Notes under the pieces: generated by a model
What the model saw: only the letters and a program-made list of their open reading frames with translations
Database searches by the model: none
What the model was told of the DNA's origin: nothing
Translations under genes and position numbers: made by a program
In this document: piece after piece, positions 1 to 41,937 of the stretch
Position numbering within the stretch: the stretch's first letter is position 1
How the letters are laid out: each line of letters opens with the position of its first letter
Source: a virus
Virus genome (UHGV): UHGV-0025826
DNA length: 41,937 bases
Reading direction: 5' to 3' (one strand)

Positions 1-79
1 CTGGGCCGATGCTGACCCGTACGTAGCGGCAGGAGTCTATGAACACGTTTCAGTGAAACCATTTAAGAAAGTGTTCTAA
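1..79 (+). CDS. 3' end of a host ORF (partial); prophage integration target
   Basis: Open frame from position 2 ending ...YEHVSVKPFKKVF with stop at 77-79; the last six codons lie inside the 17-bp repeat also present at 41861-41877, where the stop is TGA instead of TAA. Confidence 0.4.
   Translation, partial: WADADPYVAAGVYEHVSVKPFKKVF
61..77. repeat. attL core: 17-bp direct repeat atttaagaaagtgttct
   Basis: Exact 17-bp match with 41861-41877; flanking bases differ on both sides. Confidence 0.6.
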
Positions 80-144
80 CTTATTAGAAATTTGCACTTA
101 AATCAAAAAGTTACGGACAATTCAACCACCAATCAATAAATTAA

Positions 145-192
145 AGGGCACATTAAAGTACACAATATTTGTGCCCTTCTCTGTTTCTTTCC
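145..192. terminator. Stem-loop (agggcaca...tgtgccct) with T-rich tract; likely terminator for the host ORF and/or the invertase gene
   Basis: 8-bp inverted repeat at 145-152 and 170-177 followed by tctctgtttcttt; A-rich on the other side. Confidence 0.4.
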
Positions 193-197
193 CGTTA

Positions 198-746
198 TCA
201 GCTAGCTGGAAACTTTTTATACAGAGTTGAGAGCCCTACTCCATACGTTTTTGATACGCTTTGTCGTGATTCACCGGTTGCCATCCGCTCCCCCATTTCC
301 CGCCATTGCTCATCCGTGAACTTAGGCCTGCGACCACCAACTCGCCCTTTTGCCCTGGCTACGGCCAGCCCTGCTAAGGTACGTTCGCTATTAAGATCAG
401 ATTCATATTGTGCTGCGGAAAGGATGTTACGAAAGTTATAGCGGCCGCTGGCTGTTTTGAGATCCACGCCATCGGTAATACTGCGGAAGTTGATACCCTT
501 TTCCTGTAACTGCTGGAACATCAACAGCGCATGCAGAACGTTGCGGCCTATCCTGTCCAGCTTCCAGACCACCAGTTCATCCCCCGGCTGCATAGTGGCG
601 ATCAGCCGTTTTAGAACCGGCCGATTCGATTTCCTCCCGCTGGCATGCTCTTCAAAAATTTTCTCACAACCCGCTGACTTGAGCGCCGTTAGTTGCAATT
701 CAGTGTCCTGGTGGTTTGTTGATACTCGGGCATAACCGTAAATCAT
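198..746 (-). CDS. Serine recombinase, DNA invertase (Hin/Gin/Cin/Pin family)
   Basis: 182 aa; MIYGYARVSTNHQD...GDELVVWKLDRIGR...GRRPK...LSTLYKK matches the invertase catalytic domain and C-terminal HTH; lies next to the invertible fibre segment. Confidence 0.9.
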   Translation of the reverse strand: MIYGYARVSTNHQDTELQLTALKSAGCEKIFEEHASGRKSNRPVLKRLIATMQPGDELVVWKLDRIGRNVLHALLMFQQLQEKGINFRSITDGVDLKTASGRYNFRNILSAAQYESDLNSERTLAGLAVARAKGRVGGRRPKFTDEQWREMGERMATGESRQSVSKTYGVGLSTLYKKFPAS

Positions 747-751
747 GAGTG

Positions 752-778
752 CTTCTCCTGTTGTAAAAACAGGAGAAG
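752..778 (-). promoter_or_regulatory. Perfect 9-bp inverted repeat covering the invertase Shine-Dalgarno
   Basis: cttctcctg (752-760) and caggagaag (770-778) with a 9-nt loop; on the minus strand AGGAG lies 8 nt upstream of the ATG at 746. Confidence 0.35.
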
Positions 779-805
779 AGGCGAAATATCACCTGATTCA
801 GAAAA

Positions 806-831
806 ATATTTGAAAGGTTGGTTTGGGAGAA
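806..831. other. hix/gix-like 26-bp crossover site, left boundary of invertible segment
   Basis: Reverse complement TTCTCCCAAACC-AA-CCTTTCAAATAT; shares a 21-bp identical arm plus the AA core with the site at 2261-2286; resembles remembered hixL TTCTTGAAAACC-AA-GGTTTTTGATAA. Confidence 0.6.
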
Positions 832-1512
832 GCCAGATTCTCTGGTCGTTTGTTAAACACGAATATTTTTAAAAGCTCTGGAAAATATATCCCAACACCA
901 GGGACAAAAAAGATAAGGGTCATTGCCTCTGGTGGCGGTGGCGGCGGCGGTGGGGTTCCTGAAACAACAGAAAATCAGCAGGCAACAGCCGGAGCTGGAT
1001 TGAGCGGCGCATTTATTGAAGCATTTTTCGAGGTTGATAATGATTTCGAAGTCAACGTTATTATCGGTGCTGCAGGTAAAGGTGGGGGAGCCGGAAGAAA
1101 TTCAGGTAGTGAAGGTGGCACAACTTATTTCGGTTCCATGATAACTGCACCTGGTGGTACAGGCGGTGGCGCGGGGGGAGCATCTGCAAACACATCATAT
1201 ATTCAGGGTATTTCATGGGGTGCCAGTCCGACATCGTCCGGTACTGTACTAAGAGCATTTCGCTGTAGTGCAAAAACACCAGGAGCAATGGTTATCTCTG
1301 TTAAAGCTGTAGCAGGTGGTACCGGGGGGGATACACCATTAGGTTCAGGCGGTATAGGTGGTGCAAGTTCTTCATCATTCAGCGGACGTGGTGGTGGTAA
1401 AGCTGAGGGCTTTGGTGCTGGCGGAGGCGGAGCCTGCGCACCTGCTGGAAGTGAGGCTCAATCGGGAGGTGACGGTGCCCCGGGAATAGTTATTGTTGAG
1501 GAGTATGCCTGA
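814..1512 (+). CDS. Alternative tail fibre C-terminal domain (Gly-rich), silent in this orientation
   Basis: Frame is open from a stop at 811-813 with no ATG or RBS; begins GLGEAR directly after the crossover core, the same six residues that follow the core in the minus-strand fibre gene. Confidence 0.55.
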   Translation, partial: KVGLGEARFSGRLLNTNIFKSSGKYIPTPGTKKIRVIASGGGGGGGGVPETTENQQATAGAGLSGAFIEAFFEVDNDFEVNVIIGAAGKGGGAGRNSGSEGGTTYFGSMITAPGGTGGGAGGASANTSYIQGISWGASPTSSGTVLRAFRCSAKTPGAMVISVKAVAGGTGGDTPLGSGGIGGASSSSFSGRGGGKAEGFGAGGGGACAPAGSEAQSGGDGAPGIVIVEEYA

Positions 1513-1778
1513 TGAGTAATTTTGCTCTGATTGAACATGGCGTGGTGAAAAATATTATTATCTGGGATGGAGAGGGTGATTTATTCTCTAATTGCGAAAT
1601 TATAAATATTGATCATATAGATGCAGGCGTCGGTTGGTTCTATTCTGACGGAGAGTTTATAGCACCACCGGAACCGGAAATGACTGAATATGATGTTGGT
1701 AATATCGACGCGGTGATGGAAGCAGATACCAGCACCGCGCCGGGGGTTATCTGGCCAGTTCCACCTGAGATGGTTTAA
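1512..1778 (+). CDS. Putative tail fibre assembly/chaperone protein of the silent orientation
   Basis: 88 aa; start overlaps the upstream stop (TGATG); 3' end overlaps the minus-strand partner convergently; call is by position. Confidence 0.35.
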   Translation: MSNFALIEHGVVKNIIIWDGEGDLFSNCEIINIDHIDAGVGWFYSDGEFIAPPEPEMTEYDVGNIDAVMEADTSTAPGVIWPVPPEMV

Positions 1779-1944
1779 TCTCAATCAGAATGGGTTCGCC
1801 CTTCTTGTTAACAGATATTTCCATTCCTTCAGGGATTTCAGATGCAGTAAAAAACCAGTTATCTTCTGGTAATTCCACAGCCCCGGTCACGTCATGAAGA
1901 CCGGGGATTACTTCAGTCAAAGTAACAGGATTAAACAGGCGCAC
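1747..1944 (-). CDS. Putative tail fibre assembly/chaperone protein of the expressed orientation
   Basis: Frame open to 2034; GTG at 1944-1942 with GGAGAG 6 nt upstream lies just after the fibre stop; an alternative ATG is at 2007. Confidence 0.3.
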   Translation of the reverse strand: MRLFNPVTLTEVIPGLHDVTGAVELPEDNWFFTASEIPEGMEISVNKKGEPILIEIKPSQVELAR

Positions 1945-2668
1945 AATAAACTCTCCAGGAAAAAGCACTTGTTGATGGTCTTCCGTCGTACATCTGGCAG
2001 CGGACATAAAAACCTGTATTACTGACCTGGTCATCCACGATCATTGAAACGTGAACGTTATTAGGTGTGGCTTCGTAATCTGTTCTTATTCTTTCCGCTA
2101 TGCTGATAAAACGTGAAAGTTTAGGTAGTGCAATTGGATAAACGACTTTAGCCAGCCCATTATCATTGGAACCACCAGTTCCAAATACTTCTATTGCACC
2201 ATCTGACCAGCGTATCCATGCACCATTGACATTAGCTCCTCGCTGAATGACATATCTGGCTTCTCCCAAACCAAGGTTTGCGAGACCGTTTTTTGACGTT
2301 AATACAGGAGTCCATTTTGCTGATGGCGGCTGGCTACCAATATTTGCATTTTGTAAGGACTGATAAGATTCACCGTTATGTGTGCAGATCGAACCGATAT
2401 GATATTCCTGTTCTGCATGCCACTCTGGAACCCCCATTTGGTGCTGATACGCAATGAACTGACTCATTGCATACATTGCCGCATTGAAGTCCTCAAGCGA
2501 GGGGTGTTCGGAAGCGCCAACAATGCCCCATCCGCGAAGGAAAGATGCCGTAATTTGCGAGGTCAGGTCATCCGCCTGATTTGTTCCACCAAACACGGTT
2601 CTTTCCATTCCCTGTGCATCAGAGGCAAAAGCCCGAACATCTCCCTGATATCGTACAATCTTAGACAT
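1931..2668 (-). CDS. Tail fibre protein (constant N-terminal part plus currently expressed variable C-terminus)
   Basis: 245 aa; the crossover site lies in-frame inside the gene (..KNGLANL|GLGEARYVIQRG..); follows the baseplate genes. Confidence 0.6.
   Translation of the reverse strand: MSKIVRYQGDVRAFASDAQGMERTVFGGTNQADDLTSQITASFLRGWGIVGASEHPSLEDFNAAMYAMSQFIAYQHQMGVPEWHAEQEYHIGSICTHNGESYQSLQNANIGSQPPSAKWTPVLTSKNGLANLGLGEARYVIQRGANVNGAWIRWSDGAIEVFGTGGSNDNGLAKVVYPIALPKLSRFISIAERIRTDYEATPNNVHVSMIVDDQVSNTGFYVRCQMYDGRPSTSAFSWRVYCAPV
2261..2286. other. hix/gix-like 26-bp crossover site, right boundary, inside the tail fibre gene
   Basis: ttctcccaaacc-aa-ggtttgcgagac; inverted copy of the site at 806-831. 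Confidence 0.6.
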
Positions 2669-3383
2669 GGATTTTCCTCGAAAAAAAACCGCCCTGGTAG
2701 GCGGTATTAAACTTGCTGGCGAATCCTCTGGCCGAAGGGTTTCGCGAGAAACCGAATGTCAGACCAGGAGTCACCTGATAAAAATAATCGTATCGAACGC
2801 CCGCAGGTTTCGGCAGCAGGCCAAGCTTCACAATCAGGCGTAACTCTTCAACTGATACCCGCGGCGAAACGTTCAAAGCAAGCGTCATGTCTTTTCTGTC
2901 GGTCACGTAAGCTTCGCCGTTGAAAGCCGTCTGTATAACATCCTGCAGGCTGACCCGATCGTCTGACGCTATCGTTGCACCTGCGGCGTTTCGCGCAATT
3001 TTGACCCGAAGGAACCTGCGATACTCATTGTCAGCCAGTTGATAGTCACCATATGCCGGCGAAAACTTGCTGTAGAAAGGTGCGCCGACATACGCCGCAT
3101 TAGATTTACTGTCGAAGCCTGCGGTATTCAGATGTCCGTCAAACCCGAAAAATACACGGGCAATAACAGCAGGCACACTACGGTGAAGGCCGACTATCCG
3201 GCCAATGACATCAAGCCGGTATCCGGTAACCCGGTCGAGATCAAAGTTATCTGGGTTACGAATAAAATCGGCGATGATTTGCCAGTGCCTGAGCATGGCT
3301 TGTATCTCTGATCTTGCTTTTTTCTTTTCCCAATATTGTTTGATGAGCATTAGCGTGTAGCGGTTAATGATGTCGTCATTCAC
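2661..3383 (-). CDS. Baseplate protein (P2 gpI / Mu gp48-like)
   Basis: 240 aa; sits between the baseplate J-like gene and the tail fibre; overlapping stop/start with neighbours. Confidence 0.5.
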   Translation of the reverse strand: MNDDIINRYTLMLIKQYWEKKKARSEIQAMLRHWQIIADFIRNPDNFDLDRVTGYRLDVIGRIVGLHRSVPAVIARVFFGFDGHLNTAGFDSKSNAAYVGAPFYSKFSPAYGDYQLADNEYRRFLRVKIARNAAGATIASDDRVSLQDVIQTAFNGEAYVTDRKDMTLALNVSPRVSVEELRLIVKLGLLPKPAGVRYDYFYQVTPGLTFGFSRNPSARGFASKFNTAYQGGFFSRKIHV

Positions 3384-4561
3384 TGGACCACCTCGTTAAC
3401 GTCTATATTTTCCACACTCAACGTGAACTTTCCCTGAAAGCCTGGCGATAACTCAGCATCGGTGTAATCTGCCCCATTACTGCTAATTTGCAGATTGGTC
3501 AGCACAAAATTTACCCGTCCTACCCCATACCCATTCTCATAAAATTCATTGGCATCCACAGACTCACCAATATGCATGGTGCGTGATGCAAGAGATTTTT
3601 TGAGAGTATCGATATCTATCGGTTCGCTTTGAATCTTCCGGCGGGCATTAAGCCTGATATGAAGCGGCTTATAGATGGGCCGATCAAACTGAAGTTCATG
3701 GGCTATCAGAAATGAAGTGCCGTCAGGCCGAATCAGGGTCTCGGTAAAACGTCCGGTTATGCTGCCTTTCGTTCCCGTTCCACCGCCTTTCTGTTTAACC
3801 ATCACCTCCACAATTTCTGAAATCGCTCCCCCCTCAACGACCAGCCATATTGAATTGGCCGGGATACCCGTCGTCGGATTATCAATTTTTGTGTCGTTCT
3901 CTCCGATATTCAGATCAATTACACCTGTCAGTTGAGCAACTTTAGCGAAAACCGCCCCAGTGCTACCTGTTGCCGGGTTCTCAAGCGACCGGTTCCGGCG
4001 TTGCCTGAATTCTTCAGGCGTTTCCTCATCCCGACCGACCACAACCGCGGAATCAGAGATAATGCTCACAATCCCTGGTTCTGGTGTGAGTTGAGTGAAG
4101 GTGTCGTTCACAAGCCCAGTAACTTTCCCAAAGTTTTGAGCAAAAAAGGTGGCTGTTGTGACGCCCGCCGGAACGGTCACGTCCTGTCGGATAGCCCAGA
4201 CCTGATTTGCCTGGTCCCGTATCTTATACCCGCTATAGAGAAGCACCGGCCTGTCTGTTGTGACTTTAAGGTCACGCTGAGACCGGGAGCCGGGGCGAAG
4301 GAAAAGCCCGTGAAGTTTGGCGATAATCTGCTGCATATCACCTGTATTAAAATCGGGGTCCATTTGGGAATAAAGCCATTGCAGCGCGGCTTCAATATCT
4401 GCCCGAGCCTGAGCTTCGATTGCCACGCGTTGACCGTCGGGAGATTCCTGGTCTAAATCGATATCCTGACCATAAATTCCCTTATATCCGTCGCTCAGTT
4501 CCTGAAATAACTCCCGGAGAGTGCTTGTCTCAAGGCCGTTGTCGCTAAACTGTAGTGCCAT
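3380..4561 (-). CDS. Baseplate J-like protein (P2 gpJ / Mu gp47-like)
   Basis: 393 aa; size and position typical of baseplate J in Mu/P2-type tail modules. Confidence 0.7.
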   Translation of the reverse strand: MALQFSDNGLETSTLRELFQELSDGYKGIYGQDIDLDQESPDGQRVAIEAQARADIEAALQWLYSQMDPDFNTGDMQQIIAKLHGLFLRPGSRSQRDLKVTTDRPVLLYSGYKIRDQANQVWAIRQDVTVPAGVTTATFFAQNFGKVTGLVNDTFTQLTPEPGIVSIISDSAVVVGRDEETPEEFRQRRNRSLENPATGSTGAVFAKVAQLTGVIDLNIGENDTKIDNPTTGIPANSIWLVVEGGAISEIVEVMVKQKGGGTGTKGSITGRFTETLIRPDGTSFLIAHELQFDRPIYKPLHIRLNARRKIQSEPIDIDTLKKSLASRTMHIGESVDANEFYENGYGVGRVNFVLTNLQISSNGADYTDAELSPGFQGKFTLSVENIDVNEVVQ

Positions 4562-4925
4562 TCTTCAACGCTCCGTTGACCGGGAAGGTGATCGTCTGCT
4601 GGTCATAGACGGTCTCAATGCTGAGTTCGATTTTTTGTGACCGGGTGGCCTTATTGACCTCCATCGCCAGAGCGGTAATGCGCATAACCCCATCCGTCGC
4701 CAGCGTCACGCGCTCTATCTCCCGCAGAATCTCCTGCTCGGTGTTTTTCTCTGATAACAGGTAAAGCCAGTCGATGTTGTCATCCATGTTGAGAGGATTA
4801 TCGTTTTTGAACGAGCGGATCCGGCATTTGGCTTTCTGCGCGATAGCAGCACCGCCAGTTATATAGTTTGCCTTCCCGCGCCCAAATCCCCAGTCGTCAT
4901 TTTTATCAAGTGCTGAAACAATCAT
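4545..4925 (-). CDS. Baseplate wedge protein (GPW/gp25-like)
   Basis: 126 aa; upstream of and overlapping the J-like gene. Confidence 0.5.
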   Translation of the reverse strand: MIVSALDKNDDWGFGRGKANYITGGAAIAQKAKCRIRSFKNDNPLNMDDNIDWLYLLSEKNTEQEILREIERVTLATDGVMRITALAMEVNKATRSQKIELSIETVYDQQTITFPVNGALKNGTTV

Positions 4926-5539
4926 GAGATCTCCGTGACAATACCGTTGGTAACTGTGATTGTTTTCCCGTCATCGCTTCGAAATGAACCAGACACCCCA
5001 GACTTACCGCCTGTCTTTACCTGGGAATATTGAAGTACATTCAGAACATCGCATTCTTCCAGAGTCGTCTTACCATCTTTCTGGGTAATATTTCCTGTGA
5101 GGTTTAAATCACCCTCGTGGTCAGAATCCCCCTTCATCATCCTGTTCTTCTTAGGGATATTGATCGCGGTAGCCTGTGGGTTAACCCCACACAGAGCGAA
5201 GCCATCTGAATAATCGTGCATACGCATTTCAAGTGGTGAAACAAAGTCGCTACCCGCATACCAAGCGTCATAACAACGCTCAGAGATAAGGACGAGGCAA
5301 TAGTCACCAGCCGCAATTGGTTCGGCGATATAACTATCACCGCCTTGCAAAATTACCGGGGGGACTTCAATGAACTCTGGGAGTTGCTTGCTGCTCCCTT
5401 TCACAACCCGATTGATAACGGGGACGCAACTGATTGTTTTGTCATTTACAGACGTTATTTTTGCGACAACAATGGTGTGAACATCGGCCAGAGCAAATTC
5501 AACACCCAGGCCGATAGTGTCGTGAAGTTCTTCGATCAT
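4922..5539 (-). CDS. Baseplate assembly/spike protein (P2 gpV / Mu gp45-like)
   Basis: 205 aa; position upstream of the gp25-like gene. Confidence 0.5.
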   Translation of the reverse strand: MIEELHDTIGLGVEFALADVHTIVVAKITSVNDKTISCVPVINRVVKGSSKQLPEFIEVPPVILQGGDSYIAEPIAAGDYCLVLISERCYDAWYAGSDFVSPLEMRMHDYSDGFALCGVNPQATAINIPKKNRMMKGDSDHEGDLNLTGNITQKDGKTTLEECDVLNVLQYSQVKTGGKSGVSGSFRSDDGKTITVTNGIVTEIS

Positions 5540-5654
5540 AAATTAAGCCCATAAAAAACCGCCAGAGTGGGTTCAATGGATGGCTAGATAAATACTCATA
5601 CTAATCGCCGTAGAGCGAACCTGCGCCAGCGTTTAATACTAAGGAGAGTCACTC

Positions 5655-6188
5655 ATGGGATTCAAATTCAGACAGCGCATCAAAATTGCACCAGGCATTC
5701 ATATAAACATAGGTAAAACAGGCATTACTAGCGCATCAATTGGTAAGGCTGGTGCTACCCTGAACGTTGGTAAAAAAGGGGTAAAGGCAACCGCAGGCAT
5801 TCCCGGTACCGGTTTGTCTTACACGAGTGGAAACTTGCTCGCGGGTCAAAAGAACTCCACCGGTAAACACGCTGAGAACGTAGAGGAACAAGCACCTGAG
5901 CGGCTTGGTTTCTTTTCGGACTCAACGTTGTTAGAGGATGGTCAGGAAGATATTCAACCACCTCGCCCATTGGTCATGGTATTAACCCATAAGCAATTTA
6001 GAAAACTATCAACCGAGGAGAAAACGGCATTTAAAAATGCAGGTGGTAAGGTGAAGTTTTCAATAGGCGAGAAAATTTTTATTCTCACAGTCATTATTTT
6101 TGCTCTTGGCTGGCTTTCAGATCGTCACCCACCAGAAAAAACCAATTCCAGCGTAACGCAAGAAGTAAAATCTTCAGTTAACAACTGA
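5655..6188 (+). CDS. DUF4236-like protein with a C-terminal transmembrane segment; opposite-strand moron in the baseplate operon
   Basis: 177 aa; N-terminus MGFKFRQRIKIAPGIHINIGKTGITSASIGKAGATLNVGKKGVKATAGIPGTGLSYT matches the remembered DUF4236 signature; hydrophobic IFILTVIIFALGWL near the C-terminus; AAGGAGAG RBS; looks AT-richer than its neighbours by eye. Confidence 0.6.
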   Translation: MGFKFRQRIKIAPGIHINIGKTGITSASIGKAGATLNVGKKGVKATAGIPGTGLSYTSGNLLAGQKNSTGKHAENVEEQAPERLGFFSDSTLLEDGQEDIQPPRPLVMVLTHKQFRKLSTEEKTAFKNAGGKVKFSIGEKIFILTVIIFALGWLSDRHPPEKTNSSVTQEVKSSVNN

Positions 6189-7121
6189 GTAATTTCCGGC
6201 AGGCTGGCATACCACCTTCTGATACCAGGCTGCCCCGTTGTTCTGCCCGCTGGTTTCAATCTGGTATATCTTATAAACCCCGTTTAACGCGGGGTTCGTC
6301 ACGCTTTCAACAGCGCAAAGCCCACCGATCACCAGCATAGGATTCAGTTTCGTATCGAATACGATCTGCCCTTTCGAGGATTTGGCTAAGGTACTCGAGT
6401 CAGTATCTTTTTTGCCTGCCGGATCCGTATCAGGCTCATTGGTTGGCATCTTGGCTTTCTTCCCCCCGTCATCCTGTGCGCTAATCTTCGTTGCCTGAGG
6501 CGTATTTAGCAGACCGCTACGCGCATTCACGACTGGAATGTTACCCGATGTAACCTCATTAGCCTTGAGGATGTGGACGCGCTCATCTTTGATGAAAAAT
6601 GACTCGTCGGACGCAAGGGTATCGGTAAGAATTTTACTGGAGCTACCTACCAGAACCTTCGGCCTGATGAGTGCTTGTTGCTTCGTCACAGAGCCTTTTT
6701 TCGTGTTTGGCATATCCTGCAAGACAGAATCGACGACCTGATCTTTCCCGCGTACCGTGCGCGATGTGAAAGCGTTGATATAGTCGTGGCCACCGTCTTC
6801 ACATTCCAGGCTGACGATGTGGATCGCCCCCTCACGCTTTACTGCTCCGCTTTTAACCGAACCCTGAAATACCTGGCGCAGCTTGCCGTCGTAACCAACC
6901 TCGAGTCGAACGGGGATATACTTCTCTTCATCTTCGGACTTGAGCAATTGCAGACGCGTGGAAGGCTTTAGCCCGTTGATGGACACACTCAGCTTGCCGA
7001 GTGACTTCTTGTCCACAGTTTCCAGCGCCTTGAATGACACGGTGATCGGTGGCTCGATAATCACTGCTTGATTGCCGATCCCCACCGTCAGCCGATAATC
7101 ACGGTAAAAAGTATCCATCAC
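6174..7121 (-). CDS. Baseplate hub protein (Mu P / P2 gpD-like)
   Basis: 315 aa; position between TMP-proximal tail genes and the spike gene. Confidence 0.45.
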   Translation of the reverse strand: MMDTFYRDYRLTVGIGNQAVIIEPPITVSFKALETVDKKSLGKLSVSINGLKPSTRLQLLKSEDEEKYIPVRLEVGYDGKLRQVFQGSVKSGAVKREGAIHIVSLECEDGGHDYINAFTSRTVRGKDQVVDSVLQDMPNTKKGSVTKQQALIRPKVLVGSSSKILTDTLASDESFFIKDERVHILKANEVTSGNIPVVNARSGLLNTPQATKISAQDDGGKKAKMPTNEPDTDPAGKKDTDSSTLAKSSKGQIVFDTKLNPMLVIGGLCAVESVTNPALNGVYKIYQIETSGQNNGAAWYQKVVCQPAGNYSVVN

Positions 7122-7453
7122 GGCACGTCTCCCCCGCGAATATCAATCATCTCTTCCGGCGTGACCAGATACATTTCGATGCGACCACTGGCGAAGTCGT
7201 CAGCCCGATATGGGTCAATGCCGGAATTGTCAGCGCAAAGTAACACAACGTCGAAAGGCCAGTTCTTGTGCCGAAAATGTAGCGTCCCGAGGGACAGCTT
7301 CACGCCGTCGATGTAATCACCGTTGTACTCCACGCGCATTTTCCACATTTCAACCGTAGGCAGATAACGAATAGTGACCACAGCCTCACCACGGTCAAAA
7401 ATCAGAACATGCCGCTGGATAGGTTCGTCAGTGATGTTGGTTATCGGATCCAT
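7118..7453 (-). CDS. Phage tail protein, unknown function
   Basis: 111 aa; translationally coupled inside the tail operon. Confidence 0.4.
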   Translation of the reverse strand: MDPITNITDEPIQRHVLIFDRGEAVVTIRYLPTVEMWKMRVEYNGDYIDGVKLSLGTLHFRHKNWPFDVVLLCADNSGIDPYRADDFASGRIEMYLVTPEEMIDIRGGDVP

Positions 7454-7465
7454 ACGTTGCTCTCA

Positions 7466-8272
7466 TTAGAATAAAGATTTCGCCGCCCCTTTTAACGAGG
7501 TCATGACTGATTTTGACTGGCTGGTCCCGTTACTTTTTTTAGAATTATCAGCGGGCGTCTGCGCCCCCTTATTAGCAACGCCCGCCGTTTTTGATTTAGC
7601 AGCTGCCGAGGGGGATTTGAAGTGCTGCTCAATCGGTGCGGTAGTCAGTTGCGTGAAGGTGATTTTTGTAAAACTGGCTTCAAACTTAGTTTCCATCGTT
7701 TGATTGTCGGTACTGATGGTCAGGCCGCTTAACGCCATATTTTCATGGGTGCGATAATCCACCTCCACGGAAATAAGCTGCTTGCCGTAGTACACCCCCT
7801 CAATGAAGTCGAGAAATTGCTCGCGTATACCTTTAGCGCCACCAGTAGACGGGTTGCCCACCAGCCCAAACAGGTCGGCTCCTTTATCAGCCAGGCGTTT
7901 TGCCTTTAAGATGGCCTGCTCTGCGCGGTCGGCAATCTCATTCATTTTTTGCAACTGCTGCTGCGTCTTTGCGGGGATGTACTCCAGCACCTCACCATAC
8001 TTCGAATAATCTGGCATCAGGCTAAAAGAAGAGTTTGGTTTCGCATCGACAAAAATATCGGCAACAACACCGCTGATTTTTATCGTCAGCGGGCCATTGA
8101 TAATGTCGTCTGACGCGTTACTGCCATCCTCCAGCACGTCTACAGGAACCTGAGACGGGTATTCAGTAGCATCGCTCACTCGGGCAAACATTGAGAACCC
8201 GCCGATCCCTACCTTTTTAACAGTATCTTTGCCAGAAGATTGCGCCTGCATGAGGCCGTCTAGAATCCCCAT
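7466..8272 (-). CDS. Phage tail protein (possibly DNA-circulation N-like)
   Basis: 268 aa; immediately downstream of the tape measure gene, the position Mu gpN occupies. Confidence 0.4.
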   Translation of the reverse strand: MGILDGLMQAQSSGKDTVKKVGIGGFSMFARVSDATEYPSQVPVDVLEDGSNASDDIINGPLTIKISGVVADIFVDAKPNSSFSLMPDYSKYGEVLEYIPAKTQQQLQKMNEIADRAEQAILKAKRLADKGADLFGLVGNPSTGGAKGIREQFLDFIEGVYYGKQLISVEVDYRTHENMALSGLTISTDNQTMETKFEASFTKITFTQLTTAPIEQHFKSPSAAAKSKTAGVANKGAQTPADNSKKSNGTSQSKSVMTSLKGAAKSLF

Positions 8273-10134
8273 TACCGACCTCCTCTGCCACTCAACCGGT
8301 TGGCATCCTTCATGTTTTGTTGCAGGCTATCTGCCGCAGTATTCCCGGCGACAACCGGATCGGATGTGTTGATGTGAATCGTGTTCTGCTGGCTGACGCT
8401 TGAATTGCTTGTCACGCCACCACCACCGAGTCCCACCGCAGCATTCATGCCGTAAGGAATACCACCAGGACTCATGCCGCCGTTACCGCCGCCGGTTACT
8501 CCCTGCTGCTGTTCATCCTCACCGACCCCGAAGAATGACTTTGTCGCATTCCAGGCATTTGAAGCAGCGTTGCTGATAATATTGCTGATGTATTCCCCCA
8601 GCCCAGCAAAGATGTTTTTCGCCCAGTCAATAAAAGCCGTGAATGGTTTTTTCATCAGTTCGACGCCGTTATCGAAGATTTTTACCACATCCCCCCATGC
8701 ACCTTCAAAATCGCCAGCGACTAACTTCCATAGTGCTGAGAACATCAGCTTCGTGTTTTCGATGGCAGTAGTGAATACATCAACGACAAACGCGCCGGCA
8801 TCGCCAAACACGTATTTAATCGCATCACCAACGACACCAAATGCACCAGTGATAAACGCTATAAGAGAATCAAAGATATTCTGCGCATCCTTCATCGCAC
8901 CCTGAAAATCACCCGTAAACGCACCTGTGATGAGATGCCACACCATCCTGAACATGGAGGCAATCGCATCAGCAAGCGGTTTAAACACGCCAATAGCGTA
9001 GTTTATGAAAGCCATGAGCGACGCTTTCGCCTCTTTCAGTGCGGGAACAATATCTATTCCCCAGTTATCTTTGAAGAAATCAGCAATAACGCTTTGGCCA
9101 CCTTCCATAGCCGTCAGCAAATCATCGATAACAAGAACGACAGCGATAATGGCGGCAGTGATCAGTACGACAGGAGAGAATATGGTTGCCAGCACCGCTC
9201 TAAGTCCTATAGCAGCAATTTTCCAGGCTACAAATCCGGTGGTAATAAGACCAATAATCGGCAGGAAGCGACGGATCATACCCATAACGGAGAAGATAAT
9301 TTCCCCAAGATGGGCCAGCCCGTTTTTGATGAGATCCTTATTAGCAATGAGAATGTCCGTAAACCCATCCACCAGGTCTTTCAGTACCGGCACAAATCCG
9401 ACGGCAACCTGAAATTTGATACCATCAAAGCCTTTCCCCAGCGTTGTCAGAGAATCGTTGTAGGCTGCAAACTGATCGGCCTGGTCTTGCGTGACAACAC
9501 CAAGCGCCTCGGCCTTGTTCTGCAACGAAGATATTTCTTCGCCCGTCATGGATAGCAACTGCACCATGGAACGGTCGATACCCATCTTATCCAGAACAGA
9601 AAACTTCTCTGCCTGGCTCATGCCGTGCAGTTTGTCGGCCAGTTCACGAAATATCACATCGGAGTTTTTTACCTGCCCGTTCATATCCTTGAACTGAAGG
9701 CCCAGCCTTTCCGCAACGTCTTTCGCCTCCCCCTCACCGGTGGAAACGAACTCCCCCACTCTTTTTGTCATCTCACCTAGCGAAGCCTGCAACGCATCAA
9801 CACTTGAGCCATTTACAGACGCCGCGTAACCCAGTGACTGAACGGTCTCGATCGCCACCCCCGTTTCCCGGGAGAACTGGACCAGCGGATCAATAGACTG
9901 ACTGACAGACGTCACCCAGCCAGCAACCCCCGCAGCCGAACCGGCGATAGCGGCTCCAAGCCCGGCAAGCAAACCAATAGATGCTTTCAGATTTGCATTG
10001 AAGGTTTCCTGCGGCGCCAGATTACCGATAAAACCGAATTTGGTAATAAGCTCGTTAACTATCGCCATTCCGCGCCTTCTCCATCTCGTAGTGTTGAATG
10101 TCTGCGCTGATATTCTCGAACTCAAGCATGTCAA
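8272..10134 (-). CDS. Tail tape measure protein
   Basis: 620 aa; Gly/Ala-rich with long central hydrophobic segments; between chaperone and baseplate genes; start may be the internal ATG at 10068. Confidence 0.8.
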   Translation of the reverse strand: MTCLSSRISAQTFNTTRWRRRGMAIVNELITKFGFIGNLAPQETFNANLKASIGLLAGLGAAIAGSAAGVAGWVTSVSQSIDPLVQFSRETGVAIETVQSLGYAASVNGSSVDALQASLGEMTKRVGEFVSTGEGEAKDVAERLGLQFKDMNGQVKNSDVIFRELADKLHGMSQAEKFSVLDKMGIDRSMVQLLSMTGEEISSLQNKAEALGVVTQDQADQFAAYNDSLTTLGKGFDGIKFQVAVGFVPVLKDLVDGFTDILIANKDLIKNGLAHLGEIIFSVMGMIRRFLPIIGLITTGFVAWKIAAIGLRAVLATIFSPVVLITAAIIAVVLVIDDLLTAMEGGQSVIADFFKDNWGIDIVPALKEAKASLMAFINYAIGVFKPLADAIASMFRMVWHLITGAFTGDFQGAMKDAQNIFDSLIAFITGAFGVVGDAIKYVFGDAGAFVVDVFTTAIENTKLMFSALWKLVAGDFEGAWGDVVKIFDNGVELMKKPFTAFIDWAKNIFAGLGEYISNIISNAASNAWNATKSFFGVGEDEQQQGVTGGGNGGMSPGGIPYGMNAAVGLGGGGVTSNSSVSQQNTIHINTSDPVVAGNTAADSLQQNMKDANRLSGRGGR

Positions 10135-10221
10135 ACAGCTCTGGTGTGTCTAATTTAACAAGTTCGTGATAGGGGCCGTATCCGGCCTTTGATAGCGCCA
10201 GATACATGCTCATGTCGTCGC

Positions 10222-10635
10222 TTATGTTCGAGGATTTAACGTAAATTTCTGAACGTCTGGAGCTTCTGAACGTGAGTTCATATTGCTCCCGCCCATAAAA
10301 GGCAGGCTGATAACCTGAAGCGCTGTTGTGATTAGCATGACGTAATCACCAGGGTAGGATTCGAAGTGTTCCGGCTGCTTAGACAGTTGCACACCGTCAA
10401 ACAGAACGTAATCGAACATCAGGCGTTCAATTTCCTCAAATCGCTCTGAGTCCAGAAACTCAAGAGACTGCCGCGATAACTCAGAGGCAATGCCTGTGAA
10501 GAAGGCAAAAACCTTGCGGCGTTTTTTGTGTGTCATCGCAGCAAAGTCGTAGCGGTTGCCGTTGATTTCAGCAAAACCGTCATCGTAGACCGCCTTGATC
10601 ATCTCGAGTGCTTTTTTCTGCTGTTCTTTAGACAT
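10222..10635 (-). CDS. Tail assembly chaperone
   Basis: 137 aa; between tail tube and tape measure. Confidence 0.45.
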   Translation of the reverse strand: MSKEQQKKALEMIKAVYDDGFAEINGNRYDFAAMTHKKRRKVFAFFTGIASELSRQSLEFLDSERFEEIERLMFDYVLFDGVQLSKQPEHFESYPGDYVMLITTALQVISLPFMGGSNMNSRSEAPDVQKFTLNPRT

Positions 10636-10643
10636 ATCTGACC

Positions 10644-11075
10644 TTATACATTACGCACGACATTGCGGTACTCAATGGTGTATTCCATCAGTGCGTTAAC
10701 GTCCTGGTTGTTTTTGGTTTGCGTCGGTTGTGTGGTGATAGAACCGGCCTGAAGATCGTAGGTTTCCTTCAGTGCCGCGCCGTCGCGCACGAACGACTCT
10801 TTAACTGAGCCGTTAAAGACAACGGGGATCGCGGCGGTACGCTGCTGGTTAAGCCAGATATCATCGTTAGAAAATTTCTGGACACGTATCACCATCACAT
10901 GCACCCCGGCATCAACACGCCCCGAGATTGTGACGCCGTTATTCGCACTATTGGCGCGGCTTGTAAGCGGATTGGATGGCGTCAGCGTGACGTAGTCCCC
11001 CGCAGCGATATCCGTGATGATTCGCCCATTCAGAACGATGGTCGCGGTATCTGCACTGATAACAATCTGAGACAT
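10644..11075 (-). CDS. Tail tube protein
   Basis: 143 aa; directly downstream of the sheath gene. Confidence 0.6.
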   Translation of the reverse strand: MSQIVISADTATIVLNGRIITDIAAGDYVTLTPSNPLTSRANSANNGVTISGRVDAGVHVMVIRVQKFSNDDIWLNQQRTAAIPVVFNGSVKESFVRDGAALKETYDLQAGSITTQPTQTKNNQDVNALMEYTIEYRNVVRNV

Positions 11076-11085
11076 TTACCGCTCC

Positions 11086-12588
11086 TTATTTATTGAAATT
11101 GATGATGATATCGGCACTGTGAACAGCACCAGCATTCTTCACTGCTACCTGAACAACCGGGGATTTGCGTTCCTGCCTGTCTGCGGTTGACTGGTCTTTC
11201 AGGTCACCGGCCAGCACGTAATACCCGTTTTGCTCGATATTTCGCAGAAACATATCCCGATCCCCGAAGAAGTCAGGCAGCGTCCAGGTACCCGGATTGA
11301 ACACCCCAGCCTTCACAAACCCATGCGTGGTTTTCTCTACACAGTCCTCTAACTGATCAACGCCATAATAGGTTTGTGGGACTTTAGTCGGCGTGGTTTT
11401 AAGGAGGTTGAAGGAATCCGTCTGCACTGCATCAACGTAGGCCATCAGGTTATAGACGTTGTCGACAAAATCATTAGCACCGCTCGACAGCACGCAGGGA
11501 ACGTCTTTAATCGTGGTGTAGATGTCGAGACCTACACGCTTCGCTTTGTCGATCTCCGTCTGCTCATAACTTTCGGCCGGCACGTTCATCGTTTTGAGGT
11601 GCAAAGTGATTGCAGTGCGTTCTCCGTTGAAATTAACGGTATGCGTGCGCGCCATATAGCTAACACCAAATTTCCGGTTGCCTGTTTTGCTGTAGAGCAT
11701 GCGGAAATTACTCTGGCTGGCGAGTGTTACCGCCCATGCCGGGTTAGTCGGATCAACTTCCAGAGCTGCCGAACCGGTAAATGTCTCATACACGATTACC
11801 GCGTTCGCTTTAGCCCATGAAGCGATCAACGGCACCTGCGCATCGAGAATTTTGTCGATGAAGGCCGCGCCTTTTACGTTGACCTGCGCTTTGAGTTTGC
11901 TGAGAGATTCCAGTTGTGTTTCCGGTGAAATCTCAGTTGATGCGCTACCGTTTACCAGCGAAGCGCCGGAACCCTCCGCAACCGCCAGCAGATCGCCAAT
12001 AAAAGAGCCACCATCCAGCACTGTCGGATAACCAACAACAGAGTTAGTCCCTGTCGATTTGTTGGTAATCGCTATACGGCTGCCATCAAAAACAACCGAT
12101 GCAACATCTGGCGTAATTTTCGCCTGGATTTGGGCGATGACATCTGCCAGTGTCGTCGCCGTCATGCCATTAATTTCAGTCACATCGTGCTTAGTGCCGT
12201 CAATCTCAATACTGAATGACCAGTCAGACTTCTCGCGTAACGCTGGCAGTACGACTGCCTGAGAAATCTCACCGCCACGCAGTACACCGCTGGTCGCAGG
12301 CAGCGTTTCCCCGGCAGCGTTCCAGTAACCGACGATCAGCGTGCCGCCCGCGGATACCGGGTTAGGACTGGTCCCGAAAAACACATTCGCAAAAGCTGCG
12401 GTGACTGAAGAAGCCCCCCAGTCCTGTTCGACAGCAGATGCGCTTTTGTATGAACGCCAGCGTTCAGCAGTGCTCAATACCCCCGTCTGGCTGGTCAGAA
12501 TTGCGCAAACGTTGATGTTATCTCGCGCCGCCGCCCGTCCCTCTTCGAGAAGCGTCACATTAATGACGTTATTAATTGATGCCGACAT
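11086..12588 (-). CDS. Contractile tail sheath protein
   Basis: 500 aa; size and position upstream of tube/chaperone/TMP. Confidence 0.8.
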   Translation of the reverse strand: MSASINNVINVTLLEEGRAAARDNINVCAILTSQTGVLSTAERWRSYKSASAVEQDWGASSVTAAFANVFFGTSPNPVSAGGTLIVGYWNAAGETLPATSGVLRGGEISQAVVLPALREKSDWSFSIEIDGTKHDVTEINGMTATTLADVIAQIQAKITPDVASVVFDGSRIAITNKSTGTNSVVGYPTVLDGGSFIGDLLAVAEGSGASLVNGSASTEISPETQLESLSKLKAQVNVKGAAFIDKILDAQVPLIASWAKANAVIVYETFTGSAALEVDPTNPAWAVTLASQSNFRMLYSKTGNRKFGVSYMARTHTVNFNGERTAITLHLKTMNVPAESYEQTEIDKAKRVGLDIYTTIKDVPCVLSSGANDFVDNVYNLMAYVDAVQTDSFNLLKTTPTKVPQTYYGVDQLEDCVEKTTHGFVKAGVFNPGTWTLPDFFGDRDMFLRNIEQNGYYVLAGDLKDQSTADRQERKSPVVQVAVKNAGAVHSADIIINFNK

Positions 12589-13077
12589 TTACTTGTCCTC
12601 TAAAAATTGAAACTGCGGCGTATCGATGCGCAGTGTCTGCACGTCCCGCGCAGGGGCATACTGAACATTGAAACTCAGGTGAACACGATTACCGTGGGAC
12701 TGCCCCAGGAGTTGCCCCACATCGATGATGTTTGAGACGGCCATGATGGTGAGTGAATGCGTGCGGCGCAGTTCGTTCGCGTGCTGGCTTTCACTCAGCA
12801 TCATGAAGCTTTCAGCGTTGACGTAAGCCTTATCCCCGTAAAACTCCAGGACAATCGCGTGGCTCACTGAGGCGCTATAAGTCATCACTTCCGCGTCACC
12901 ATTAAAGCGCTGGCCACGGGCCAGCACTGATTGCGGTAGTGAGCCGTTTACCACGATATAACTGGTGGAAAAGTCGGACGCCTGCACGTTCCGACGGTCG
13001 AACTTGATCAGCTGTTCGTCGTAGTCCAGAAGGTCACGTACGAAACGCGCGACAGCTTTCAGATGGGGTTGTGTCAT
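12589..13077 (-). CDS. Head-tail joining / tail completion protein
   Basis: 162 aa; between head genes and sheath; call by position. Confidence 0.35.
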   Translation of the reverse strand: MTQPHLKAVARFVRDLLDYDEQLIKFDRRNVQASDFSTSYIVVNGSLPQSVLARGQRFNGDAEVMTYSASVSHAIVLEFYGDKAYVNAESFMMLSESQHANELRRTHSLTIMAVSNIIDVGQLLGQSHGNRVHLSFNVQYAPARDVQTLRIDTPQFQFLEDK

Positions 13078-13430
13078 GGCGTTGGCACCAGTAGCGGGAG
13101 CCGGGTTTCCTCGGCGATGACAGCGCAGAATCCGTAATCCATAAAATCGGCCGGGGACACGACTTTGTAGTCCTTGCCTCCCTTCTCAATAAACTGACCG
13201 GTTTCAATTTTCAGCCGTGCATGAATCAGCAGATATTCTTTCGACCAGTCCAGGCTATCCAGCGTCAGATTCTCTTTGTTCGCACTTTGCACCACCGCCA
13301 GAATGTCCTGGCTGTTAACAGTCACGACCGGTTCAAAATCGATGGTGGTTTCAGTGCGGGTTTTGAGTTTTACAGGCTGTTCCCAGCCGATTAACGCGTC
13401 GCTCATATCAAGGTCTGATAAGTCGCTCAC
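13074..13430 (-). CDS. Head-tail joining protein
   Basis: 118 aa; overlapping start/stop with neighbours. Confidence 0.35.
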   Translation of the reverse strand: MSDLSDLDMSDALIGWEQPVKLKTRTETTIDFEPVVTVNSQDILAVVQSANKENLTLDSLDWSKEYLLIHARLKIETGQFIEKGGKDYKVVSPADFMDYGFCAVIAEETRLPLLVPTP

Positions 13431-14008
13431 TTACGAACCTCCCACGTTATGGCACCACGCAGGGCGCCTGTATCAATTAACGGCGCAGACGATCCTTTAG
13501 CCTTTTTAGTTGCAGCAGTGATATCTGACCACGTGCCATACCCGGCAATCTCAAAGGCCTTCACGCTGATATTTCGCGCCGTCGCGCCTATCAAATTTAA
13601 TGCGGTGTCAGCATCCATACGCCCGGAGCCTACGGCTTCACAGGCCTTTTCGATTGCCCGGTTAATTTCCGACTTTTTGAGGGTGAAAGGAGCGCGAAGA
13701 AAGGATCGTTCAGGAATCGTTATCTTGTGAGCCGCTGTAAATCCGCTAACCGGACCCATGAAGGTCTTGCGGGTAAACGTAGCTTTTCCACCGGTTGCCA
13801 TATACCCCGTCCCGCCAGGGTGATCGATTTCAGCACCGAACTCGTGAACCGCCCCGATCTCAATTATCGATGTTCCGTCATCGTGGGTTTTATTTCCCAC
13901 CTTGCCCGCTGGCAAACCTACGGCGACGTAATGGGTTTTCATCGCCTGAAGGTTCTTCAGATATTCCGTGGTTAGTCTTAAGGTTTCTTCTGGCGTCATG
14001 AGAAACAC
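13427..14008 (-). CDS. Head-tail joining / neck protein
   Basis: 193 aa; call by position. Confidence 0.35.
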   Translation of the reverse strand: MFLMTPEETLRLTTEYLKNLQAMKTHYVAVGLPAGKVGNKTHDDGTSIIEIGAVHEFGAEIDHPGGTGYMATGGKATFTRKTFMGPVSGFTAAHKITIPERSFLRAPFTLKKSEINRAIEKACEAVGSGRMDADTALNLIGATARNISVKAFEIAGYGTWSDITAATKKAKGSSAPLIDTGALRGAITWEVRK

Positions 14009-14014
14009 TCCGCC

Positions 14015-14377
14015 CTAACGAATCGCCAGCACGTGGACGCCCACCAGCTTACGTAACCTGATGTATTCCTGGCCGTAAGAACTGGAGGCATAACCATCGT
14101 GATTTGCACCAAACCCGGCATCCGGGGCGGAATACCCTAAAGACAATCCAGCCACTGAACGACTGGTTATTGACTGGGCAGTTTTGCCGCTGGAATTTCC
14201 GGAAGGGGTTAACGCACCTGAGGCATAAAGAAGATGTGCCGCTAAAGCATGAAGCCCTTGCTCATAGAGCTTGTTCCATACTTTGCGGCTCATCTGGTTT
14301 GCTGCATCCTGTAGCGCCCCTTCTATTCGAGCAGGGGCAACACTGGCGAACTCGGGGTAACGAACGGTGAATTCCAT
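14015..14377 (-). CDS. Head completion / connector protein
   Basis: Start set to the ATG at 14377 with AGGGGG 5 nt upstream, 14 nt after the capsid stop; the longer ORF would overlap the capsid gene. Confidence 0.35.
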   Translation of the reverse strand: MEFTVRYPEFASVAPARIEGALQDAANQMSRKVWNKLYEQGLHALAAHLLYASGALTPSGNSSGKTAQSITSRSVAGLSLGYSAPDAGFGANHDGYASSSYGQEYIRLRKLVGVHVLAIR

Positions 14378-14391
14378 GCTACCCCCTGTGA

Positions 14392-15360
14392 TTACTCTGC
14401 CGGAGAGGATTTGTAATCCACATACACCCCGGACTGCGGCTGTTTCCACATCGCGCCACCGAAGGCAGAGCGATAACCACACTCATAGGTCAGCAGATCA
14501 CGCTGTCGTGCTGCCAGCAGTTCTGGCATATGCACTTCCATTTCGATGTAATCGGCTTCGTAGGTGTAGATTGCCAGGCGGGTTTTACCCGATTTGATAC
14601 CTACCGCGTAATTGCTCGGGACTTTCACGAAAGTAATGTTGAAAGACTCATTACCAGAAGCCTTACGCAGCGCCGCCATAATGCGATCCATCGCCGCAAT
14701 CGGGAGCAGGTCAGTACCCACAACAATCGGATTCGGGTCGAATTTCTGCATGGCGAGCATAAAGTCGCTGGCGTCCATGGCGATATGCGTTGGCTGGATA
14801 CGATAGCCGGATTTGCGCCATGCCGCGTTATAAGCATCCAGCACCAGTTTCACGAACCCATCAGAGGTCATTTCGGCAATGGTTTTGCCTGACGTGTCGG
14901 TGATAAGCTGTACTTTCGTCCCTGTCAGCAACCCTTCCTGACCTTTAACGCCGCGATGGCCGACGTAACCGGCATACTGAATGGTAGCGAGGGCGTTGGC
15001 ATACAGATCATCCTGCTTTTTGGTCTGCAGGTTGATGTTCAGACGTGCGATCTTCTCCAGTTCCTGCTGAGTCCAGGTTGCAGCTTTAGCCCACTGGCCA
15101 ACAGGCGCTTTCAGCCATTCGATTTCACTATCAATGGTTTTCAGGCTGTTGGTTTTGTTACCAATGATGCCGTCTTTAACCGACCCGACCACTTCTGACA
15201 CGCCGAAATCCACATATTCCAGAGAAAAATCCAGGCCGTCTTTAACCGGGAGGGCTTCACCGATGTTGATCTCTGGAAGTTCTTTTTCTTGCAACTGCAT
15301 ATCACGCTCAGTTAGCGCTTCCTGCAGCACTTCTTCGAAATCTGCTGATTCCATAGGCAT
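14392..15360 (-). CDS. Major capsid protein (lambda gpE-like family)
   Basis: 322 aa; preceded by decoration-like and DUF2213-like genes, an arrangement typical of E-type capsids. Confidence 0.7.
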   Translation of the reverse strand: MPMESADFEEVLQEALTERDMQLQEKELPEINIGEALPVKDGLDFSLEYVDFGVSEVVGSVKDGIIGNKTNSLKTIDSEIEWLKAPVGQWAKAATWTQQELEKIARLNINLQTKKQDDLYANALATIQYAGYVGHRGVKGQEGLLTGTKVQLITDTSGKTIAEMTSDGFVKLVLDAYNAAWRKSGYRIQPTHIAMDASDFMLAMQKFDPNPIVVGTDLLPIAAMDRIMAALRKASGNESFNITFVKVPSNYAVGIKSGKTRLAIYTYEADYIEMEVHMPELLAARQRDLLTYECGYRSAFGGAMWKQPQSGVYVDYKSSPAE

Positions 15361-15363
15361 TGG

Positions 15364-15855
15364 TTATGCTCCTTCCGTCTGCTGAACTGCCTGTTGTACG
15401 TAGCCCAGGGTGATAGCCACGCAGTTATTACCCGCGCTCACATCTTCCACCCAGAAACCCAAATCAATATTTCCGGCTGCTTCTGTCGTCACCTTTCCGG
15501 CATCGGCACCCGTCGCCACGATGTAAGCCGCCGCGCCACGAGTAAAATCAGCGTCATCGACTGTCAGCGCGCCGACGCAGTCGCCGTGAGAGAAATGCCC
15601 TACGTTGACCTGCTTGGTGTGCGGTGCACCTTCGCCGTAAATGTCGCGCACCACAATCCCGTGAATGCGTTTGCCAGCTGCGAGAGGCATCACGCCGCCG
15701 TCCGGGTTGACAGCTACGAACGTGCCGTAGGGCAATTTCGTTTCGGTCAGGTTCTCTTCCCCCCAGACTTTATCGTTAGAGCTGGAGGCGCGTTTGATTG
15801 AACCTGGTTTAATAGTGCCGTCGGCACCATCCCAGTCAGTAAATCCGAAAGCCAT
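15364..15855 (-). CDS. Head decoration / DUF2190-like protein
   Basis: 163 aa; Gly/Ala-rich; immediately upstream of the major capsid gene. Confidence 0.45.
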   Translation of the reverse strand: MAFGFTDWDGADGTIKPGSIKRASSSNDKVWGEENLTETKLPYGTFVAVNPDGGVMPLAAGKRIHGIVVRDIYGEGAPHTKQVNVGHFSHGDCVGALTVDDADFTRGAAAYIVATGADAGKVTTEAAGNIDLGFWVEDVSAGNNCVAITLGYVQQAVQQTEGA

Positions 15856-15857
15856 AG

Positions 15858-17003
15858 TTATTTACCCCCAAGGCGTTGAGTTGCGGTTTTAGTGCTTTTG
15901 TTCGCGGAGTCGTTAAACAGATGAGCACCGATTTCACTGCGTGGCTTCGAGGTGGCTTGAATAGCCGCATATGCCGCGCGGACTTCGCTGTCAGTCATTG
16001 CTTTGACCTCAGCATCGTTAAATGCTTTAGTGCTCACCAGTACGGCGGCACGCACGTCACGCGCTGATTTGGCATCATTGAAGCTGACTTTAGGGAAGCG
16101 GGCTTTCGCGTCTGCCAGTGTGGTGCTGGTTTCGTTGCCGGATTTCAGCTGCTCCAGTTCTTCTTCCAGCGCTTTAACCTTCGCTTTCAGATCGGCGTTT
16201 TCGGTTTCCAGCGCAGTGATTTTCGCGTCCTTGTCGTCACCACCAGCGGCAGGATCTTCATCGTTCGGCGATGGTGCCCCCGTCATGCCTTCCAGTTGAG
16301 TTTTAAGGTCAGCGAGTTGCGCCAGCACTTCCTGAGCCTTTGCCGTCGCCTCGTCAGTCCCTTGCCCCTGGAGTTCTGCCAGTGCTTTTTCCAGCGCGGC
16401 GATCATGCCGACCAGTTCGTCAGGAGTTAGCGCTGCACCGTCCGCATCCTTCAGTTTTTTGCCCTTCAGGAAACTCAGGGCGTCAGTTAATGTTTTGAAC
16501 ATCGGCTTACCTTTTTTGTCGTTTAACTTACACTGAGGCCCGTAGCGCCCCTCTGCCACGCCCGCGACATGATTGCCGCGAATGTTGATGTGGTAATACT
16601 TACCGCCCCTTTCCTCGAGTTCAGCAGGCTCATATCCAACGGATACTTCACGAATCCCCGTTTCTTCCAGCGTCTTAATTGCAACGGCATCCGTCAGAAA
16701 AACGTCGCAGACCACCTCACCACCCTCGATACGGGTATTGGCGATATGACCGGATGCTTTGTCTTTGTGGTCTGCTGCGGTGACTTCCCCGTCGTCGGGG
16801 TGCGTTATGGTGAACGGGAGGCCATTGAATGAAGCGAGTGTTTCAGGTTTTGATAATTCGTCGAGGGTGCGGACAACGGTGATTTTTTTGTTGGCATCGC
16901 TGCCAGTTAATCCCAGTTCGTGACCGTAATATTCAATCGGCCCTGCGCGGGTGATCGTCGCAGTGGTAATCACATACCCCTGCGGTGTTCGTTTCCACTT
17001 CAT
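15858..17003 (-). CDS. DUF2213-like head scaffold/protease-associated protein
   Basis: 381 aa; coiled-coil central region (LEKALAELQG.., LKAKVKALEEELEQLK); between morphogenesis and decoration genes. Confidence 0.45.
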   Translation of the reverse strand: MKWKRTPQGYVITTATITRAGPIEYYGHELGLTGSDANKKITVVRTLDELSKPETLASFNGLPFTITHPDDGEVTAADHKDKASGHIANTRIEGGEVVCDVFLTDAVAIKTLEETGIREVSVGYEPAELEERGGKYYHINIRGNHVAGVAEGRYGPQCKLNDKKGKPMFKTLTDALSFLKGKKLKDADGAALTPDELVGMIAALEKALAELQGQGTDEATAKAQEVLAQLADLKTQLEGMTGAPSPNDEDPAAGGDDKDAKITALETENADLKAKVKALEEELEQLKSGNETSTTLADAKARFPKVSFNDAKSARDVRAAVLVSTKAFNDAEVKAMTDSEVRAAYAAIQATSKPRSEIGAHLFNDSANKSTKTATQRLGGK

Positions 17004-17006
17004 TGA

Positions 17007-17858
17007 TTAATCCCATGAGACGTAAGGGAGGGCCAGGCATCGGCATTGGTAATCCTCGCCGGGTTTACCGATGAATGCCCCGATGGTTGAGCGTTTCTTC
17101 CACGTTTTGCCGCCGTCGTCTGAGTAGACCGTCGGATCGGAGTATTTACAGAGCATGCCGTTTAACGCGGAATGACTGTCACGCTCCCGTTCGTCGCCAG
17201 TACCTCCCCACTCATACAGGTCAAGACCAAGAGCAACATTTCGCGCTTCAGTCAGGTCTGCGTTCAGTTTTGAGGTCTGGTCACGTGCGATTAGCCTGGC
17301 GCGGTTGCGGGTGACATTCCCGCGCTCCTTGATTATGTCGATCAGGTTTTCATGTCGGCCGCCGTCTTTCATGTTCTCGAAAACCTCCGCGCCGATATCG
17401 TGGATAAAGTCGGTATGGATGGAGGTGATCAGGTCGACATTGTCATTAACCGCCTTTTCCATTTCTGGCTTTATCGCGCCATCGCCGAGCATCCCGGTCA
17501 GATCAATCCCAAAAGCCTGAGAGAAAGTGCGCTGAGTCTGCTCTTTGTTCTGCAGGTTTGCCCGCGTAACGAATCCGGCAGAGAGTCGGGCGGCGACCTC
17601 CTGAATTGAAATGCTCGCTAATCGCTGCATGACTGCCGCAAGGCGCGCTGTAATCGACAAAGGAGTGGTATCGGGCGCATCGGTGAGTGTGGGCTTGTCC
17701 AGCTCGTCCAGGAGTGTCTGAAGCATGCTATCGACAAACTCAATCAGCCTGTCTCGATACCAGACCTCTGCACGCTTGCTGGCGGTTGGTGGCCGCATCC
17801 GTCGGCGTCGTGGTTTAAGGCGCCCCTGTTTGCGCTCCAGCAGCTGTTTCAGGTCCAT
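17007..17858 (-). CDS. Head morphogenesis protein (Mu gpF-like)
   Basis: 283 aa; directly downstream of the portal gene. Confidence 0.55.
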   Translation of the reverse strand: MDLKQLLERKQGRLKPRRRRMRPPTASKRAEVWYRDRLIEFVDSMLQTLLDELDKPTLTDAPDTTPLSITARLAAVMQRLASISIQEVAARLSAGFVTRANLQNKEQTQRTFSQAFGIDLTGMLGDGAIKPEMEKAVNDNVDLITSIHTDFIHDIGAEVFENMKDGGRHENLIDIIKERGNVTRNRARLIARDQTSKLNADLTEARNVALGLDLYEWGGTGDERERDSHSALNGMLCKYSDPTVYSDDGGKTWKKRSTIGAFIGKPGEDYQCRCLALPYVSWD

Positions 17859-19138
17859 GTGCCACCCCCTGCGACAATCGCCTTAATTTCTGCTTCGGTG
17901 ACCGTCTTCAGTACGCCCCGGTTTATCATTTCCCTGATAGCAACTTCTTCCGTCAGGATTGAACCCGTTACCAGCGTATTAAATCCGGTGGCGTACTGGC
18001 TAAACCGGTTAGCTTCGTCAGCCTCATTAATACTGTCGATTGTCGGGTATTCGTAGGTAAGGCTTTCCGTTATGGCGAGTTTATCCAGCGTGAACTGGTC
18101 GGCGAAATCCTGCATTGGACGAAGCCGGGACTCCTGAAGTCCGTTAATCGTCTCGTAATAGGATTTATTGTCTTCCTCTCCGCTGCTGAACCCGCTGGCA
18201 GACTCACCAAACAGAACCGTTATGGGCCTGTCCAGAGCACCGGCCAGTACAATCGCCATTTTGCTGATCACATCCGACAGTCCGGTAAATTGCGCGTTTT
18301 TCTGCTCATAGCGCCCTTGAGATGTTGTATCACCAGCGTCAATTAGCAGCAGCCCGGTTGAGGATTTAGTTTCCTTCATCACCCTGGCGTATTCGCGCAC
18401 CTGCCCTTCCTGACCCGCTGCGATCTGGTTATTCATGCCGGGGATAAACAGCACATCGACGTTTGCCTCCTGTATGGTGTCTCCGGTGCTGAGGATTGCT
18501 GTGTCGAAGGTTTTGATATGCTCATAGGGCGCCTGAAGGTCTGACGTGCCAAACTTTGCGCGATCCTTAATGCTGTGATTGCCCAGCTTTGTCCGGCAGC
18601 AGCGGGAATGATGAAACCTGAGTTGCTTCGTCCCGACATCAAGTTGATACGTCAGCGGCTCACCAAAACAGTCCGAACGTATGTCGGTGATGACATTACT
18701 GTCCGGCGTGTACTCCCCTTTACGGAACACCAGGAATTTAACGATATCTTCGCTCTGCAAATTGAGCGGCAAGGCTATCTGGTCATCAGCACAATCCGTG
18801 ATAGCCACGATTAGCGAGTCACCCAACAGAGAGGCCCATCCCAGCGCGCTGTGAAAGACTGCGTTTAATTTCAGTTCTTTTTCAGCGTCAGCGATGCGTT
18901 TGGTTATGGAGCTATCGACGTCGCCCGAAAATTTACGGGGCAACTTCAGCATGTCGTCGGCGGTTTTGTTGATGTACTTTTTCACCACCCACGATTTTTT
19001 ATACATCGCGAGCAGCTCTTTATCAGGTACGTCAGGCTTACTGCTGCTATACCGCACTGCGCCAATCTTCTCGCCGAGCGAAGTCATTAAGCTAACCAGG
19101 CCATCATTCAGACGACCAACGATATTTTTTCTCGTCAT
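17849..19138 (-). CDS. Portal protein
   Basis: 429 aa; start overlaps the terminase large subunit stop (ATGA). Confidence 0.7.
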   Translation of the reverse strand: MTRKNIVGRLNDGLVSLMTSLGEKIGAVRYSSSKPDVPDKELLAMYKKSWVVKKYINKTADDMLKLPRKFSGDVDSSITKRIADAEKELKLNAVFHSALGWASLLGDSLIVAITDCADDQIALPLNLQSEDIVKFLVFRKGEYTPDSNVITDIRSDCFGEPLTYQLDVGTKQLRFHHSRCCRTKLGNHSIKDRAKFGTSDLQAPYEHIKTFDTAILSTGDTIQEANVDVLFIPGMNNQIAAGQEGQVREYARVMKETKSSTGLLLIDAGDTTSQGRYEQKNAQFTGLSDVISKMAIVLAGALDRPITVLFGESASGFSSGEEDNKSYYETINGLQESRLRPMQDFADQFTLDKLAITESLTYEYPTIDSINEADEANRFSQYATGFNTLVTGSILTEEVAIREMINRGVLKTVTEAEIKAIVAGGGTWT

Positions 19139-20556
19139 TACATGATGTCCAGTGGGCTGAGTGTTTTTCTCTGATACAAATCGCGTAGTCCCTGTGTCAT
19201 TGCATCGACAACGTCATCGTTCGCGCCGACAGGGAACGTGGTAATTTCCTCGACCGTCTCAGTGATCCACGGTGCGATGTCTTTATGGGGAAGGAAAACG
19301 TTACCTGCTTCCCATACAGCGGTGATCGCATGCGCCCGGGCGACTTTGCTGCCGTCCGGTTCAACGGGAACGAGTCCTGCTACGGTGCTTTTCAGTGAAT
19401 CAATAACCGCCGGGCCGTTGGCTTTATCCTCCACCAGCTTGCGCAGGCCTTTGGGGTATTCGTCGGCCATGCGTTTAACGGCTTTGAGTGTTGCGGTAAA
19501 GCTCATGCGCGCGCGCACCTGGTGAAGCAGATAAGCATTGGCGCCTTTTTTCCCCCATACCTGCCCGACAACGTAGTCGGTGCCCTCGCTGTCTTTGAAG
19601 GTCATATCCCAGCTATGGACGACAATATCGAAGTTGGTCGGCAAGTCTTTCGGGAGGTAATACTTGATCCACTCGTCTTTGAAGATTGAGCCGCCGGCCT
19701 GTTTTGGTGACTGCTGATACATCGCAGACCAGAAGTAATCCCCGAGAATGGTTTTGGTTTCGAGCAGCTTTTCTTTCGGGTGCAGTTCAGGCACCAGCGC
19801 TTCACCCTGCTCGTTGATTGCAGGGAACGCCAGCACCTTAGCGCGCGGCGTGATTTCCACCACACGCCCGGATAAATCATCTGTCGCCCAGCGGGTCGCC
19901 ATGATGATTTCGCCGCTGTTTTTCGACAGACGCGTTTTAAACGTGGAAACGTACCAGTTCCAGATAGATTTTTTGGTCGTCGGGCTGAGTGCTTCTTTGG
20001 CGTTTTTTATCGGGTCATCGATGATACCGAGATCGATTTTCTTACCTGTTAACGGGCCGCCTACGCCCGCACAGACATACGTTCCCTTATGGTTGGCTAT
20101 ACCGAATTCGTCAGTGTTACGCTTTACGGCCACACCATCAGCCGGCTTATTTCCCAACCAGGCACCCGGAAATATGTTGCGGTATTCCGGCGTGGACATA
20201 ATGCGCTGAACATCGGCGTTCATGTCCCCGGCAAGGTCAGCGGAGTACGACAAAGCGCCCACGCGCATTTCAGGATATTTTCCGAAGAAATACGCTGGCA
20301 GGTAACGCGAAACGATATCCGATTTACCATGCTGCGGCGGCGCACCGAGAATCAGTATCGGGCGCAGCCCGTTCATCATATCCAGCAGGAACTGATCCAG
20401 AGCGTCGCAGACCGTCTGAGAGAACTTGCTGGTGATGTATTCGGGATTAATGTACTGAATGAAGTCGTGGAGGCTTGCCCGCGCATTGCGTCGTTTGAGT
20501 AACTCGGCCGCTGCTTCCTGCTTACTTACCAGCGATAATTGCGGCGAGCTGCTCAT
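19138..20556 (-). CDS. Terminase large subunit
   Basis: 472 aa; Walker A-like GAPPQHGKS near the N-terminus; between terminase small subunit and portal. Confidence 0.8.
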   Translation of the reverse strand: MSSSPQLSLVSKQEAAAELLKRRNARASLHDFIQYINPEYITSKFSQTVCDALDQFLLDMMNGLRPILILGAPPQHGKSDIVSRYLPAYFFGKYPEMRVGALSYSADLAGDMNADVQRIMSTPEYRNIFPGAWLGNKPADGVAVKRNTDEFGIANHKGTYVCAGVGGPLTGKKIDLGIIDDPIKNAKEALSPTTKKSIWNWYVSTFKTRLSKNSGEIIMATRWATDDLSGRVVEITPRAKVLAFPAINEQGEALVPELHPKEKLLETKTILGDYFWSAMYQQSPKQAGGSIFKDEWIKYYLPKDLPTNFDIVVHSWDMTFKDSEGTDYVVGQVWGKKGANAYLLHQVRARMSFTATLKAVKRMADEYPKGLRKLVEDKANGPAVIDSLKSTVAGLVPVEPDGSKVARAHAITAVWEAGNVFLPHKDIAPWITETVEEITTFPVGANDDVVDAMTQGLRDLYQRKTLSPLDIM

Positions 20557-21520
20557 CAGTCAGATCCTCCGCGCTTACTGTGTGATTATGCTGTATGGGC
20601 TCACCATTCGGGCCGCTTAACTCAGTTTTGGTTTTCAGCATGCCGAGGTGTTGTGCGACCATCTTCATAGCCTCATCCTGATTGCGGGTGATCATTTCAA
20701 GGCCAAATTTGCCCTCTTTAATCCCGGCAAAAAGGCGGCGTTCTGCGCCCTTCAAATCTCGTGTATCGTGGAAAACAGGACGGCTCAGACCAACGCCATT
20801 GCAGCGGGGGCAATCCGGGTTCGGGTCCAGTGTGCCGTCGTAGCCGTAGCCGCCCGTATCCTTAGGCTGCATGGCACCTTCCTTCCCCTTAACCTTTTCT
20901 TCCGCTTCCTCAAACTCAACTGCATCGCGCCACTGGTAGTTAAAACCGAGTCCCCAGCAGTAACGGCAACAGCCGCGGTGATGTTCAGTAAGTTGCGTAG
21001 CGTCTGCCGTCGCAATGTCCCACCACCATTTCAACACTTCGTCCTGCGTTATCTTCACTCTTCGCGAGCGTTCGTCCAGCGCGTCGCGGATTGCCTGGCT
21101 GACCTTAGCATTTCTTAGCAGGCGCGAGGCGTTAACGTAAGCCGTATTTCCTTCACCTTTATAGCCAGCTCGCTTGTATGCAGCGGTCCTGTTCAGATCG
21201 AGAAGATACTCTTCGACAAACCTGATCTGCATATCGTTAAGGCCGTAATTGCGCAGGTTGAAGGGTTGCGCACTTTCCTGTATATCGGTCTGCGCATCAG
21301 TTGAGGATTGCTCATACTGCGCAGTGGTAGGGGCTTGTTCAGTCTGCGCATTGCGCACTTTCTTCTGCGCATTTTTTTGCGCAGTTGGCTTTTTGATATA
21401 GCGCCGCGCAGATGTGTAATTCAGCCCCCGCGCTTCACACCAGTCTTTGGGGGAAATACCGGATTTAGCATGCTCGGCGAGGAACTGGTGTTGCAGTGAT
21501 CCCCAGTCCGGTTTTGCCAT
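20522..21520 (-). CDS. Terminase small subunit
   Basis: 332 aa; basic N-terminal region; Cys cluster (CCRYCWG...CPRCNG); first gene of the packaging operon. Confidence 0.55.
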   Translation of the reverse strand: MAKPDWGSLQHQFLAEHAKSGISPKDWCEARGLNYTSARRYIKKPTAQKNAQKKVRNAQTEQAPTTAQYEQSSTDAQTDIQESAQPFNLRNYGLNDMQIRFVEEYLLDLNRTAAYKRAGYKGEGNTAYVNASRLLRNAKVSQAIRDALDERSRRVKITQDEVLKWWWDIATADATQLTEHHRGCCRYCWGLGFNYQWRDAVEFEEAEEKVKGKEGAMQPKDTGGYGYDGTLDPNPDCPRCNGVGLSRPVFHDTRDLKGAERRLFAGIKEGKFGLEMITRNQDEAMKMVAQHLGMLKTKTELSGPNGEPIQHNHTVSAEDLTDEQLAAIIAGK

Positions 21521-21607
21521 TTTAACCCTCAGTTTCTTGAAAACTATTTAATCAGATGTATCTTTGATAACGCAGTATCAACGCTCTATTAATTCAAGGA
21601 ATTTAGA

Positions 21608-22168
21608 ATGAAATACTCACAGCAAGAAAAACTACAGATCATGATGCTCAGTGATATTCACCGAGCATTAGAAATTGAAAACTCATTTGATCCTGACCTC
21701 ATTGACGAAGCAGTGAGCACGGATAACTACTGGGCTTTATCCTGGGAATACCCAGGCCTTCAAGATGAAGAAGAGGAGACCCCCTGGGAAGTCCAGCTTT
21801 TCGTTGATACCTATGATATGTATGACATTCTCCAATACACATACGAACGATTCAGTGCGGAAGACAAAGCAGAGGTTGCCAAATCTATTCGTAATTTCGA
21901 TGAGAAATTATCACTCACATTCCCCGGATTTGACGGTAACAACGAATCAAAGTTTCTTTTGATTGGTAGTTTATTGAAACGAATGGGACGGTTTAGCGGC
22001 AAAGACGATCTCACCCGGAACTCTCACATGCCCTCTGTTGCAATTTACCAACGTATGCTTGAAGTTTTCCTTCCTGCCAGAGCTAAGAATTGGGTTCACA
22101 ATGTGGGCATTACTAAACATGATTTTATCGATACACTCAACGCGAGAGTGCATCCAGAAAATCGTTAA
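21608..22168 (+). CDS. YfbU-family (UPF0304) protein; opposite-strand moron between lysis and packaging genes
   Basis: 186 aa; recalled E. coli YfbU shares DxYxMY..L, FLGFD-like and a C-terminal YQRML.V segment (here VDTYDMYDIL, TFPGFDG, YQRMLEVF). Confidence 0.5.
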   Translation: MKYSQQEKLQIMMLSDIHRALEIENSFDPDLIDEAVSTDNYWALSWEYPGLQDEEEETPWEVQLFVDTYDMYDILQYTYERFSAEDKAEVAKSIRNFDEKLSLTFPGFDGNNESKFLLIGSLLKRMGRFSGKDDLTRNSHMPSVAIYQRMLEVFLPARAKNWVHNVGITKHDFIDTLNARVHPENR

Positions 22169-22173
22169 ACGTT

Positions 22174-22195
22174 AATGCCCGCAAATGCGGGCATT
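22174..22195. terminator. Bidirectional terminator hairpin between convergent YfbU-like and Rz genes
   Basis: Palindrome aatgcccgcaaatgcgggcatt with AT-rich flanks on both sides. Confidence 0.5.
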
Positions 22196-22721
22196 ATTCA
22201 TCATGGCGCCTTATTACTTTGTCGTAGGTGCGCTCACAGGTATTTCCGGCGACATAACGCTCATCAGCCTCTTTTGCGAATTTTCCCGCCAGATCGTCAG
22301 CTTCGCTGAGCAACTGGGCGAGCAATATTCCGGCCTCGGCTTTTGCCTGGCTTGTTGCTGCAATTGCGGAAATTCTGCCTGTTTCACTTGTTGCGAGCTG
22401 CCGTTGTATTTCGGCGAGCTGCTGTTGCAACCCACTGCGAGCACGCTTAGCAGCGTTAGCATCAGCCTGTACTTTTGCCAGTTCTTCATCGGCTTTCTCT
22501 CGTTCTTCATCTACGGCCCGCTGGCGGCGCTGCTCTTCTGCTCTTTCGGTTACTTCACGCTGCAATGTAGTGGTCGCATCAGTAAGGTCACGTTGTGCCC
22601 ACTGCAATTTCCAGGATGAGTCCGCCTCCTGATACCCGCGTGAATAACACCAGTACGCGACCGCGCATAACAAAAAAGCCACCAGCAGTATTTCTGCCAG
22701 CGGCTTCCAGTAAGCCCTCAC
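22194..22721 (-). CDS. i-spanin (Rz-like)
   Basis: Start set to GTG at 22721 overlapping the endolysin stop (GTGA); N-terminal TM (LAEILLVAFLLCAVAYW) then long coiled coil. Confidence 0.6.
   Translation of the reverse strand: MRAYWKPLAEILLVAFLLCAVAYWCYSRGYQEADSSWKLQWAQRDLTDATTTLQREVTERAEEQRRQRAVDEEREKADEELAKVQADANAAKRARSGLQQQLAEIQRQLATSETGRISAIAATSQAKAEAGILLAQLLSEADDLAGKFAKEADERYVAGNTCERTYDKVIRRHDE
22214..22489 (-). CDS. o-spanin (Rz1-like lipoprotein) embedded in the +1 frame of Rz
   Basis: MKNWQKYRLMLTLLSVLAVGC: basic n-region, hydrophobic core and lipobox-like AVGC; fully nested in the Rz gene; exact start uncertain. Confidence 0.45.
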   Translation of the reverse strand: MKNWQKYRLMLTLLSVLAVGCNSSSPKYNGSSQQVKQAEFPQLQQQARQKPRPEYCSPSCSAKLTIWRENSQKRLMSVMSPEIPVSAPTTK

Positions 22722-23257
22722 TGGTCTATCCCCCAGCACGTTAACGCGCTTTCCTGGTCTCGTCGCTCTACCTGACCATAGCACCCATTTTTCTGGCCTT
22801 TGGTCAGACGACAGTCGCGGCCACCATCTTTAATCCACCAGCGAATAGCTTCACATGCGCCTTTACGGTCGCCAGCATTAATTCGCTTATAGAACGTAGA
22901 CGGGAAACATTTCCCGGGGCCGATGTTATAGGGGCAGAAAGATGCGATCCCGGCTTTCTGTGGTTCGGTCAGTGGTACTTTGATATTTCGGTCAACCCAC
23001 GCCAGCGCCTTGTCGCGTTCAATGGCATTCACCTGGGCACATTTCTCAGCTGACAACTTCATACCCTGAACTACCGGCTTGCCGTCAACCGTGGTAGCTC
23101 CCCGGCAAATCGTCCAGATACCGCTGCCATCTTTGTACGCTGTAAGGCTGTTTCCCTCTTTCTCATTCAGAAACTGATCGAGAATGACGGATGCTGGCGC
23201 ACCAGCAAGTACCAACCCCAGAACAGCAGCACTTAATTTTGCTCTGGATCCCATCAC
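22718..23257 (-). CDS. SAR endolysin (GH24 lysozyme, phage 21 R-like)
   Basis: 179 aa; Gly/Ala-rich N-terminal signal-anchor LSAAVLGLVLAGAPASVIL; catalytic E-x8-D-x5-T (EGNSLTAYKDGSGIWT). Confidence 0.85.
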   Translation of the reverse strand: MMGSRAKLSAAVLGLVLAGAPASVILDQFLNEKEGNSLTAYKDGSGIWTICRGATTVDGKPVVQGMKLSAEKCAQVNAIERDKALAWVDRNIKVPLTEPQKAGIASFCPYNIGPGKCFPSTFYKRINAGDRKGACEAIRWWIKDGGRDCRLTKGQKNGCYGQVERRDQESALTCWGIDQ

Positions 23258-23556
23258 TCACCTTCCTTTTGTAATGCCTCAACGACCACGCTTGCAGCCG
23301 CAGGACGTTCGTGAAGGGGTTTATCACCAACGCCTTTCAGGTAGTCATTAACCATTTTTGTTCGCTTCTCGTCCTCTCTACGCCTGCGGTGGGCATCCAC
23401 GCGACCATTGACATAGGAGGCAAACGAGATAAGCAGACCAGCGGCGCCAAAGAACATGAACACCATATCCTGAGTGGTAAAACCAATGGCTGACGCCAGA
23501 GCTGCTACCCACGCGAAGAACTGCGTGAAAATGTTCCCTGAATCATTCATTTTCAT
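23254..23556 (-). CDS. Holin (class II, pinholin-type) with dual-start MKM motif
   Basis: 100 aa; two hydrophobic segments and charged C-terminus; begins MKM as in lambda S; stop overlaps endolysin start. Confidence 0.7.
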   Translation of the reverse strand: MKMNDSGNIFTQFFAWVAALASAIGFTTQDMVFMFFGAAGLLISFASYVNGRVDAHRRRREDEKRTKMVNDYLKGVGDKPLHERPAAASVVVEALQKEGE

Positions 23557-23593
23557 GGTCTCTCACCTCGCTGTGTGCGGGTGTTATTGAGGT

Positions 23594-23618
23594 AATAAAA
23601 AAGGCCGCTTGAGCGACC
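23594..23618 (-). terminator. Rho-independent terminator between methyltransferase and holin genes
   Basis: Minus-strand RNA GGUCGCUCAAGCGGCC followed by UUUUUUAUU. Confidence 0.45.
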
Positions 23619-23624
23619 TCACGT

Positions 23625-24677
23625 TTATTCCCCTGTTAACGCCCTTATTTCCTCCACCGTCTGGCTAAACCTGTCCTCCTCGAGTTCAACGCCGATAGCC
23701 TGGCGGCCAAGTTCCAGCGCGATTTTCACGGTCGAACCGGACCCCATAAAGAAATCAGCCACCACATCACCAGGCTTACTGCTGGCGTTGATGATCTGCC
23801 GCAACATGTCAGCGGGTTTTTCGCATGGGTGTTTACCTGGGTAAAACTGAACGGGTTTATGTGTCCAGACGTCGGTATAAGGAACGGATACGGAAACAGA
23901 GAAATGCCGCCGAAGCGATTTGTACTCTTCGAGCAGCTCTGAATACTTGCGATTTAACGAATGCCACATAGCCACCAGCTGGTGGTGTGGTGTTGCCAGT
24001 TCGCCGTTCTGGTGCTTTTCGATGGCTACCTGCGTGAAAAGGGACTGAAGATTCCGGTAGTCTAATTCATTCGGTAATTGCCACTGGCTACCGCTGAACC
24101 AGTGAGACACCATGTTCTTCTTTCCAGTCGCATCGGCTATTTGTTTTGAGGTTATGCCAAGCGCTTCACGTGCATCCCGGAAATAAGAAATTAGGGGAGT
24201 CATTACATGCTGCTTCAGCTCGCTTCCCTTCTCCGCGTAACCGTCGCTCTTTGGTTTATACGGCCCCTGGTAATGCTCAGCGAAGAGGATGCGCTCTGTT
24301 GCAGGGAAGTAAGAGCGCAGACTCTCTTTATTACAGCCATTCCAGCGGCCCGACGGTTTAGCCCAGATGATGTGGTTCAGGACGTTGAACCGCTCACGCA
24401 TCATGATCTCAATGTCTGCCGCCAGGCGGTGACCGGAGAAAAGATAAAGACTGCCAGCAGGTTTAAGCACTCGCCAGAATTGTGCGAGGCACATATCAAG
24501 CCAGCGAAGATAATCCTCATCCCCTTTCCACTGATTGTCCCAGCCGTTGGGTTTCACTTTGAAGTACGGCGGATCCGTGACTATCAGGTCAATGGAGTTA
24601 TCAGGGAGAGTGGCGATGTATTGCAGGCTATCAGCGTTGACTAACTCAACACTGTTTATATTTACAGTATTTTTCAT
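23625..24677 (-). CDS. DNA methyltransferase, beta-class (N6-adenine or N4-cytosine), no adjacent endonuclease recognised
   Basis: 350 aa; DPPY motif near the N-terminus (LIVTDPPYF) and FxGxG near the C-terminus (DFFMGSGST). Confidence 0.85.
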   Translation of the reverse strand: MKNTVNINSVELVNADSLQYIATLPDNSIDLIVTDPPYFKVKPNGWDNQWKGDEDYLRWLDMCLAQFWRVLKPAGSLYLFSGHRLAADIEIMMRERFNVLNHIIWAKPSGRWNGCNKESLRSYFPATERILFAEHYQGPYKPKSDGYAEKGSELKQHVMTPLISYFRDAREALGITSKQIADATGKKNMVSHWFSGSQWQLPNELDYRNLQSLFTQVAIEKHQNGELATPHHQLVAMWHSLNRKYSELLEEYKSLRRHFSVSVSVPYTDVWTHKPVQFYPGKHPCEKPADMLRQIINASSKPGDVVADFFMGSGSTVKIALELGRQAIGVELEEDRFSQTVEEIRALTGE

Positions 24678-24819
24678 AGATCAATAAGCGTAACTCTGAT
24701 AGGCTCTCTTTGCTTTTGCGCTAAAGCAATGGGCCTTGGTTAGCTTGTGACCTGAAAGCATGAGCTGATGGCTGGTGGGTGCTCCAACATCCACCAGCCG
24801 CCCATTTTCACAGCAAAAT

Positions 24820-24869
24820 ACCTCCGAAATGGAGGTGCGAAGGCATAAAAAAACCCCGCTTAAGCGAGG
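24820..24869 (-). terminator. Two tandem rho-independent terminators downstream of the Q-proximal two-gene cassette
   Basis: Minus-strand CCUCGCUUAAGCGGGG then U7 (24847-24869), followed by ACCUCCAUUUCGGAGGU then AUUUUG (24820-24836). Confidence 0.5.
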
Positions 24870-24886
24870 TTATTTCGAATAGATAA

Positions 24887-25291
24887 TCAAGCAGCAGGTT
24901 CGGATGGATAAACCTGCTCATACATCTGCTGAAGGGTGTCAATAGCTTTGTTAGCCATTATCAATATAGCTTCCGCATCAGCCTTACTTAAAGTTCTATC
25001 AAGCTCGTAATCTGCCCATTTACGTCGGGTATGCAAATGTCTCAGCATTGTTCCCATAGAAATGAGTTTCATTTTTTCAAACGGCTCATTTCCTTTTAAC
25101 CATGCATCATTTGTAAGATAGTCGCGAACAGCTTGGTGTGACGACTTGTTTGGGCATTTCTCAAGCTTATCAAGCGTTTCATGATAAACTCCATAATACG
25201 CTCGACCAATGGCGTTTCTGTAACCGATTTCATCGTTGTGAGAAATGCATTTACCAGCAAAAACAATAAAATCTTTCCCCGATACGCTCAT
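24887..25291 (-). CDS. Hypothetical protein, cassette A gene 2 (134 aa); possible HEPN-like R-x6-H motif
   Basis: Start overlaps the upstream stop (ATGA at 25289-25293); contains RAYYGVYH; looks AT-rich by eye; no family recognised. Confidence 0.5.
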   Translation of the reverse strand: MSVSGKDFIVFAGKCISHNDEIGYRNAIGRAYYGVYHETLDKLEKCPNKSSHQAVRDYLTNDAWLKGNEPFEKMKLISMGTMLRHLHTRRKWADYELDRTLSKADAEAILIMANKAIDTLQQMYEQVYPSEPAA

Positions 25292-26046
25292 CAGTAAATC
25301 CCTCTTTTTTCATCGCTTTGGAACCAGGATGTAAAAGGGCTGTTCCGATAACTATCATCTGAGAGCAAAACCAACAGTTCCATGTTCATTTCAGCTAAAA
25401 CCTGCGGATCAGCAGTTTGGGCTCTAACGATGAATGCATTGTCATCATCTCCACCAAGATAATAGCTAACACTTGAACAGTTAATACCGCGCTTGTTCGC
25501 AATCTCTTCAGCTTGATCGCAAAGGGCTTCTAGTTCTCGAGAAGAAAGACGGGTAGCGTTTTTGAAATCAACAATCTGTTCAGCCATATAATTTCCCTGA
25601 TTGATTATATCCTCTCGCTCTTGGCCATCATAAAGAGCAGCCATTTTGAGGGAGAACTTTTTAACCAACTTGTCGTTGCCGATACAAAATGCAGCGTTTC
25701 TTGCTACAAGCCTCAGTTCATGTGAAGGGAAAAGCTCAACTATTCTAAACAACTCAACGCGATGCTCATAGTTATGAGCCGAACGAGAAAGATACGCCAA
25801 GTAGTTTTGTGCGATCGTTGGACTCCCAGAGCTCATCGCGTCTTTGAATAAACGTACTGCATCAGAGTGACGCCCGAGAGTTCCATTAAGCCATGCATAC
25901 GCATGTGCGCGCTCACTTATTGGAAGTTTAGCAATGTCGTGCTCAATTTCCGCAATAGTGTCTGTATCCGGGACTTCTCCCTTCTGGAAGTAATCGAGGA
26001 TTGTTGCAAGCAGTTCTTGTTCTTTTGACTCAGGCTGTCCTGACAT
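25291..26046 (-). CDS. Hypothetical protein, cassette A gene 1 (251 aa); predicted helical, TPR-like repeats
   Basis: Segments such as AHAYAWLNGTLGRHSDAVRLFKDA and IAQNYLAYLSRSAHNYEH look like TPR-type helical hairpins; no catalytic motif recognised. Confidence 0.5.
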   Translation of the reverse strand: MSGQPESKEQELLATILDYFQKGEVPDTDTIAEIEHDIAKLPISERAHAYAWLNGTLGRHSDAVRLFKDAMSSGSPTIAQNYLAYLSRSAHNYEHRVELFRIVELFPSHELRLVARNAAFCIGNDKLVKKFSLKMAALYDGQEREDIINQGNYMAEQIVDFKNATRLSSRELEALCDQAEEIANKRGINCSSVSYYLGGDDDNAFIVRAQTADPQVLAEMNMELLVLLSDDSYRNSPFTSWFQSDEKRGIY

Positions 26047-26390
26047 AATTTTCCCGAAGAAAACTAAATTCTGTATGTTTTCAATAGCTTCACTGGATAG
26101 GTTTTTATATTGCTGTCATCAGTATTGAAGCTTTTACGGGATTGTACAGGACCATCAGCGTTCTACTTGTGCATAAGAATTTAATAAACCTACAGACTTA
26201 TCCACAGAAAAAAGAGTTATCAACAAAAAAAGTTATTCACAACTTAACTAATAGCAAAATATTGTTGATAAGCTGTGCGTAATTATCATATCCATCAAAC
26301 TTACGCACATTAGAGCCTTGTGTTGCCTATCCATCGTTTTTTCCTATCAAAACGAAACGACATGCTTTTCTGCGATTAAAAAAGTATTCC

Positions 26391-26423
26391 GCAAAATTAA
26401 AAAACCCGCTCACTGGCGGGTTT
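26391..26423 (-). terminator. Rho-independent terminator about 45 nt downstream of the Q-position gene
   Basis: Minus-strand AAACCCGCCAGUGAGCGGGUUU followed by UUUUUUAAUUUU. Confidence 0.55.
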
Positions 26424-26468
26424 ATATACTGTTGGCACAATATCAAATTTACACGAAATATATGCTAA

Positions 26469-27158
26469 TTAGTTCATTTTTGCAATACCTTGCTGATAGT
26501 TTGCTGCCTTTTGTTGTGAACGTGATCGCGAAACATGAAGTAGCGCCTTGGAGTCGAGTCCCTTATACAGGCTGATAATTACATTGTAATGTTCCACGTA
26601 ATTTTGAGACCAGTTTGTTTTGTTAACTCCCACCAGCGCAGCCAGATCACCATATTGATAGACATCACGCCCAGCCAATTCAGCCTTCACATCCTGTGCC
26701 GCCAGCCAGATAAGCTGTCGCAACCGTTCGACGGTCTTCTTCGCCACCTTCCTCCCGGCCAGATGCTCGCAAAATTTCGACCACGCCCACTGAGTAATCA
26801 GCACCTGATTATCCCAACTCACATTCTCGCTATAGTTCCATAGCAACCAGGCCTTCTGGTGTTCTTCGAGCGTCATCAGTGCGCGGCGCCACGATGCCGT
26901 TGAATACTCAACCGGTTGCACCAAGGGAATATGCGAACCCTTGGTATGCGACTGTTTGCCGGGAATCGGTGGGTTATCAAGCGTAATCATTTTCCCGGTC
27001 ACTTCATCCAATATTCGAGGCTTCTTACGTTTAAACGTTCCCGTATCAAACTGCGCGTTCTCAAGCCACGCCATCAACTGCCCTTTCGTCGCACCACTTA
27101 AATCGGCGGTAGCCACCATCAGCTGCTGGCGCACGTATTCGAGGAATTGAGTGTTCAT
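26469..27158 (-). CDS. Putative late-gene antiterminator (Q position; not lambda Q family)
   Basis: 229 aa; last gene of the nin-like operon, immediately upstream of the late leader; no similarity to recalled lambda Q. Confidence 0.4.
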   Translation of the reverse strand: MNTQFLEYVRQQLMVATADLSGATKGQLMAWLENAQFDTGTFKRKKPRILDEVTGKMITLDNPPIPGKQSHTKGSHIPLVQPVEYSTASWRRALMTLEEHQKAWLLWNYSENVSWDNQVLITQWAWSKFCEHLAGRKVAKKTVERLRQLIWLAAQDVKAELAGRDVYQYGDLAALVGVNKTNWSQNYVEHYNVIISLYKGLDSKALLHVSRSRSQQKAANYQQGIAKMN

Positions 27159-27292
27159 ACAGCACCGCCTATGGTTTTGATGTAATTTTTCAGTATTCGG
27201 TAGTCCGTCAGCACAGAGCCGGGAAAGTGGTATAAGCGCAATCGTTGCCAGCGAACGCGGAGGTGATCGGCAAAGTAGGTTTCGAATATCAT
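27155..27292 (-). CDS. Small ORF (45 aa) translationally coupled between NinG and the Q-position gene
   Basis: ATG overlaps the NinG stop (ATGA) and its stop overlaps the downstream ATG; below the ORF-track size cut-off. Confidence 0.25.
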   Translation of the reverse strand: MIFETYFADHLRVRWQRLRLYHFPGSVLTDYRILKNYIKTIGGAV

Positions 27293-27888
27293 GCGGCCTC
27301 CTGCTTTTTCAGTTCTTTGAGTTTTGCGCGGTACTCATCGCGGATCCGGATGTAATCGTCGCGTTTCCATTTTGGTAATTCATGTGGCCCCATTAGTGCA
27401 TCAAAGCGAACCTGGCCGATTTTGGCGATCAGCGCGGGACGATAGGATATAAGGTTGCCTGACAGGTGGTTATTACAGGGGGCGCACTGGCGGTGACAAT
27501 TATCTTCATCAAAGCGCAGTTCTGGATTGGCACCAGTCGTGCGGAAGTGTCCTGCGTGATATTGTCCGTCGTGGTGGCGACCGCAGCTGATGCATGGCAA
27601 ATGGCGATCCCGGTACCGGATAAACTCATTGAATGCCTGCTGTGCCTGTCGGATAAAATAACTAAGGGGCTTAACCGCCTGCCGACGCTCAGCCTGACGC
27701 TTACGCTCAACCTTCTCTACCCGCTTCTTTTCCCGCTGGGCTTCGGCCTTCGCGGTATCATTCGCTACTTTTCCGTAACGGCAGGCACAGTCAAACGAAC
27801 ATACGAACTGACCATCGCGAGTTGGATGGAACCATTTTTTACATACTGAACACTTGCGGCGAGGTAACTTTTTCAGAATGGCAGGCAT
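27289..27888 (-). CDS. ninG: NinG/Rap recombination protein
   Basis: 199 aa; collinear with recalled lambda NinG (CxxC...WFHP, LPCISCG, GH(F/Y)RTT, FDE(R/D)N, KQC..CN.H.SGNL). Confidence 0.85.
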   Translation of the reverse strand: MPAILKKLPRRKCSVCKKWFHPTRDGQFVCSFDCACRYGKVANDTAKAEAQREKKRVEKVERKRQAERRQAVKPLSYFIRQAQQAFNEFIRYRDRHLPCISCGRHHDGQYHAGHFRTTGANPELRFDEDNCHRQCAPCNNHLSGNLISYRPALIAKIGQVRFDALMGPHELPKWKRDDYIRIRDEYRAKLKELKKQEAA

Positions 27889-28292
27889 TGTTGTCCACCT
27901 CCCTGAATGGCATTTAACTCTCTGCGATGCGCGTTTAGATAGCTATTCCAGTGGGCTTGCCGGATGATGGCGGCTTGCTCTTTCTGAAGGGCTGGCTCAC
28001 GAATGGCTTTGCCTTTTCGGTTGTGATCCTCCCGGATAACCTCCCCTTTAACGTGAAGATCCTCGCATAAAGGGCAATAATCACGGGTCTCCATACCACC
28101 CGAACGGCCTGAGAAAAAGATATTGCCGTGCCATGTTCCGCACTCAGCACACATCGGTGCGTCGCACATGAAAATTCCCCGCGCATTGCTGAGGTGGTGG
28201 TTTTCATCCTCATCAGCATCCCAGCCAATGATTCCATCGCATAGCAGGGTTGCAGGGTTGCCGCAGAACAGGCATTTCGCTGATTTAGCCAT
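27873..28292 (-). CDS. Cys-rich nin-region protein, unknown function
   Basis: Start set to ATG at 28292 (MAKSAKCLFCG...) just after the upstream stop; several CxxC pairs. Confidence 0.4.
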   Translation of the reverse strand: MAKSAKCLFCGNPATLLCDGIIGWDADEDENHHLSNARGIFMCDAPMCAECGTWHGNIFFSGRSGGMETRDYCPLCEDLHVKGEVIREDHNRKGKAIREPALQKEQAAIIRQAHWNSYLNAHRRELNAIQGGGQQCLPF

Positions 28293-28294
28293 AA

Positions 28295-28504
28295 TCACCC
28301 CCAGACCTTTTGCCGAAAGGTTCTTGGCGTACGCGCCGGATGTTCGCATTCAGGTAATTTTGCACTGACAGTCCAGGTGATGTTGTCGCGGTTCAGGCTG
28401 CGTTCTACCGTGGCGCCACGACGGCGATAACTCGCCACCAACTCGTCTGCCTGTTCGGTTGTGCATTCGTGATGGTGGAACCAGGAATATTTCATGGTCA
28501 TCAC
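28295..28504 (-). CDS. Hypothetical nin-region protein
   Basis: 69 aa; ATGA-coupled to the upstream gene. Confidence 0.35.
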   Translation of the reverse strand: MMTMKYSWFHHHECTTEQADELVASYRRRGATVERSLNRDNITWTVSAKLPECEHPARTPRTFRQKVWG

Positions 28505-29100
28505 CCCGCAAAGCTCATGAGCTGCGATGCAGCGTTTTCCGCTTCACGCTGGTCCTTGAATGCCCGGGACAATACCCAGCGCCACAGAACATCAAGCGCA
28601 GCTTTGTACAGCTGCTGGAACTCGGTTTCGTCCATGTTGGCGAAAGCTATGCTGCGGGGATGTTTGCGGAGGGTGCCGTCAGGCAGCTGAATGGCGTCGT
28701 AATGGCCGGACTCAATAGTGACCCATGCACGATATGCATCGAATGACTTACAGGCGCAGATGCTACCAGTACGCTTATCGGCGATGCGGTCCAGATATTG
28801 CTCAGCAGCATCCAGGAGTGCTGCTTCACTTCCCGCGAATGAGGCAAGGAACTTGGCATAGCCGGTTACCAGCTTGCGTTCGTTGGAGGAGATTGCCCCG
28901 CCGGTGGGTTCCCAGTATTCGAAACCGAGATTGAGTAACGCGAAGAAACGACGGTGAAAGGCCGGGTTGCGTACCTGCCGGAACTCAGCCACCAGTACGG
29001 AGCCGAGTTTGATTTTTGATTGCAGTAAATCACTGGTCTCCGGCGTAGCGGGGATCAGGATTCCTGAGGAATGCTTGATGAGTTGTAGTTCGTGCGCCAT
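28501..29100 (-). CDS. Hypothetical nin-region protein (possibly DUF1367-like)
   Basis: 199 aa; family name is a weak recollection. Confidence 0.35.
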   Translation of the reverse strand: MAHELQLIKHSSGILIPATPETSDLLQSKIKLGSVLVAEFRQVRNPAFHRRFFALLNLGFEYWEPTGGAISSNERKLVTGYAKFLASFAGSEAALLDAAEQYLDRIADKRTGSICACKSFDAYRAWVTIESGHYDAIQLPDGTLRKHPRSIAFANMDETEFQQLYKAALDVLWRWVLSRAFKDQREAENAASQLMSFAG

Positions 29101-29134
29101 GGTTTCTCTCCGTGGCGCAGTAGGTTACGGTTGT

Positions 29135-29383
29135 TCAGACCGTTGATTTCATATTATCAGAAGGTGGGGTTACCCGGTAGCCGAGACGGTGAATAAACTG
29201 CATAAAACCATTAGGAGTAAAGACCTCTTCATCATCCAGCAAAGGCCGCATAGAAACCATGCCATTGACGCGATAAATTAGATGCCTGCCCGATGAAGGA
29301 AAGCTAAACACCACGCAGCCGTCAGACCTTCTTACAATGTCATACCAGTTGTCTTCTGACGTTTGCAAAGCTGAATCACTCAC
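29135..29383 (-). CDS. Hypothetical 82-aa protein downstream of the DinI-like gene; candidate antirepressor
   Basis: GTG start with GGGAGAA 7 nt upstream; first gene after the LexA-box-controlled DinI-like gene. Confidence 0.4.
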   Translation of the reverse strand: MSDSALQTSEDNWYDIVRRSDGCVVFSFPSSGRHLIYRVNGMVSMRPLLDDEEVFTPNGFMQFIHRLGYRVTPPSDNMKSTV

Positions 29384-29500
29384 ATTTATGTTCTCCCTTC
29401 GAGCGACTAACAGACGCGATTAAAGATTGTCGGCAGCTGCATCAGAGGGTTACGCAAATTGCGGTATTCTGAAAAATGCGCGCCAGCCTTAAGCGCAATT

Positions 29501-29734
29501 CTAATAAAACCAGTCGTCAGCGCTTTCCCAGGTATCCTGGAGGATTGATTCAATTTTCTTTTTATCGTCCTTGTCACCACCAAAAACACTTAACCCATCG
29601 GCCCCGGCACGGCGGATTGTGAGCCTGCAATTGTCATAGTGATCATTCAGGCGCTTAAGCAGTTCTTTCTCCAGTGCTGGTACTGCGCCTTTAGGAAGTT
29701 CTTTCATGCGATCAATGGTTAATTCAACTTTCAT
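29501..29734 (-). CDS. dinI: DinI-like protein (DNA-damage-inducible protein I family)
   Basis: MKVELTIDR...LSVFGGDKDDKKKIESILQDTWESADDWFY aligns along its length with recalled E. coli DinI (...LSVIGATKEDKQRISEILQETWESADDWF); start set to ATG at 29734 with GGGGG upstream. Confidence 0.8.
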   Translation of the reverse strand: MKVELTIDRMKELPKGAVPALEKELLKRLNDHYDNCRLTIRRAGADGLSVFGGDKDDKKKIESILQDTWESADDWFY

Positions 29735-29752
29735 AATGGCCCCCATTGCATT

Positions 29753-29772
29753 TACTGTTTTTTTATACAGTA
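29753..29772. promoter_or_regulatory. LexA (SOS) box overlapping the DinI-like promoter
   Basis: TACTGTTTTTTTATACAGTA is a perfect CTGT-N8-ACAG palindrome 19 nt upstream of the ATG; candidate minus-strand -10 TATACT (29769-29774) and -35 TTGATC overlap it. Confidence 0.6.
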
Positions 29773-29832
29773 TACCTATGCGCGGAAATGATCAACGCTT
29801 TAAGAGCACAAATTGTTAATTTTCTGTCAGTA

Positions 29833-29862
29833 GTAAAAAAAGAAAACCCGCCGTAGCGGGTT
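29833..29862 (-). terminator. Rho-independent terminator upstream of the DinI-like promoter
   Basis: Minus-strand AACCCGCUACGGCGGGUU followed by UUCUUUUUUU. Confidence 0.45.
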
Positions 29863-29879
29863 GAATTAGCGATGTTTTA

Positions 29880-30020
29880 TTACGCCGCTATTTGTTTCTG
29901 CTGACAAAGCTCCTGTAGGTTAGCCCTAACCAGCGCCTCAGCGAGCTGATGATTGGACAGCATTAACGCAATGGGTAATAGAAACCACAGAATGCACGAA
30001 ATGGCGGTGGTATTCGCCAT
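29880..30020 (-). pseudogene. 46-codon ORF whose last 17 codons duplicate the C5-methyltransferase-like 3' end at 30468-30532
   Basis: C-terminus ..AEALVRANLQELCQQKQIAA versus ..AEALVRANLPELCQQKEIAA in the second copy. Confidence 0.25.
29894..29943. repeat. Imperfect direct repeat, copy 1 (about 50 bp, roughly 6 mismatches)
   Basis: tttctgctgacaaagctcctgtaggttagccctaaccagcgcctcagcga versus copy 2 at 30483-30532. Confidence 0.6.
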
Positions 30021-30131
30021 CTGTGACAGGTTGAATATTGCTCGAATTGTATTGTTTGCACTTTAACGTTTCTGTTGTAGTGCCGGATGCATGCCACCGT
30101 ATGTTCAGGACGATGGCATGCATATTATGGA

Positions 30132-30368
30132 TTACGATTTATCCATTCCCAGGGGATTAGGGTGAATTCCACTTACATGCCAGAACGCATGCTCTCTATT
30201 CAACTGATTTCCCTTTGGTATCAGGAAGCCATACGTCCCAGATTTAAAAGTGGCATGAGCGCAGATTAGACTTTCTCCTTCAAAGCTATACTCAGTCCCT
30301 TCAGGGATTAGAGAGTCAGTCTTGATCAGGTGAACAGTTCCGTTGATAGGGATCATGTAATGGTGCAT
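30132..30368 (-). CDS. Hypothetical 78-aa protein between the two repeat copies
   Basis: GAGGAG 5 nt upstream of the ATG; no family recognised. Confidence 0.45.
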   Translation of the reverse strand: MHHYMIPINGTVHLIKTDSLIPEGTEYSFEGESLICAHATFKSGTYGFLIPKGNQLNREHAFWHVSGIHPNPLGMDKS

Positions 30369-30467
30369 TTTAGGCTCCTCGTGTTGTGAAGAGCCTAATT
30401 ATATCAGGTTTGAATCTACGTCATTGAAGTAGCAGGATTTGTTACACCATGTTCTGAAACTCGGACA

Positions 30468-30708
30468 TTAAGCTGCGATCTCTTTCTGCTGACAAAGCTC
30501 CGGTAAATTAGCCCTCACCAGTGCCTCGGCGAATGGCGGCGGAACTGCGTTGCCACAACGCGCAACCTGCTTGTCCTTCGCGTACTTCTGCCCCCGATAG
30601 TCCTGATCGATGATGTACCACTCCGGGAAGCCCTGCCAGTTTGGCGTTGTTCAACCCTGGGTTGTTGCGCAGGGCTGCCAGCACCTGCTCACGGATTGTT
30701 ATGTTCAT
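30468..30708 (-). pseudogene. Frameshifted 3' remnant of a C5-cytosine DNA methyltransferase (motif IX/X-like)
   Basis: One frame (30468-30650) encodes ..WQGFPEWYIIDQDYRGQKYAKDKQVARCGNAVPPPFAEAL.., resembling GFPD..Y and GNAV of C5-MTases; an ATG 1 nt after the P stop opens a different frame (MNITIREQ..) with no possible N-terminal catalytic domain. Confidence 0.4.
30483..30532. repeat. Imperfect direct repeat, copy 2
   Basis: tttctgctgacaaagctccggtaaattagccctcaccagtgcctcggcga. Confidence 0.6.
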
Positions 30709-30709
30709 G

Positions 30710-31399
30710 TCACACCATCCCGTTCGACTTGTTGCGGTTGTACTTGGCCAGCAGCAGCTGGATCGGCGTCGGCCCTTGCTCGGCAGCTGGTGCGGCAATA
30801 GCCCGGCGTACCGGCGGCACTGGCTTACCCTCGGTGACGCGCCTTTCCCACATGTCCAGCAGATCGCCTGCCTCGCGTGCCAGTTCACCATGCGTTAACT
30901 GGCGCTCGGTGCTGCGGTGGCGCAATTCTACGCAAATGTGGTACATGACCGGCTGCGACCATGGAAATTGCTCGCTGGAGATGAATTCGAACGAGCGGTT
31001 ACGCCAGTCCCAGTATTCGGCGATCACCTGGTCAACGTTGACGCCCAGCGCGCCGCCGCTCTGCTTGCACCAGGCGACGAACTGGCCCGGCGACGGCAGG
31101 AATGGGCGCTCCTGGCGGCGGGCAATGCGCATGCCGGCATCGACCTGAGCCATGGTGTGGATCCCGTTCTCCTGAAACGCCAGCAGCCACTGACGGCGGA
31201 ATTCGTTCAGGTCTTCCTGGGTGCGGAAGTTCGCCATGCTGGCCGGGAACGCGGCGCGCAGCTCGTTGAACAGCTTGTTGAATACCTGCGCCACCTGCTC
31301 GACCGGCGCGCACTCCTGGTACTGCTCTGGCAGGTTATGGGCCATGCGGCTCATCTGCTCGCGGTCGTGGTTACGCATCTGCTCTGCAAGAGATTTCAT
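30710..31399 (-). CDS. P: Replication protein P (helicase loader, lambda P family)
   Basis: 229 aa; near-collinear with recalled lambda P (MKxxAxQMxNxDREQMxRxAxNxPEQY...VAQ..N..F..L.A.FPAS.AN...Q...NE.RRQW.LAF.ENGI.TM.QV.AGMR.ARRQ.RPFLPSPGQFVAWC). Confidence 0.85.
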   Translation of the reverse strand: MKSLAEQMRNHDREQMSRMAHNLPEQYQECAPVEQVAQVFNKLFNELRAAFPASMANFRTQEDLNEFRRQWLLAFQENGIHTMAQVDAGMRIARRQERPFLPSPGQFVAWCKQSGGALGVNVDQVIAEYWDWRNRSFEFISSEQFPWSQPVMYHICVELRHRSTERQLTHGELAREAGDLLDMWERRVTEGKPVPPVRRAIAAPAAEQGPTPIQLLLAKYNRNKSNGMV

Positions 31400-32304
31400 C
31401 GGATCACCCCATAGGCCCAGTCAGTGTTGTTGAAGTCCAGATCTGGCTTGACAGCGCGCTGCTCACCTCCGGCGTTACGCTGCATTGTCAGCTTGTCCCA
31501 CTGCTTACGCAGGCTTTCGGGACTCAGGATGTTGGTCTGCCAGAAGTGGTGTTTGCTAGCCCAGTCATACAGCGCGCAGATGTCCTGGTGCGACCGGTCG
31601 TCTATCTGGCGCATCAGGCGAACAGTGTTAGACCAGGAGGTCATGTCCGGGGCTTTGCAGGTTGGGTTAATCAGCTTCACCCTGGAGGAAATCCACTTAG
31701 CTGTCTCGAGGTCTTCAGCAGAGCCCCACTTCGCACCGGATGGTGTGTAGACCGCAGCTTCAGGATGAGTTGATAAAAATTTCTTCAGACGTGCGTCAGA
31801 GGATTCGTCAGAATTCTCGGACGAAGATCTTTTAATACTGTTCTTGTTCTTGTATTGGGTGTCTACCGTTTTCGGGAAGGTTATTCCTGATTTCGGGAAG
31901 GATTTTCCCGTTTTCGGGAATTTTCTTCCCGTTTCCGGTTTGTCTAAAATCCATGCTGAAAGGTCAGTGTTTACACCGACGATTTTCATCATGCCCTGCT
32001 TCTGTGAAAAGATGATTTTGCGTTCTGCGAGAGACTTAAGCGCGTCCGATACATGCGTATCGCTCAGGCCCGTAAGCTCGGCAATAACCGTATTTGTCAC
32101 GCGGTCCTGTTTCTTGTTCCAGCCGTAGGTAAGCCAGATCACCGCCTCAAAACATTGCCATTCCCGGCCTGACAGTCTCAGGCGAGGCTTAAGCTGTTGG
32201 ATCTCGTTAGCGACCTTGGTATACCCGTTCGACAGGTCGGCCATACGACCTCCCGGTTGTTCGGTTTTATTTGGGAATTTGAATATTTCAGCGGTATTTG
32301 ACAT
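31396..32304 (-). CDS. O: Replication initiator O (lambda O family)
   Basis: Start set to ATG at 32304 with GGAGAA upstream; N-terminal LTYGWNKKQDRVTNTVIAELTGL resembles lambda O KTYGWNKPMDRITDSQLSEITKL; iterons inside the gene; stop overlaps P start. Confidence 0.75.
   Translation of the reverse strand: MSNTAEIFKFPNKTEQPGGRMADLSNGYTKVANEIQQLKPRLRLSGREWQCFEAVIWLTYGWNKKQDRVTNTVIAELTGLSDTHVSDALKSLAERKIIFSQKQGMMKIVGVNTDLSAWILDKPETGRKFPKTGKSFPKSGITFPKTVDTQYKNKNSIKRSSSENSDESSDARLKKFLSTHPEAAVYTPSGAKWGSAEDLETAKWISSRVKLINPTCKAPDMTSWSNTVRLMRQIDDRSHQDICALYDWASKHHFWQTNILSPESLRKQWDKLTMQRNAGGEQRAVKPDLDFNNTDWAYGVIR
31867..31944. repeat. Origin-like iterons inside the O gene
   Basis: Four direct repeats spaced about 20-21 bp (three with core tttcgggaa, a fourth degenerate tttccgg) with an AT-richer stretch on the low-coordinate side. 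Confidence 0.5.
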
Positions 32305-32388
32305 ACTGTTCTCCGCAATTACGCACAGTTTTTGCACCTGAAAGCCGTTGGTGTTCGAGCACCGCGGCTTTCGCCATTTCTGAGCCCG

Positions 32389-32946
32389 TCATAGCGCACC
32401 ACCCAGCATCGTTGTAACCATCGCCATAATGGGCGCCACAGAATCAGGTCCGTCCAGGTAGAGCTTGGCTACGATGCTCTCGCTGATTTCCTTCATCCGT
32501 TCGTGTCTGGGGGCTTTGAGGACGACAGCCTGTATCGCCTCAGCGTCTTCTTTCACCGACCTGGCGACACGAACCGCAAAGCAGTCGTGCTTAATCACGC
32601 GATCCCGGTACGCCAGCGGCAGAACCGAAATTATTACCGGCGCCAGCTGCTCGACGTTCGCCCGGTAGGCCGGTGATTTCTCGTGGTTGTCCAGCCAGCG
32701 AAACAGCTTCACGTTCCACACATCGGCGCTGCCGGTCATGTCAATGCTGTCAAGCTCGGCCTGTTCGGCAGCCTCTTTAATCGCCAGAGCGACCGCCACG
32801 CGACCCTCTGCCGCCGCCCAGGCGCGGACGGCAGAACAGATAGCCCGGTGATCGATCGGCTGGCCTTCAGCCTCACTGTGTTGATACTGGAATTTCAGGT
32901 GCTCTGATGGCGCTCTGTTATTCTGTTGAAAAGAAAGTGTTTGCAT
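32389..32946 (-). CDS. YdaT/CII-like regulatory protein
   Basis: 185 aa; first gene after the cro-like gene; NVKLFRWLDNHEKSPAYRANVEQLAPVIISVLPLAYRDRV resembles recalled Rac YdaT. Confidence 0.45.
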   Translation of the reverse strand: MQTLSFQQNNRAPSEHLKFQYQHSEAEGQPIDHRAICSAVRAWAAAEGRVAVALAIKEAAEQAELDSIDMTGSADVWNVKLFRWLDNHEKSPAYRANVEQLAPVIISVLPLAYRDRVIKHDCFAVRVARSVKEDAEAIQAVVLKAPRHERMKEISESIVAKLYLDGPDSVAPIMAMVTTMLGGAL

Positions 32947-32957
32947 TGTCAGTGCTC

Positions 32958-33176
32958 CTACTTTGGTAATCCGTCAGTGGGATTTGGATAGAGATCAGGG
33001 CGCAGCTCGTGGGGGGTTACGCCTGTCATTTTGAAAATCGGGAAGATATAGCTTGGCGGGACGATCCCTTGGTCACGATTCTTCCAATGACTTACAGACA
33101 TACTCGTCACACCAAGCGCGATGCTGAGCTTTCTGGCAGAGCCAGCGGCTTTAATTGCTTTATCGAGTGCGGACAT
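32958..33176 (-). CDS. Cro-like HTH regulator (YdaS/Cro family)
   Basis: 72 aa; HTH ARKLSIALGVTSMSVSHW and ELRPDLY motif; divergent from the repressor; AGGAGAA RBS. Confidence 0.65.
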   Translation of the reverse strand: MSALDKAIKAAGSARKLSIALGVTSMSVSHWKNRDQGIVPPSYIFPIFKMTGVTPHELRPDLYPNPTDGLPK

Positions 33177-33278
33177 GTGCTTCTCCTGCTTATTGATAGC
33201 AGAAGTAAACCACAGATTTATACTTCATGCAAACTTTGGATTTATTGCGTGCATAAACCAAATATTTACAATGACCAT
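33177..33278. promoter_or_regulatory. Divergent immunity promoter/operator region
   Basis: Inverted repeat CTGCT-N7-AGCAG at 33186-33202; recurring gcaWaaac-like half-sites; plus-strand -35 TTGCGT (33245-33250) and -10 TACAAT (33267-33272) ending 6 nt before the repressor ATG. Confidence 0.45.
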
Positions 33279-33668
33279 ATGAGAAAAGAAGAACCCAACC
33301 TCGTTCTGGTGGAGCGCCTTACTGAGATCACTGATCGCGGCGTTACCAAAGCAGACATGGCAAGAATAGCTGGAGTCACCCCTCAGGCCGTAAACGGCTG
33401 GTTCAAAAAAGGCGTGATTAGTAAGAAATCGGCACTGGCCATAGCCGACGCTGTTGGTATTTCTGTCGCCTGGCTACTCGGTGAAGACGTTGGGGAGAAA
33501 GACGGTCTCAAACCGGACGAACAGCGTTTGCTCGAGCTCTACCGCCAGTTACCGGAAGAAGAGCAGCAGAACATGCTCCGCATTTTTGCGCTTCGCCTGA
33601 AAGAGTTAGATGAGCTGTACGAGAAGTACATGAAGGGTCGGATTCGATCGCAAGGTGAGCAAACCTAA
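33279..33668 (+). CDS. Prophage repressor (XRE-family HTH, no LexA-like peptidase domain)
   Basis: 129 aa from ATG at 33279; HTH ITDRGVTKADMARIAGVTPQAVNGWFKKG; C-terminal coiled-coil-like segment; divergent from cro-like gene. Confidence 0.65.
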   Translation: MRKEEPNLVLVERLTEITDRGVTKADMARIAGVTPQAVNGWFKKGVISKKSALAIADAVGISVAWLLGEDVGEKDGLKPDEQRLLELYRQLPEEEQQNMLRIFALRLKELDELYEKYMKGRIRSQGEQT

Positions 33669-33732
33669 ACCAGTAGTATCTAATTCCATGTAATAAAAAT
33701 ATTTCAAGATTTAATATCTTCTGGAGGATTCG

Positions 33733-34014
33733 GTGTCTAAAGAAACAACCGTCGAACTTATGCATCTTAATGATGTAATCGAAGCGAAAAATTTCATCGA
33801 GACCAATGCTGACGGTGTCGTAACAATCGGCACACAAAATGCCGGTTACGAAGTTTACAATTTTGTGTTCCTGAATAGCAGCCCGATCATCGGTACGGAT
33901 AATGCGGATATAGTCGTCAAGGGCATGCAGCGAACCAAAGTTGTGTCTGTGACTTTAAGCAAACAAAAGGCTTATGATTTTTATCAATCCTTAAAAAGTA
34001 TGTTTGAGGAATAA
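33733..34014 (+). CDS. Hypothetical 93-aa protein, cassette B gene 1 (rexA/sieB position)
   Basis: GTG start with GGAGGA upstream; directly downstream of and co-oriented with the repressor; looks AT-rich by eye. Confidence 0.5.
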   Translation: MSKETTVELMHLNDVIEAKNFIETNADGVVTIGTQNAGYEVYNFVFLNSSPIIGTDNADIVVKGMQRTKVVSVTLSKQKAYDFYQSLKSMFEE

Positions 34015-34020
34015 TAATTG

Positions 34021-34542
34021 ATGGATGCGGCTCAATCATCTCTTGGTGAAGGGAAGTTATTGATTGCATATTCAGACCATAGCGGAGCTACAGTAGGCTT
34101 AGAGTTTTCATCAGTAGCTTCGAGCCAAGCAACCTTCCTTATGGGTGCTTGTAGTTTTGCCGCTTCGGATAAACAAAAACGGATTGTCACATCAGTTGCT
34201 ATGGATGATACTGAAATCATTCATACGTCAACTGAAGATGGAGGTGACGACATGGAAAAGAGATTGGCTATTCTTGAGGTTGAAGTTGCCCACATCAAGA
34301 AAGATGTTGCCGAGATAAAAAACACAGTTTCAAAAGTTGATACGACAGTGAATTCACTGGACAAAAATATGGCTGTAGTTTTGGAGAGGCTGTCTAGTAT
34401 CAAAGAGTCTGTAGACAAAAAGCCCTCATCAGACACAGTGGACAAGAAAATCTCTGATGCTAAATTGGCGATTCTCTTAGGTGTCCCTGCGATTATCGCC
34501 ATTGGTACAGGGCTGTACAAAGCTTTTATGCACTTCTTTTAG
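34021..34542 (+). CDS. Hypothetical tail-anchored membrane protein with coiled coil, cassette B gene 2
   Basis: ATG 7 nt after gene 1 stop; heptad-like region (LAILEVEVAHIKKDVAEIKNTVSKVDTTVNSL...) then C-terminal hydrophobic AILLGVPAIIAIGTGLY. Confidence 0.5.
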   Translation: MDAAQSSLGEGKLLIAYSDHSGATVGLEFSSVASSQATFLMGACSFAASDKQKRIVTSVAMDDTEIIHTSTEDGGDDMEKRLAILEVEVAHIKKDVAEIKNTVSKVDTTVNSLDKNMAVVLERLSSIKESVDKKPSSDTVDKKISDAKLAILLGVPAIIAIGTGLYKAFMHFF

Positions 34543-34616
34543 TCAGATTTGGTCAATACGCCTGAGTTATAAGGCTCTCAGCTACTAACTCTGTCGCCTT
34601 CCCCGAACCTTCTCAT

Positions 34617-34642
34617 CCCGACCACGCGTCGGGATTTTTTTT
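34617..34642 (+). terminator. Rho-independent terminator closing the repressor/cassette B transcript
   Basis: cccgac-cacgc-gtcggg stem-loop followed by T8. Confidence 0.65.
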
Positions 34643-34716
34643 GCCTGCGATTCTGCAGACGTGTCACAAAACCCAGCCACATAAACCTCAGATTTACAAT
34701 TAATACCAACCCTAAG

Positions 34717-34745
34717 TTGACATATATATAAACCAGTGATTTAAT
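34717..34745 (+). promoter_or_regulatory. Candidate early-left (PL-like) promoter
   Basis: TTGACA (34717-34722), 17-nt spacer, TTTAAT (34740-34745), just downstream of the terminator. Confidence 0.4.
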
Positions 34746-34997
34746 CTAACTCACCAAGACGCACCACGAACCACCCAAGCATGGAGCCCACGAAGTAGCC
34801 GTCCGGGGCATACGAAAACCGGAATGAGGTGGTGATATTAACGCGCAGTAGGTTTGAAACGTTCCGCCAGCCTGGCGACAAGGGCAAACACAGAAGTGAG
34901 CTTCGCGGTGGTGAATTGCAGAGTTAAAACGCTCAACTGTGAAGATCAGCGTCACGGCACCACCAGCGAAGTTCACTCAGCAATAGTGGAGAACATC

Positions 34998-35204
34998 ATG
35001 GTTCATCAGCACTACGGTACACAGACAGTAAACCGCGGCGCAGTTCAGCCGGGGATGCTTGTAAAACACAAAGACTCAACCTGGACGGCATCAGCTAACG
35101 CTCGCGGACGTTTGTATCTGCATCGCGGCGTAGAAATGACTTACACCAAGGATTTGCTGGTTGAAGTTTATCTGAACGGTCTGGGGCATGGACTCAGCCA
35201 CTAG
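34998..35204 (+). CDS. Hypothetical early protein (68 aa)
   Basis: ATG at 34998 with GGAGAA upstream; the longer frame from 34854 begins with TTG and has no RBS. Confidence 0.3.
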   Translation: MVHQHYGTQTVNRGAVQPGMLVKHKDSTWTASANARGRLYLHRGVEMTYTKDLLVEVYLNGLGHGLSH

Positions 35205-35215
35205 CGGAGGATGTC

Positions 35216-35377
35216 ATGTTAGACAAGAAATGCGGATATTGCGGCAAGCCGGTTAAAACGGAGGAAGTAATCAAGAGCACCCTTCTCTATCGCAACGGCT
35301 CACAGCTGGCGCGCAAAGAAAAAGAGTATTGCTCCAAACGTTGCGCTTCGCACGACCAGATGGCTCACGAAGGCTAA
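35216..35377 (+). CDS. Small Cys4 zinc-ribbon-like protein (53 aa)
   Basis: MLDKKCGYCGK...EYCSKRCASHDQ; GGAGGA 7 nt upstream of ATG; below the ORF-track size cut-off. Confidence 0.35.
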   Translation: MLDKKCGYCGKPVKTEEVIKSTLLYRNGSQLARKEKEYCSKRCASHDQMAHEG

Positions 35378-35516
35378 CGTAAAACCCGCGCAAGGCGGGA
35401 TCTACGTCCGGTGGTACCGACCAAAGTTACACCGGAAACAACATTAAAACCAAAGTTAACCCAATGGGCGCTATCAATGGTCCGGGGATTCTAACACCCA
35501 AAAATGAGGATCTCAC

Positions 35517-38500
35517 ATGGAATTCTTTAATGTGGTTAAAGCCACTCAGAAATCCGGAAAGCAAGATGCAGTGGTCTGGTTCACTGCTAAAACCGAGGCT
35601 CGCGCCAATCTGATGCTGGATGTTGCGCTGGAAGATGCAGGTATCGAAACAGGTCGGGGTAAGGACTACGCCAAACCGATTCGCACTGATTTCCCAGTTG
35701 TCGACGGTCTGCCGAAAGAAGGTGAAGTTGATTTTACCTGGTGTGATCGCTACGAGCTTCAGGACGATGGGCGCACCTGGCTGCCAAAAGCCGCTGGTGT
35801 GTCTACTGGTTCCGTTGACGCCCCCTACACACCTACTCCGACCGTAATCGTTGAAGATGCGACTGCGTCCGAAATTGTCCCGGTTGAAAACCGTACTCCA
35901 GCGGTCCGCTTTGCCGTCCATCTGATGAACGATAAATACCAAACCCACGTCACTAAAGAGCAGCAGTTGGCTGCCAGCGAAATGTCACTGGATGAAGGCA
36001 ATACATATCTCCATAGCCTGCTTGTGGCAAGGAACGATGTGCCCGCGACCGCCAAACTCAGCCTGAATGCTGAGTGGAAAATGATTCGGGCGGTTAAGGA
36101 CATTTTCACACCAGACGAAGAGCACGAACCAAGATTGATCGCTGCATTCATGTCTGACTGGGTGAACACCGATGCCGGTGACCGCAATCAACTGGTAGAA
36201 GACTGGCGCAGTGGTAAGTTGCAGTTGCTCAAAACTGAAACCAGCAACGCTGCTGACGTTACAACTGGTCAAGATCTCACTGTTGAGGACGGTATCCAGA
36301 CCGACGAGAACGGCCGGGCAGAAGGTGGCGTCGTTGATGGTGAAGTCGATACCGAAGAGCAATCCCAGCAGACACAGCAACCGAACCTGATCGTTGTTGC
36401 CACCCTGCCATTCCGCCAGCGCGTACTGGCTCAGTTCATCGGTGATGGTGAATATCTCTATCACATCGACGCAGGGCAGAAAAATGAGATTGTCCGCCTT
36501 GAGATGGACACCGATGACGCGTACGTCCAGAACCTGCTGCTGGCAGCTGAGAATGTGGAAGCATTCAAAAAAGCCATTGAGCACGATATTCATAAAGTCG
36601 TGAATGCCGTTAAGAAAGTCTTCCCTGTCGATGGTAAAAAACCGGAGCTGGCAACAGTTATCCAGTTCCTGACTGTGTGGTTCAACACTGATTACATCGA
36701 CCGTGGCCTGCTGGTCAAGGAATGGCAGAAAGGTAACCGCGTTGCGCAGATTCAACGTACTGACGTCAAAACCAATGCTGGCGGTGGAAATAAGACCGAT
36801 CGTAATACCGACTATGTCCACACACTGGACACTTTGGATGTTGAAATTGCGCTGGCCACCTTGCCAATGGATTTCAATATCTACGACATACCTGGTGGGG
36901 TCTACCGTCGCGCTAAAGAGATTGTCAGCAAGAAAGAAAGTCCGTTCAGCGAATGGTCTGAGGCGCTGCGCAAAACCGCTGGCATCCTGGACTATTCACG
37001 CGCCGCCATCTTTGCACTCATCCGCGGCACATCATCAGAATTGGTTAACTTTCCTGGGCGGTTGCGGGCATATATCAATGCCAATCTAACCGAAAATGAC
37101 CACTCAAACCTCTCAGAAGAAACGCTGGCTGATGCTGGTCATGCGCCGGACGTCAGCTGGGAAAATGAGGTTAATGAGCAGGTCGCTGCAGAGCAGAAAA
37201 CAGCTGCTAAACAGCCACAAATCGCCAACATGGGCAACGGCGTATTCTCCATTGATGGCCTGATGGGCGATCAACAAACACAAACAGATAACCGTTCACC
37301 ACTTAATGAGGAAACCACCAGCAATGTGCAGATGGAAGAAACTGTCAGTGATGAAGAACAGGCTGGTGATGAAGTGCAGTCAGGCGAAAGCAGTCTGGAA
37401 ACTGGTGAAGAGTCACATACCGGCCAGCAAGCCGATGTGAGCCAGAATGCGGATTCTGTTAGCCAAAACAGCGATTCTGTAAACCAAACCGAACCGGTTG
37501 CGGCCCAAACCGAGCCAGAAGCTCAATCTGACGAACCGGGTGTTGTGTACCCTGCTTACTTCGAACCTGGCCGCTATGAAGGTCTGCCGAACGAGGTTTA
37601 CCACGCTGCCAACGGCATCAGTTCCACCCAGGTAAAAGATGCGCGCGTTTCGCTGATGTACTTCAATGCGCGCCACGTTGAGAAAACCATCGTCAAAGAG
37701 CGCTCCTCAGTGCTGGACATGGGAAACCTGGTACATGCGCTGGCGTTGCAGCCAGAACAGCTCGATGAAGAATTTAGCGTTGAACCCGTAATTCCGGAAG
37801 GTGCATTTACCACCACGGCAACGATCCGCGCGTTTATTGATGAGTACAACGCCAGCCTGCCAGCGCAACTGAGCGCAGACGATATCAAAGCTTTGCTGGA
37901 TGAATACAACGCCACCCTGCCAGCGCTGGTGCCGCTGGGCGCTAGCCTGGATGAAACGGCGCAGAACTATATGGCGCTGCCAGCTGAATTCCAACGTATC
38001 GATGCAGATCAGAAGAAGACAGCAACAGCAATGAAGGCGTGCATCAAAGAGTACAACGCCACCCTGCCAGCGCAGATTAAAACCAGCGGCAGCCGCGACG
38101 CACTACTCGAACAACTTGCGATTATCAATCCTGACCTGGTCGCGCAGGAAGCTCAGAAGCTGCAACCGCTGAAAGTCTCTGGCACGAAGGCCGATCTGAT
38201 TCAGGCCGTGAAGGCAGTCAAACCAGATGCAGTGTTCGCCGACGAGCTGCTCGATGCGTGGCGCAACAACCCGGAAGGGAAAGTGCTGGTTACCCACCAG
38301 CAACTTGCCACCGCGCAGGCAATTCAGTCAGCACTGCTCTCGCACCCGACCGCAGGCATGCTGCTAACCCACCCGAGCCGCGCCGTTGAGGTGAGCTACT
38401 TTGGCTTTGACGAGGAGACGGGACTGGAAGTTCGTGTGCGCCCTGACCTTGAGATCGACCTAGACGGCGTGCGTATCGGTGCTGACCTGAAAACCATCAG

Positions 38501-38840
38501 CATGTGGAATGTTAAGCAGGAAAGCCTGCGCGCCAGGCTACACCGGGAAATTATTGAACGTGATTATCACCTGAGCGCGGCTATGTACTGCGAAACCGCA
38601 GCGCTGGATCAGTTCTTCTGGATTTTCGTCAACAAAGACGAGAACTACCACTGGATCGCCATCATCGAGGCATCCGCTGAACTACTGGAGCTGGGTATGC
38701 TCGAGTACCGCAAAGCGATGCGCAATATCGCAACCGGATTCGACACAGGTGAATGGCCAGCGCCAATCACTGCTGACTACACCGACGAACTGAACGACTT
38801 CGACCTGCGCCGCCTTGAAGCGCTGCGTACTCAGGCATAA
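35517..38840 (+). CDS. RecE-like exonuclease (exonuclease VIII-type, long N-terminal extension)
   Basis: 1107 aa; acidic low-complexity middle; directly upstream of a RecT/Redbeta-like annealase; GAGGA RBS; nuclease-domain assignment is positional. Confidence 0.55.
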   Translation: MEFFNVVKATQKSGKQDAVVWFTAKTEARANLMLDVALEDAGIETGRGKDYAKPIRTDFPVVDGLPKEGEVDFTWCDRYELQDDGRTWLPKAAGVSTGSVDAPYTPTPTVIVEDATASEIVPVENRTPAVRFAVHLMNDKYQTHVTKEQQLAASEMSLDEGNTYLHSLLVARNDVPATAKLSLNAEWKMIRAVKDIFTPDEEHEPRLIAAFMSDWVNTDAGDRNQLVEDWRSGKLQLLKTETSNAADVTTGQDLTVEDGIQTDENGRAEGGVVDGEVDTEEQSQQTQQPNLIVVATLPFRQRVLAQFIGDGEYLYHIDAGQKNEIVRLEMDTDDAYVQNLLLAAENVEAFKKAIEHDIHKVVNAVKKVFPVDGKKPELATVIQFLTVWFNTDYIDRGLLVKEWQKGNRVAQIQRTDVKTNAGGGNKTDRNTDYVHTLDTLDVEIALATLPMDFNIYDIPGGVYRRAKEIVSKKESPFSEWSEALRKTAGILDYSRAAIFALIRGTSSELVNFPGRLRAYINANLTENDHSNLSEETLADAGHAPDVSWENEVNEQVAAEQKTAAKQPQIANMGNGVFSIDGLMGDQQTQTDNRSPLNEETTSNVQMEETVSDEEQAGDEVQSGESSLETGEESHTGQQADVSQNADSVSQNSDSVNQTEPVAAQTEPEAQSDEPGVVYPAYFEPGRYEGLPNEVYHAANGISSTQVKDARVSLMYFNARHVEKTIVKERSSVLDMGNLVHALALQPEQLDEEFSVEPVIPEGAFTTTATIRAFIDEYNASLPAQLSADDIKALLDEYNATLPALVPLGASLDETAQNYMALPAEFQRIDADQKKTATAMKACIKEYNATLPAQIKTSGSRDALLEQLAIINPDLVAQEAQKLQPLKVSGTKADLIQAVKAVKPDAVFADELLDAWRNNPEGKVLVTHQQLATAQAIQSALLSHPTAGMLLTHPSRAVEVSYFGFDEETGLEVRVRPDLEIDLDGVRIGADLKTISMWNVKQESLRARLHREIIERDYHLSAAMYCETAALDQFFWIFVNKDENYHWIAIIEASAELLELGMLEYRKAMRNIATGFDTGEWPAPITADYTDELNDFDLRRLEALRTQA

Positions 38841-38845
38841 GGGGA

Positions 38846-39964
38846 ATGATGATGGAAAACACGAATATCGTAACCGCTGAACAGCAGACTCCAAACACGA
38901 TCTCAGCCAGCAATGCCATTTTCAACGTGCAGGCTTTAACCCAGCTTCAGTCTGTCGCCGGGTTGATGGCACAGGCAGCCGTAACGGTGCCTGAGCACCT
39001 CCGCGGCAATCCGGCAGACTGCATGGCCATCATCATGCAGGCGATGCAGTGGGGTATGAACCCTTACGCCGTGGCGCAAAAGACGCACCTGGTTAATGGT
39101 GTCCTGGGATACGAAGCGCAACTGGTTAATGCGGTGATCTCCAGCTCAAACGCCATCGTTGGCCGCTTTCACTATGAGTACGAGGGCGACTGGTCGAAAT
39201 GTGCCAGCAGCCGCGAGATAACCGTTAAAAAGCCTGCGAAAGGTGGCGGGACGTACGACAAGAAAGAAATGGTACGCGGTTGGGAAAGTGCTGATGAACA
39301 AGGACTGTCGGTACGGGTAGGTGCCGTTATTCGCGGTGAAAGTGATATCACCTGGGGAGAGCCTGTTTTCCTCTCCAGCGTAATCACACGTAATTCTCCA
39401 CTTTGGGTATCAAACCCGAAACAGCAGATCGCTTATCTGGCACTCAAATACTGGGCGCGCCTGTATTGCCCTGCAGTTGTTCTTGGTGTGTACACCCCTG
39501 ATGAGATTGAACAGCGCACAGAAAAAGAGATCAACCCAACGCCGCAACGCGTTAGCCTGGCTGATATCTCAGGTGACACCGTCACAACCACGCAAAGCGC
39601 ACAGGAATCGTCGGTAAATGTCGACTCTCTTGCCGATGATTTCCGCGAACGCATCGAATCTGCTCAGAACGTGGATAGCGCCAAATCGCTGCGTGCCGAC
39701 ATTGAAACGGCGAAAGCTACGCTGGGATCCGCACTATTCACCGAGCTGAAAAACAAAGCCGTAAAGCGTTATTACCTAGTGGATGCACGCAACAAGGTTG
39801 AGGAGGCTATTAAATCCCTGCCCCAGCCCGACGAGCCGCATGCATCCGAACGGTTCGCTGAAGCCGAGCGCATGCTTGCATCTTCAAAGCGTCACTTAGG
39901 CGATGAACTGCACGATCAATTCAGCATCACCCTGGCGGATATGAAACCGGAATACGTGGCCTGA
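38846..39964 (+). CDS. Single-strand annealing protein (RecT/Redbeta family)
   Basis: 372 aa; AMQWGMNPYAV resembles lambda Bet ANQYGLNPWTK and RecT; immediately downstream of the exonuclease. Confidence 0.6.
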   Translation: MMMENTNIVTAEQQTPNTISASNAIFNVQALTQLQSVAGLMAQAAVTVPEHLRGNPADCMAIIMQAMQWGMNPYAVAQKTHLVNGVLGYEAQLVNAVISSSNAIVGRFHYEYEGDWSKCASSREITVKKPAKGGGTYDKKEMVRGWESADEQGLSVRVGAVIRGESDITWGEPVFLSSVITRNSPLWVSNPKQQIAYLALKYWARLYCPAVVLGVYTPDEIEQRTEKEINPTPQRVSLADISGDTVTTTQSAQESSVNVDSLADDFRERIESAQNVDSAKSLRADIETAKATLGSALFTELKNKAVKRYYLVDARNKVEEAIKSLPQPDEPHASERFAEAERMLASSKRHLGDELHDQFSITLADMKPEYVA

Positions 39965-39971
39965 CGAGACC

Positions 39972-39989
39972 GGGAGGGGTAACCCTCCC
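39972..39989 (+). other. GC-rich stem-loop after the annealase gene, no U-tract
   Basis: gggaggg-gtaa-ccctccc, followed directly by the AAGGAG RBS of the next ORF. Confidence 0.25.
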
Positions 39990-40002
39990 TCAAGGAGATT
40001 AT

Positions 40003-40245
40003 ATGCGACTGATCAATCGAGGAAGTAAGCAATCACCTTTAGCTCGCCAAGCATGCGACATCGCGCTGGCAGCTCACTTGCAAACATATGGCGACTATGG
40101 GCGAAGCAAGATGAAAGAGACTTATACGGTGAAGGTTGAAGGCGTGAAAGTCTGGGTGGAGGTGGTGAACCGAAAGGCGAGCTACGTGGCCACAGCGATG
40201 ACCGGCATGCGCCGTCTCCGCTCCCTGCCCGGGCAGGTTGGTTGA
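40003..40245 (+). CDS. Hypothetical protein (80 aa)
   Basis: ATG with AAGGAG RBS; between the annealase and excisionase genes. Confidence 0.3.
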   Translation: MRLINRGSKQSPLARQACDIALAAHLQTYGDYGRSKMKETYTVKVEGVKVWVEVVNRKASYVATAMTGMRRLRSLPGQVG

Positions 40246-40286
40246 AAAAGATTTTGAATGGCCCGAACGGGCAACTGGAGAGAGCT

Positions 40287-40484
40287 ATGGATGATATTTT
40301 GGTAACGTCAGACCTGACCAGTCGCTACAAAATTTCACGCAAAACCCTTTGGTCATGGCAAAGTGCAGACACAATGCCTCGGGGCTTCGTATGCCCGTTC
40401 CCACCCCCTGACTGGCCCGGCAACCCTAACCGCTGGCGCTCTGAGTCAATCAAAGAGTGGGAGGATAAAAAGAAGATAAATTAA
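40287..40484 (+). CDS. Excisionase / AlpA-family DNA-binding protein
   Basis: Start at ATG 40287 with GGAGAG upstream; SRKTLWSW...FP.P...G...W..SEIKEW pattern typical of AlpA/Xis; adjacent to and convergent with integrase. Confidence 0.55.
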
Positions 40485-41674
40485 CTGAAGGGCTCTCCGA
40501 TGATCTCTTCAAGATGGCTCTGCCAAACGCGGAGCCAGTGTTTCTGATCATCGATATAGTCATGAAGGTTGTAATGCGCCATAACCCCCACCATCTGATG
40601 CCCGAGCAGCTTTTCAATTACGTGCGGCGGGCAACCTAACTCAGAGAGATTTGTGGCTATCGTCCGCCTCATATCATGAAGCGACCACTCTGCCATACCT
40701 GTTCCATTCCAAATAGAACGGGCGTAATTGGATGCCACAGGTGAATGAACGGGCGAATCTTTGATCCCGCCATCAATTTTACGTTGTGAAGTCACCAGGT
40801 GATTGGTGTTTATTTTCTTGAGGTGATTTCTGACCAGGTTAACGGCGGCGTCTGAGAGTCCCCTTCTAATATGTACCCGAGTTTTATAACTGCCCGCAGG
40901 CACGACCCACTCATTATCATCCAATCGAAACCATGATCTCTCACTAAGTCGAATCTCAGCCGTACGGCATCCGGTAAGCATAATAAATTTCACCAGGAAA
41001 ACGGACTCTATCGACATATGGCTTTTCAACCACTGATAGATTTTGCGCAGATCGTCATCGTCCATCCTGCGAGTTCTCTTTTTAGGCTTTTGCCCGACAT
41101 CAGATGGCAGTAATCCCTCGAGTGGGTTTGAGGCGATCACACTTCTGTTAACGCAGAACCTAAACGCCCGTTTGCACAGCGAAAGCATGTAATGAGCCAT
41201 CACCCTGCTTTCTATAGAATCGAAGACGTTGATCCAGTGCATTTTCGCTGTGTTATCGACTTTGACATTCTTCATCGGTTCGGCGATATGTTTCTCAAAC
41301 ACCTGGCGATAGTAATCGACTTTAACTAGCCCGTTAGCGATACAGTGCCTTTCAATCCAGTAATTGAACGCTTCGGCAACGGACATCGCTTCCTGTCGGG
41401 TCTGCTTATCCAGCTTCACCTGCTCTCGCGGATCCAGTCCCTCAGTTAACCAGTTTCTGAATTGTTGGCGACGCTCTCTTGCCTGGGTGATACTCATTGC
41501 AGGATAATCACCAACATTGAGTTTTACCGCTTTACCGGCCCAGCGATACCGATAGAAAAATGATATTTTTCCGGCCTGGCTGATTCTGGCGTTGAGCCCG
41601 TGCGAATCAGAAATAATCTCGATATCATCTCTTTTCTTGCCGAGCGCCTTCCTGAGCTTTGTGTCGGTGATCAT
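40481..41674 (-). CDS. int: Tyrosine integrase (P4-like)
   Basis: Start set to ATG at 41674 ([10 protein letters not shown]...); N-terminal FFYRYRW arm-binding-like domain; catalytic HDMRRT and LLGH...HY motifs; adjacent to attR. Confidence 0.9.
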
Positions 41675-41860
41675 TGAATGGGTACACATTTTTGTTTTTG
41701 GGTACACAAAAGTGTACACAAAGTTGCCCACTCAAAGCTACACGCAATGTAACACTAGTTCGCAGAGTGTTATGGTTTACATCCTTGAAAGCCTGCTGGA
41801 TAAGGGTTTAGCGTAACAGAACGTTTTTACGCGGAATTGTTCGTAATATGCCAAATGACA

Positions 41861-41877
41861 ATTTAAGAAAGTGTTCT
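41861..41877. repeat. attR core: 17-bp direct repeat
   Basis: Exact match to 61-77. Confidence 0.6.
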
Positions 41878-41901
41878 GAATAGAGATTCAATATTTAAGG
41901 G

Positions 41902-41929
41902 CACGGTTTTTGCAACCGTGTTCTTGTTT
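41902..41929 (+). terminator. Probable native terminator of the host ORF displaced to the right prophage flank
   Basis: cacggtt-tttgc-aaccgtg stem-loop followed by ttcttgttt, 25 nt after the attR copy of the ORF 3' end. Confidence 0.45.
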
Positions 41930-41937
41930 GGCCTTTC

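Follow-up and report, generated by a model that had tools for sequence, protein, structure and literature searches.

Phage phi80 attaches to the E. coli chromosome at att80, in yciI, which is a known system (PMC5727415, PMC11148124). In the Gin, Cin, Pin and Hin systems (the Mu G, P1 C and e14 P segments and those of P2-like prophages), a serine invertase lies beside a segment bounded by inverted sites, in which two alternative C-termini for the fibre each come with a chaperone. [quoted passage not shown] 2011, PMC3121763), and the Gifsy operon has the order LexA box, dinI, small gene, irsA (PMC3121763). Here, we analysed a window of 41,937 nucleotides, the UHGV virus genome UHGV-0025826. It holds one complete-looking E. 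coli prophage of 41,800 bp. The prophage is inserted at the 3' end of yciI, in att80, which is the classical site for phi80. Our main reading, to which we give a probability of roughly 0.85, is a single temperate phage genome that was inserted by site-specific integration through a phi80-type Int and that is a mosaic of five parts. The first would be the phi80 module of Int, Xis, attP and pin, and the second an early region of lambdoid type, in which RecET, O/P, nin genes and Q accompany a short repressor, cro and cII. The remaining three would be the lysis cassette, the virion module with its contractile tail, and a Pin-controlled invertible tail-fibre segment, which would switch host range. 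An earlier note on this DNA had rightly described a complete site-specific prophage, but the textbook phi80 att80 system had gone unrecognised.

The 17-bp core of the attachment sites, ATTTAAGAAAGTGTTCT, occurs exactly twice in the window, in attL at positions 61-77 and in attR at positions 41861-41877. The copies are identical, as had been noticed from the sequence, and the window contains no further copy with 2 mismatches allowed. Upstream of a single mismatch (60/41860), the bases AC at 58-59 and 41858-41859 also match. Homology to non-lysogens breaks off exactly at base 77 on the left side, and on the right side it resumes at 41858/41861. The flanks 1-77 and 41878-41937, when joined, form an uninterrupted yciI-kch site, which is matched at 100% in thousands of genomes. 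Of 5426 complete E. coli genomes, 5272 have the empty-site allele, which the earlier note had named as a check, counted where at least 80% of the joined query is contiguous. The site has a median of one place per genome, and the 17-mer is not the common repeated motif that had been named as a refutation. In an empty-site genome kch comes directly after yciI, and attB is located between these two genes, at the yciI 3' end. The core falls within the annotated attP core of phi80, for which the GenBank coordinates are shifted by 3 nt. Integration would have proceeded by recombination of attP with the bacterial att80 through the phi80-type Int, with the core overlapping the last yciI codons and the stop.

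The 3' end of the host yciI gene occupies positions 1-79 on the plus strand. The reading frame enters from position 2, reads ...VSVKPFKKVF* and terminates with TAA at 77-79, whose T is the last base of the core and whose AA is phage DNA, the new stop that had been ascribed to the phage. The left core does lie in the 3' end of an ORF, although it covers five full sense codons and parts of the two flanking codons, not the last six codons. At attR the T of the core is followed by GA, which gives the native TGA (41877-41879). The YciI sequence is unchanged, and TGA has become TAA, owing to the duplication of the core and to the AA with which the P' arm of the phage starts. In RefSeq, the near-identical lysogen VE-F5 and an empty-site strain have the same YciI accession, WP_000967595.1. 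The segment 41877-41937 (plus strand), comprising the native stop and a native intrinsic terminator (41896-41926), is 100% identical to empty-site genomes, which bears out its interpretation as the displaced 3' end of the gene; kch is located further downstream. The insertion has shifted this stop and terminator 41.8 kb away, to attR. The terminator hairpin, which is host sequence and is found in empty-site genomes, has the core CACGGTT/AACCGTG plus TTCTTGTTT and a folding energy of -17.1 kcal/mol. A hairpin is also present near attL. It has a 9-bp stem (144-152/170-178), an unusually large 17-nt loop and a folding energy of -13.7 kcal/mol (z = -3.7). Read on the minus strand, the hairpin consists of a 10-bp stem followed by UUUAAUUUAUU, directly past the end of pin. 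A consensus terminator scan did not call it. The terminator role that had been proposed for it is partly supported, as the loop is atypical. It may equally belong to the attP arm architecture, since its loop has a GTACACA motif, of which the P arm contains three further repeats.

Integration here follows the classical phi80 att80 system, and to insert into the 3' end of a gene and rebuild its coding end is textbook behaviour. The tyrosine integrase (40481-41689, minus strand), with the Pfam domains Arm-DNA-bind_3 and Phage_integrase, is identical to phi80 Int over 402 of 402 residues. The excisionase Xis (40287-40484, plus strand) is identical to phi80 Xis over 65 of 65 residues. In the RefSeq record of VE-F5, Xis is unannotated and absent from the feature table. 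The integrase is next to attR, as had been stated, with a gap of 171 nt to the attR core; this is the P arm of attP (41690-41860), identical to that of phi80. Three GTACACA repeats, found by motif search at 41682-41720, are candidates for arm-type Int sites; the first of them starts within the start codons of int. The P' arm (78-197) is of phi80 type. The annotation of phi80 at attP comprises the 17-bp core and an IHF site, and the latter maps to about 101-113 in the P' arm, ahead of the hairpin (144-178) with one GTACACA in its loop. The rebuilt attP has 2 mismatches to phi80 attP over 384 positions. Excision would require Int, Xis and IHF acting on attL and attR. The orientation of int, the convergence of xis on int and the position of pin beside attP are also those of phi80 (Lula), and mEp237 and HK225 have the same attP, int, xis and pin. 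Phi80 differs in being a siphovirus with another virion module and another immunity region; its repressor is of the cleavable CI type.

Next to the P' arm lies a full-length serine DNA invertase of the Pin family (198-746, minus strand; 182 aa), with Resolvase (PF00239, E = 3.6e-39) and HTH_7 (PF02796) domains. It is identical to phi80 PinL over 172 of 172 residues, where PinL ends 10 aa earlier. The invertible tail-fibre segment (806-2286), identified from its inverted repeat, its ORFs and a Gly_rich_2 domain in the alternative C-terminus, is bounded by crossover sites at 806-831 and 2261-2286. The inner half-site of each is TTCTCCCAAACC followed by AA, and the sites resemble the hix/gix sites (AAACC-NN-GGTTT). 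A 26-nt inverted repeat (813-838/2254-2279) is 92% complementary. The segment contains both alternative C-termini of the fibre and a pair of chaperone genes, in ORFs 823-1512 and 1512-1778 on the plus strand and, on the minus strand, 1747-2034 and the variable part of 1931-2668. The last is the tail-fibre gene in the current orientation (245 aa), whose constant N-terminal part lies outside the segment; its N-terminal 122 aa have 50% identity to the fibre of Vibrio phage 1.052.A. Both fibre ORFs read ...LGEAR(Y/F)... through the crossover site, in frame with the constant N-terminus. An identical cassette (99.2-99.7%) is found in P2-like prophages in both orientations, and it is inverted between UC4224 and its derivative UC4315. 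In the closest strain, VE-F5, the same two crossover sites enclose a cassette that is entirely different. The arrangement is that of the Gin, Cin, Pin and Hin systems, except that the switch directly abuts attL in a phi80-type integration module. In phi80, a TAA truncates PinL by 10 aa, and all that follows it is a pseudogene fragment of a fibre cassette, whereas here Pin is full length and the segment is complete.

The virion genes are on the minus strand. The contractile-tail, baseplate and neck module (2661-13999), assigned from RefSeq names, Pfam and collinearity, encodes DUF2612, baseplate J, spike, hub, tape measure, chaperone and tube proteins, a DUF3383 sheath (11086-12588) and neck proteins. 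A DUF4236 gene inside it (5655-6188) has the opposite orientation. The module is collinear gene by gene with Vibrio phage 1.052.A, at 36-59% amino acid identity. The head and packaging module (14015-21520; PHROGs) encodes DUF4054, major capsid, cement, protease/scaffold, head morphogenesis, portal, TerL and TerS proteins. It is collinear with that of the Proteus myovirus vB_PmiM_ZX7, where collinearity extends across head and tail and the capsid protein is 71% identical. The virion genes of Yersinia phage fEV-1 are likewise collinear, and the sheath is 58-59% identical to those of 1.052.A and fEV-1. The replication and regulatory genes of these three phages are unrelated to those of the prophage, with fEV-1 and ZX7 encoding their own polymerase, primase and helicases. 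The parts of the three genomes that were examined gave neither an annotation nor a match for a phi80-type integrase or a lambdoid early region. The pooled dN/dS of the structural genes, in comparison with a related but diverged prophage at this site, is 0.077, which indicates purifying selection; in the head module the values are 0.02-0.10. The virion module has no high-identity nucleotide match among sequenced phages, and only a few stretches of 65-75% are shared with the tail genes of mEp237.

Beyond the head genes lies the lysis cassette (22194-23556, minus strand), composed of holin, endolysin and an Rz spanin, in whose gene an Rz1-like lipoprotein ORF (lipobox LAVGC) is embedded; these were assigned from PHROGs and ORF translation. 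It is followed by an orphan type II DNA methyltransferase (23625-24677, minus strand; PHROGs, PADLOC), which has a LexA-like box at 24650-24669 within its first codons. Most of the left 25 kb, comprising the virion module, the lysis genes and the methyltransferase, is found in only 5 of 5426 complete genomes. The region 26469-29100 (minus strand; RefSeq names, PHROGs) contains Q (26469-27158), YlcG, NinG, genes without assigned function and a NinB/DUF1367 gene, which is a homologue of Gifsy-2 STM1020 (84% amino acid identity). The replication genes P and O (30710-32304, minus strand; RefSeq names) are 99% identical in nucleotide sequence to those of mEp237 and HK225. The early-left operon (34998-39964, plus strand; PHROGs, RefSeq names) consists of kil, ydaE, recE (1107 aa) and recT. 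Its 280-nt leader, from the putative pL to kil, has no suitably sized ORF for an N-like antiterminator gene, and no stable put-like RNA fold was found in it. The early region is lambdoid and resembles those of mEp237, HK225 and Gifsy. The recE-recT and O/P genes are 92-99% identical in nucleotide sequence to those of mEp237 and HK225, and the stretch from dinI through the 82-aa ORF to ninB is common to mEp237 at 94.5% nucleotide identity. Both phages differ from the prophage in virion modules and in the immunity specificity region, and the HK225 repressor is longer (257 aa).

The immunity region (32389-33668; Pfam, PHROGs) contains a cII-like gene of the YdaT family and a cro-like gene of the YdaS family, both on the minus strand, and a 139-aa HTH repressor gene (33249-33668, plus strand). 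By Pfam, the repressor has an HTH domain only and lacks the S24 self-cleavage peptidase domain. It is 26% identical to Gifsy-2 GtgR, which has the same length, and 67% identical to the mEp237 repressor, and it has a weak full-length match to DicA. The short repressors of Gifsy-1, -2 and -3, of about 139 aa, belong to the same family. The segment 29135-29772 (minus strand) has a consensus LexA box, TACTGTATAAAAAAACAGTA (29753-29772), dinI (29501-29734; NCBIfam DinI) and an 82-aa ORF (29135-29383). The order LexA box, dinI, small ORF, STM1020 homologue, NinG, YlcG, Q is that of Gifsy, where STM1020 is equated with irsA by gene position only. The 82-aa ORF occupies the position of the Gifsy antirepressor gene, but it has no detectable sequence similarity to GftA, a known antirepressor. 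No family, name or annotated function was found for it, and it is 97.6% identical in the cultured temperate phage mEp237. The integration site, integrase and virion genes also distinguish the prophage from Gifsy.

The earlier note had called the prophage probably inducible, on the sole basis of its intact modules. The genes are indeed intact: those for head, tail, lysis, replication and regulation are all open and of full length in comparison with cultured phages. The lambda-type route of SOS induction is closed by the absence of the S24 domain, and SOS induction with a repressor that does not cleave itself would need an antirepressor, possibly from the operon of the LexA box and dinI. Induction would thus be of the Gifsy type, through a LexA-controlled antirepressor instead of repressor self-cleavage, and inducibility is plausible. 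Alternatively, the prophage could be cryptic, integrated as described but having lost excision or particle formation through hidden defects or a lost induction route. The missing cleavage domain, the absence of an N gene and the lack of a cultured counterpart are consistent with this, as are the remnants of a C5-methylase gene in the accessory/nin region, which indicate some decay, and a pseudogenised Q in the relative EcE.CRE.COL, which shows that members of the group do decay. We consider a cryptic state possible but unlikely. Q is intact here, as is every essential gene, and Int, Xis and attP match those of a phage of proven function fully or almost fully. Furthermore, the dN/dS of the structural genes argues for recent selection as a virus, and short repressors of the same family are induced through antirepressors in Gifsy. 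The prophage is probably viable.

Could the window instead hold two adjacent elements, such as a phi80-like remnant with int and early genes and an unrelated myovirus prophage? The mosaic boundary is sharp, with a right half that is 95-99% identical in nucleotide sequence to lambdoid siphoviruses and a virion half without a match in the phage collection. The prophage shares extensive segments of 95-99% identity with mEp237, HK225 and phi80, which is consistent with the genetic definition of a lambdoid phage, by which it would form viable hybrids with lambda. Coverage of either half by a cultured phage does not exceed 47% at the nucleotide level. Against such a composite, no hybrid att site was found inside the prophage, also when 2 mismatches were allowed, and each functional module is present once, with no second integrase or repressor. 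The two core copies and the one set of modules indicate a single prophage and not a tandem. The gene order (int-xis, recombination genes, repressor, cro, cII, O, P, nin, Q, lysis, head, tail, att) keeps the lambda-like map in its normal circular permutation, diverged relatives at the same site share the architecture, and the size of 41.8 kb fits one capsid. A composite is therefore very improbable. A coincidental or common repeat in a region that is not a site-specific insertion has a negligible chance and was rejected, as 0.01 matches are expected and none of 100 shuffles gave two copies, joining the flanks restores a conserved host site of single copy, the core is that of phi80 attP, and homology breaks at the core edges.

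A single phage genome at att80 is an ordinary and well-understood type of insertion, and in this respect the prophage has little value beyond correct annotation. It does mean that contractile-tail phages, too, make use of the phi80 Int/attP module, which about 2-4% of complete E. coli genomes carry at yciI, and that the Pin switch is intact here while phi80 has only a vestige. We tentatively propose that an uncultured, viable group of temperate contractile-tail phages carries the complete ancestral att-int-pin module, and that the truncated pinL and the orphan fibre fragment of phi80 may be relics of a host-range switch of myovirus type. As part of the same tentative proposal, the 82-aa ORF after dinI may encode an unrecognised antirepressor, which would induce the prophage by targeting the conserved C-terminal half of a heteroimmune family of short repressors. 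This candidate new antirepressor/repressor pair would be useful for work on non-cleavable prophage repressors.

The 17-mer ATTTAAGAAAGTGTTCT is found, exactly repeated as the earlier note had described, at positions 61-77 (attL) and 41861-41877 (attR), and the two copies delimit a unit of 41,800 bp. There is no third match in the window with up to two mismatches allowed; 0.01 matches are expected by chance, and none of 100 shuffled sequences gave two. The reading frame that enters at the left edge ends in VSVKPFKKVF, followed by a TAA stop at 77-79. In attL, five sense codons and the first base of this stop come from the core, and the AA that completes the stop is phage DNA. The proposal that the left core forms the last six codons of a host ORF, closed by a stop from phage DNA, is therefore correct as to the stop, but the sense codons number five and not six. 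In attR, the final T of the core is followed by GA, which gives the native TGA.

The empty site was represented by positions 1-77 joined to 41878-41937 (137 nt), and it was counted as present when the match was contiguous and covered at least 80% of this length. It is 100% identical to many E. coli chromosomes and is present in 5272 of the 5426 complete E. coli genomes, at a median of one place per genome, at the annotated end of yciI. Since the empty allele exists and the 17-mer is not a repeated motif, two objections foreseen for an insertion at this site, the absence of such an allele and a common repeat, fall away. When the junctions were searched separately, homology with non-lysogens stopped at base 77 on the left and started at 41858/41861 on the right. 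The gene kch directly follows yciI in one genome with the empty site, and the order is tonB, yciI, prophage, kch in VE-F5, a lysogen with a near-identical prophage; the YciI protein accession is the same in VE-F5 and in a non-lysogen. The exact window is absent from the set of complete genomes, VE-F5 being the closest strain (99.97% identical except for an invertible cassette). A junction of the attR type, with a phi80-type integrase arm next to host DNA, occurs in 205 of the 5426 genomes, and one of the attL type, with pin, in 118.

The integration site is the classical attachment site of phage phi80. The left junction region, 58-833, matches phi80, mEp237, HK225 and mEpX1 at 97-99.7%, and the features annotated under it are 'attP core', 'IHF' and 'DNA invertase'. 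Of the 384 positions in the attP rebuilt from 41677-41877 and 78-260, all but 2 agree with phi80 attP. The integrase (40481-41689, minus strand) is identical to phi80 Int over all 402 residues, as is the excisionase (40287-40484) to phi80 Xis over 65 of 65. The xis gene is missing from the RefSeq (PGAP) annotation of VE-F5, where its place is at about 43112-43309 of the prophage locus, L001. In the phi80 GenBank record, the 'attP core' feature, ACAATTTAAGAAAGTGT (2498-2514 of the phi80 region L002; 24623-24639 of JX871397), is offset by 3 nt, leftward, from the exact 17-bp identity between attL and attR, a minor annotation discrepancy.

Each end of the prophage has a hairpin. The right one (41896-41926) is composed of CACGGTT and AACCGTG followed by TTCTTGTTT, and it folds with -17.1 kcal/mol. 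It is host sequence, kept in the empty-site genomes, and it is a conventional terminator that the insertion has displaced from yciI, in agreement with its description as the native 3' end. The left hairpin has a stem of 9-10 bp (144-152/170-178). It is significantly stable (z = -3.7), and on the minus strand a U-rich run follows it, just past pin, so that transcription of both yciI and pin could end at this hairpin. Its terminator-like character is only partly borne out, however, because the 17-nt loop is atypical. Moreover, the hairpin lies within the conserved P' arm and its loop contains the motif GTACACA, of which the P arm has three copies (41682-41720); this suggests that it may be attachment-site architecture as much as a terminator. 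A scan for consensus terminators called neither hairpin, and folding was used instead.

The left 21.5 kb are predicted to encode a virion with a contractile tail. PHROG assignments in this part give the small and large terminase subunits, portal, head morphogenesis protein, protease/scaffold, cement and major capsid proteins, and the tail genes comprise neck proteins, a DUF3383 sheath, tube, chaperone, tape measure, hub, spike, baseplate J and DUF2612 proteins. The tail genes correspond one to one, in the same order and at full length, to those of the cultured Vibrio phage 1.052.A (36-59% amino acid identity). Both head and tail genes are collinear with those of the cultured Proteus myovirus vB_PmiM_ZX7, whose capsid protein is 71% identical, and the sheath is 58% identical to that of Yersinia phage fEV-1. 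A lysis cassette of holin, endolysin and Rz spanin, with an embedded ORF for an Rz1-like lipoprotein, is also present, and the remaining genes include Q, NinG, NinB, O, P, cII-like, cro-like, repressor, kil, RecE and RecT. At the nucleotide level, likeness to known phages is limited to the att-int-pin ends and the early region: mEp237 covers 47% of the right half (at 95% identity) and HK225 36% (at 98%), while known phages cover only 4% of the left 20 kb. Most of the left 25 kb is found in only five complete E. coli genomes. That the window is a composite of two elements is unlikely: it has one integrase, one repressor, one set of each module and only two cores, its genes follow a normal permutation of the lambdoid map, and relatives share this architecture.

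None of the 58 translated gene models has an internal stop. In strain EcE.CRE.COL the same site is occupied by a diverged relative, whose head genes share only 80-92% nucleotide identity with those of the window. Between the two, the structural genes have a pooled dN/dS of 0.077 (819 synonymous and 240 non-synonymous differences) and no notable changes in length, an argument that selection has maintained the virion genes. A possible frameshift in the portal gene (429 residues, 447 in a relative) was not judged a defect, as the proteins are 97% identical through residue 426 and differ only in the extreme C-terminal tail. In the EcE.CRE.COL prophage, the Q antiterminator (26006-26815 of locus L008) has an internal stop and a pseudogene annotation, so decay is under way in part of the group. 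We put the probability that the prophage in the window is viable at about 0.7.

The description of the prophage as inducible is not established. The repressor (33249-33668) has 139 residues and an HTH domain only; no S24 peptidase domain was found in it. It has the same length as GtgR of the Salmonella prophage Gifsy-2, with 26% identity, and it matches DicA weakly over the full length. With the repressor of mEp237, a cultured phage, it shares 67% identity and a nearly invariant C-terminal half, but the HTH regions differ. Members of this repressor family are not cleaved on induction (PMC3121763). A consensus LexA box, TACTGTATAAAAAAACAGTA, at 29753-29772 is followed by dinI, by ORF82, an 82-residue ORF (29135-29383), and by a gene 84% identical to STM1020 of Gifsy-2, the same layout as in the Gifsy antirepressor operon. 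ORF82 belongs to phrog_340, a family of unknown function, and is 97.6% identical in mEp237. It has no similarity to the Gifsy-2 protein GftA and no name in any library or phage record, where tblastn returned only 'hypothetical protein'; its role is thus inferred from position. On this analysis, the chances that SOS induction would proceed by way of the LexA box, dinI and ORF82 are about even.

No N-like gene was found in 34543-34997, the stretch that leads from the terminator behind the repressor operon, past a near-consensus promoter (TTGACA at about 34718), to kil. The possibility that the 280-nt pL leader forms a put-like antitermination RNA was dismissed, since the fold was no better than that of shuffled sequences (z = +0.96). 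Searches of the window found neither tRNA nor tmRNA genes, and no Rfam family reached its gathering score. PADLOC, run on ten accessory proteins, matched only an orphan type II DNA methyltransferase (23625-24677, minus strand). A strong LexA-like box, ATACTGTAAATATAAACAGTG (24650-24669), lies inside codons 3-9 of this gene, an odd place for an operator; it may have arisen by chance or may put the methylase under SOS control. Two adjacent genes of low GC content (0.43; 24887-26046, minus strand), for proteins of 134 and 251 residues, occupy a position typical of morons, with Q on one side and the methyltransferase on the other; they match nothing in Pfam, NCBIfam or PADLOC and, among PHROGs, only families whose function is unknown. 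Two copies of the 3' end of a gene for a C5-cytosine methylase, encoding a terminal GNAVPPPFAEALVRANLPELCQQKEIAA, lie at 29880-29945 and 30467-30600, and they are remnants of an accessory gene deleted between P and dinI. Two plus-strand insert genes lie inside the late operon, opposite to its strand: a DUF4236 gene (5655-6188) within the baseplate genes, 100% identical in a relative prophage, and a YfbU-family gene (21608-22168) between terS and the lysis genes.

The invertase Pin (198-746) is identical to phi80 PinL over 172 of 172 residues and is 10 residues longer, because codon 173 (near 228-230) is TCA where phi80 has TAA (compared with L002 2668-3186). The segment that follows pin, 806-2286, is bounded by crossover sites at 806-831 and 2261-2286, with an inverted repeat at 813-838/2254-2279. 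The right site lies within a tail-fibre gene (1931-2668, minus strand), and a glycine-rich alternative C-terminus (823-1512), in the opposite orientation, starts at the left one. Both fibre ORFs read LGEAR across the crossover site, and a small chaperone ORF comes after each of them. VE-F5 has an unrelated cassette between the same sites, its sole difference from the window beyond the 99.97% identity. The cassette of the window is found in 27 other genomes at 99.2-99.7%; two of these were examined, UC4224 and UC4315 (a laboratory derivative of UC4224), and there it lies inside a P2-like prophage, in opposite orientations in the two strains. Homology with phi80, mEp237 and HK225 stops at 829-833, inside the left crossover site. 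Beyond this site phi80 has only a pseudogene fragment of a fibre cassette, whereas the window has a complete switch, and from this comparison the phi80 pin region looks like a vestige of such a switch.

Lambdoid regulation joined to contractile-tail virions is already known from phages such as SfV. Insertion at a gene's 3' end that restores this end, the phi80 attachment site, phi80 Int and Xis, lambdoid mosaicism and invertible fibre cassettes are likewise well described. What is new is only this combination of modules, which is without a cultured counterpart.

Follow-up and report, generated by a model that had tools for sequence, protein, structure and literature searches.

Bases 818–2274 of the window (the whole stretch of 41,937 nucleotides of viral DNA analysed here) very probably constitute an invertible segment, which a PinL-type invertase would flip so that the tip of a tail fibre is swapped; two receptor specificities are expected. 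The reading as a host-range switch of the Mu G, P1 C and e14 P type is supported. In the proposed mechanism, the PinL-type invertase would bind two inverted 26-bp sites, cut their central 2-bp core, exchange strands and flip 1,457 bp. The constant N-terminus of the fibre would be joined either to a 111-residue tip, giving the 245-aa fibre of the window state, or to a 228-residue glycine-rich tip, giving a 362-aa fibre, and each tip would invert with its own small ORF, of 65 aa (111-residue tip) or 88 aa and Tfa-like (glycine-rich tip). The phage progeny would be mixed, with two receptor specificities, by analogy with Mu G, P1 C and e14 P. Catalysis by PinL itself, the effect on host range (suggested by the same analogy), chaperone roles and a hairpin-lowered translation of the invertase are the parts of this mechanism that we infer. 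The mechanism of the tail-fibre switch was established decades ago with Mu, P1, e14 and P2-like prophages. As such a switch, the segment is a familiar system and adds little conceptually; the PinL clade of invertases is the more interesting lead.

The sequence-only reading had placed inverted 26-bp sites at 806–831 and 2261–2286, with a 21-bp identical arm and a shared core, and the positions, arm and core were all confirmed. The left site (806–831) adjoins the invertase gene and has its core TT at 818–819, whereas the right site (2261–2286) lies within the fibre gene, encodes ...NLGLGE... and has its core AA at 2273–2274; since the core reads TT on the plus strand at the former and AA at the latter, the two sites are truly inverted. 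The letters of the left site are ATATTTGAAAGG|TT|GGTTTGGGAGAA and those of the right site, as the reverse complement, GTCTCGCAAACC|TT|GGTTTGGGAGAA. The inner halves of both sites are perfect and the cores identical, while the outer half-site of the left site (ATATTTGAAAGG) is a poor match. The perfect 21-bp arm (818–838 / 2254–2274) extends to 26 nt at 92% in a repeat search. Its 21-mer has two exact copies in the window, on opposite strands, and still only two with up to three mismatches; 100 shuffles yielded no match at all. The resemblance to hix/gix sites also stood, as in direct comparison the sites match the annotated cixL and cixR of P1 and the Mu G-segment boundaries (gix). The segment between the sites comprises 1,457 bp (~1.46 kb). 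A multi-site system of the Min type, or a shufflon-like one, was rejected because no third hix-like site was found in the whole 41.9-kb window.

The expressed tail-fibre gene (245 aa, 1931–2668, minus strand; PHROG tail-fibre families) consists of a constant N-terminal part (2275–2668) and the currently joined variable tip (1931–2272). Its exact 245-aa product was found on 23 contigs of public assemblies, and its N-terminus (100% identical) also occurs with at least 12 other C-termini, most of which join it at LGLGE. The silent alternative C-terminus, which is glycine-rich, is located on the plus strand at 820–1512 and has neither a start codon nor a ribosome-binding site of its own; the start-less frame was listed as a 229-aa ORF (823–1512) with an internal TTG start. 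It is expressed only after inversion. The promoter, the start and the first 134 codons of the fibre gene are outside the segment and the right site is in frame, so each orientation joins the constant N-terminus to one tip. When the segment was inverted in silico, the last 111 fibre residues were replaced by the 228-residue glycine-rich tip in an uninterrupted frame of 362 aa. The joint is LGLGEAR in both the 245-aa and the 362-aa products, both frames are open, and the sequences of the two tips are unrelated to each other. These results agree with the claims made earlier that the right site lies in frame within the minus-strand fibre gene, that both frames have GLGEAR after the core, and that inversion would fuse the constant N-terminus to an alternative C-terminus; the in-frame fusion exists in silico, and the 362-aa fused protein is also present in Escherichia coli assemblies. 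In annotation terms, the short fibre and the 'start-less' glycine-rich ORF belong to a single gene in two states, and PGAP-style annotation splits them.

The glycine-rich tip matches the Pfam profile Gly_rich_2 (1e-7) and PHROG 6202, 'tail fiber protein' (5.8e-54). In a model of the 362-aa fusion, the pLDDT is ~90 over residues 141–362, and the modelled tip matches the structures of the Bxb1 tail tip and the Pam3 fibre; the tip is thus predicted to fold like solved phage fibre tips.

Each tip is followed by a small ORF that inverts with it. The 88-aa ORF (1512–1778, plus strand), which inverts with the glycine-rich tip, is a probable Tfa-like small tail-fibre assembly protein: a Caudo_TAP protein aligns with it at the C-terminal motif DTSTAPGVIWP (E = 7e-6), and window positions 1702–1756 match the 3' ends of the tfa genes of HK97, SfIV and P2-like phages. 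It belongs to PHROG 14370, of unknown function. Downstream of the currently expressed tip is a 65-aa ORF (1747–1944, minus strand), which has a GTG start, overlaps the fibre stop and is called as a gene both in public assemblies and by PGAP. It is assigned to PHROG 5400 (2.3e-22), a family of unknown function, and showed no similarity in a comparison with Caudo_TAP; its product is possibly a chaperone. True Caudo_TAP genes are present in sister cassettes. NCBIfam gave no equivalog for any part of the system.

The segment is carried by a myovirus-type prophage of 41.8 kb, integrated beside yciI, which looks intact (full head, tail, lysis module, RecET, integrase and att repeats). Both orientations occur, as seen between isolates. 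E. coli assemblies contain a 362-aa fused protein (P0001, 99% identity, 100% coverage). Its gene is part of the same prophage beside yciI; the flanks show 99.9% identity, and the glycine-rich half is turned round precisely at the site. Compared with the window, locus L005 has the glycine-rich half in the opposite orientation. A further copy of the same yciI prophage (L022) differs from L005 by inversion of a 1,719-bp cassette at 99.6% identity, with the junctions within the repeat arms and the flanks collinear (99.5–99.96%). The window's own segment is inverted (99.1%) between two P2-like prophages (L003 and L004), in both of which a P2-type fibre runs into it in frame at YLGLGEAR. Among 5,426 complete E. 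coli genomes, neither the whole window configuration nor its in-silico flip was present; the segment alone was found there, in other prophage contexts. An exact mirror of the window cassette was not found in its own prophage, the inverted forms being those of the P2-like prophages and the glycine-rich half in L005. The same search with a flipped version of the VE-F5 sister cassette returned no flipped copy in the prophage of that cassette. Inversions of this kind in e14 and P2-like prophages have been observed inside cultures of E. coli (PMC4272514). Searches of INPHARED by megablast and blastn returned no sequenced phage with the same structural module or segment content, the matches being limited to lysis genes and a 55-bp stretch of the tfa 3' end. 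Fibre-tip cassettes that are 99% identical are found across unrelated tail types, with exchange at crossover sites and at conserved tfa 3' ends.

The segment might instead be a frozen relic, left over from a switch that has ceased to work in the window prophage, as for the orphan pinL of phi80. This we regard as very improbable. It would fit phi80, mEp237 and HK225, which carry the pin–attP module (97–99.7%) but lack a second site and have just a fibre fragment, and in phi80 PinL is without its last 10 residues; in other genera, the sites of some PinL-type loci are degenerate, with no inverted repeat within 3 kb, and in the window itself the left site has a poor outer half. The window invertase, however, is full length with the catalytic Ser and the HTH domain, the perfect inner halves and identical cores are kept at both sites, both alternative frames are open, and sister prophages that are otherwise almost identical show clean flips at the sites. 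All of these argue against a relic.

The invertase gene (182 aa, 198–746, minus strand; catalytic Ser at residue 9) is separated from the left site by 59 nt. The protein contains the Pfam domains Resolvase (3.6e-39) and HTH_7 (1.5e-9) and falls in PHROG 125, 'DNA invertase' (6.5e-75). Its best solved relative is the Mu Gin structure 3UJ3 (E = 1.4e-56, ungapped over residues 1–181), to which it is closer than to γδ resolvase (4e-25), and the residues matching Ser10, Phe106 and Arg140 of Hin are kept. It is identical to phi80 PinL over 172 aa. The identity to Gin, Cin and P2-like Pin is 52–54%, whereas those three share 76–79% with one another. The earlier label of a Hin/Gin-type segment agrees with a small serine invertase that has Gin as its best solved relative, but it missed that the protein is of a diverged PinL type and not a canonical Gin, Hin, Cin or Pin. 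Sequence comparison groups it with phi80 PinL and homologues in Trabulsiella, Kluyvera, Pseudocitrobacter, Shimwellia, Apirhabdus, Citrobacter, Erwinia and Morganella in a putative PinL clade; it is a member of an unusual, unstudied branch. The helix E sequence SGRYNFRNILSAAQYESDLNSERT is invariant across the clade and differs from helix E of Gin, Cin and Pin; it looks resolvase-like, as in γδ resolvase. The inverted repeats upstream of PinL homologues in other genera are mixed: 65-nt arms in Morganella, 40-nt arms in Erwinia and none in several others.

The inversion might also be catalysed otherwise, by a canonical Pin acting in trans from another prophage or by RecA on the 21-bp arms. Concerning RecA, 21 bp is shorter than the usual length for efficient recombination. 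The breakpoints of the flips fall within the 26-bp sites. A canonical Pin (76–79% identical to Gin and Cin) serves an identical segment in P2-like prophages, and PinL is without several residues that are conserved in characterised invertases. Also, Pin-type invertases are often carried by E. coli and can act in trans, as documented for PinQ on e14 (PMC12529663). Because other Pin-type invertases can act in trans, the flips are not proof of PinL as the catalyst. On the other side, helix E, the catalytic residues and the HTH are conserved in at least eight genera, which points to a selected, active enzyme, and the pattern AAACC-AA-CCTTT beside the invertase gene accompanies genes of the PinL type, recurring upstream of those of other genera. 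We consider another catalyst improbable and PinL the probable invertase of this segment.

[quoted passage not shown] The expected contact residues are absent from the window invertase, which has E, E and R at Hin positions 151/154/155 and K, R and A at 47/48/51; the 13 PinL-clade sequences compared differ freely at these positions, but Q, R and L are retained in Gin, Cin and P2-like Pin. A regulatory motif in helix E of Hin comprises Phe104-Phe105-Phe106-His107, Met109 and Leu112 (PMC4513852). In the whole PinL clade, including the window, the corresponding residues are Y-N-F-R, I and A, so that only the equivalent of the essential Phe106 is kept. The clade has Asn at the position of Hin Phe105, and the substitution F105N in Hin is reported to give Fis-independent inversion. 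With the Fis-contact residues absent and helix E divergent, PinL may not depend on a Fis enhancer.

A putative enhancer, the positional equivalent of the one annotated in P1 cin, is located at 657–728 (minus strand; invertase gene nt 19–90). DNA identity to gin and cin is 67–68% in this stretch versus 54–55% in invertase nt 90–390. The first Fis-like element, GTATCAACAAA, is conserved there, and the distal Fis-like 15-mer is without its flanking G and C. Synonymous constraint in the PinL clade covers codons 1–24 only, whereas the canonical genes show two peaks. A Fis-site scan with a crude GNNYRNNWNNYRNNC score gave no discrimination even for gin and cin. It is conceivable, but on balance doubtful, that the PinL type forms a natural clade of tail-fibre invertases without a Fis enhancer, or with some other control. 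If so, the clade would parallel in nature the hyperactive Hin and Gin mutants made in the laboratory and would raise the question of how the enzyme stays selective for inversion.

The leader between the left site and the invertase gene contains a hairpin over the ribosome-binding site (752–778, minus strand), with a perfect 11-bp stem (752–762 / 768–778) and a 5-nt loop. A perfect hairpin over the invertase SD had been predicted and is present, but with an 11-bp stem and not the 9-bp one described. Its 3' arm holds the ribosome-binding site AGGAG (755–759), 8 nt upstream of the ATG at 744–746. The RNA fold of 725–805 has −27 kcal/mol (z = −4.4), and the hairpin alone −15.4 kcal/mol. The hairpin is kept in five genera. 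A second small hairpin, GGUGA-uauu-UCGCC, is predicted just upstream of it (780–793, minus strand), with five pairs, one of which varies between U-G and C-G among relatives. Across the leader hairpins there is one compensatory pair (C-G to U-A) and 10 of the 12 pairs are invariant; in the shuffle control, 70 of 500 shuffles reach the observed value on four of five measures and all 500 on the fifth, so the support from covariation is weak. Leaders of the pinE type have a different hairpin, of unrelated sequence, in the same place, where the ribosome-binding site pairs with an upstream complement. An Rfam scan of 600–2400 gave no known RNA family.

The hairpin at 752–778 may limit invertase translation, a role with modest comparative support, and if PinL is Fis-independent the hairpin could keep this less strictly regulated enzyme scarce. 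A reading of the hairpin as an intrinsic terminator was rejected, since no U-run follows the stem on either strand. It is also possible, although we do not favour it, that the hairpin leaves translation unattenuated and serves to insulate pin from transcriptional read-through out of the late operon, to bind a protein as a palindrome or to influence RNA stability. The late operon reads through the segment towards pin, a scan of the minus strand gave no convincing sigma-70-like promoter for pin, and the high number of invariant pairs fits sequence-specific recognition as well as structure. However, the 3' arm is the ribosome-binding site itself, the unrelated pinE-type leaders pair theirs too, and one change is compensatory; the lack of a U-run bears against this reading as well. 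Attenuation of translation stays the preferred reading.

Another alternative concerns who benefits. Inversion of the e14 P segment produces a chimeric fibre protein that blocks adsorption of T2 (PMC12529663), and a fibre chimera expressed from the prophage here might similarly block receptors against other phages, mainly to the benefit of the lysogen, as for PinQ/StfE2 of e14. The architecture is the same as in the e14 case. However, the prophage looks intact, nothing here indicates expression of the fibre in the lysogen, and the position of the fibre gene at the end of the baseplate operon leads us to expect late lytic expression. We hold this explanation to be quite improbable and prefer a switch that serves phage host range.

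Comparing with known systems, the Salmonella Hin/hix system also has 26-bp sites with a 2-bp core and a small serine invertase. The hixR site has a poor outer half and GG beside the core, as does the left site here. Unlike the present system, Hin flips a promoter and not a coding end, and it depends on Fis and an enhancer via Q151, R154, L155 and basic 47/48/51 (PMC3798978), residues that are not conserved here. With P1 C/Cin, the system shares nearly the same inner half-sites (TTGGTTTAAGAGAA in cix and TTGGTTTGGGAGAA here), one poor outer half-site in each and the exchange of the fibre C-terminus. It differs in that cin is located at the opposite end and is directed into the segment, that cixL overlaps the cin 3' end, and that the enhancer in cin nt 19–90 is annotated, whereas its equivalent here is putative.

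With Mu G/Gin, the arrangement is shared: the invertase gene adjoins one end of the segment from the outside and is read away from it, its start is preceded at ~60 nt by a 26-bp site (66 nt in Mu, 59 nt here), the second site is in frame in the fibre gene, and the halves are convergent, each with a fibre C-terminus and a downstream assembly gene (here putative). However, the segment is 3 kb in Mu and 1.46 kb here, the downstream ORFs are 65 and 88 aa versus ~175 aa for U and U', the invertase is 52% identical to Gin with a different helix E, and one tip is glycine-rich.

The cassettes of e14 PinE and P2-like Pin have the same left-site pattern, 59-nt leader and hairpin over the ribosome-binding site, and P2-like prophages carry the same 1.46-kb segment, 99% identical and in both orientations. 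Those loci have a canonical Pin (76–79% identical to Gin and Cin) and a fibre N-terminus of the P2 H type, whereas here the invertase is of the PinL type, the fibre is short (245 or 362 aa) and the baseplate has DUF2612/Wedge1, an E217 gp41-like hub and a DUF3383 protein. The invertase module is shared with phi80 pinL and those of mEp237 and HK225, with 97–99.7% DNA identity over the invertase, leader, left site and attP core and the same integration site beside yciI; the inverted repeat annotated as 'IR3' in the phi80 pinL leader is common to the module here. In those siphoviruses, pinL is an orphan: a second site is missing, what follows is only an internal fibre fragment, and phi80 PinL is 10 residues short. 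Here, in contrast, the complete module is joined to a genuine fibre gene, and the phi80-like orphan pinL would be explained as the remnant of such a complete module at the same yciI attachment site.

The tail-fibre switch is real, and the sequence-only reading interpreted it correctly. Its fibre gene (1931-2668, minus strand, 245 aa) follows the DUF2612/Wedge1, Baseplate_J, sheath-initiator and spike genes and is therefore the last gene of the baseplate operon. As proposed, the right crossover site (2261-2286) lies in frame within this gene, and inversion in silico of the segment 818-2274 gives an uninterrupted 362-aa fibre; both fibre products read ...NGLANLGLGEAR and then diverge (YVIQRG... 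vs FSGRLL...). The interior of the segment consists of two convergent halves. On the plus strand are a start-less glycine-rich frame (listed as 823-1512) and an 88-aa ORF (1512-1778); on the minus strand, the present fibre tip shares its half with a 65-aa ORF (1944-1747), which is also a gene call in public annotations and to which no function could be assigned from family matches. Directly ahead of the fibre ribosome-binding site, within the final codons of the DUF2612 wedge gene, there is a canonical-looking intrinsic terminator (2678-2705, minus strand: ACCGCCT-ACCA-GGGCGGT, then T8), which might throttle fibre expression or be a coding coincidence.

Based on comparisons between isolates rather than within one population, both orientations occur in nature at precisely these sites, as two pairs of prophages demonstrate. 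A protein search with the 362-aa fusion found P0001, a database fibre protein of 362 aa (99% identity, full coverage), whose contig L005 carries the same prophage adjoining yciI. L005 matches window 1-833 and 2254-8668 at 99.9% in a single orientation, and the glycine-rich half (818-1756) in the opposite orientation, with the joint exactly at the site; the remaining half of its cassette is a different module from that of the window. In a second fibre protein, P0109, the constant N-terminus is fused to this other module of L005. P0109 is encoded on contig L022, an exact mirror image of L005 in which a 1,719-bp stretch is inverted (99.6% identity) between collinear flanks (99.5-99.96%), the two junctions sharing a 16-bp overlap within the repeat arms. 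About 27 complete E. coli genomes also contain the window's 1.46-kb segment (99% identity), there in different prophage surroundings. The P2-like prophage loci L003 and L004 (flanks about 95.5% identical) hold it in opposite orientations, joined in frame in each to a P2 H-type fibre at ...YLGLGEAR. The L004 copy (4928-5300, E. coli OkiPb01677) has the glycine-rich tip oriented for expression, but a frameshift cuts the product short at 456 aa. The frameshift may reflect a true loss of function or a mis-assembled G-rich run.

Concerning the crossover sites, reading both sequences placed them exactly where they had been positioned: the left site (806-831, plus strand) reads ATATTTGAAAGG TT GGTTTGGGAGAA and the reverse complement of the right site reads GTCTCGCAAACC TT GGTTTGGGAGAA. 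With TT at 818-819 and AA at 2273-2274 as their central dinucleotides, the two sites are inverted relative to one another. The 21-bp identical arm reported earlier was recovered at 818-838 and 2254-2274 and extends in a repeat search to 26 nt at 92%. This 21-mer has two copies on opposite strands, no further match at up to three mismatches, and none in 100 shuffled sequences; no third crossover site was found in the 41.9-kb window. Of the outer half-sites, the right one (GTCTCGCAAACC) is good and the left one (ATATTTGAAAGG) poor; the inner half-site TTGGTTTGGGAGAA differs from that of P1 cix (TTGGTTTAAGAGAA) at two positions. The AAACC-AA-CCTTT pattern adjoining the invertase gene is also present upstream of PinL-type genes (after the phi80 invertase) in several genera and, slightly altered, of pinE-type genes.

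The constant N-terminus, 100% identical throughout, occurs with at least 12 different C-termini, in most cases joined at LGLGE. For the glycine-rich tip, family searches gave Pfam Gly_rich_2 and tail-fibre PHROGs; its model (pLDDT about 90) is similar to the tail-tip protein of mycobacteriophage Bxb1 and to the fibre of cyanophage Pam3, with a more remote likeness to the ALK/LTK glycine-rich domain. The 88-aa ORF ends in the Tfa motif DTSTAPGVIWP, and the 55 bp of its 3' end at 1702-1756 match tfa 3' ends of many unrelated phages (HK97, SfIV, P2-like phages). Since the module boundary of L005 is also at 1756, half-cassettes seem to be swapped at two kinds of place, the crossover sites and the conserved tfa end, and 1702-1756 looks like a recombination joint. 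A sister cassette from strain VE-F5 is present at about 93% identity, with an adjoining recombinase, on two E. coli plasmids of 94-96 kb (H123 and H124), so cassettes circulate across prophages and plasmids; going by their size of about 95 kb, the plasmids could be P1-like.

The window is one 41.8-kb prophage, as seen from a 20-bp direct repeat (58-77 and 41858-41877) coinciding with the phi80 attP core region, an integrase (40481-41731) and the flanking yciI gene. Its integrase end is adjoined by a 1,107-aa RecE-like exonuclease (Exonuc_VIII N-terminus, PDDEXK C-terminus) and RecT (35517-39964). Across 58-833, which spans the attP core, the pin gene with its leader and the left site, identity to phi80, mEp237 and HK225, all siphoviruses, is 97-99.7%. 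In these, pinL stands as an orphan with nothing but a fibre-fragment pseudogene after it, whereas the window's myovirus-type prophage, at the same yciI site, has the complete module; the phi80-type remnant could derive from such a module. No sequenced phage has a close counterpart of the structural module: besides the lysis genes, megablast of the head, tail and baseplate region (2287-24000) against 50,697 phage records gave no match, and apparently no member of the lineage has yet been isolated in phage form. Midway along the baseplate operon, on the opposite strand, lies a 177-aa DUF4236 ORF (5655-6188, plus strand); it is conserved throughout the sister prophages and may represent a moron-type insertion.

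The invertase (198-746, minus strand, 182 aa; start 59 nt from the left site) contains Resolvase and HTH_7 domains. Its ungapped alignment to Mu Gin (3UJ3) has E = 1.4e-56, resolvases scoring far worse. It is identical across 172 aa to phi80 PinL, which lacks the final 10 residues. Identity to Gin, Cin and P2-like Pin is only 52-54%, and these share 76-79% among themselves; 12 homologues sampled from other Enterobacterales (62-88% identical) represent the PinL clade. A perfect hairpin over the ribosome-binding site had been described as 9 bp; the stem is perfect and has 11 bp (752-762/768-778, 5-nt loop), its 3' arm including AGGAG 8 nt upstream of the ATG. For the 81-nt leader the folding energy is -27 kcal/mol (z = -4.4). 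A 12-bp version of the stem occurs in Trabulsiella, Kluyvera, Pseudocitrobacter, Shimwellia and Apirhabdus, with one compensatory C-G to U-A change and a variable loop; covariation support is weak, 10 of the 12 pairs being invariant. No U-run follows the stem, so a terminator was rejected, and as the best reading we infer that the hairpin attenuates invertase translation. The leaders of pinE-type genes are unrelated in sequence, but their ribosome-binding site is likewise paired with an upstream complement. A second small conserved hairpin of the pin leader (780-793, minus strand: GGUGA-uauu-UCGCC) has one pair alternating between U-G and C-G among genera.

In Hin, Gln151, Arg154, Leu155 and basic residues 47, 48 and 51 contact Fis or the enhancer (McLean et al., PMC3798978). 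Phe105 and Met109 keep the dimer locked in its inactive state, and the F105N mutant inverts faster, does so without Fis and induces SOS (Chang et al., PMC4513852). Residues were mapped with Hin = Gin + 1, which gives the identities published for Gin and Cin. The window's invertase has E, E and R at 151, 154 and 155 and K, R and A at 47, 48 and 51, all varying freely within the clade. At Hin F105, H107, M109, L112 and M115 the clade has N, R, I, A and Y; the Asn and Ile are invariant, and the equivalent of the essential Phe106 is kept. Helix E reads SGRYNFRNILSAAQYESDLNSERT invariantly in the window's invertase and the 12 homologues, vs MGRFFFHVMGALAEMEREL in canonical invertases. The Cin enhancer, annotated in the P1 record at cin nt 19-90, corresponds to 657-728, where the first conserved element GTATCAACAAA is present and the second Fis-like 15-mer has lost the G and the C that flank it. 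Synonymous-site conservation is raised only in codons 1-24 of the clade, compared with two peaks in canonical genes, a suggestive rather than decisive pattern. Judged from sequence, enzymes of the PinL clade may by nature work without the Fis enhancer. The switch belongs to a well-known kind of system and works like Gin and Pin, yet it lacks two hallmarks of the Fis-dependent family among those tested, as its Fis-contact and helix E residues differ; the one feature that might surprise a specialist is this diverged PinL-type invertase without Fis-contact signatures.

What the first reader, a model, noticed from the sequence alone, without database searches (positions are those of the whole stretch)
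5655..6188. Opposite-strand DUF4236-like membrane protein inside the baseplate operon
All tail and baseplate genes are on the minus strand and translationally coupled, but one plus-strand gene with its own strong RBS is wedged between the baseplate hub and spike genes. The protein starts with the Gly/Lys-rich DUF4236-type signature and ends with a hydrophobic helix. It looks AT-richer than its neighbours by eye. Morons of this kind in structural operons are often lysogen-expressed and encode exclusion, defence or virulence functions.
Basis: partly seen in the sequence, partly recalled or inferred. Interest (0 to 1): 0.6.

Follow-up and report, generated by a model that had tools for sequence, protein, structure and literature searches.

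The report
Membrane-protein moron inside prophage baseplate operon
A small membrane-protein gene of unknown family (DUF4236) sits backwards between two baseplate genes of an E. coli prophage, in a slot where related phages carry other envelope-protein genes or nothing, so it is swappable accessory cargo, most likely a prophage-expressed barrier against infection by other phages, though that function is untested.

Summary
ORF 5655-6188 (+) is a real 177-aa gene under purifying selection. It has an AAGGAG ribosome-binding site and lies between the baseplate hub (6174-7121, -) and spike (4922-5539, -) genes. It matches Pfam DUF4236 (E 5e-19), has one C-terminal transmembrane helix, and has lower GC than the window (43.6% vs 50.4%).

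Of 57 distinct hub-anchored relatives, only 23 carry DUF4236. The rest carry other small envelope proteins, one of them matching a "Sie-like" PHROG, or nothing. Outgroup phages have hub and spike overlapping. So the gene is accessory cargo in a hotspot, not a structural gene.

In Salmonella and Yersinia relatives the gene lies directly downstream of an mnt-like repressor, beside arc and ant. That is the layout of P22 immI, where sieA occupies this position.

"Mu-like" is wrong. The prophage has lambdoid control with a Q antiterminator and an E217/DUF3383-type contractile tail.

Best reading: an inner-membrane protein with its N-terminus in the cytoplasm, expressed from the prophage and acting as a superinfection-exclusion-type barrier. 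Expression and function are inferred only. I found no promoter, no known defence family and no fold match. It is a moderately interesting new candidate of a known kind.

The parts
5655..6188 (+). DUF4236-TM gene, 177 aa plus stop. It is identical to RefSeq WP_000505900.1.
   Evidence: ORF listing. Pfam DUF4236 E 4.9e-19. phrog_18347 E 5.6e-79, unknown function. RefSeq annotation. dN/dS 0.04-0.19.
5641..5646 (+). Shine-Dalgarno AAGGAG, 8 nt upstream of the ATG.
   Evidence: Read from the sequence. (T/C)A(A/G)G(G/C)A(G/A) is kept at this position in most homologous loci.
5661..5825 (+). DUF4236 module (residues 3-57). It is a six-strand amphipathic beta-meander with GKxG-type turns. Over residues 1-58 the net charge is +9, with no acidic residue and 11 Gly. 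It is predicted to be cytoplasmic.
   Evidence: Pfam full-length match. AlphaFold strands 7-57 with pLDDT about 86. Composition. dN/dS 0.03-0.05.
5829..5978 (+). Variable acidic linker (residues 59-108), predicted disordered. It is partly deleted in some homologues.
   Evidence: Alignment A1: 28-residue deletion in P0016 and P0018. pLDDT below 50. dN/dS 0.13-0.32.
5979..6074 (+). Conserved juxtamembrane motif LTxKQFRKLSxEEKKAFKxAGGKVKFSxGEK (residues 109-140). It is specific to this lineage and also occurs without DUF4236.
   Evidence: Invariant K113, L118, S119, F126, G130, G131, K132, S136, K140. Only 4 true clusters among 1.84 billion representative proteins. Proteins holding only this motif and the TM helix occur in L060, L078 and L086.
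6075..6125 (+). Single transmembrane helix (residues 141-157). A 20-residue polar C-terminal tail follows (6126-6185), predicted to be periplasmic.
   Evidence: Hydropathy. AlphaFold helix 137-157. The N-in/C-out topology is inferred from +5 charge before the helix, and from homologues that add a C-terminal domain with a Cys pair.
5540..5654 (+). 115-nt spacer between the spike start codon and the DUF4236 start. Its last ~50 nt are homologous to the mnt-to-DUF4236 spacer of the immI-type variants. No sigma-70 match of 9/12 or better lies inside it.
   Evidence: Alignment of upstream regions. Promoter scans.
5553..5573 (-). Decayed copy of an intrinsic terminator on the tail-gene strand (CCCAC-TCTG-GCGG + T6), about 14 nt before the spike ATG. 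Relatives with same-strand cargo or ant keep an intact version.
   Evidence: Slot-end comparison. Canonical copies have an 8-9 bp stem, T7 and about -11 to -13 kcal/mol, while the window's stem is disrupted.
5445..5473 (+). The only sigma-70-like site upstream on the + strand (TTTACA-17-AACAAT, 9/12). It lies inside the spike coding region and is a weak candidate promoter.
   Evidence: The count of such sites in the region is no higher than in shuffles, so this is not evidence of function.
6174..6188 (.). 15-nt convergent overlap between the 3' ends of the DUF4236 gene and the hub gene. No canonical terminator follows the DUF4236 stop.
   Evidence: The same 8-15 nt overlap occurs in L003, L006, L009, L010 and L013. 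Terminator scans.
6174..7121 (-). Baseplate hub gene, one boundary of the slot.
   Evidence: Pfam E217_GP41 and phrog_196 'baseplate hub'.
4922..5539 (-). Membrane-puncturing spike gene, the other boundary of the slot.
   Evidence: Pfam PF18352 N-terminal domain. RefSeq 'membrane-puncturing spike protein'.

Best explanation
The gene is horizontally exchanged accessory cargo (a moron). It occupies a hypervariable slot between the hub and spike genes of a lambdoid, Q-regulated temperate myovirus.

Its product is a tail-anchored inner-membrane protein. A basic six-strand DUF4236 beta-meander, an acidic linker and a conserved juxtamembrane motif face the cytoplasm. One transmembrane helix spans the membrane, and a short tail reaches the periplasm.

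I propose that it is made from the repressed prophage and protects the lysogen at the envelope. The most likely mechanism is interference with inner-membrane penetration or DNA entry by superinfecting phages, as with P22 SieA and HK97 gp15. During the prophage's own lytic cycle, Q-antiterminated late transcription runs antisense through the gene and turns it down.

Shown: insertion status, variability of the slot, purifying selection, domain architecture, and linkage to mnt in relatives. Inferred: topology, expression in the lysogen, antisense shut-off, and the exclusion function itself.
For: (1) Insertion. Hub and spike overlap in the outgroup phages fEV-1 and VBM1 and are 35 nt apart in L080.

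(2) Hotspot. Among 57 distinct hub-anchored slots there are about 10 cargo types. Even among modules with hub identity of 90% or more, 13 of 31 carry something other than DUF4236.

(3) Every cargo is an envelope protein: a signal-peptide protein, a lipoprotein, a 2-TM bPH protein or a TM protein. The 245-aa secreted cargo matches phrog_8545 'superinfection exclusion Sie-like' (E 1e-13), and the bPH cargo matches a moron-category PHROG.

(4) In Salmonella (L006) and Yersinia (L011) the gene lies 64-70 nt downstream of an mnt-like gene that is 67% identical to CUS-3 mnt over 45 residues. Arc and a P22-type antirepressor lie opposite. Overlapping divergent promoter-like sites sit between arc and mnt, and there is no terminator before DUF4236. 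This is the P22/CUS-3 immI layout, in which sieA follows mnt. [quoted passage not shown]

(5) GC and GC3 are lower than in the neighbours. dN is 2-6 times that of the hub, while the DUF4236 module stays tightly constrained.

(6) The lysis cassette is complete elsewhere in the prophage.

(7) DUF4236 genes recur next to tail-tip genes in other temperate phages. In Klebsiella GZ7/RCIP0034 a DUF4236-TM gene lies on the opposite strand just before the spike. In an Acinetobacter prophage and in phiCD146 the gene lies just before the tape-measure gene, which is the position of the HK97 gp15 exclusion moron.

(8) A divergent immunity gene that interrupts a Q-driven late operon, and is down-regulated when Q is expressed, is documented for Tai (PMC11364771).
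Against: There is no direct evidence of transcription in a lysogen. No sigma-70 site of 9/12 or better lies in the 115-nt upstream spacer, and the window lacks the mnt promoter present in relatives. There is no own terminator.

The protein shows no sequence or profile similarity to P22 SieA or HK97 gp15. It has no PADLOC or NCBIfam hit and no significant fold match outside DUF4236 itself.

Most of the protein is predicted to be cytoplasmic, with only about 20 residues in the periplasm. That is not the obvious design for blocking an incoming tail.

The positional analogies are suggestive, not diagnostic. The 'Sie-like' label on a different cargo is itself only an annotation.
Confidence: 0.4

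Rival explanations
1. It is a defence that acts after DNA entry, not by exclusion. The protein would be a membrane-anchored abortive-infection or Tai-like factor. Its cytoplasmic DUF4236 module would sense or bind a component of an invading phage, for example a tail-tip protein. It would then block assembly or damage the membrane.
For: Most of the protein, including the most conserved module, is predicted to be cytoplasmic. The layout, a divergent gene interrupting the Q late operon, is the one described for Tai immunity genes. DUF4236 genes recur next to spike or tape-measure genes. In Aliivibrio a DUF4236-SH3 gene lies among toxin-antitoxin and Abi_alpha genes.
Against: There is no PADLOC hit and no recognisable effector or enzymatic domain. 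No adjacent counter-defence gene is evident in the window's slot. The alternative cargos of the slot are periplasmic or lipoproteins, which points to the envelope rather than the cytoplasm.
Confidence: 0.2
2. It is a lysogenic-conversion or host-fitness factor unrelated to phage defence. The small membrane protein would alter envelope physiology, such as stress tolerance, colicin or antibiotic uptake, or host interaction, and so benefit the lysogen.
For: Morons encode a range of host-beneficial functions besides exclusion (PMC3594210). All cargos in the slot are envelope proteins of unknown function. Elsewhere the DUF4236 module is fused to SH3b, zinc-ribbon, TM2, HTH and TPR modules, which suggests a generic adaptor role.
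Against: The gene is tightly linked to tail-tip genes in several phage groups, and to the immI-like immunity cassette in relatives. The C-terminal module is restricted to this phage lineage. That fits a phage-directed role better than a general host function.
Confidence: 0.15
3. It is an accessory protein of the phage's own lytic cycle, for example a factor for lysis timing, a membrane docking site for assembly, or a protein made early to stop secondary adsorption during lytic growth.
For: It is a small single-pass membrane protein. DUF4236 genes also occur in large phages that are probably virulent, namely Klebsiella phages of about 140 kb near nrdA and Brevundimonas phages of about 350 kb. 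In some phages the gene is on the same strand as the tail genes (Pmp2, phiCD146, the Acinetobacter prophage).
Against: In the window the gene is antisense to the Q-driven late operon, so late transcription cannot express it. Holin-like, lysozyme and DUF2514 genes form a complete lysis cassette elsewhere. Relatives with hubs 90-97% identical do without the gene.
Confidence: 0.1
4. It is a structural or assembly component of the baseplate.
For: Only its position between the hub and spike genes.
Against: It is absent from 34 of 57 distinct related modules and from the outgroup phages. It lies on the opposite strand. It is predicted to be a membrane protein with a disordered linker. It shows no similarity to the spike.
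Confidence: 0.02

Closest known systems
P22 SieA (superinfection exclusion A) and the immI region of P22-like phages
   Same: Both are small inner-membrane protein genes that lie backwards inside a Q-dependent late operon between virion genes. In the Salmonella and Yersinia relatives the DUF4236 gene lies directly downstream of an mnt-like repressor, with arc and ant opposite. That is the P22/CUS-3 arrangement in which sieA follows mnt. SieA is expressed from the prophage and blocks DNA injection at the inner membrane (PMC10883804).
   Different: There is no sequence similarity. SieA is a multi-pass membrane protein of 164 aa, whereas this protein has one C-terminal helix and a large cytoplasmic part. 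In the window itself mnt, arc and ant are absent. The host phage is a contractile-tailed phage, not a podovirus, so the target would be different.
HK97 gp15, the founding moron and an inner-membrane exclusion protein
   Same: Both are extra genes inserted between tail genes that are adjacent in relatives, with deviating GC, and both encode a small inner-membrane protein (PMC3594210). DUF4236 genes of phiCD146 and of an Acinetobacter prophage occupy the same position as gp15, between the chaperone and tape-measure genes.
   Different: gp15 is 62 aa with an N-terminal helix and is unrelated in sequence. It lies on the same strand as the tail genes and has its own annotated terminator. The window's gene is on the opposite strand, has no terminator, and lies at the hub/spike junction.
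Tai immunity genes in noncontiguous operons (phi80 TaiEcA)
   Same: Both are prophage immunity genes in divergent orientation that interrupt the Q-controlled late operon. Expression of the Tai gene falls when Q is made (PMC11364771).
   Different: Tai genes lie mostly upstream of the packaging module and act on tail assembly, not at the membrane. They come with an anti-Tai gene in the late operon. No such partner was identified here.
Pfam DUF4236 (PF14020) and PHROG 18347
   Same: The protein is a member by sequence. The full-length Pfam match scores 69 bits against a cut-off of 27, and phrog_18347 matches at E 5.6e-79. As in other members, the module starts at residue 2-3.
   Different: The family has no known function. 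I found one passing mention in the searchable literature. The C-terminal motif plus TM helix of this protein is not part of the Pfam family and is confined to this phage lineage.

Membership tests
Pfam DUF4236 (PF14020) | Match to the family HMM above the gathering score | tested here: met
   69 bits against a cut-off of 27, E 4.9e-19, profile positions 1-55 of 55.
Pfam DUF4236 (PF14020) | Module at the extreme N-terminus, with varied C-terminal extensions | tested here: met
   Residues 3-57 here. Homologues carry TM, SH3b, zinc-ribbon, TM2, HTH or TPR extensions at the C-terminus.
Moron (sense of Juhala/Hendrix; PMC3594210) | Extra DNA between genes that are adjacent in related phages | tested here: met
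   Hub and spike overlap in fEV-1 and VBM1 and are 35 nt apart in L080. The window has 634 nt between them.
Moron (sense of Juhala/Hendrix; PMC3594210) | Base composition differs from the surrounding genes | tested here: met
   GC 43.6% against 50.4% (7th percentile). GC3 39% against 47-64%. The difference is modest.
Moron (sense of Juhala/Hendrix; PMC3594210) | Own promoter | tested here: inconclusive
   No site of 9/12 or better in the 115-nt spacer. The only candidate lies inside the spike coding region (5445-5473). Relatives have an mnt-type promoter region upstream.
Moron (sense of Juhala/Hendrix; PMC3594210) | Own terminator | tested here: not met
   The gene overlaps the hub 3' end by 15 nt. 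No hairpin with a T-run follows on the + strand.
Moron (sense of Juhala/Hendrix; PMC3594210) | Expression from the repressed prophage | not testable with these tools
   Needs strand-specific RNA-seq or a reporter in a lysogen.
P22 SieA family | Sequence homology to SieA | tested here: not met
   Best BLASTP E-value 0.036 over 23 residues.
P22 SieA family | Multi-pass inner-membrane protein | tested here: not met
   There is a single hydrophobic segment here. The SieA sequence shows several.
P22 SieA family | Gene downstream of mnt in an immI-type island within the late operon | tested here: inconclusive
   Met in the relatives L006/L007 and L011/L012. Not met in the window, where mnt, arc and ant are missing and only the spacer homology remains.
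P22 SieA family | Blocks DNA injection by related phages | not testable with these tools
   Needs phage challenge and DNA-entry assays.
HK97 gp15 family | Sequence homology to gp15/YebO-like proteins | tested here: not met
   hhalign probability 0.8%.
Tai immunity systems | Divergent gene interrupting the Q-driven late operon (noncontiguous operon) | tested here: met
   The + strand gene lies within the - strand late operon, and a Q gene is present at 26469..27158.
Tai immunity systems | Homology to Tai proteins and a cognate anti-Tai gene | not tested
No partner gene is evident in the slot.
   The prophage has a tyrosine integrase, RecET, O/P-type replication genes, NinG and Q, with no transposase. 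Its tail genes match E217_GP41, E217_gp31_N/DUF3383 and DUF2612.
Known anti-phage defence systems (PADLOC-DB 2.0) | Match to any defence-protein model | tested here: not met
   0 families at E up to 1.

The most novel reading that the evidence does not exclude
DUF4236 marks a widespread, uncharacterised class of membrane-associated phage-exclusion proteins that travel next to the tail-tip genes (spike or tape measure) of temperate phages. In this lineage the constant part is a lineage-specific juxtamembrane motif plus TM helix. It can carry a cytoplasmic DUF4236 beta-meander, a periplasmic Cys-pair domain, or both. That would mean a modular barrier acting on both faces of the inner membrane against the channel-forming step of contractile-tail infection. 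The hub/spike slot would then be an immunity hotspot comparable to P22 immI, but in myoviruses.
Probability: 0.25. Interest if true: 0.6.

Novelty: new member of a known kind. Interest (0 to 1): 0.42.

Why it matters
If the protein is an exclusion factor, it would give DUF4236 its first function. DUF4236 is a domain family found across bacteria and many phages, and I found essentially no literature on it.

It would also define a moron hotspot at the hub/spike junction of a common group of enterobacterial prophages. At least ten interchangeable envelope-protein cargos in that slot could be tested side by side.

Little is known about how contractile-tailed phages cross the inner membrane. Inhibitors tuned to that step, and the escape mutations they select, are a practical way to map it. 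SieA and gp15 served that purpose for podoviruses and siphoviruses.

If the protein has no phage-related phenotype, this is simply one more small prophage membrane protein of unknown role.

Tried and rejected
(1) Presence/absence from the E. coli hits H6-H8. These are prophage remnants cut by IS1 right after the spike start, so they are uninformative.

(2) Megablast of the region against isolated phages gave no match. The nearest isolated phages are only about 45% identical in the hub.

(3) Defence annotation. PADLOC and NCBIfam gave no hits.

(5) Spike mimicry. Weak fold hits to pyocin and phiKZ spikes prompted a direct comparison with the neighbouring spike protein, which showed no similarity.

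(6) Homology to SieA and gp15: none.

(7) Holin or lysis role. Rejected because a complete lysis cassette lies elsewhere and the gene is antisense to late transcription.

(8) Promoter search. Neither the consensus scan nor a relaxed scan found a good site in the spacer, and the alignment of upstream regions showed no conserved -35/-10 pair.

(9) Literature. Searches for 'DUF4236', 'PF14020' and the RefSeq accession gave one passing mention and otherwise unrelated Plasmodium gene identifiers.

I reran it without them.
Full report
**1. What is in the sequence.**

The ORF 5655..6188 on the + strand encodes 177 aa. AAGGAG lies at 5641-5646, 8 nt upstream of the ATG. The ORF sits between two minus-strand genes. 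One is the spike (4922..5539; Pfam PF18352 spike N-terminal domain). The other is the baseplate hub (6174..7121; Pfam E217_GP41, phrog_196 'baseplate hub'). The surrounding minus-strand tail genes overlap by 1-17 nt. The ORF converges on the hub gene and overlaps its 3' end by 15 nt.

Pfam DUF4236 matches residues 3-57 over the full profile, at E 4.9e-19 and 69 bits against a cut-off of 27. PHROG 18347 (unknown function) matches at E 5.6e-79.

GC is 43.6% against 50.4% for the window, which is the 7th percentile of same-size windows. GC3 is 39% against 47-64% in the neighbouring tail genes.

**2. Where the window comes from.**

The stretch 4500-7500 is 100% identical to prophages in 3 of 5,426 complete E. 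coli genomes, and 99.6% identical in 2 more. RefSeq calls the gene 'DUF4236 domain-containing protein' (WP_000505900.1). The window is 99.56% identical to strain NADC1036 over positions 2259-41937.

That annotation shows a tyrosine integrase, RecE/RecT, CI/Cro-like regulators, O/P-type replication genes, NinG and antiterminator Q (window 26469..27158, -). It also shows a holin-like gene, a lysozyme and a DUF2514 gene (22194..23556, -), followed by terminase, head genes and a contractile tail with a DUF3383/E217-type sheath. There is no transposase.

The phage is lambdoid in its control and is not Mu-like. The nearest isolated phages, Yersinia fEV-1 and Vibrio VBM1, are only about 45% identical in the hub.

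**3. Is the gene real and constrained?**

Full-length homologues occur only in Enterobacterales: E. coli, Kluyvera, Salmonella, Pantoea, Yersinia and Enterobacter. They range from 92% down to 53% identity.

dN/dS against seven diverged loci is 0.04-0.19 for the whole gene. It is 0.03-0.05 for the DUF4236 module, which is as tight as the structural genes. It is 0.13-0.64 for the linker and the C-terminal tail. dN is 2-6 times that of the hub in the same pairs. So this is a functional gene that evolves faster than its neighbours.

**4.

It is not.

I first looked up where homologues of decreasing identity are encoded. All of them sit in the same slot, with the hub on one side, the gene on the opposite strand, and the spike on the other side.

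I then fetched relatives through the hub protein, independently of DUF4236, and measured the slot. Of the 70 hub-anchored loci with both flanks there are 57 distinct slot sequences, and 23 of these carry DUF4236. Counts for the cargos other than DUF4236, which include a few loci fetched through the DUF4236 protein rather than the hub, are:
- a 120-aa signal-peptide protein on the opposite strand (18 distinct slots);
- a 2-TM bacterial-PH-domain protein on the tail-gene strand (7);
- a DUF7424 lipoprotein (4);
- a 245-aa secreted OB-fold protein (2);
- a TM protein that shares only the C-terminal half of the window's protein (2);
- nothing, in L080, where 35 nt separate hub and spike.

Even among modules whose hub is at least 90% identical to the window's, 13 of 31 distinct slots carry another cargo. 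For example, L027 (hub 97%, spike 95%) has the bPH protein, and L030 (hub 95%, spike 99%) has the 120-aa protein.

In the outgroups fEV-1 and VBM1, hub and spike overlap by 8 and 4 nt. The gene is therefore inserted, exchangeable cargo and not a structural component.

**5. What the slot tells us.**

Every occupant is a small envelope protein. The 245-aa cargo matches phrog_8545, annotated 'superinfection exclusion Sie-like' (E 1e-13). The bPH cargo matches phrog_3707 in the moron category.

Many variants end with a canonical intrinsic terminator on the tail-gene strand, for example CCCGC-TTCG-GCGGG followed by T7. It has an 8-9 bp stem, a free energy of about -11 to -13 kcal/mol, and lies about 14 nt before the spike ATG. 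It is present wherever a same-strand cargo or ant precedes the spike. In the DUF4236-only slots, including the window (5553-5573), it has decayed. A terminator inside the late operon fits Q-antiterminated late transcription.

**6. Link to an immunity cassette.**

In Salmonella (L006/L007) and Yersinia (L011/L012) the slot is 2.1-2.5 kb long. Read along the DUF4236 strand, it holds ant (P22_AR_N) and arc on the tail-gene strand, then an mnt-like Arc/RHH gene and DUF4236 on the opposite strand.

The Yersinia Mnt-like protein is 67% identical to the annotated mnt of the P22-like phage CUS-3 over its first 45 residues. Between arc and mnt lie two overlapping, divergent sigma-70-like sites, and these are the only two found in the scanned region. 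No terminator separates mnt from DUF4236.

This is the topology of immI in P22 and CUS-3. There the late operon is interrupted by an opposite-strand island that starts with mnt and continues with small cargo genes, including sieA in P22. [quoted passage not shown]

The last ~50 nt upstream of the window's gene are homologous to the mnt-to-DUF4236 spacer of L007. A 12-mer (CCAGAGTGGGTT) is shared with the sequence just after mnt in L011. The window's slot therefore looks like a derivative that lost mnt, arc and ant. This step is an inference.

**7. The protein.**

Alignment of 20-22 homologues shows four parts:
- the DUF4236 module (1-58). It is nearly invariant, carries a net charge of +9, and has no acidic residue and 11 Gly;
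- a variable acidic linker (59-108). It is predicted to be disordered and is 28 residues shorter in P0016 and P0018;
- a strongly conserved juxtamembrane motif, LTxKQFRKLSxEEKKAFKxAGGKVKFSxGEK (109-140);
- a hydrophobic helix (141-157) followed by a 20-residue polar tail.

AlphaFold2 gives a six-strand beta-meander for residues 7-57 with pLDDT about 86, a small alpha/beta unit for the motif, and one helix at 137-157. Mean pLDDT is 65 because of the linker.

Some homologues of about 250 aa add an ~85-residue C-terminal domain with two cysteines. Others of 140-157 aa lack DUF4236 and consist of the motif, the helix and that domain. The motif and TM helix are therefore the constant core, and the two flanking modules are optional.

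The Cys pair after the helix, together with the +5 charge before it, suggests N-in/C-out topology. This is an inference.

The C-terminal 75 residues, searched alone against 1.84 billion representative proteins, found only 4 true clusters, all of this type.

Outside this lineage DUF4236 is always N-terminal and is fused to SH3b, zinc-ribbon, TM2, HTH or TPR modules.

**8. Comparison with known proteins and folds.**

- PADLOC and NCBIfam gave no match.
- PDB sequences gave no significant match.
- Foldseek against PDB gave nothing with E below 1.
- BFVD returned only other DUF4236 proteins.
- There is no similarity to P22 SieA, HK97 gp15 or the adjacent spike.

The searchable literature holds one passing mention of a DUF4236 protein, in a Salmonella prophage remnant. 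Searches for the Pfam accession and the RefSeq accession found nothing relevant.

**9. DUF4236 genes in other phages.**

Klebsiella phages RCIP0034 and GZ7 are also Q-regulated and have the same tail type. They carry a 105-aa protein made of DUF4236, an acidic linker and a TM helix. Its gene lies on the opposite strand immediately upstream of the spike gene.

In Pasteurella phage Pmp2 a DUF4236 gene follows the E217-type hub and precedes a TM2-domain membrane protein. Fusions of DUF4236 with TM2 exist.

In C. difficile phage phiCD146 and in an Acinetobacter prophage the DUF4236 gene lies between the tail chaperone genes and the tape-measure gene. That is the position of the HK97 gp15 moron, a small inner-membrane exclusion protein (PMC3594210).

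In Aliivibrio a DUF4236-SH3 gene lies among CcdAB, TacAT and Abi_alpha genes.

DUF4236 also occurs in large Klebsiella and Brevundimonas phages away from tail genes. The association with tail-tip genes is therefore recurrent but not universal. I did not test it against a null model.

**10. Mechanism proposed.**

Shown: the gene is an insertion in a hypervariable slot, is under purifying selection, encodes a modular single-pass membrane protein, and is linked to mnt in relatives.

Inferred: the protein is made from the repressed prophage, sits in the inner membrane with DUF4236 in the cytoplasm, and protects the lysogen at the envelope. The most likely mode of action is interference with inner-membrane penetration or DNA entry by phages with a similar tail tip.

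During induction, Q-antiterminated late transcription must cross the gene in antisense to reach the spike, baseplate and fibre genes. That should lower its expression. The same effect has been shown for the divergent Tai immunity gene of phi80 when Q is expressed (PMC11364771).

I put about 0.9 on the gene being accessory cargo, about 0.75 on it being an inner-membrane protein, about 0.6 on expression in lysogens, and about 0.35-0.4 on exclusion at DNA entry.

The main weaknesses are as follows. No convincing promoter lies in the 115-nt spacer; the only 9/12 site, at 5445-5473, lies inside the spike coding region. There is no terminator. Most of the protein faces the cytoplasm.

**11. Rivals.**

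The rivals are a post-entry defence (Abi or Tai-like), a host-fitness factor unrelated to phages, an accessory protein of the phage's own lytic cycle, and a structural role. The structural role is essentially excluded by section 4. The lytic-cycle role is disfavoured by the antisense orientation, the complete lysis cassette elsewhere and the absence of the gene from close relatives. The first two cannot be separated from exclusion without experiments.

**12. Verdict.**

The finding is real, and its core interpretation as a moron in a structural operon is supported. The 'Mu-like' label is wrong, and the function remains a hypothesis.

In kind this is a familiar thing: a prophage moron encoding a small membrane protein. 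The protein family itself is uncharacterised.

The comparison adds three things. It defines an exchange hotspot at the hub/spike junction with about ten alternative envelope cargos. It shows the three-module architecture with a lineage-specific TM core. It shows the link to an immI-like cassette. Together these give a concrete, testable hypothesis for a DUF family.

Interest is moderate, at 0.42.

Noticed in passing
window 21608-22168 (+): This is a second opposite-strand gene inside the late region. It encodes a YfbU-family protein and lies between the lysis cassette and the small terminase gene. The Tai paper reports prophage immunity genes mostly 'upstream of the packaging module' in divergent orientation. 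'YfbU' itself does not occur in that paper.
   Followed up: partly
relatives L055, L066, L069, L065, L082, L070, L062, L050, L088, L053, L007, L012 (slot end); window 5553-5573 (-): An intact intrinsic terminator (8-9 bp stem, T7) lies about 14 nt upstream of the spike start codon, inside the late operon. Late expression of the spike, baseplate and fibre genes must therefore read through it, presumably by Q antitermination. The window keeps only a decayed copy.
   Followed up: partly
loci L016, L030, L032, L044, L045 and others; also L008, L015, L033-L043 together with DUF4236: The commonest alternative cargo is a 120-aa protein with a signal peptide that ends ...ATxCLDMK. It has no Pfam or PHROG match. 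It occurs alone, or as the second gene after DUF4236-TM on the same strand, which suggests a two-gene cassette.
   Followed up: no
L002 (E. coli 1506) 9062-9960, and hits H7 and H8: Three E. coli genomes hold remnants of a related prophage. An IS1 element sits within about 20-30 nt of the spike start, exactly at the slot. Everything from the hub to the head genes is lost, and the spike is joined to RecT and integrase.
   Followed up: no
window 832-2259: The tail-fibre end of the window has no counterpart in the otherwise 99.6%-identical NADC1036 prophage. It lies next to an invertase-type recombinase gene (198..746, -) and holds tail-fibre and assembly genes on both strands. This looks like a swapped or invertible host-range cassette.
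   Followed up: no
window 6198-6235 (+), inside the hub 3' coding region: An inverted repeat (GGCAG-G-CTGG ... CCAG-G-CTGCC) with a 17-nt loop and about -15.8 kcal/mol starts 10 nt after the DUF4236 stop. A second hairpin lies at 6276-6296. Neither is followed by a T-run. Whether they end or stabilise the DUF4236 transcript is unknown.
   Followed up: no
L099 (Aliivibrio fischeri) 6001-6504: A DUF4236-SH3b gene lies in an array of short cassettes that holds CcdAB, a TacA/acetyltransferase pair, Abi_alpha and a nucleotidyltransferase. The array resembles a superintegron or a toxin-antitoxin/defence island.
   Followed up: no
L095 (Pasteurella phage Pmp2) 2474-3680: A DUF4236 gene without a TM helix is immediately followed by a TM2-domain membrane protein. 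Single proteins that fuse DUF4236 with TM2 exist (P0070, P0085). This hints that the two modules work together.
   Followed up: no

Follow-up and report, generated by a model that had tools for sequence, protein, structure and literature searches.

Described relatives and positional counterparts

The Pfam family PF03887 includes YfbU of Escherichia coli (b2294; UPF0304; PDB entries 1WPB and 4LR3). The crystal structure of this protein dates from 2004, and despite it no biochemical activity is known for YfbU, although the protein occurs in every E. coli: yfbU was present in 5426 of 5426 complete genomes. This core gene has a fixed place in the genome, with the order hxpA-yfbU-yfbV in K-12. YfbU has been described as a "death protein" whose synthesis goes up after MazF induction (PMC2646832, PMC4161249). 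The MazF-dependent death that follows DNA damage requires this protein (PMC2646832), and deletion of yfbU restores the SOS response in strain MC4100relA+ (PMC4161249). YfbU crystallizes as a large oligomer, and each PDB entry contains 16 chains (PDB; PMC11381338).

Phenotypes of the family are limited to this MazF-linked death after DNA damage and to the phage resistance conferred by a relative from a Lactococcus plasmid. The latter, Kamadhenu (gene pUCCL624_130; Grafakou et al., NAR 2024, PMC11381338; PNAS 2025, PMC12184496), is a 180-aa PF03887 protein encoded by a single gene, which gives at least 4-log protection and shows MOI-dependent collapse of the culture (PMC11381338). The resistance acts after injection and is Abi-like (PMC11381338). 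All Kamadhenu escape mutants alter G22 of a Sak-like single-strand annealing protein (SSAP) (PMC12184496). In a trigger assay, no SSAP or SSB, the Sak of Kamadhenu included, activated any system (PMC12184496); thus, Sak alone is not the trigger of Kamadhenu. This system is the one experimental precedent for a single-gene defense that consists of a YfbU domain.

A third point of comparison is positional. In phage lambda, the bor gene comes right after Rz/Rz1 and converges with these genes; it lies upstream of the packaging genes and is oriented antisense to the late operon. Its product, Bor, is a lipoprotein of the outer membrane and makes the cell resistant to serum. Together with other lambdoid morons (as defined in PMC2629481), bor represents accessory cargo that varies among related phages and is expressed independently.

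A lone plus-strand gene between lysis and packaging genes

We analyzed a 41,937-nt stretch of DNA (the window), which contains a complete lambdoid/Rac-like E. coli prophage. In the region tested it is 100% identical to prophages located beside kch in E. coli strains VE-F5 and NADC1036. The prophage encodes an integrase, RecE and RecT, the replication proteins O and P, Q, lysis genes, terminase and a contractile tail.

The gene of interest (21608..22168, plus strand) begins with ATG and encodes a 186-aa protein of the YfbU family (PF03887). In the two E. coli genomes, which are 100% identical here, PGAP names the product "YfbU family protein" (WP_001767237.1). On its left, in divergent orientation, lies the gene for the small terminase subunit TerS (20522..21520, minus strand; PF03592, 98.4 bits; also named by PGAP). 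On its right, in convergent orientation, is a DUF2514/Rz-like i-spanin gene (22194..22721, minus strand; PF10721, 100.6 bits; also named by PGAP). It is followed by an endolysin (lysozyme) gene (22718..23257, minus strand; PF00959, 85.9 bits) and a holin-like ORF without a Pfam match (23254..23556, minus strand); holin and endolysin are annotated at the equivalent place in related phages. Inside the i-spanin gene, in another frame, the ORF list and its translation revealed an unannotated minus-strand ORF with a lipobox (LLSVLAVGC; 22214..22510), which is probably an Rz1-like o-spanin gene. The original prediction of a single plus-strand gene between minus-strand lysis and packaging genes agrees exactly with these positions and strands. 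The sole other plus-strand gene within the late region is at 5655..6188.

Family membership and predicted fold

PF03887 was the only domain found in the 186-aa protein. The match has a score of 46.5 bits (E = 5.5e-12; gathering score 25 bits) and joins residues 1-158 to profile positions 1-150 of 166. When a profile of 26 homologues was compared with E. coli K-12 YfbU using hhalign, the two aligned end to end over 159 columns with 98.9% probability (E = 1.7e-17). Pairwise searches gave a different picture. BLASTP of the two sequences aligned 103 residues with 27% identity (E = 1e-6), phmmer scored the pair at 13-15 bits, and a single-sequence phmmer search of PDB found YfbU at E = 0.49-0.55. 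The top match of this PDB search was a designed repeat protein, which we rejected as spurious. Pairwise search therefore understates the homology to YfbU, and profile and fold comparisons are needed to see it. The resemblance to chromosomal YfbU that had been proposed for this protein is borne out by formal alignment, in which both PF03887 and hhalign scores are significant; it is a remote kinship within the family, and the single-sequence similarity to chromosomal YfbU is weak.

The equivalog model for chromosomal YfbU (NCBIfam NF003936/PRK05445, cut-off 90) scored only 35 bits and covered residues 61-155 only, and the prophage gene does not stand at the core-genome locus of yfbU. By sequence, we assign it to the PF03887 family, in which it is neither a copy nor an orthologue of host yfbU. 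The identity between the two proteins is 19-27%. They have in common the core G-F-D-x3-E ... N ... Y-x2-M, and eight residues are invariant in 26 homologues of the prophage protein (F105, G107, G110, E113, N138, H140, Y147 and M150), down to 29% identity. These residues align with the segments FLGFDAATE, NAQ and YQRML of E. coli YfbU. The prophage protein has its own motifs, which mark its branch: FPGFDGNNE and NSH, where E. coli YfbU has FLGFDAATE (AATE in place of GNNE) and NAQ, and a C-terminal HPxNR tail that is absent from E. coli YfbU. Members of this branch are located on mobile elements and within defense islands.

A confident AlphaFold model was obtained, and it has the two-domain, all-alpha fold of 1WPB and 4LR3, the fold of E. 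coli YfbU. The product is thus predicted to be a soluble, all-helical, two-domain protein with a YfbU fold. No catalytic domain or effector could be recognized in it. A search of BFVD returned a single viral structural match, which is unnamed. PHROG 6084 matched the protein end to end (E = 6.9e-75, residues 1-182 of 182); therefore, this phage protein family has already been catalogued. PHROG 6084 is the same family and carries no functional annotation. With the PGAP name and PHROG 6084, the gene is already annotated at the family level.

Upstream region and downstream hairpin

Between the start codons of the TerS gene and the YfbU-like gene is an AT-rich region of 87 bp (21521..21607, plus strand; 29.9% GC). 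It contains a promoter-like site composed of TTGAAA (21537-21542) and TATCTT (21559-21564), separated by a 16-nt spacer, and a Shine-Dalgarno sequence, AAGGAA (21596-21601), 6 nt ahead of the ATG. The two hexamers match the consensus at 9 of 12 positions; such a match alone is not above chance, as ~1.8 sites are expected by chance in the 1.2-kb stretch scanned. In homologues with 76-77% protein identity, the spacer differs but neither hexamer has changed. A second clade has its own conserved upstream elements, TTTACT-17-AATTAT and TAAGGAG. An upstream region belonging to the gene itself, another part of the original prediction, is thus present together with a promoter-like site and a Shine-Dalgarno sequence.

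The end of the gene is followed by a hairpin (22173..22196; no strand assigned), a putative terminator of the plus-strand gene. It consists of a perfect, GC-rich 10-bp stem with a 4-nt loop, fills the 25 nt that separate the convergent stop codons and extends over the TAA of the i-spanin gene. The folding energy is -17.4 kcal/mol (z = -5.05), and 0 of 200 shuffled sequences folded equally well. Diverse homologues also have GC-rich hairpins 6-20 nt past the stop codon, with stems that differ in sequence; in several of them the hairpin is followed by a T-rich tail. At the hairpin described here there is no canonical U-tract on either strand, and it was not among the sites called by the terminator scan. 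The proposal that this site is a bidirectional terminator is only partly borne out, by a strong, perfect-stem hairpin between convergent stops; the bidirectional part is not demonstrable from the sequence, and the late transcript must traverse the hairpin because the terminase genes lie beyond it. The terminators that were called fall within coding regions (the TGCGCA repeats of the TerS gene and the YfbU-like ORF), and they were disregarded. No Rfam family was found in positions 20500-23800, which excludes a known sRNA or riboswitch there.

A self-contained cargo cassette

The borders of the inserted segment could be defined by comparison with a related E. coli prophage, L002, whose flanks are 94% and 87% identical to those of the window and whose cargo is different. 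Homology to L002 extends up to the TerS start codon (21520) and begins again at 22214; therefore, the cargo cassette extends over 21521..22213. These 693 bp, with the gene on the plus strand, include the upstream region, the gene, the hairpin and the last 20 nt of the i-spanin gene. The right border coincides with the stop codon of the embedded lipobox ORF (22214). On the left side, the first ~20 nt of the TerS gene (MAKPDW) are kept across TerS genes that otherwise differ. The slot of L002 is filled by a minus-strand ORF of 136 aa, which is unrelated and has neither a Pfam nor a PADLOC match.

The GC content of the YfbU-like gene is 42.1%, compared with 52.6-53.3% for the TerS, spanin and lysozyme genes. 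Its coding sequence is under purifying selection: against homologues that are 94-96% and 76-77% identical at the protein level, dN/dS was 0.09-0.13 with dS up to ~1.8. It is a real gene, but a rare one in E. coli; at the DNA level, the prophage allele was found in 2 of 5426 complete genomes, and it is missing from most relatives of the neighboring lysis and terminase genes.

The same slot in other phages

An exact protein look-up retrieved five homologues, all of which are located in prophages. Four of them occupy the same slot, antisense between lysis and terminase genes, and the adjacent terminases belong to different types (Nu1/GpA, DUF1441/GpA, Terminase_2/Terminase_6C and one unclassified type). 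The fifth adjoins an integrase gene. In IMG/VR, relatives were encoded by 95 contigs, and 62 loci with at least 46% identity were kept. An opposite-strand lysis gene was detected within 3 kb downstream in 52 of these 62 loci, an opposite-strand terminase gene upstream in 37 (with five TerS reference types) and both in 32; these counts are lower bounds because of the small reference set, gene calls were made by simple ORF heuristics, and many of the contigs are predicted prophages of isolate genomes that are not independent of one another. A YfbU-family gene with 28% identity is located in the same slot in an induced E. coli phage, vB_EcoS-689R5, and a clade with 36-41% identity sits beside integrase genes.

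The slot and the orientation are those of lambda bor. This likeness is positional only, as there is no kinship between Bor and the YfbU-like protein in either sequence or fold. The distribution that emerges is that of a gene which is absent from most related phages and recurs in one slot (IMG/VR, at least 46% identity). The moron position suggested for it is supported by the low GC content, by the cargo swap in L002 and by the occurrence of the same slot beside unrelated packaging modules. The gene is a moron, that is, a horizontally acquired, self-contained cassette placed antisense in the late operon between the spanin and TerS genes. Taken jointly, the family identity and the moron reading are nearly certain.

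A proposed Kamadhenu-like function

Like Kamadhenu, the prophage gene encodes a PF03887 protein of about 180 aa (186 aa) and stands by itself: its neighbors are on the opposite strand and there is no co-oriented partner. The likeness concerns the Pfam family, the protein size and the fact that each is a lone gene carried by a mobile element. It should be noted that Kamadhenu is carried by a plasmid in a Gram-positive host, whereas the gene described here belongs to an E. coli prophage, and that the demonstrated Abi-like phenotype and the SSAP escape mutants are those of Kamadhenu and not of the prophage gene. PADLOC found no match for the prophage protein or for plasmid copies, and this result is uninformative because its library dates from 2023 and predates Kamadhenu. 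No paper on phage-borne YfbU was found in the literature searched. The exclusion role raised in the original prediction is indirectly supported by Kamadhenu (PMC11381338) and by the defense genes that neighbor distant homologues (see below).

The explanation that we consider best, with modest confidence and by analogy, is that the gene may serve as a lysogen-expressed, single-gene abortive-infection defense similar to Kamadhenu. In such a scheme, its own promoter would drive transcription in the lysogen, and, like Kamadhenu, the product would counter superinfecting phages after injection. Its activity might depend on recombination or replication functions of the invader; we propose this because the Kamadhenu escape mutants all affect the Sak-like SSAP. 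The infected cell would then undergo growth arrest or death. Upon prophage induction, Q-antiterminated late transcription would run antisense through the gene and silence it, and this silencing would spare the prophage's own RecET-dependent lytic growth.

If the defense role is correct, the lysis-terminase slot of lambdoid prophages gains another kind of defense cargo, and tools that search for defense genes could add models for this branch, which is missing from PADLOC v2. The clade is found in prophages of E. coli and Salmonella, in which phage panels, selection of escape mutants and recombineering are routine, and the compact cassette makes it a tractable system for studying the function of the YfbU fold.

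It is also possible, but in our view unlikely, that the gene is a lysogenic-conversion factor which modulates a DNA-damage, SOS or death pathway of the host and does not act on invading phages. Such a factor might tune prophage induction or the survival of the lysogen after DNA damage by mimicking, supplementing or antagonizing YfbU. Both the requirement for YfbU in MazF-dependent death after DNA damage (PMC2646832) and the restored SOS response of the yfbU deletion in MC4100relA+ (PMC4161249) fit this idea, as does the layout of the gene as an independently expressed moron. Since yfbU is present in every E. coli genome (all 5426), each lysogen holds two paralogues; the large YfbU oligomer seen in crystals (16 chains per entry, PMC11381338) also fits the idea. 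However, with identity to host YfbU of only about 19-27%, co-assembly of the two is unlikely. Moreover, genes of the same branch are located beside defense genes in many taxa that lack the E. coli-type yfbU context, and the only copy from a mobile element that has been tested is an anti-phage protein (PMC11381338).

Less probable still is a function that benefits the phage during lytic growth, either as an anti-defense protein or as an accessory of RecET recombination or replication. An anti-defense protein could, for example, block abortive infection by the host or the MazEF/YfbU death pathway. Relatives do occur in phages that were induced or isolated, a genetic link exists between Kamadhenu and phage SSAPs, the prophage described here encodes both RecE and RecT, and some prophage cargo slots carry anti-defense genes (e.g., L002, "anti-CBASS protein Acb1 family protein" according to PGAP). 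The layout of the gene speaks against this function: it runs antisense to the late operon and has a promoter-like site and a putative terminator hairpin of its own, as would suit a gene expressed in lysogens and not in the late lytic phase. The absence of the gene from most related phages implies that it is dispensable, and copies are also found on plasmids and on chromosomal islands without a phage.

Distant relatives on chromosomal islands and plasmids

The family is large and deep. With the profile, we detected 3040 clusters (50% identity) at E <= 1e-3 and 339 at E <= 1e-30. The context of distant relatives was analyzed in 71 loci from GTDB species representatives, mostly Proteobacteria, with 32-40% identity to the prophage protein. 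Defense genes among their neighbors encode ApeA (3 loci), TIR/bSEFIR proteins (2) and AbiJ-like proteins (2), and further neighbors include type I and type IIG restriction-modification genes, AbiEii, integrases and phage genes, with unrelated housekeeping genes interspersed. These neighborhoods have the pattern of variable islands; the counts are raw and no enrichment is claimed. The association with defense islands was seen for these relatives of 32-40% identity and not for the prophage clade.

In 24-25 of the 71 GTDB loci, a conserved gene of ~170 aa is located directly upstream on the same strand. In its product, which belongs to no Pfam or PADLOC family, a transmembrane helix at the N terminus precedes a helical domain. 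The partner proteins of Alteromonas and Marinomonas are up to 98% identical, which indicates that the two genes form a module that has moved recently. Neither the 41,937-nt stretch nor any viral locus was found to contain a homologue of this transmembrane protein.

YfbU-family genes are also common on plasmids, including those of Enterococcus, small Acinetobacter plasmids and plasmids of Xanthomonas, Raoultella and others. The Enterococcus query matched 344 plasmid records in PLSDB (tblastn), 270 of which were Enterococcus plasmids. No Lactococcus record was present among the matches listed for three YfbU-family queries (tblastn, PLSDB), and a protein search seeded with the Enterococcus plasmid YfbU gave only enterococcal and metagenomic relatives among the matches listed. 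The Enterococcus plasmid proteins, the closest proxies for a Lactobacillales copy such as Kamadhenu, resemble E. coli YfbU more than they resemble the prophage protein, and phmmer with the latter does not detect them. The Enterococcus plasmid copy is located near a zeta-toxin/antitoxin pair.

This location bears on a further reading, in which the gene would be a selfish addiction or toxin-antitoxin-like element that stabilizes its carrier and gives no protection from phages. Other relatives form a tight two-gene operon with the small transmembrane protein, and those with an N-terminal ribbon-helix-helix (RHH) domain resemble type II antitoxins or autoregulators in their architecture. The prophage clade, in contrast, is solo, with no partner, no RHH domain and no recognizable toxin, and toxin-antitoxin-like architecture can coexist with defense; we regard this reading as improbable. 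That the gene is a decaying passenger ORF without a current function is suggested only by its rarity (2 of 5426 complete E. coli genomes at the DNA level) and is strongly disfavored, to the point of being very improbable, by a dN/dS of ~0.1 over dS up to ~1.8, by full-length, intact ORFs in at least 62 viral contigs with no frequent frameshifts or truncations among viral loci, and by motifs that are invariant in 26 sequences down to 29% identity, together with a confident AlphaFold model.

The preferred reading, a Kamadhenu-like defense, could be part of a broader picture, which we put forward only tentatively and think unlikely to hold as a whole. YfbU-fold proteins might be a widespread, hitherto unrecognized class of sensor-effectors, through which intermediates of phage recombination or replication (SSAP/ssDNA activity) would lead to arrest or death of the cell, and which would occur in solo, transmembrane-paired and RHH-fused forms; the solo form in the bor slot would be silenced by antisense late transcription when its own prophage is induced, and core yfbU would be a domesticated relative. 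If true, this would explain why the death phenotype of core yfbU is specific to DNA damage, and the solo form would be used by enterobacterial prophages to exclude competitors. Leads to the trigger and the effector are offered by the ~3000 clusters of the family, the transmembrane partner, the RHH fusion and the neighboring defense genes.

The RHH-fused form is a recurrent type of 230-240-aa relative with an N-terminal RHH-like domain, KTERFEMRLD...PSRSEAVRRLIE, whose score against Pfam RHH_1 is slightly under the threshold; the domain is absent from the prophage clade. Mis-called starts were considered for relatives of 224-240 aa and rejected, as most of the 230-240-aa forms share the conserved N-terminal RHH-like domain. 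One other long form, P0002, had no detectable N-terminal domain, and its start may be mis-called. The RHH-YfbU fusions adjoin either a reverse transcriptase gene with a MazG-like gene or an integrase gene.

Boundaries of the cargo slot

The left edge of the slot occupied by the YfbU-like gene lies at the start of the small terminase (TerS) gene. The opening ~20 nt of this gene, which encode MAKPDW (21500-21520; counterpart sites in the comparison loci L017-L034), were common to TerS genes that otherwise differed. In ~40 E. coli genomes, the match to the small terminase gene was confined to this N-terminal stretch. The conserved MAKPDW start looks like a recombination joint. The same gene carries a cluster of TGCGCA palindromes in its 5' third, in the part coding for an Ala-Gln-rich linker: 8 of the 21 occurrences in the window were packed into 134 bp (21250-21383). 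The total of 21 does not exceed chance, and it is only this clustering that is notable. These palindromes may represent pac or TerS recognition repeats.

At the right edge, an out-of-frame ORF of 98 aa was found within the DUF2514 i-spanin gene (22214-22510, minus strand). It has a lipoprotein signal (LLSVLAVGC) and is probably an Rz1-like o-spanin that was missed by the PGAP annotation. Its stop codon falls at the right-hand homology break of the slot.

YfbU-like genes in other contexts

A homologue with 39% identity was detected in the P2-like Yersinia phage vB_YenM_324 (Peduoviridae; L177:3974-4552), where it falls within a stretch of non-structural genes that follows the gene for tail-fibre assembly. 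This position may match a known cargo hotspot of P2.

Among distant YfbU-like genes, 24-25 of 71 loci from GTDB species representatives had a gene for a conserved protein of ~170 aa directly upstream (L099:5487-5987 and L101:5487-5987, as well as L114, L136 and some 20 further genome loci). The protein contains an N-terminal transmembrane helix, and no family was assigned to it by Pfam or PADLOC. Its Alteromonas and Marinomonas versions were up to 98% identical, indicating that the partner and the YfbU-like gene form a mobile two-gene module.

A recurrent architecture of 230-240 aa was also observed, in which a ribbon-helix-helix-like domain (KTERFEMRLD...PSRSEAVRRLIE) is located N-terminal to the YfbU domain (P0043, P0086, P0097, P0121, P0185, P0254 and other relatives; L180:5001-5720 and L182:2361-3080). 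The fused form was encountered next to a reverse transcriptase accompanied by a MazG-like gene, or next to an integrase.

Additional accessory genes and annotation

Apart from the YfbU-like gene, the only plus-strand gene within the minus-strand late operon is a DUF4236 gene (5655-6188; PF14020, 69 bits), a candidate second moron located between genes for the baseplate and the tail. Two neighboring ORFs of 134 and 251 aa, which had no match in Pfam or PADLOC, occur with an orphan N6/N4 DNA methyltransferase gene on the minus strand (24887-26046 and 23625-24677). These ORFs occupy a patch of low GC content, with Q on one side and the methyltransferase on the other, and look like further accessory cargo. 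The methyltransferase has an internal HTH insertion, and its gene is immediately upstream of the lysis genes.

In L002, a related E. coli prophage with different cargo in the slot, PGAP gave the portal-position gene adjoining the terminase (2450-3877) the name "anti-CBASS protein Acb1 family protein" and labeled the presumed large terminase as a "MalT transcriptional regulator family protein"; both names were assigned automatically and are probably misleading.

Follow-up and report, generated by a model that had tools for sequence, protein, structure and literature searches.

An M.EcoGII-family adenine methylase with a conserved structured leader, flanked by predicted terminators in the late operon of an E. 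coli prophage

Organization of the methylase locus

The stretch of DNA analyzed here (the window, 41,937 nucleotides of the virus genome UHGV-0025826) represents a complete lambdoid prophage of E. coli. The late operon of this prophage opens with the antiterminator Q, a pR'-like promoter and a tR'-like terminator, which are followed by a two-gene cassette, the predicted terminator T1, the hairpin H0, a non-coding leader, a DNA methylase gene, the predicted terminator T2 and the lysis genes, comprising the holin and, further downstream, lysozyme and Rz (Table 1). This gene order bears out the original prediction that the methylase lies in the late operon between the cassette and the holin gene.

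Table 1. Features of the methylase locus, with positions numbered along the window
Feature	Position	Strand	Details
Late antiterminator Q	26469..27158	-	PF06323 Phage_antiter_Q, E 1.2e-97; RefSeq annotation
pR'-like late promoter	26457..26485	-	TTGCAA-17-TATATT, overlaps Q stop; consensus scan, lambdoid architecture
tR'-like intrinsic terminator	26402..26423	-	~30 nt past promoter; -12.0 kcal/mol, z -4.6
Two-gene cassette	24887..26046	-	Protein A 251 aa, protein B 134 aa; independent moron
T1, predicted intrinsic terminator closing cassette	24852..24871	-	8-bp stem, U7 tail, -13.0 kcal/mol, z -4.3
H0, terminator-like hairpin opening methylase module	24820..24836	-	6-bp stem, weaker U tract, -9.4 kcal/mol, z -3.1
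Non-coding methylase leader (5' UTR), conserved	24678..24813	-	~135 nt; covariance model match
Leader hairpin P1b	24770..24799	-	GGCUGGUGGA ... CCCACCAGCC; 9 of 10 pairs with compensatory changes, 67 sequences
Leader hairpin alt-P2	24742..24766	-	AGCUCAUG ... CACAAGCU; closing pair covaries
Leader 3' domain	24702..24735	-	Helix P3 (GGC-C / G-GCC) around hairpin P4 (GCUUU / AAAGC)
Methylase ORF	23625..24677	-	M.EcoGII-family beta-class N6-adenine DNA methyltransferase; 350 aa, ATG start, WP_001767234.1
DPPY, catalytic motif IV	24564..24575	-	Residues 35-38; direct reading; invariant in alignment A2
FMGSG, AdoMet-binding motif I	23736..23750	-	Residues 310-314; direct reading; invariant in alignment A2
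T2, predicted intrinsic terminator before holin	23601..23620	-	8-bp stem, U6 tail, -11.9 kcal/mol, z -2.8
Holin, first lysis gene	23254..23556	-	phrog_1350, E 2.5e-24

The promoter and terminators are consensus and energy predictions, by which terminator-like sites between positions 23000 and 27500 number 12 as against 4.3 +/- 2.5 in shuffled sequences. A 56-nt block around tR' is kept in other prophages having this type of Q. T2 begins 4 nt past the methylase stop codon. Homology to cassette-free methylase loci stops at position 24856, between T1 and H0; hence, T1 is part of the upstream cassette, and H0 and T2 are part of the methylase module. In relatives, a hairpin lies about 140-146 nt ahead of the ATG, with stems that differ in sequence and are self-complementary; a loose scan recovered a hairpin at the H0 position in 115 of 151 loci. 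Of 79 viral loci, 66 have a terminator at the T2 position, as do 86 of the 151 distinct loci, and here too the stem sequences differ; in phage Ayreon this terminator has been annotated independently. The methylase had been described as having terminators on both sides, and this holds, with T1 and H0 upstream and T2 downstream; H0, the second upstream hairpin, had not been separated out earlier. By the yardstick of a moron, the unit has a conserved terminator (T2), and a simple consensus scan, which weak or activator-dependent promoters could escape, detected nothing resembling a sigma70 promoter in the interval from T1 to the ATG, leader included.

Of 5426 complete E. coli genomes, 2628 contain the methylase gene together with its leader, and this unit almost always sits in the slot between Q and the holin. 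The order Q, methylase, holin is also seen in mEp460, Ayreon and phages of Hafnia, Providencia, Morganella and Serratia, and elsewhere the slot carries different cargo, e.g., an SDH-family protease or small hypothetical genes. The methylase unit is usually preceded by a small gene for a wHTH-like protein; this companion is absent from the window, which has the two-gene cassette in its place. No copy of the phrog_331 small protein was found elsewhere in the window.

The methylase belongs to the M.EcoGII family

The methylase matches the Pfam domain N6_N4_Mtase (PF01555) over residues 29-340 (E 1.3e-42) and the profile PDLC03265 (7e-145). Its DPPY motif comes first, followed by a central recognition domain and then the FxGxG motif, which is the order of the beta-class; thus, the motif positions and the Pfam match confirm the initial assignment as a DPPY...FxGxG beta-class methyltransferase. 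Searches against NCBIfam returned just similarity to YhdJ and CcrM, far under the cut-offs, and a sequence search of the PDB recovered only generic beta-class methylases (E of at least 1.7e-24) and no structure of M.EcoGII itself. That no endonuclease lies beside the methylase, as had been proposed, is upheld by Pfam, NCBIfam and PADLOC, none of which detects an endonuclease domain in either neighbor. The locus does not have the make-up of a type II restriction-modification system, the neighboring products being a holin or proteins with TPR-like and HEPN folds, and the annotation of the whole prophage includes no other restriction-system methylase or nuclease.

Comparison with M.EcoGII showed 78% identity and 87% positives over 348 of 350 residues with 2 gapped positions; the alignment is gap-free at 121-240, including the recognition domain (residues about 160-237), where identity is high. 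The methylase is closer to the reconstructed ancestor Anc289 (85% identity) than to M.EcoGII, from which it differs by 22% substitutions, and shows 73% identity to Anc284/SUPREM; all these identities are approximate, as the M.EcoGII and ancestor sequences come from a machine-converted supplement of PMC11551740 with visible errors. It is also 76.9% identical to the methylase of phage 1720a-02, which has been named a close relative of M.EcoGII (PMC5778455). M.EcoGII and M.EcoGI, non-specific enzymes from a prophage of E. coli O104:H4 C227-11 (Murray et al. 2018, PMC5778455), have the same motif order, and M.EcoGII is of nearly the same length (349 vs. 350 aa). Like the window enzyme, M.EcoGII is prophage-borne, and loci with methylases 94-100% identical to it have the same leader.

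M.EcoGII methylates adenine without site specificity (PMC5778455, PMC11551740): no sequence motif was found for M.EcoGII, Anc291 or SUPREM, and all the reconstructed ancestors are active on both DNA and RNA (PMC11551740). The enzyme is silent in lysogens and deleterious once expressed (PMC5778455, PMC12707154), and a role of the family in overcoming host restriction is presumed, in actual phage infection too (PMC5778455). The window methylase falls inside the clade bracketed by the non-specific M.EcoGII and SUPREM, with the active ancestor Anc289 as its nearest neighbor. Judged by its sequence, it is a further allele of a characterized and very common prophage enzyme and would be expected to mark adenine in essentially any sequence context, as its tested relatives do.

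A conserved structured leader precedes the methylase

A covariance model matches the leader with 152.6 bits (E 6e-36), and this match is unique in the window. Of the hits to a loose DNA pattern for the leader, about 70% arose by chance, and nhmmer served to filter these out. The leader lies directly 5' of the methylase in 122 of 123 occurrences, the one exception being a locus where the methylase has been deleted, and is 85-88% identical between loci as against 45-50% at the third codon positions/synonymous sites of the adjoining methylase gene. It was absent from the original prediction, yet no other part of the locus is as unusual. A search of the 4227 Rfam families, at E-value thresholds, against positions 22000..28000 and 24640..24900 found no family for it, the best match nearby being P26 on the opposite strand (24.6 bits vs. 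a gathering score of 36), and a literature search by leader sequence and keywords found no description in the papers it covered. We considered and rejected a conserved small ORF, as the frame spans 7, 21 or 38 codons or lacks an ATG. The leader thus encodes no conserved product, is more conserved than expected under neutrality and keeps a fixed place beside one gene family, as is typical of cis-regulatory RNAs.

Its predicted secondary structure is backed by compensatory substitutions among related sequences. The hairpins P1b and alt-P2 are paired in 96% of cases, as against 33-46% with slid partners, and the closing pair of alt-P2 varies between CG (32), AU (19), UA (8) and UG (5). None of 500 shuffles equaled the observed covariation values, a statistic that is inflated by the kinship of the sequences. 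At one position of the leader the commonest pair is G-U, which would give C-A on the other strand, and this points to a sense-strand transcript. alt-P2 is mutually exclusive with P0/P1a, in which 24812-24808 and 24805-24801 pair with 24750-24746 and 24764-24760; P0/P1a is 99% paired and its changes are wobble only. In the P3/P4 domain, 94-97% of the cells are paired and the few compensatory changes include 149:184 (GC to AU) and 160:170 (UA to GC). An all-against-all scan of column covariation is dominated by the clade signal, with only 116:141 and the P1b pairs standing out. Two elements that might mask the start region, a GGUCA:UGAUC helix and a pseudoknot between the P4 loop and CGCU, were discarded, their covariation being no better than that of shuffles. 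In the window, P1b also bears Chi on both strands; the Chi palindrome was rejected as the cause of P1b conservation, because the leaders from Hafnia, Serratia and Xenorhabdus lack Chi and retain the hairpin.

A model for late expression

With the family membership, gene order, terminator-like hairpins, and leader conservation and covariation established here, the best explanation is, with high probability, that of an orphan phage-borne M.EcoGII-family methylase, which would be made late, under added control by its leader, and would lay down dense m6A against restriction. In the lysogen, transcription from pR' would stop at tR', and that derived from the cassette at T1 and H0; we propose that the harmful methylase is not made in this state because transcription halts at these sites. 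Upon induction, Q would render RNA polymerase terminator-resistant, allowing it to read through tR', the cassette, T1, H0, the leader, the methylase and T2 before reaching the lysis genes and the structural genes. The methylase would consequently be made alongside the late proteins while the phage DNA is replicated and packaged, and progeny DNA densely marked with m6A would resist many restriction enzymes in the next host. Of the original prediction, the part which saw a late anti-restriction self-methylase is supported by what the identities to M.EcoGII and Anc289 suggest and by the recurrence in relatives of both the Q-to-holin position and the flanking terminators, whereas its alternative of a partnership with the cassette does not stand (see below).

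The structured 135-nt leader would add a second, post-transcriptional control on the amount of enzyme, and we favor the view that it may act as a translational gate or a processing site. A more specific reading, which we hold tentatively and at somewhat less than even odds, is that it represents a hitherto undescribed cis-regulatory RNA class for M.EcoGII-type methylases, bistable between P0/P1a and alt-P2, that gates translation or processing and perhaps senses a metabolite (SAM/SAH), the enzyme itself or the small wHTH-like protein usually encoded ahead of the unit. The basis for this is the strong purifying selection on the leader, its exclusive association with the methylase gene, its sense-strand covariation and its absence from Rfam.

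The neighboring cassette and alternative explanations

Protein A of the cassette is a TPR-like solenoid with a small alpha/beta domain, and protein B has a HEPN fold. The original prediction had offered, as a second possibility, that the methylase is the modification half of a system with this cassette as its other half; in such a system the methylase would protect against a toxic or restricting activity of the cassette. The two are adjoining and on the same strand, the cassette adjoins this methylase in all the E. coli genomes that have it, and HEPN folds are frequent among toxins. However, those genomes number only 12 of the 5426, as against the 2628 with the methylase unit, and the slot carries different cargo at other loci. 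Moreover, A+B pairs occur with no methylase nearby in three unrelated phages, namely the Klebsiella phages ST405-OXA48phi1.3 and Chronis and a Vibrio P2-like phage, the A-like partners in these being recognized by gene order beside B homologs rather than by direct comparison; tblastn with protein A against phage records gave no match. HEPN domains of known activity target RNA and not DNA, TPR-like repeats are not DNA nucleases either, and PADLOC, Pfam and NCBIfam yield no restriction-system hits. Finally, T1, H0 and the homology breakpoint separate the two units. A two-part system is hence largely refuted by the distribution already and is extremely improbable; the cassette is a separate moron and not a partner of the methylase. 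An explanation that would instead deny the leader its RNA nature takes it to be a DNA-level recombination linker, a protein-binding site or the product of recent horizontal spread. Short conserved junction sequences are common to lambdoid mosaics, Chi is present in P1b of the E. coli-type leaders, and the relatedness of the sequences favors spuriously high covariation in shuffle-based statistics. Against this, the leader has stayed conserved while the synonymous sites beside it diverged, which rules out recent spread; compensatory changes keep P1b and alt-P2 paired; the G-U preference indicates a sense-strand transcript; and the hairpin persists in versions without Chi. We therefore regard a DNA-level origin of the leader as unlikely.

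The substrate and specificity of the enzyme may also be read differently. Instead of a blanket anti-restriction enzyme, it could be an orphan methylase that is site-specific and serves regulation or packaging, in the manner of Dam, CcrM or P1 Dmt, as hinted by the weak similarity to YhdJ and CcrM noted above. M.PflMI, which among site-specific relatives stands nearest to the clade, recognizes CCANNNNNTGG (PMC11551740), the divergence from M.EcoGII could allow some sequence preference, and GATC and Chi features, which may or may not be relevant, are numerous in this phage. We nevertheless give this little credence: the recognition region aligns to M.EcoGII gap-free and with high identity, the enzyme lies inside the non-specific M.EcoGII-SUPREM clade with Anc289 closest to it, and the tight insulation by terminators is more in keeping with a harmful enzyme than with a regulator of the housekeeping kind. 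Still less probable is that late in infection it acts on RNA, either alone or alongside DNA, in the form of phage or host transcripts and possibly its own leader, with the purpose of, e.g., tuning translation or blunting RNA-targeting defenses. In vitro, single-stranded RNA and RNA:DNA hybrids are indeed substrates of M.EcoGII and the ancestors (PMC5778455, PMC11551740), and a conserved structured RNA leader is found solely with this gene. Yet, M.EcoGII modifies about 30% of adenines in RNA in vitro as against about 90% in DNA (PMC11551740). An in vivo role on RNA has no report, and the sequence favors neither substrate.

Comparison with other phage systems

Among known systems, Mom of phage Mu is likewise a DNA-modifying enzyme that protects phage DNA from many restriction systems, is toxic if mis-expressed, silent in the lysogen and made late, properties which the window methylase would be expected to share. 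RNA structure before the start codon gates the translation of Mom, and the com-mom control of this toxic enzyme is the closest analogy for the putative leader gate. An EcoSal review has similarly likened M.EcoGII to Mom. The two are not related in sequence or fold: Mom is not a SAM methyltransferase and makes N6-carbamoylmethyl-adenine, and the window has no Com-like zinc-finger gene. Morons and other cargo of lambdoid phages occupy the same insertion slot between Q and S, such as stx in the Stx phages and HK97-type morons with their own terminator, and resemble the methylase unit in having a 3' terminator and mosaic boundaries at terminators. However, whereas classic morons are transcribed in the lysogen from a promoter of their own, the consensus scan shows no promoter-like site ahead of the methylase, and its family is reported to be lysogen-silent, which is consistent with its behaving as a fenced-off late gene. 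The Dam-type methylases of T4 and P1 and the promiscuous alpha-class methylases (Drozdz et al. 2012) are also phage-encoded without a cognate nuclease, and self-protection or packaging is their presumed role; these are alpha-class or GATC-specific, in contrast to the window methylase, which is beta-class and from a non-specific clade.

Implications

The methylase itself adds little to what is known, and the notion of a system with the neighboring cassette can be dropped. The TPR+HEPN pair is a candidate prophage defense module that is listed in no defense database. The family architecture of terminator, leader, methylase and terminator between Q and the holin is conserved, which accounts for the ability of prophages to carry, in about half of E. 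coli genomes, an enzyme that does harm when expressed. With the leader in hand, it becomes testable what keeps a non-specific methylase in check once antitermination has set in. As M.EcoGII and SUPREM are widely used tools for labeling chromatin and RNA, a natural control element could have practical value. If the leader class is real, it would be present in roughly half of sequenced E. coli.

The late-region methylase and its surroundings

The window is a complete lambdoid prophage that matches a stretch of the E. coli VE-F5 chromosome at 100% identity, with its genes mostly on the - strand. As originally predicted, its late region carries a DPPY...FxGxG methyltransferase ahead of the holin gene, which is borne out by the ORF and its PF01555 match, both motifs and the gene order. 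The terminators proposed on both sides also stand, with the refinement that there are two upstream hairpins (T1 and H0) instead of one. The predicted folding energies of T1, H0, the terminator after the methylase stop codon (T2) and the tR'-like terminator are each well under those of shuffled controls, and the late region has 12 terminator-like sites against 4.3 expected.

Positions of features in the window and of related ORFs in other loci
Feature	Position	Strand	Details
Q antiterminator	27158..26469	-	PF06323, E 1e-97
pR'-like promoter	26485..26457	-	
tR'-like terminator	26423..26402	-	fold -12.0 kcal/mol
Two-gene cassette	26046..24887	-	low GC
Terminator T1	24871..24852	-	fold -13.0 kcal/mol
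H0, second terminator-like hairpin	24836..24820	-	fold -9.4 kcal/mol
Non-coding stretch between H0 and methyltransferase ORF (leader)	24813..24678	-	135-nt leader within ~140 nt of non-coding DNA
Leader hairpin P1b	24799..24770	-	
Leader hairpin alt-P2	24766-24759 with 24749-24742	-	
GATC Dam site	24681..24684		
Methyltransferase ORF	24677..23625	-	350 aa; PF01555, E 1.3e-42; DPPY residues 35-38; FMGSG 310-314
Terminator T2	23620..23601	-	fold -11.9 kcal/mol
Holin, lysozyme, Rz, then terminase and structural genes		-	after T2
YfbU-family gene	21608..22168	+	
Recombinase-family, tail-fibre and DUF4236 regions	119..1621; 5655..6188		
Early-region stretches	29735..30507; 34543..34997		
RecE/RecT	35517..39964		
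Chi sites	7858, 14041, 16240, 19431, 22679, 22835, 23972, 24791, 26630, 34960, 37315, 38294	-	
Chi palindromes	23972..23985; 24771..24798		
phrog_331 ORF, locus L003	3649..3852	-	
phrog_331 ORF, locus L087	2147..2347		
phrog_331 ORF, locus L088	2168..2362		

A YfbU-family gene on the opposite strand separates Rz from the small terminase subunit and looks like another moron. Elsewhere, a gene of the recombinase family, perhaps an invertase, neighbours tail-fibre and tail-fibre-assembly genes on the + strand, which hints that a host-range segment might be invertible; among the - strand baseplate genes stands a DUF4236 gene on the + strand. Two stretches of the early region (455-773 nt) are without a RefSeq-annotated gene.

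A new allele of a widespread methylase

By sequence comparison, the methylase belongs to a known and very widespread kind, M.EcoGII/M.EcoGI, of which it represents a new allele. It is 78% identical and 87% similar to M.EcoGII over 348 residues, values that are approximate because the latter sequence was taken from the SUPREM paper's supplementary file (PMC11551740), a machine-read text with a few errors. Its identity is 85% to the reconstructed ancestor Anc289, 73% to Anc284/SUPREM and 76.9% to the methylase of phage 1720a-02, a close relative named in the M.EcoGII paper (PMC5778455). According to that paper, M.EcoGII methylates adenine in any context, whether on DNA, single-stranded DNA or RNA; lysogens do not express it, and its constitutive expression is badly tolerated (PMC5778455). 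The reconstructed ancestors were all active, and M.EcoGII, Anc291 and SUPREM displayed no sequence motif (PMC11551740). As the window methylase is placed inside the clade bracketed by tested M.EcoGII-type enzymes, we infer that it shares their non-specific adenine methylation. Its homology to M.EcoGII and Anc289 supports its reading as an anti-restriction self-methylase expressed late.

A sensitive DNA search of 5426 complete E. coli genomes using the leader plus gene as query (coverage at least 80%) recovered the pair in 2628 of them, a single genome holding as many as 8 copies; the window allele (at least 95% identity) is represented by 17 records. Relatives turn up in 96 phage records, among them cdtI, SfV, phiP27, mEp460 and many Stx2 phages. 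The annotations of mEp460, Ayreon and phages of Hafnia, Providencia, Morganella and Serratia give the order Q, variable small genes, methylase and holin. In a strict scan, a terminator starts within 15 nt of the methylase stop codon in 86 of 151 distinct loci (from 80 viral contigs, 80 species genomes and others) and lies within 150 nt after it in 66 of the 79 loci of the first viral set. The stem sequences of these terminators vary by lineage with self-complementarity kept, and the annotators of phage Ayreon independently marked the same terminator.

A conserved and structured RNA leader

Unexpectedly, the methylase is preceded by a conserved non-coding 5' UTR, the leader. When the stretches ahead of the methylase ATG in many loci are aligned, similarity starts abruptly at H0 and persists nearly unchanged through to the start codon, independent of what stands further upstream. 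Relatives with 80-90% amino-acid identity (n=78) match the window at 88% in the 135-nt leader versus 76% in the coding sequence and 50% at third codon positions; for those with 70-80% amino-acid identity the values are 85%, 72% and 45%. The leader is recognizable in Hafnia, Providencia, Morganella, Serratia, Yersinia, Ewingella and Lonsdalea. The Photorhabdus versions (L262, L265, L266, L273 and L276, about 2917..3000) are ~50 nt shorter, keeping only the 5' domain without the 3' domain; they retain GUGAAAUGG along with a P1b hairpin whose stems differ in sequence. Judged by eye, some Xenorhabdus loci (among L264-L289) appear to keep the hairpin and resemble the Photorhabdus versions.

An nhmmer profile placed the leader directly 5' of the methylase in 122 of 123 cases, the sole exception having an internally deleted methylase. 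This tally takes in 35 of the 36 loci retrieved with a gene-independent DNA pattern. Loci with methylases 94-100% identical to M.EcoGII have the same leader. It contains no conserved coding frame (the only ATG-initiated frame is 7 to 38 codons or absent) and, by a simple consensus scan, no sigma70-like promoter; it matches no Rfam family and bears no RefSeq annotation. In the limited libraries covered (Rfam 15, RefSeq annotation, searchable literature) it appears undescribed, a negative result short of proof. About 90% of leaders share the Dam site 4-7 nt before the ATG, as TGATCTATG or TGATCCATG.

Structure was derived from a 67-sequence alignment using RNAalifold and explicit pair counts. 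Compensatory substitutions affect all but one of the 10 pairs of hairpin P1b, the closing pair of alt-P2 is variously CG (32), AU (19), UA (8) and UG (5), and the 3' domain P3/P4 is supported by the same alignment. In the alternative P0/P1a fold, the invariant 5' segment UGUGA...AUGGG pairs with both alt-P2 arms, a pairing that is 99% maintained through wobble-compatible changes only. Since these folds are mutually exclusive, the leader might be a switch between them. The commonest pair at one position is G-U, which points to sense-strand RNA. The cells are paired in 96% of cases versus 33-46% with partners slid, and no shuffle reached the observed covariation, a statistic carrying the usual caveat that the sequences are related. 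The resulting covariance model scores 152.6 bits at the leader and detects nothing else meaningful in the window.

The adjacent cassette and Chi sites

The original prediction also offered the alternative that the methylase is the modification half of a system with the adjacent cassette as its other half. No endonuclease is indeed recognizable beside the methylase, and as a cognate nuclease is absent the locus falls outside the definition of a restriction-modification system. The cassette itself encodes A, a TPR-like repeat protein of 251 aa, and then, overlapping it, B, a HEPN-fold protein of 134 aa in which R90, D94 and Y95 are invariant. Just 12 E. coli genomes have the cassette, each with the same prophage region, and its slot carries unrelated cargo in other methylase loci. 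The gene pair is also found in unrelated phages, two of Klebsiella and one P2-like of Vibrio, with no methylase nearby; there B is recognized by homology and its partner, a ~250-aa gene directly 5', is likened to A by gene order. Moreover, homology to cassette-less methylase loci ends at 24856, between T1 and H0, and the sequences therefore resolve into two mobile units, the cassette with T1 and H0-leader-methylase-T2. Given this rarity, varying cargo and break, we reject the two-part system. As a moron, a class defined by having its own promoter and terminator, the methylase gene qualifies in part: a terminator is predicted, and a simple consensus scan found no promoter. The cassette, with its low GC (0.43) and own terminator, may be a moron for prophage defence or of the toxin-antitoxin type; it had no significant match in PADLOC, with B marginally similar to PDC-M05B (E 0.012).

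Chi (GCTGGTGG) occurs 14 times in the window against 1.1 expected, with 12 sites on the - strand. Both + strand sites are palindrome halves: one palindrome, CCACCAGCTGGTGG, lies within the methylase gene (codons HHQLVA), and the other is made by both arms of P1b. The prophage encodes RecE/RecT and has no annotated Gam; this pattern would fit Chi-based protection from RecBCD.

A model for methylase control

The analysis shows the family of the methylase, the order of the genes, terminators as predictions, and a leader that is conserved and covaries; the steps of the model are inferred from known lambda biology and what is published on M.EcoGII. In the lysogen, transcripts from pR' would stop at tR' and moron transcription at T1 and H0, and hence the harmful enzyme would not be made. 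Upon induction, Q-modified polymerase would pass every terminator, and the methylase, produced alongside the late proteins, would mark replicating phage DNA ahead of packaging, protecting it from restriction in the next host.

A winged-helix-like ORF of 64-67 aa (phrog_331), with weak MarR/TrmB similarity, directly precedes H0 in 97 of 151 loci and might regulate the methylase unit. It is absent from the window, where the cassette takes its place; if its protein acts on the leader, it would be dispensable or supplied in trans in this prophage. Two concrete start-masking models for the leader found no covariation support. In phage Mu, the Mom enzyme is controlled by an RNA gate (com-mom). Given this analogous enzyme, the toxicity of the methylase and a start codon with no evident Shine-Dalgarno sequence, we favour a role in which the leader probably sets the amount of enzyme translated from the very abundant late transcript, or serves as a processing site.

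Follow-up and report, generated by a model that had tools for sequence, protein, structure and literature searches.

A two-gene cassette encoding a TPR-like protein and a predicted stand-alone HEPN domain between Q and the lysis genes of a temperate phage

The cassette and its slot

What are the two AT-rich genes that lie between the late antiterminator gene and the lysis genes of a lambdoid prophage, and what might they do for their carrier? We addressed this question for UHGV virus genome UHGV-0025826 (the window, 41,937 nucleotides), where an initial annotation had placed two co-oriented open reading frames in the Q-to-lysis interval. Both were found at exactly the coordinates it gave, on the minus strand, with the large gene (251 aa) at 25291..26046 and the small gene (134 aa) at 24887..25291. 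Their position was also as described: the Q antiterminator gene (26469..27158; PF06323, E 1e-97) lies upstream, and an N6/N4 methyltransferase gene (23625..24677) lies downstream, beyond which are holin-like, lysozyme and DUF2514 genes. The two reading frames had been said to overlap by ATGA. These letters are present at the junction, which reads TAC TGA TGA GCG, but the overlap is of 1 nt rather than 4 nt, with TGATG sharing base 25291. In homologous pairs from other loci the overlap is 1 nt, 4 nt (ATGA) or 11 nt long, so that the coupling is conserved. That both reading frames are real genes is confirmed by their intact frames and by synteny kept in more than 40 distinct loci, to approximately 30% identity. 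Rfam and tRNA scans found no RNA genes in the window.

The cassette had been judged by eye to be richer in AT than the phage backbone, and the numbers agree: GC is 0.408 (24826..26420) compared to 0.504 for the whole window, and GC3 is 0.36–0.39 compared to 0.53–0.58 for the neighbouring genes. Comparison with a related prophage, that of Nissle 1917, delimits the segment precisely. Homology runs through the methyltransferase gene to 24825 and resumes at 26399..26485, and between the same flanks the Nissle 1917 prophage carries unrelated cargo instead, so that the slot is variable, as had been anticipated. From the flank comparison and the GC content (0.41 vs 0.50) we define a variable cargo segment, or moron, of 1.57 kb with the cassette (24826..26398, minus strand). 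It is present in 12 of 5426 complete E. coli genomes, the flank being common to 42. Atypical composition (GC and GC3), variable presence between conserved flanks and a terminator of its own are the marks of a moron. Thus the cassette is an accessory unit of its own, as first supposed, being AT-rich, closed by a terminator and swapped out in the Nissle 1917 prophage. The Nissle 1917 cargo genes at the equivalent slot have no PADLOC match, and this comparison therefore speaks neither for nor against a defence hotspot.

Two tandem terminators had been proposed to close the cassette, and both hairpins are there, though of unequal strength. The stronger, an intrinsic terminator read from 24871 to 24852 (24852..24871, minus strand; −13.1 kcal/mol, z −3.8), combines a T7 tail with a stem of 8 bp, 5 of them GC pairs, and is also present in L024, a locus whose cassette is 75% identical. 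The weaker hairpin, read from 24836 to 24820 (24820..24836, minus strand; 6-bp stem, −9.4 kcal/mol), lies at the junction of cargo and backbone; its tail, ATTTTGCTGT, is an interrupted T tract, and the homology breakpoint at 24825/24826 falls inside it. At the other end, a tR'-like terminator (26402..26423, minus strand; T6 tail, −12.0 kcal/mol, z −3.8) forms the upstream boundary of the slot. It lies downstream of the late promoter: a promoter-like site, TTGCAA-17-TATATT, is found ahead of it at 26485..26457, beside the Q stop codon.

The region upstream of the cassette (26047..26401, minus strand) is AT-rich, with a GC content of 0.327. Approximately 300 bp of it are conserved in blocks in another phage, together with a cassette of only 75% overall DNA identity. 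The conserved blocks include CTGTACAATCC and three matches to the DnaA-box consensus at 26168..26241. The region moves with the cassette, which suggests autonomous regulation, and it probably holds the regulatory elements of the pair. A search of this region for σ70 promoters found no minus-strand match of at least 9/12. In the window pR'/tR' precede the module, and late transcription antiterminated by Q would therefore run through it as well; in a lysogen, expression would depend on the conserved upstream region.

The cassette is a two-gene module that moves among temperate phages. All 36 IMG/VR loci, and every further locus that we examined (to 30% identity), have the two genes side by side and in the same orientation, and their order is constant, the large gene coming first and overlapping the small one, as in antitoxin-toxin operons. 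In Enterobacterales the exact large protein is found on approximately 700 or more contigs and the exact small protein on at least 1000. The slots occupied are prophage ends, nin regions, head-tail junctions and Q-to-lysis intervals, the last involving at least four types of Q; at prophage ends the orientation is opposite to that of the neighbouring phage genes. In a P2-like Vibrio phage the pair occupies the gpA-to-portal hotspot, which in P2 holds tin and old (PMC9122126), and in Klebsiella it is found on an island, with an integrase and an ApeA/PDC-S58 protein as neighbours.

The two proteins

Searched as single sequences against Pfam, NCBIfam and PDB, neither protein gave a significant match; the small protein of the window by itself has no Pfam match at E<1, and PHROGs matches were to families of unknown function only. 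The family is more informative. A family profile of the small protein run against PDB matched the HEPN proteins 9xbd (3e-5) and 9xbc (1e-4), in support of the initial assignment to HEPN, and PF05168 was matched by 8 of 24 family members, the best at 1.5e-5. Its fold is the up-down HEPN bundle of four helices, in which an insert separates core helices 2 and 3. From these matches we assign it as a stand-alone HEPN domain of the HEPN-T type (PF05168), AF0298-like.

The element RAYYGVYH had been taken as the one that defines HEPN RNases. We find that its R30-x6-H37 sits in core helix 2, which is not the canonical position. The canonical Rx4-6H is expected where core helix 3 ends, and here the small protein reads R90-K-W-A-D94-Y95, without a histidine. 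R90, D94 and Y95 are invariant at this site, as is H52 at the start of the insert helix, where it aligns with the SH of 9xbd. This arrangement is that of the alternative site described for the AF0298 subgroup by Anantharaman et al. 2013 (PMC3710099), in which the arginine is retained, an aspartate stands for the histidine, and a conserved histidine is supplied by the segment inserted between helices 2 and 3. We predict an active site of R90, D94 and Y95 with the distal H52. Across 35 distinct small-protein sequences we count nine invariant residues that are charged or polar, a pattern that speaks for an enzyme and against a scaffold; E21, R25, R30, H37 and K73 among them lie on helices adjacent to the predicted site. 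The invariant set, including the R, the D/Y and the distal H, is kept as far as Vibrio homologues. HEPN domains normally act as dimeric RNases, and we infer RNase activity for the small protein. To our knowledge no activity has been demonstrated for an AF0298-type HEPN-T protein, and together with the absence of the canonical histidine this makes a non-catalytic binding role possible.

The large protein had been described as all-helical with TPR-like hairpins. This holds for its N-terminal half, where four hairpins (approximately residues 8–136) form tandem helix-turn-helix repeats that match TPR models, and two long helices follow (residues 141–184). It does not hold for the C-terminal domain (190–244), which is beta-beta-alpha-beta and resembles the RimP N-domain. 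We take the large protein to be a TPR protein without enzymatic activity that carries a small alpha/beta domain of RimP-N type. Only five residues are at least 97% conserved, invariant polar residues are almost absent, and in 14 of 15 pairwise comparisons it is the large protein, not the HEPN protein, that diverges faster; the few conserved residues and the faster divergence fit a binder or sensor. A weak profile match to RsfS (E 0.02) was also seen. A cryptic nucleotidyltransferase (G187...D200-D202) was considered and rejected: the acidic residues are not conserved, a tight beta-hairpin is predicted, and there are no nucleotidyltransferase matches.

What the cassette may do

HEPN RNases are recurrent effectors in bacterial immunity and in toxin-antitoxin systems. 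We suggest, with about an even chance of being right, that the cassette is a toxin-antitoxin-like or abortive-infection module in which a HEPN effector is held or triggered by a TPR partner. The large gene would be translated first and the small gene coupled to it, and the TPR protein would bind the HEPN protein and keep it inactive. The TPR protein may double as a sensor of a cue from an infecting phage. On such a cue the HEPN protein would be released or activated and would cleave cellular or phage RNA, causing growth arrest. We infer both the inhibitor or sensor role of the TPR partner and the defence phenotype; the accessory and defence-type slots (the P2 tin/old hotspot, and the position beside ApeA) support the defence reading. 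A more specific version is tentative: the pair may be an unrecognised anti-phage Abi system in which a RimP-N-type TPR sensor licenses a HEPN-T RNase acting via R...D-Y and a distal His, expression in the E. coli lineage perhaps being wired to DnaA as well, through the cluster of three boxes that overlies the putative promoter.

Several other explanations share part of this evidence. The pair could be a classical addiction module that only stabilises its prophage or island, loss of the element killing or arresting the host, with no phage exclusion. The order of an antitoxin-like gene followed by a HEPN gene, their translational coupling, the carriage of the pair on mobile elements and the nearest recognised two-gene architecture, the MNT-HEPN toxin-antitoxin system, would all suit such a module, but the slots are ones known for anti-phage cargo. 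Enterobacter CP100130.1 (re-sequenced), if its sequence is genuine, also argues against a strictly required antitoxin: compared to CP019113.1, one extra nucleotide within a run of A breaks the large gene in two, and the HEPN gene is intact. If real, the split would mean that HEPN alone is tolerated, although we do not take it as decisive. We regard pure addiction as unlikely; since many toxin-antitoxin modules also defend against phages, it is not cleanly separable from the effector-partner module that we prefer. A role in the lytic cycle, with Q-dependent late expression and the HEPN and TPR proteins acting on host, competitor or phage RNA (in shut-off, counter-defence or processing of late transcripts), is suggested by the position of the pair directly downstream of Q/pR'/tR' in late orientation, in the window and in approximately 15 other loci, and by the promoter search in the window, which found no strong one belonging to the pair. 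In Morganella the gap between Q and the cassette is only 150 bp, so that expression there may be purely late and lytic, and a defence role in the lysogen fits less well. Against a lytic role are the copies in opposite orientation at prophage ends, the copy on a non-phage chromosomal island, and an Erwinia copy with its own promoter (10/12, extended −10) and terminator on its flanks. The cassette is moreover rare and patchy among phages that are otherwise alike (12 of the 42 flank-sharing E. coli genomes), and the upstream 300 bp moves with it. We consider a lytic role improbable.

The small protein might instead be a non-catalytic binder of nucleotides or RNA that forms, with the TPR protein, a regulatory or lysogenic-conversion factor without killing. 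The missing histidine of Rx4-6H and the resemblance of the partner's C-terminal domain to the ribosome-binding RimP-N would be consistent with this, and some HEPN families are considered to be binders without catalytic activity (PMC3710099). However, the nine invariant charged or polar residues, which include the AF0298-type site and persist to the Vibrio homologues, and the genomic contexts of defence or accessory type argue against it, and we hold this explanation to be quite improbable. The initial annotation had also offered the pair as a restriction partner for the neighbouring orphan methyltransferase, and we considered it as a restriction or effector partner of this DNA methyltransferase. 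The two do adjoin in the window and in several E. coli loci, and HEPN-T genes at times cluster with R-M operons (PMC3710099), but the co-inheritance expected of an R-M pair is not seen. Gene order is variable, with Q, methyltransferase and pair in that order in L049, and the distributions are independent in both directions: Nissle 1917 and approximately 30 other flank-sharing genomes have the methyltransferase but no cassette, and the cassette is found without the methyltransferase in Morganella, Erwinia, Enterobacter, Klebsiella, Yersinia and Vibrio, as well as in slots distant from it. Terminators separate the pair from the methyltransferase, and the two differ in composition. The independent distributions leave this partnership effectively refuted.

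The cassette is a compact and genetically tractable E. coli example of the AF0298-type HEPN-T branch with an obligate non-enzymatic partner, one that shifts from one documented defence hotspot to another in lambdoid and P2-like phages and could show whether the alternative active site is catalytic. Even without a phenotype, it is a clear example of a moron shuttling between phage accessory slots.

Comparison with known systems

The PADLOC comparison that had been suggested for this locus came out negative, as no validated-system model of PADLOC-DB 2.0 matches either protein. The large protein matches no model of any kind in that database, and the small protein has only weak matches, to HEPN_IX and to PDC-M05B, which is the HEPN component of a candidate system made up of a nucleotidyltransferase and a HEPN protein. 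Neither protein is present in the DefensePredictor supplementary tables; the DefensePredictor candidate DS-28 'ANEX' (a HEPN protein of 163 aa and a 252-aa protein) was compared and found to be unrelated in sequence and gene order. Literature searches by accession, structure and keyword found no description of a TPR and HEPN pair.

AF0298 (PDB 2hsb) and the related HEPN-T proteins TT1696, ST0689 and PDB 9xbd, which are among the closest known counterparts of the small protein, come mostly from archaea or thermophiles and have no assigned function. Compared to these AF0298-like proteins, the phage family has the additional invariant residues E21, R25, H37 and K73 and an obligate TPR partner. 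A precedent for small prophage-encoded HEPN Abi proteins is HepS on the Gifsy-1 prophage of Salmonella (PMC13043305). It differs in having a canonical R100-x4-H105, in being encoded by a solo gene and in forming a tetramer, and has no detectable sequence similarity to the small protein. The Abi RNase AbiV of Lactococcus is among the Foldseek matches, but the similarity is weak; AbiV is approximately 200 aa long and its reported partner is an RNA antitoxin rather than a TPR protein. RnlA-RnlB and LsoA-LsoB differ in that their toxins are multi-domain proteins with the canonical motif and their antitoxins are unrelated to TPR proteins. Their gene order is reversed relative to that of the cassette.

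The nearest likeness is to MNT-HEPN (type VII toxin-antitoxin; PDC-M05). Like the cassette, it consists of two overlapping genes, the partner gene preceding that for a small stand-alone HEPN protein, and its toxin and the cassette HEPN share one clade, the nucleotidyltransferase-associated HEPN-T proteins (PF05168). This order, with a coupled HEPN gene downstream of its partner, is seen in all cassette loci examined. In MNT-HEPN the partner, a minimal nucleotidyltransferase, modifies the HEPN protein, whereas that of the cassette is a TPR protein with no nucleotidyltransferase signature. The design of the cassette mirrors MNT-HEPN with a TPR protein replacing the nucleotidyltransferase, and, if the cassette does protect against phages, this would be a new partner class among HEPN modules.

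Extent and surroundings of the cassette

The cassette consists, on the minus strand, of a large gene (25291..26046, 251 aa) and a small gene (24887..25291, 134 aa), which lie exactly where the initial annotation had placed them. Their junction reads ...TAC TGA TGA GCG..., with stop and ATG having one base in common (TGATG) instead of the 4 nt of ATGA described there. In homologous pairs the two genes share 4 nt (ATGA) in Morganella, Erwinia and Enterobacter, 1 nt (TAATG) in Klebsiella and 11 nt in Yersinia, so tight coupling has been conserved. The AT-richness noted by eye is clear: GC is 0.408 in the cassette versus 0.504 in the window, with GC3 at 0.36–0.39 versus 0.53–0.58, and the 355-bp spacer upstream has a GC of 0.327. 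The two tandem terminators proposed are both present, that at 24871..24852 being strong (−13.1 kcal/mol, z −3.8) and the hairpin at 24836..24820 weaker.

After a Q antiterminator gene (PF06323, E 1e-97) upstream of the cassette come a promoter-like site (26485..26457) and then a T-tract stem-loop (26423..26402), as expected for pR'/tR'. On the downstream side there is an N6/N4 DNA methyltransferase gene (23625..24677, minus strand) with its own terminator (23620..23601), then holin-like, lysozyme and DUF2514 genes. A weak helix-turn-helix match (HTH_3, E 9e-4) separates the two catalytic halves of the methyltransferase, whose gene is found on either side of the cassette, depending on the phage. 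Between the small terminase and lysis genes, on the opposite strand, we find a YfbU-family gene (21608..22168, plus strand; PF03887, E 5.5e-12; PHROG 6084, unknown function). Given its GC of 0.42 it appears to be another, independent moron, and a 68%-identical copy is present in L023, another cassette-bearing phage. Elsewhere, GC is unusually high across 30501..31500 (0.60–0.63 versus 0.50 for the window).

Homology with a related prophage of E. coli Nissle 1917 runs through the methyltransferase to window position 24825 and resumes at 26399, so that the cargo segment is 24826..26398. Between the same flanks the Nissle prophage has unrelated cargo (L002 6128..7922), comprising two small ORFs and the gene of a Clp-fold serine protease of the SDH family, with PADLOC matches to none of them; the slot, initially taken for an accessory-gene hotspot, is indeed variable. 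The whole cassette occurs at ≥99.7% identity in 12 of 5426 complete E. coli genomes, and a further 30 have the flank without it. The unit is mobile: in strain ECCWS199 the antiterminator ahead of the same cassette is another one, and so is the terminase of the phage. For a cassette of 75% DNA identity in another phage (L024), the alignment begins at the terminator and extends about 300 bp into the upstream spacer, where strongly conserved blocks alternate with diverged stretches, so the upstream region belongs to the mobile unit.

The same upstream region contains three matches to the DnaA-box consensus TTWTNCACA, one of them perfect (TTATCCACA), within 74 bp (26168..26241); the whole 42-kb window has only five, against 3.7 expected. 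A conserved TACAAT follows one of the boxes at a distance of about 21 nt. The 75%-identical cassette keeps two of the three, and the Klebsiella pair has a single perfect box upstream, the sole one in 10.8 kb. Boxes are lacking in Morganella, Erwinia and most of the other copies.

A HEPN protein and a TPR-like partner

Single-sequence searches of Pfam, NCBIfam and PDB with the small protein gave no matches. A 24-sequence family alignment matched PDB entries 9xbd and 9xbc ('HEPN domain-containing protein'; E 3e-5 and 1e-4), and 8 of the 24 members reached PF05168 (best 1.5e-5). These profile matches settle that the small protein is a HEPN domain on its own, from the HEPN-T clade associated with nucleotidyltransferases. 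The HEPN assignment of the initial annotation thus holds, whereas RAYYGVYH, proposed there as the defining element, falls in core helix 2 and corresponds to the clade's RAYYA signature, not to the RNase motif, even though R30 and H37 are both invariant. In the profile alignment the canonical motif position is R90-K-W-A-D94-Y95, facing RNRSDY of 9xbd, and H52 aligns with SH of that entry. Among 35 distinct sequences, including homologues at 30–35% identity, the residues conserved in at least 97% are F8, A12, E21, I22, R25, R30, Y32, Y33, G34, H37, H52, Y58, L59, K73, L83, R90, D94 and Y95, a set with many side chains of catalytic type. The motif has no canonical histidine, and we know of no demonstration of activity for the HEPN-T branch that lacks it. 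This residue pattern is exactly the variant described for AF0298-like HEPN-T proteins and AbiV, in which the Rx4-6H histidine is missing, often with D instead, and a second conserved histidine in a helix 2–3 insert may complete an alternative active site (Anantharaman et al., PMC3710099).

Searched by profile, 1.8 billion representative proteins yielded 71 clusters of the large family (E up to 1e-3), most of them 250–265 aa long with a match spanning almost the whole protein. TPR_2 is matched by 24 of 59 members, and the AlphaFold model (pLDDT 90.3) comprises eight helices forming four hairpins (8–136), two long helices (141–184) and a beta-beta-alpha-beta end (190–244), so the TPR-like hairpins proposed earlier are borne out but the protein is not all-helical. 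Only N81, Y82, G123, D213 and N221 are at least 97% conserved, and across six loci the large protein has diverged further than its HEPN partner in 14 of 15 pairwise comparisons (e.g. 21% versus 44%). Few conserved residues and faster divergence suggest a role in binding or regulation, not an enzymatic one. A nucleotidyltransferase was considered and rejected: the protein has no match to PDC-M05A (one half of the PADLOC candidate PDC-M05), no nucleotidyltransferase fold match and no conserved acidic pair.

Pairing and genomic slots

Scanning IMG/VR with the small-protein alignment gave 36 loci, all with a large-family member directly upstream on the same strand, abutting or overlapping. All genome loci examined, and three isolated phages, show the same pairing; it is obligate. 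The slots vary. The order Q, pair, (methyltransferase), lysis occurs in about 15 loci with at least four antiterminator types, and Q, methyltransferase, pair, holin in one (L049). Other pairs lie at prophage ends, where integrase, tail-fibre or umuDC-like genes adjoin them and their orientation is often opposite; in the nin region (several IMG/VR loci and Klebsiella phage Chronis gp57/gp58); at the head-tail junction (Yersinia; Klebsiella ST405-OXA48phi1.3); and in a Klebsiella/Raoultella chromosomal island near an ApeA/PDC-S58 HEPN protein and a phage integration site. In a P2-like Vibrio phage the pair sits between portal/ogr-like genes and gpA, the locus of tin and old in P2, which Rousset et al. 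have shown to be an anti-phage system hotspot (PMC9122126).

Three of these loci have further features. In the Klebsiella island (L004 1408..4292), between umuC and the phage integration site, the pair is adjoined by the ApeA-like HEPN protein (PDC-S58, E 1e-35) and by a 356-aa protein without Pfam or PADLOC match. GenBank splits the HEPN gene of ST405-OXA48phi1.3 (MK416008.1; L054 4000..4400) into two short ORFs, although one frame runs through and gives an intact homologue (about 135 aa) immediately behind the TPR-family gene. Two near-identical assemblies of Enterobacter sp. SA187, likely the same strain (L015 5242..6004 and L016), differ by a single extra A in an A run, which in one of them breaks the large gene into ORFs of 109 and 100 aa but leaves the HEPN gene intact; this is either a sequencing error or a sign that HEPN alone is tolerated.

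Proposed function and relation to known systems

RefSeq annotates both genes as hypothetical. The UniRef names, 'HEPN domain-containing protein' and 'Tetratricopeptide repeat protein', indicate that the domain content had already been recognised automatically. Checked against PADLOC-DB 2.0 as the possible defence locus of the initial annotation, the pair matched no known system; neither protein is present in the DefensePredictor tables, and we found no functional description of the pair in the literature. The cassette is a two-gene HEPN module whose partner class is new and whose putative active site is non-canonical.

Taking fold, conserved residues, gene order and contexts together, we consider an abortive-infection module resembling toxin-antitoxin pairs the most likely reading, in which the HEPN-T protein would act as RNase effector and the TPR protein as its inhibitor, its sensor, or both. 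What we observe are the folds, the obligate pairing, the mobility, the kinds of slot and the conserved residues of the putative active site; we infer catalysis, interaction between the two proteins, a trigger and a phenotype. The partnership with the adjacent methyltransferase considered initially is ruled out as a dedicated one, because the pair occupies differing slots, as would be expected of a self-sufficient accessory module. The pair might instead serve the lytic cycle and be expressed mainly late under Q, and we found no convincing σ70 promoter between tR' and the first gene in this window; the Erwinia copy, however, does have a promoter (10/12, extended −10) as well as a terminator. 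The cassette is a worthwhile defence candidate, if an unproven one.

Its layout mirrors that of MNT-HEPN modules (PDC-M05 in PADLOC), with the nucleotidyltransferase replaced by the TPR protein. HepS of Gifsy-1, also a small HEPN protein of a lambdoid prophage, is a default-off abortive-infection effector triggered by a phage protein (PMC13043305). HepS has the canonical motif and no partner, whereas the cassette combines a partner gene with a non-canonical site.
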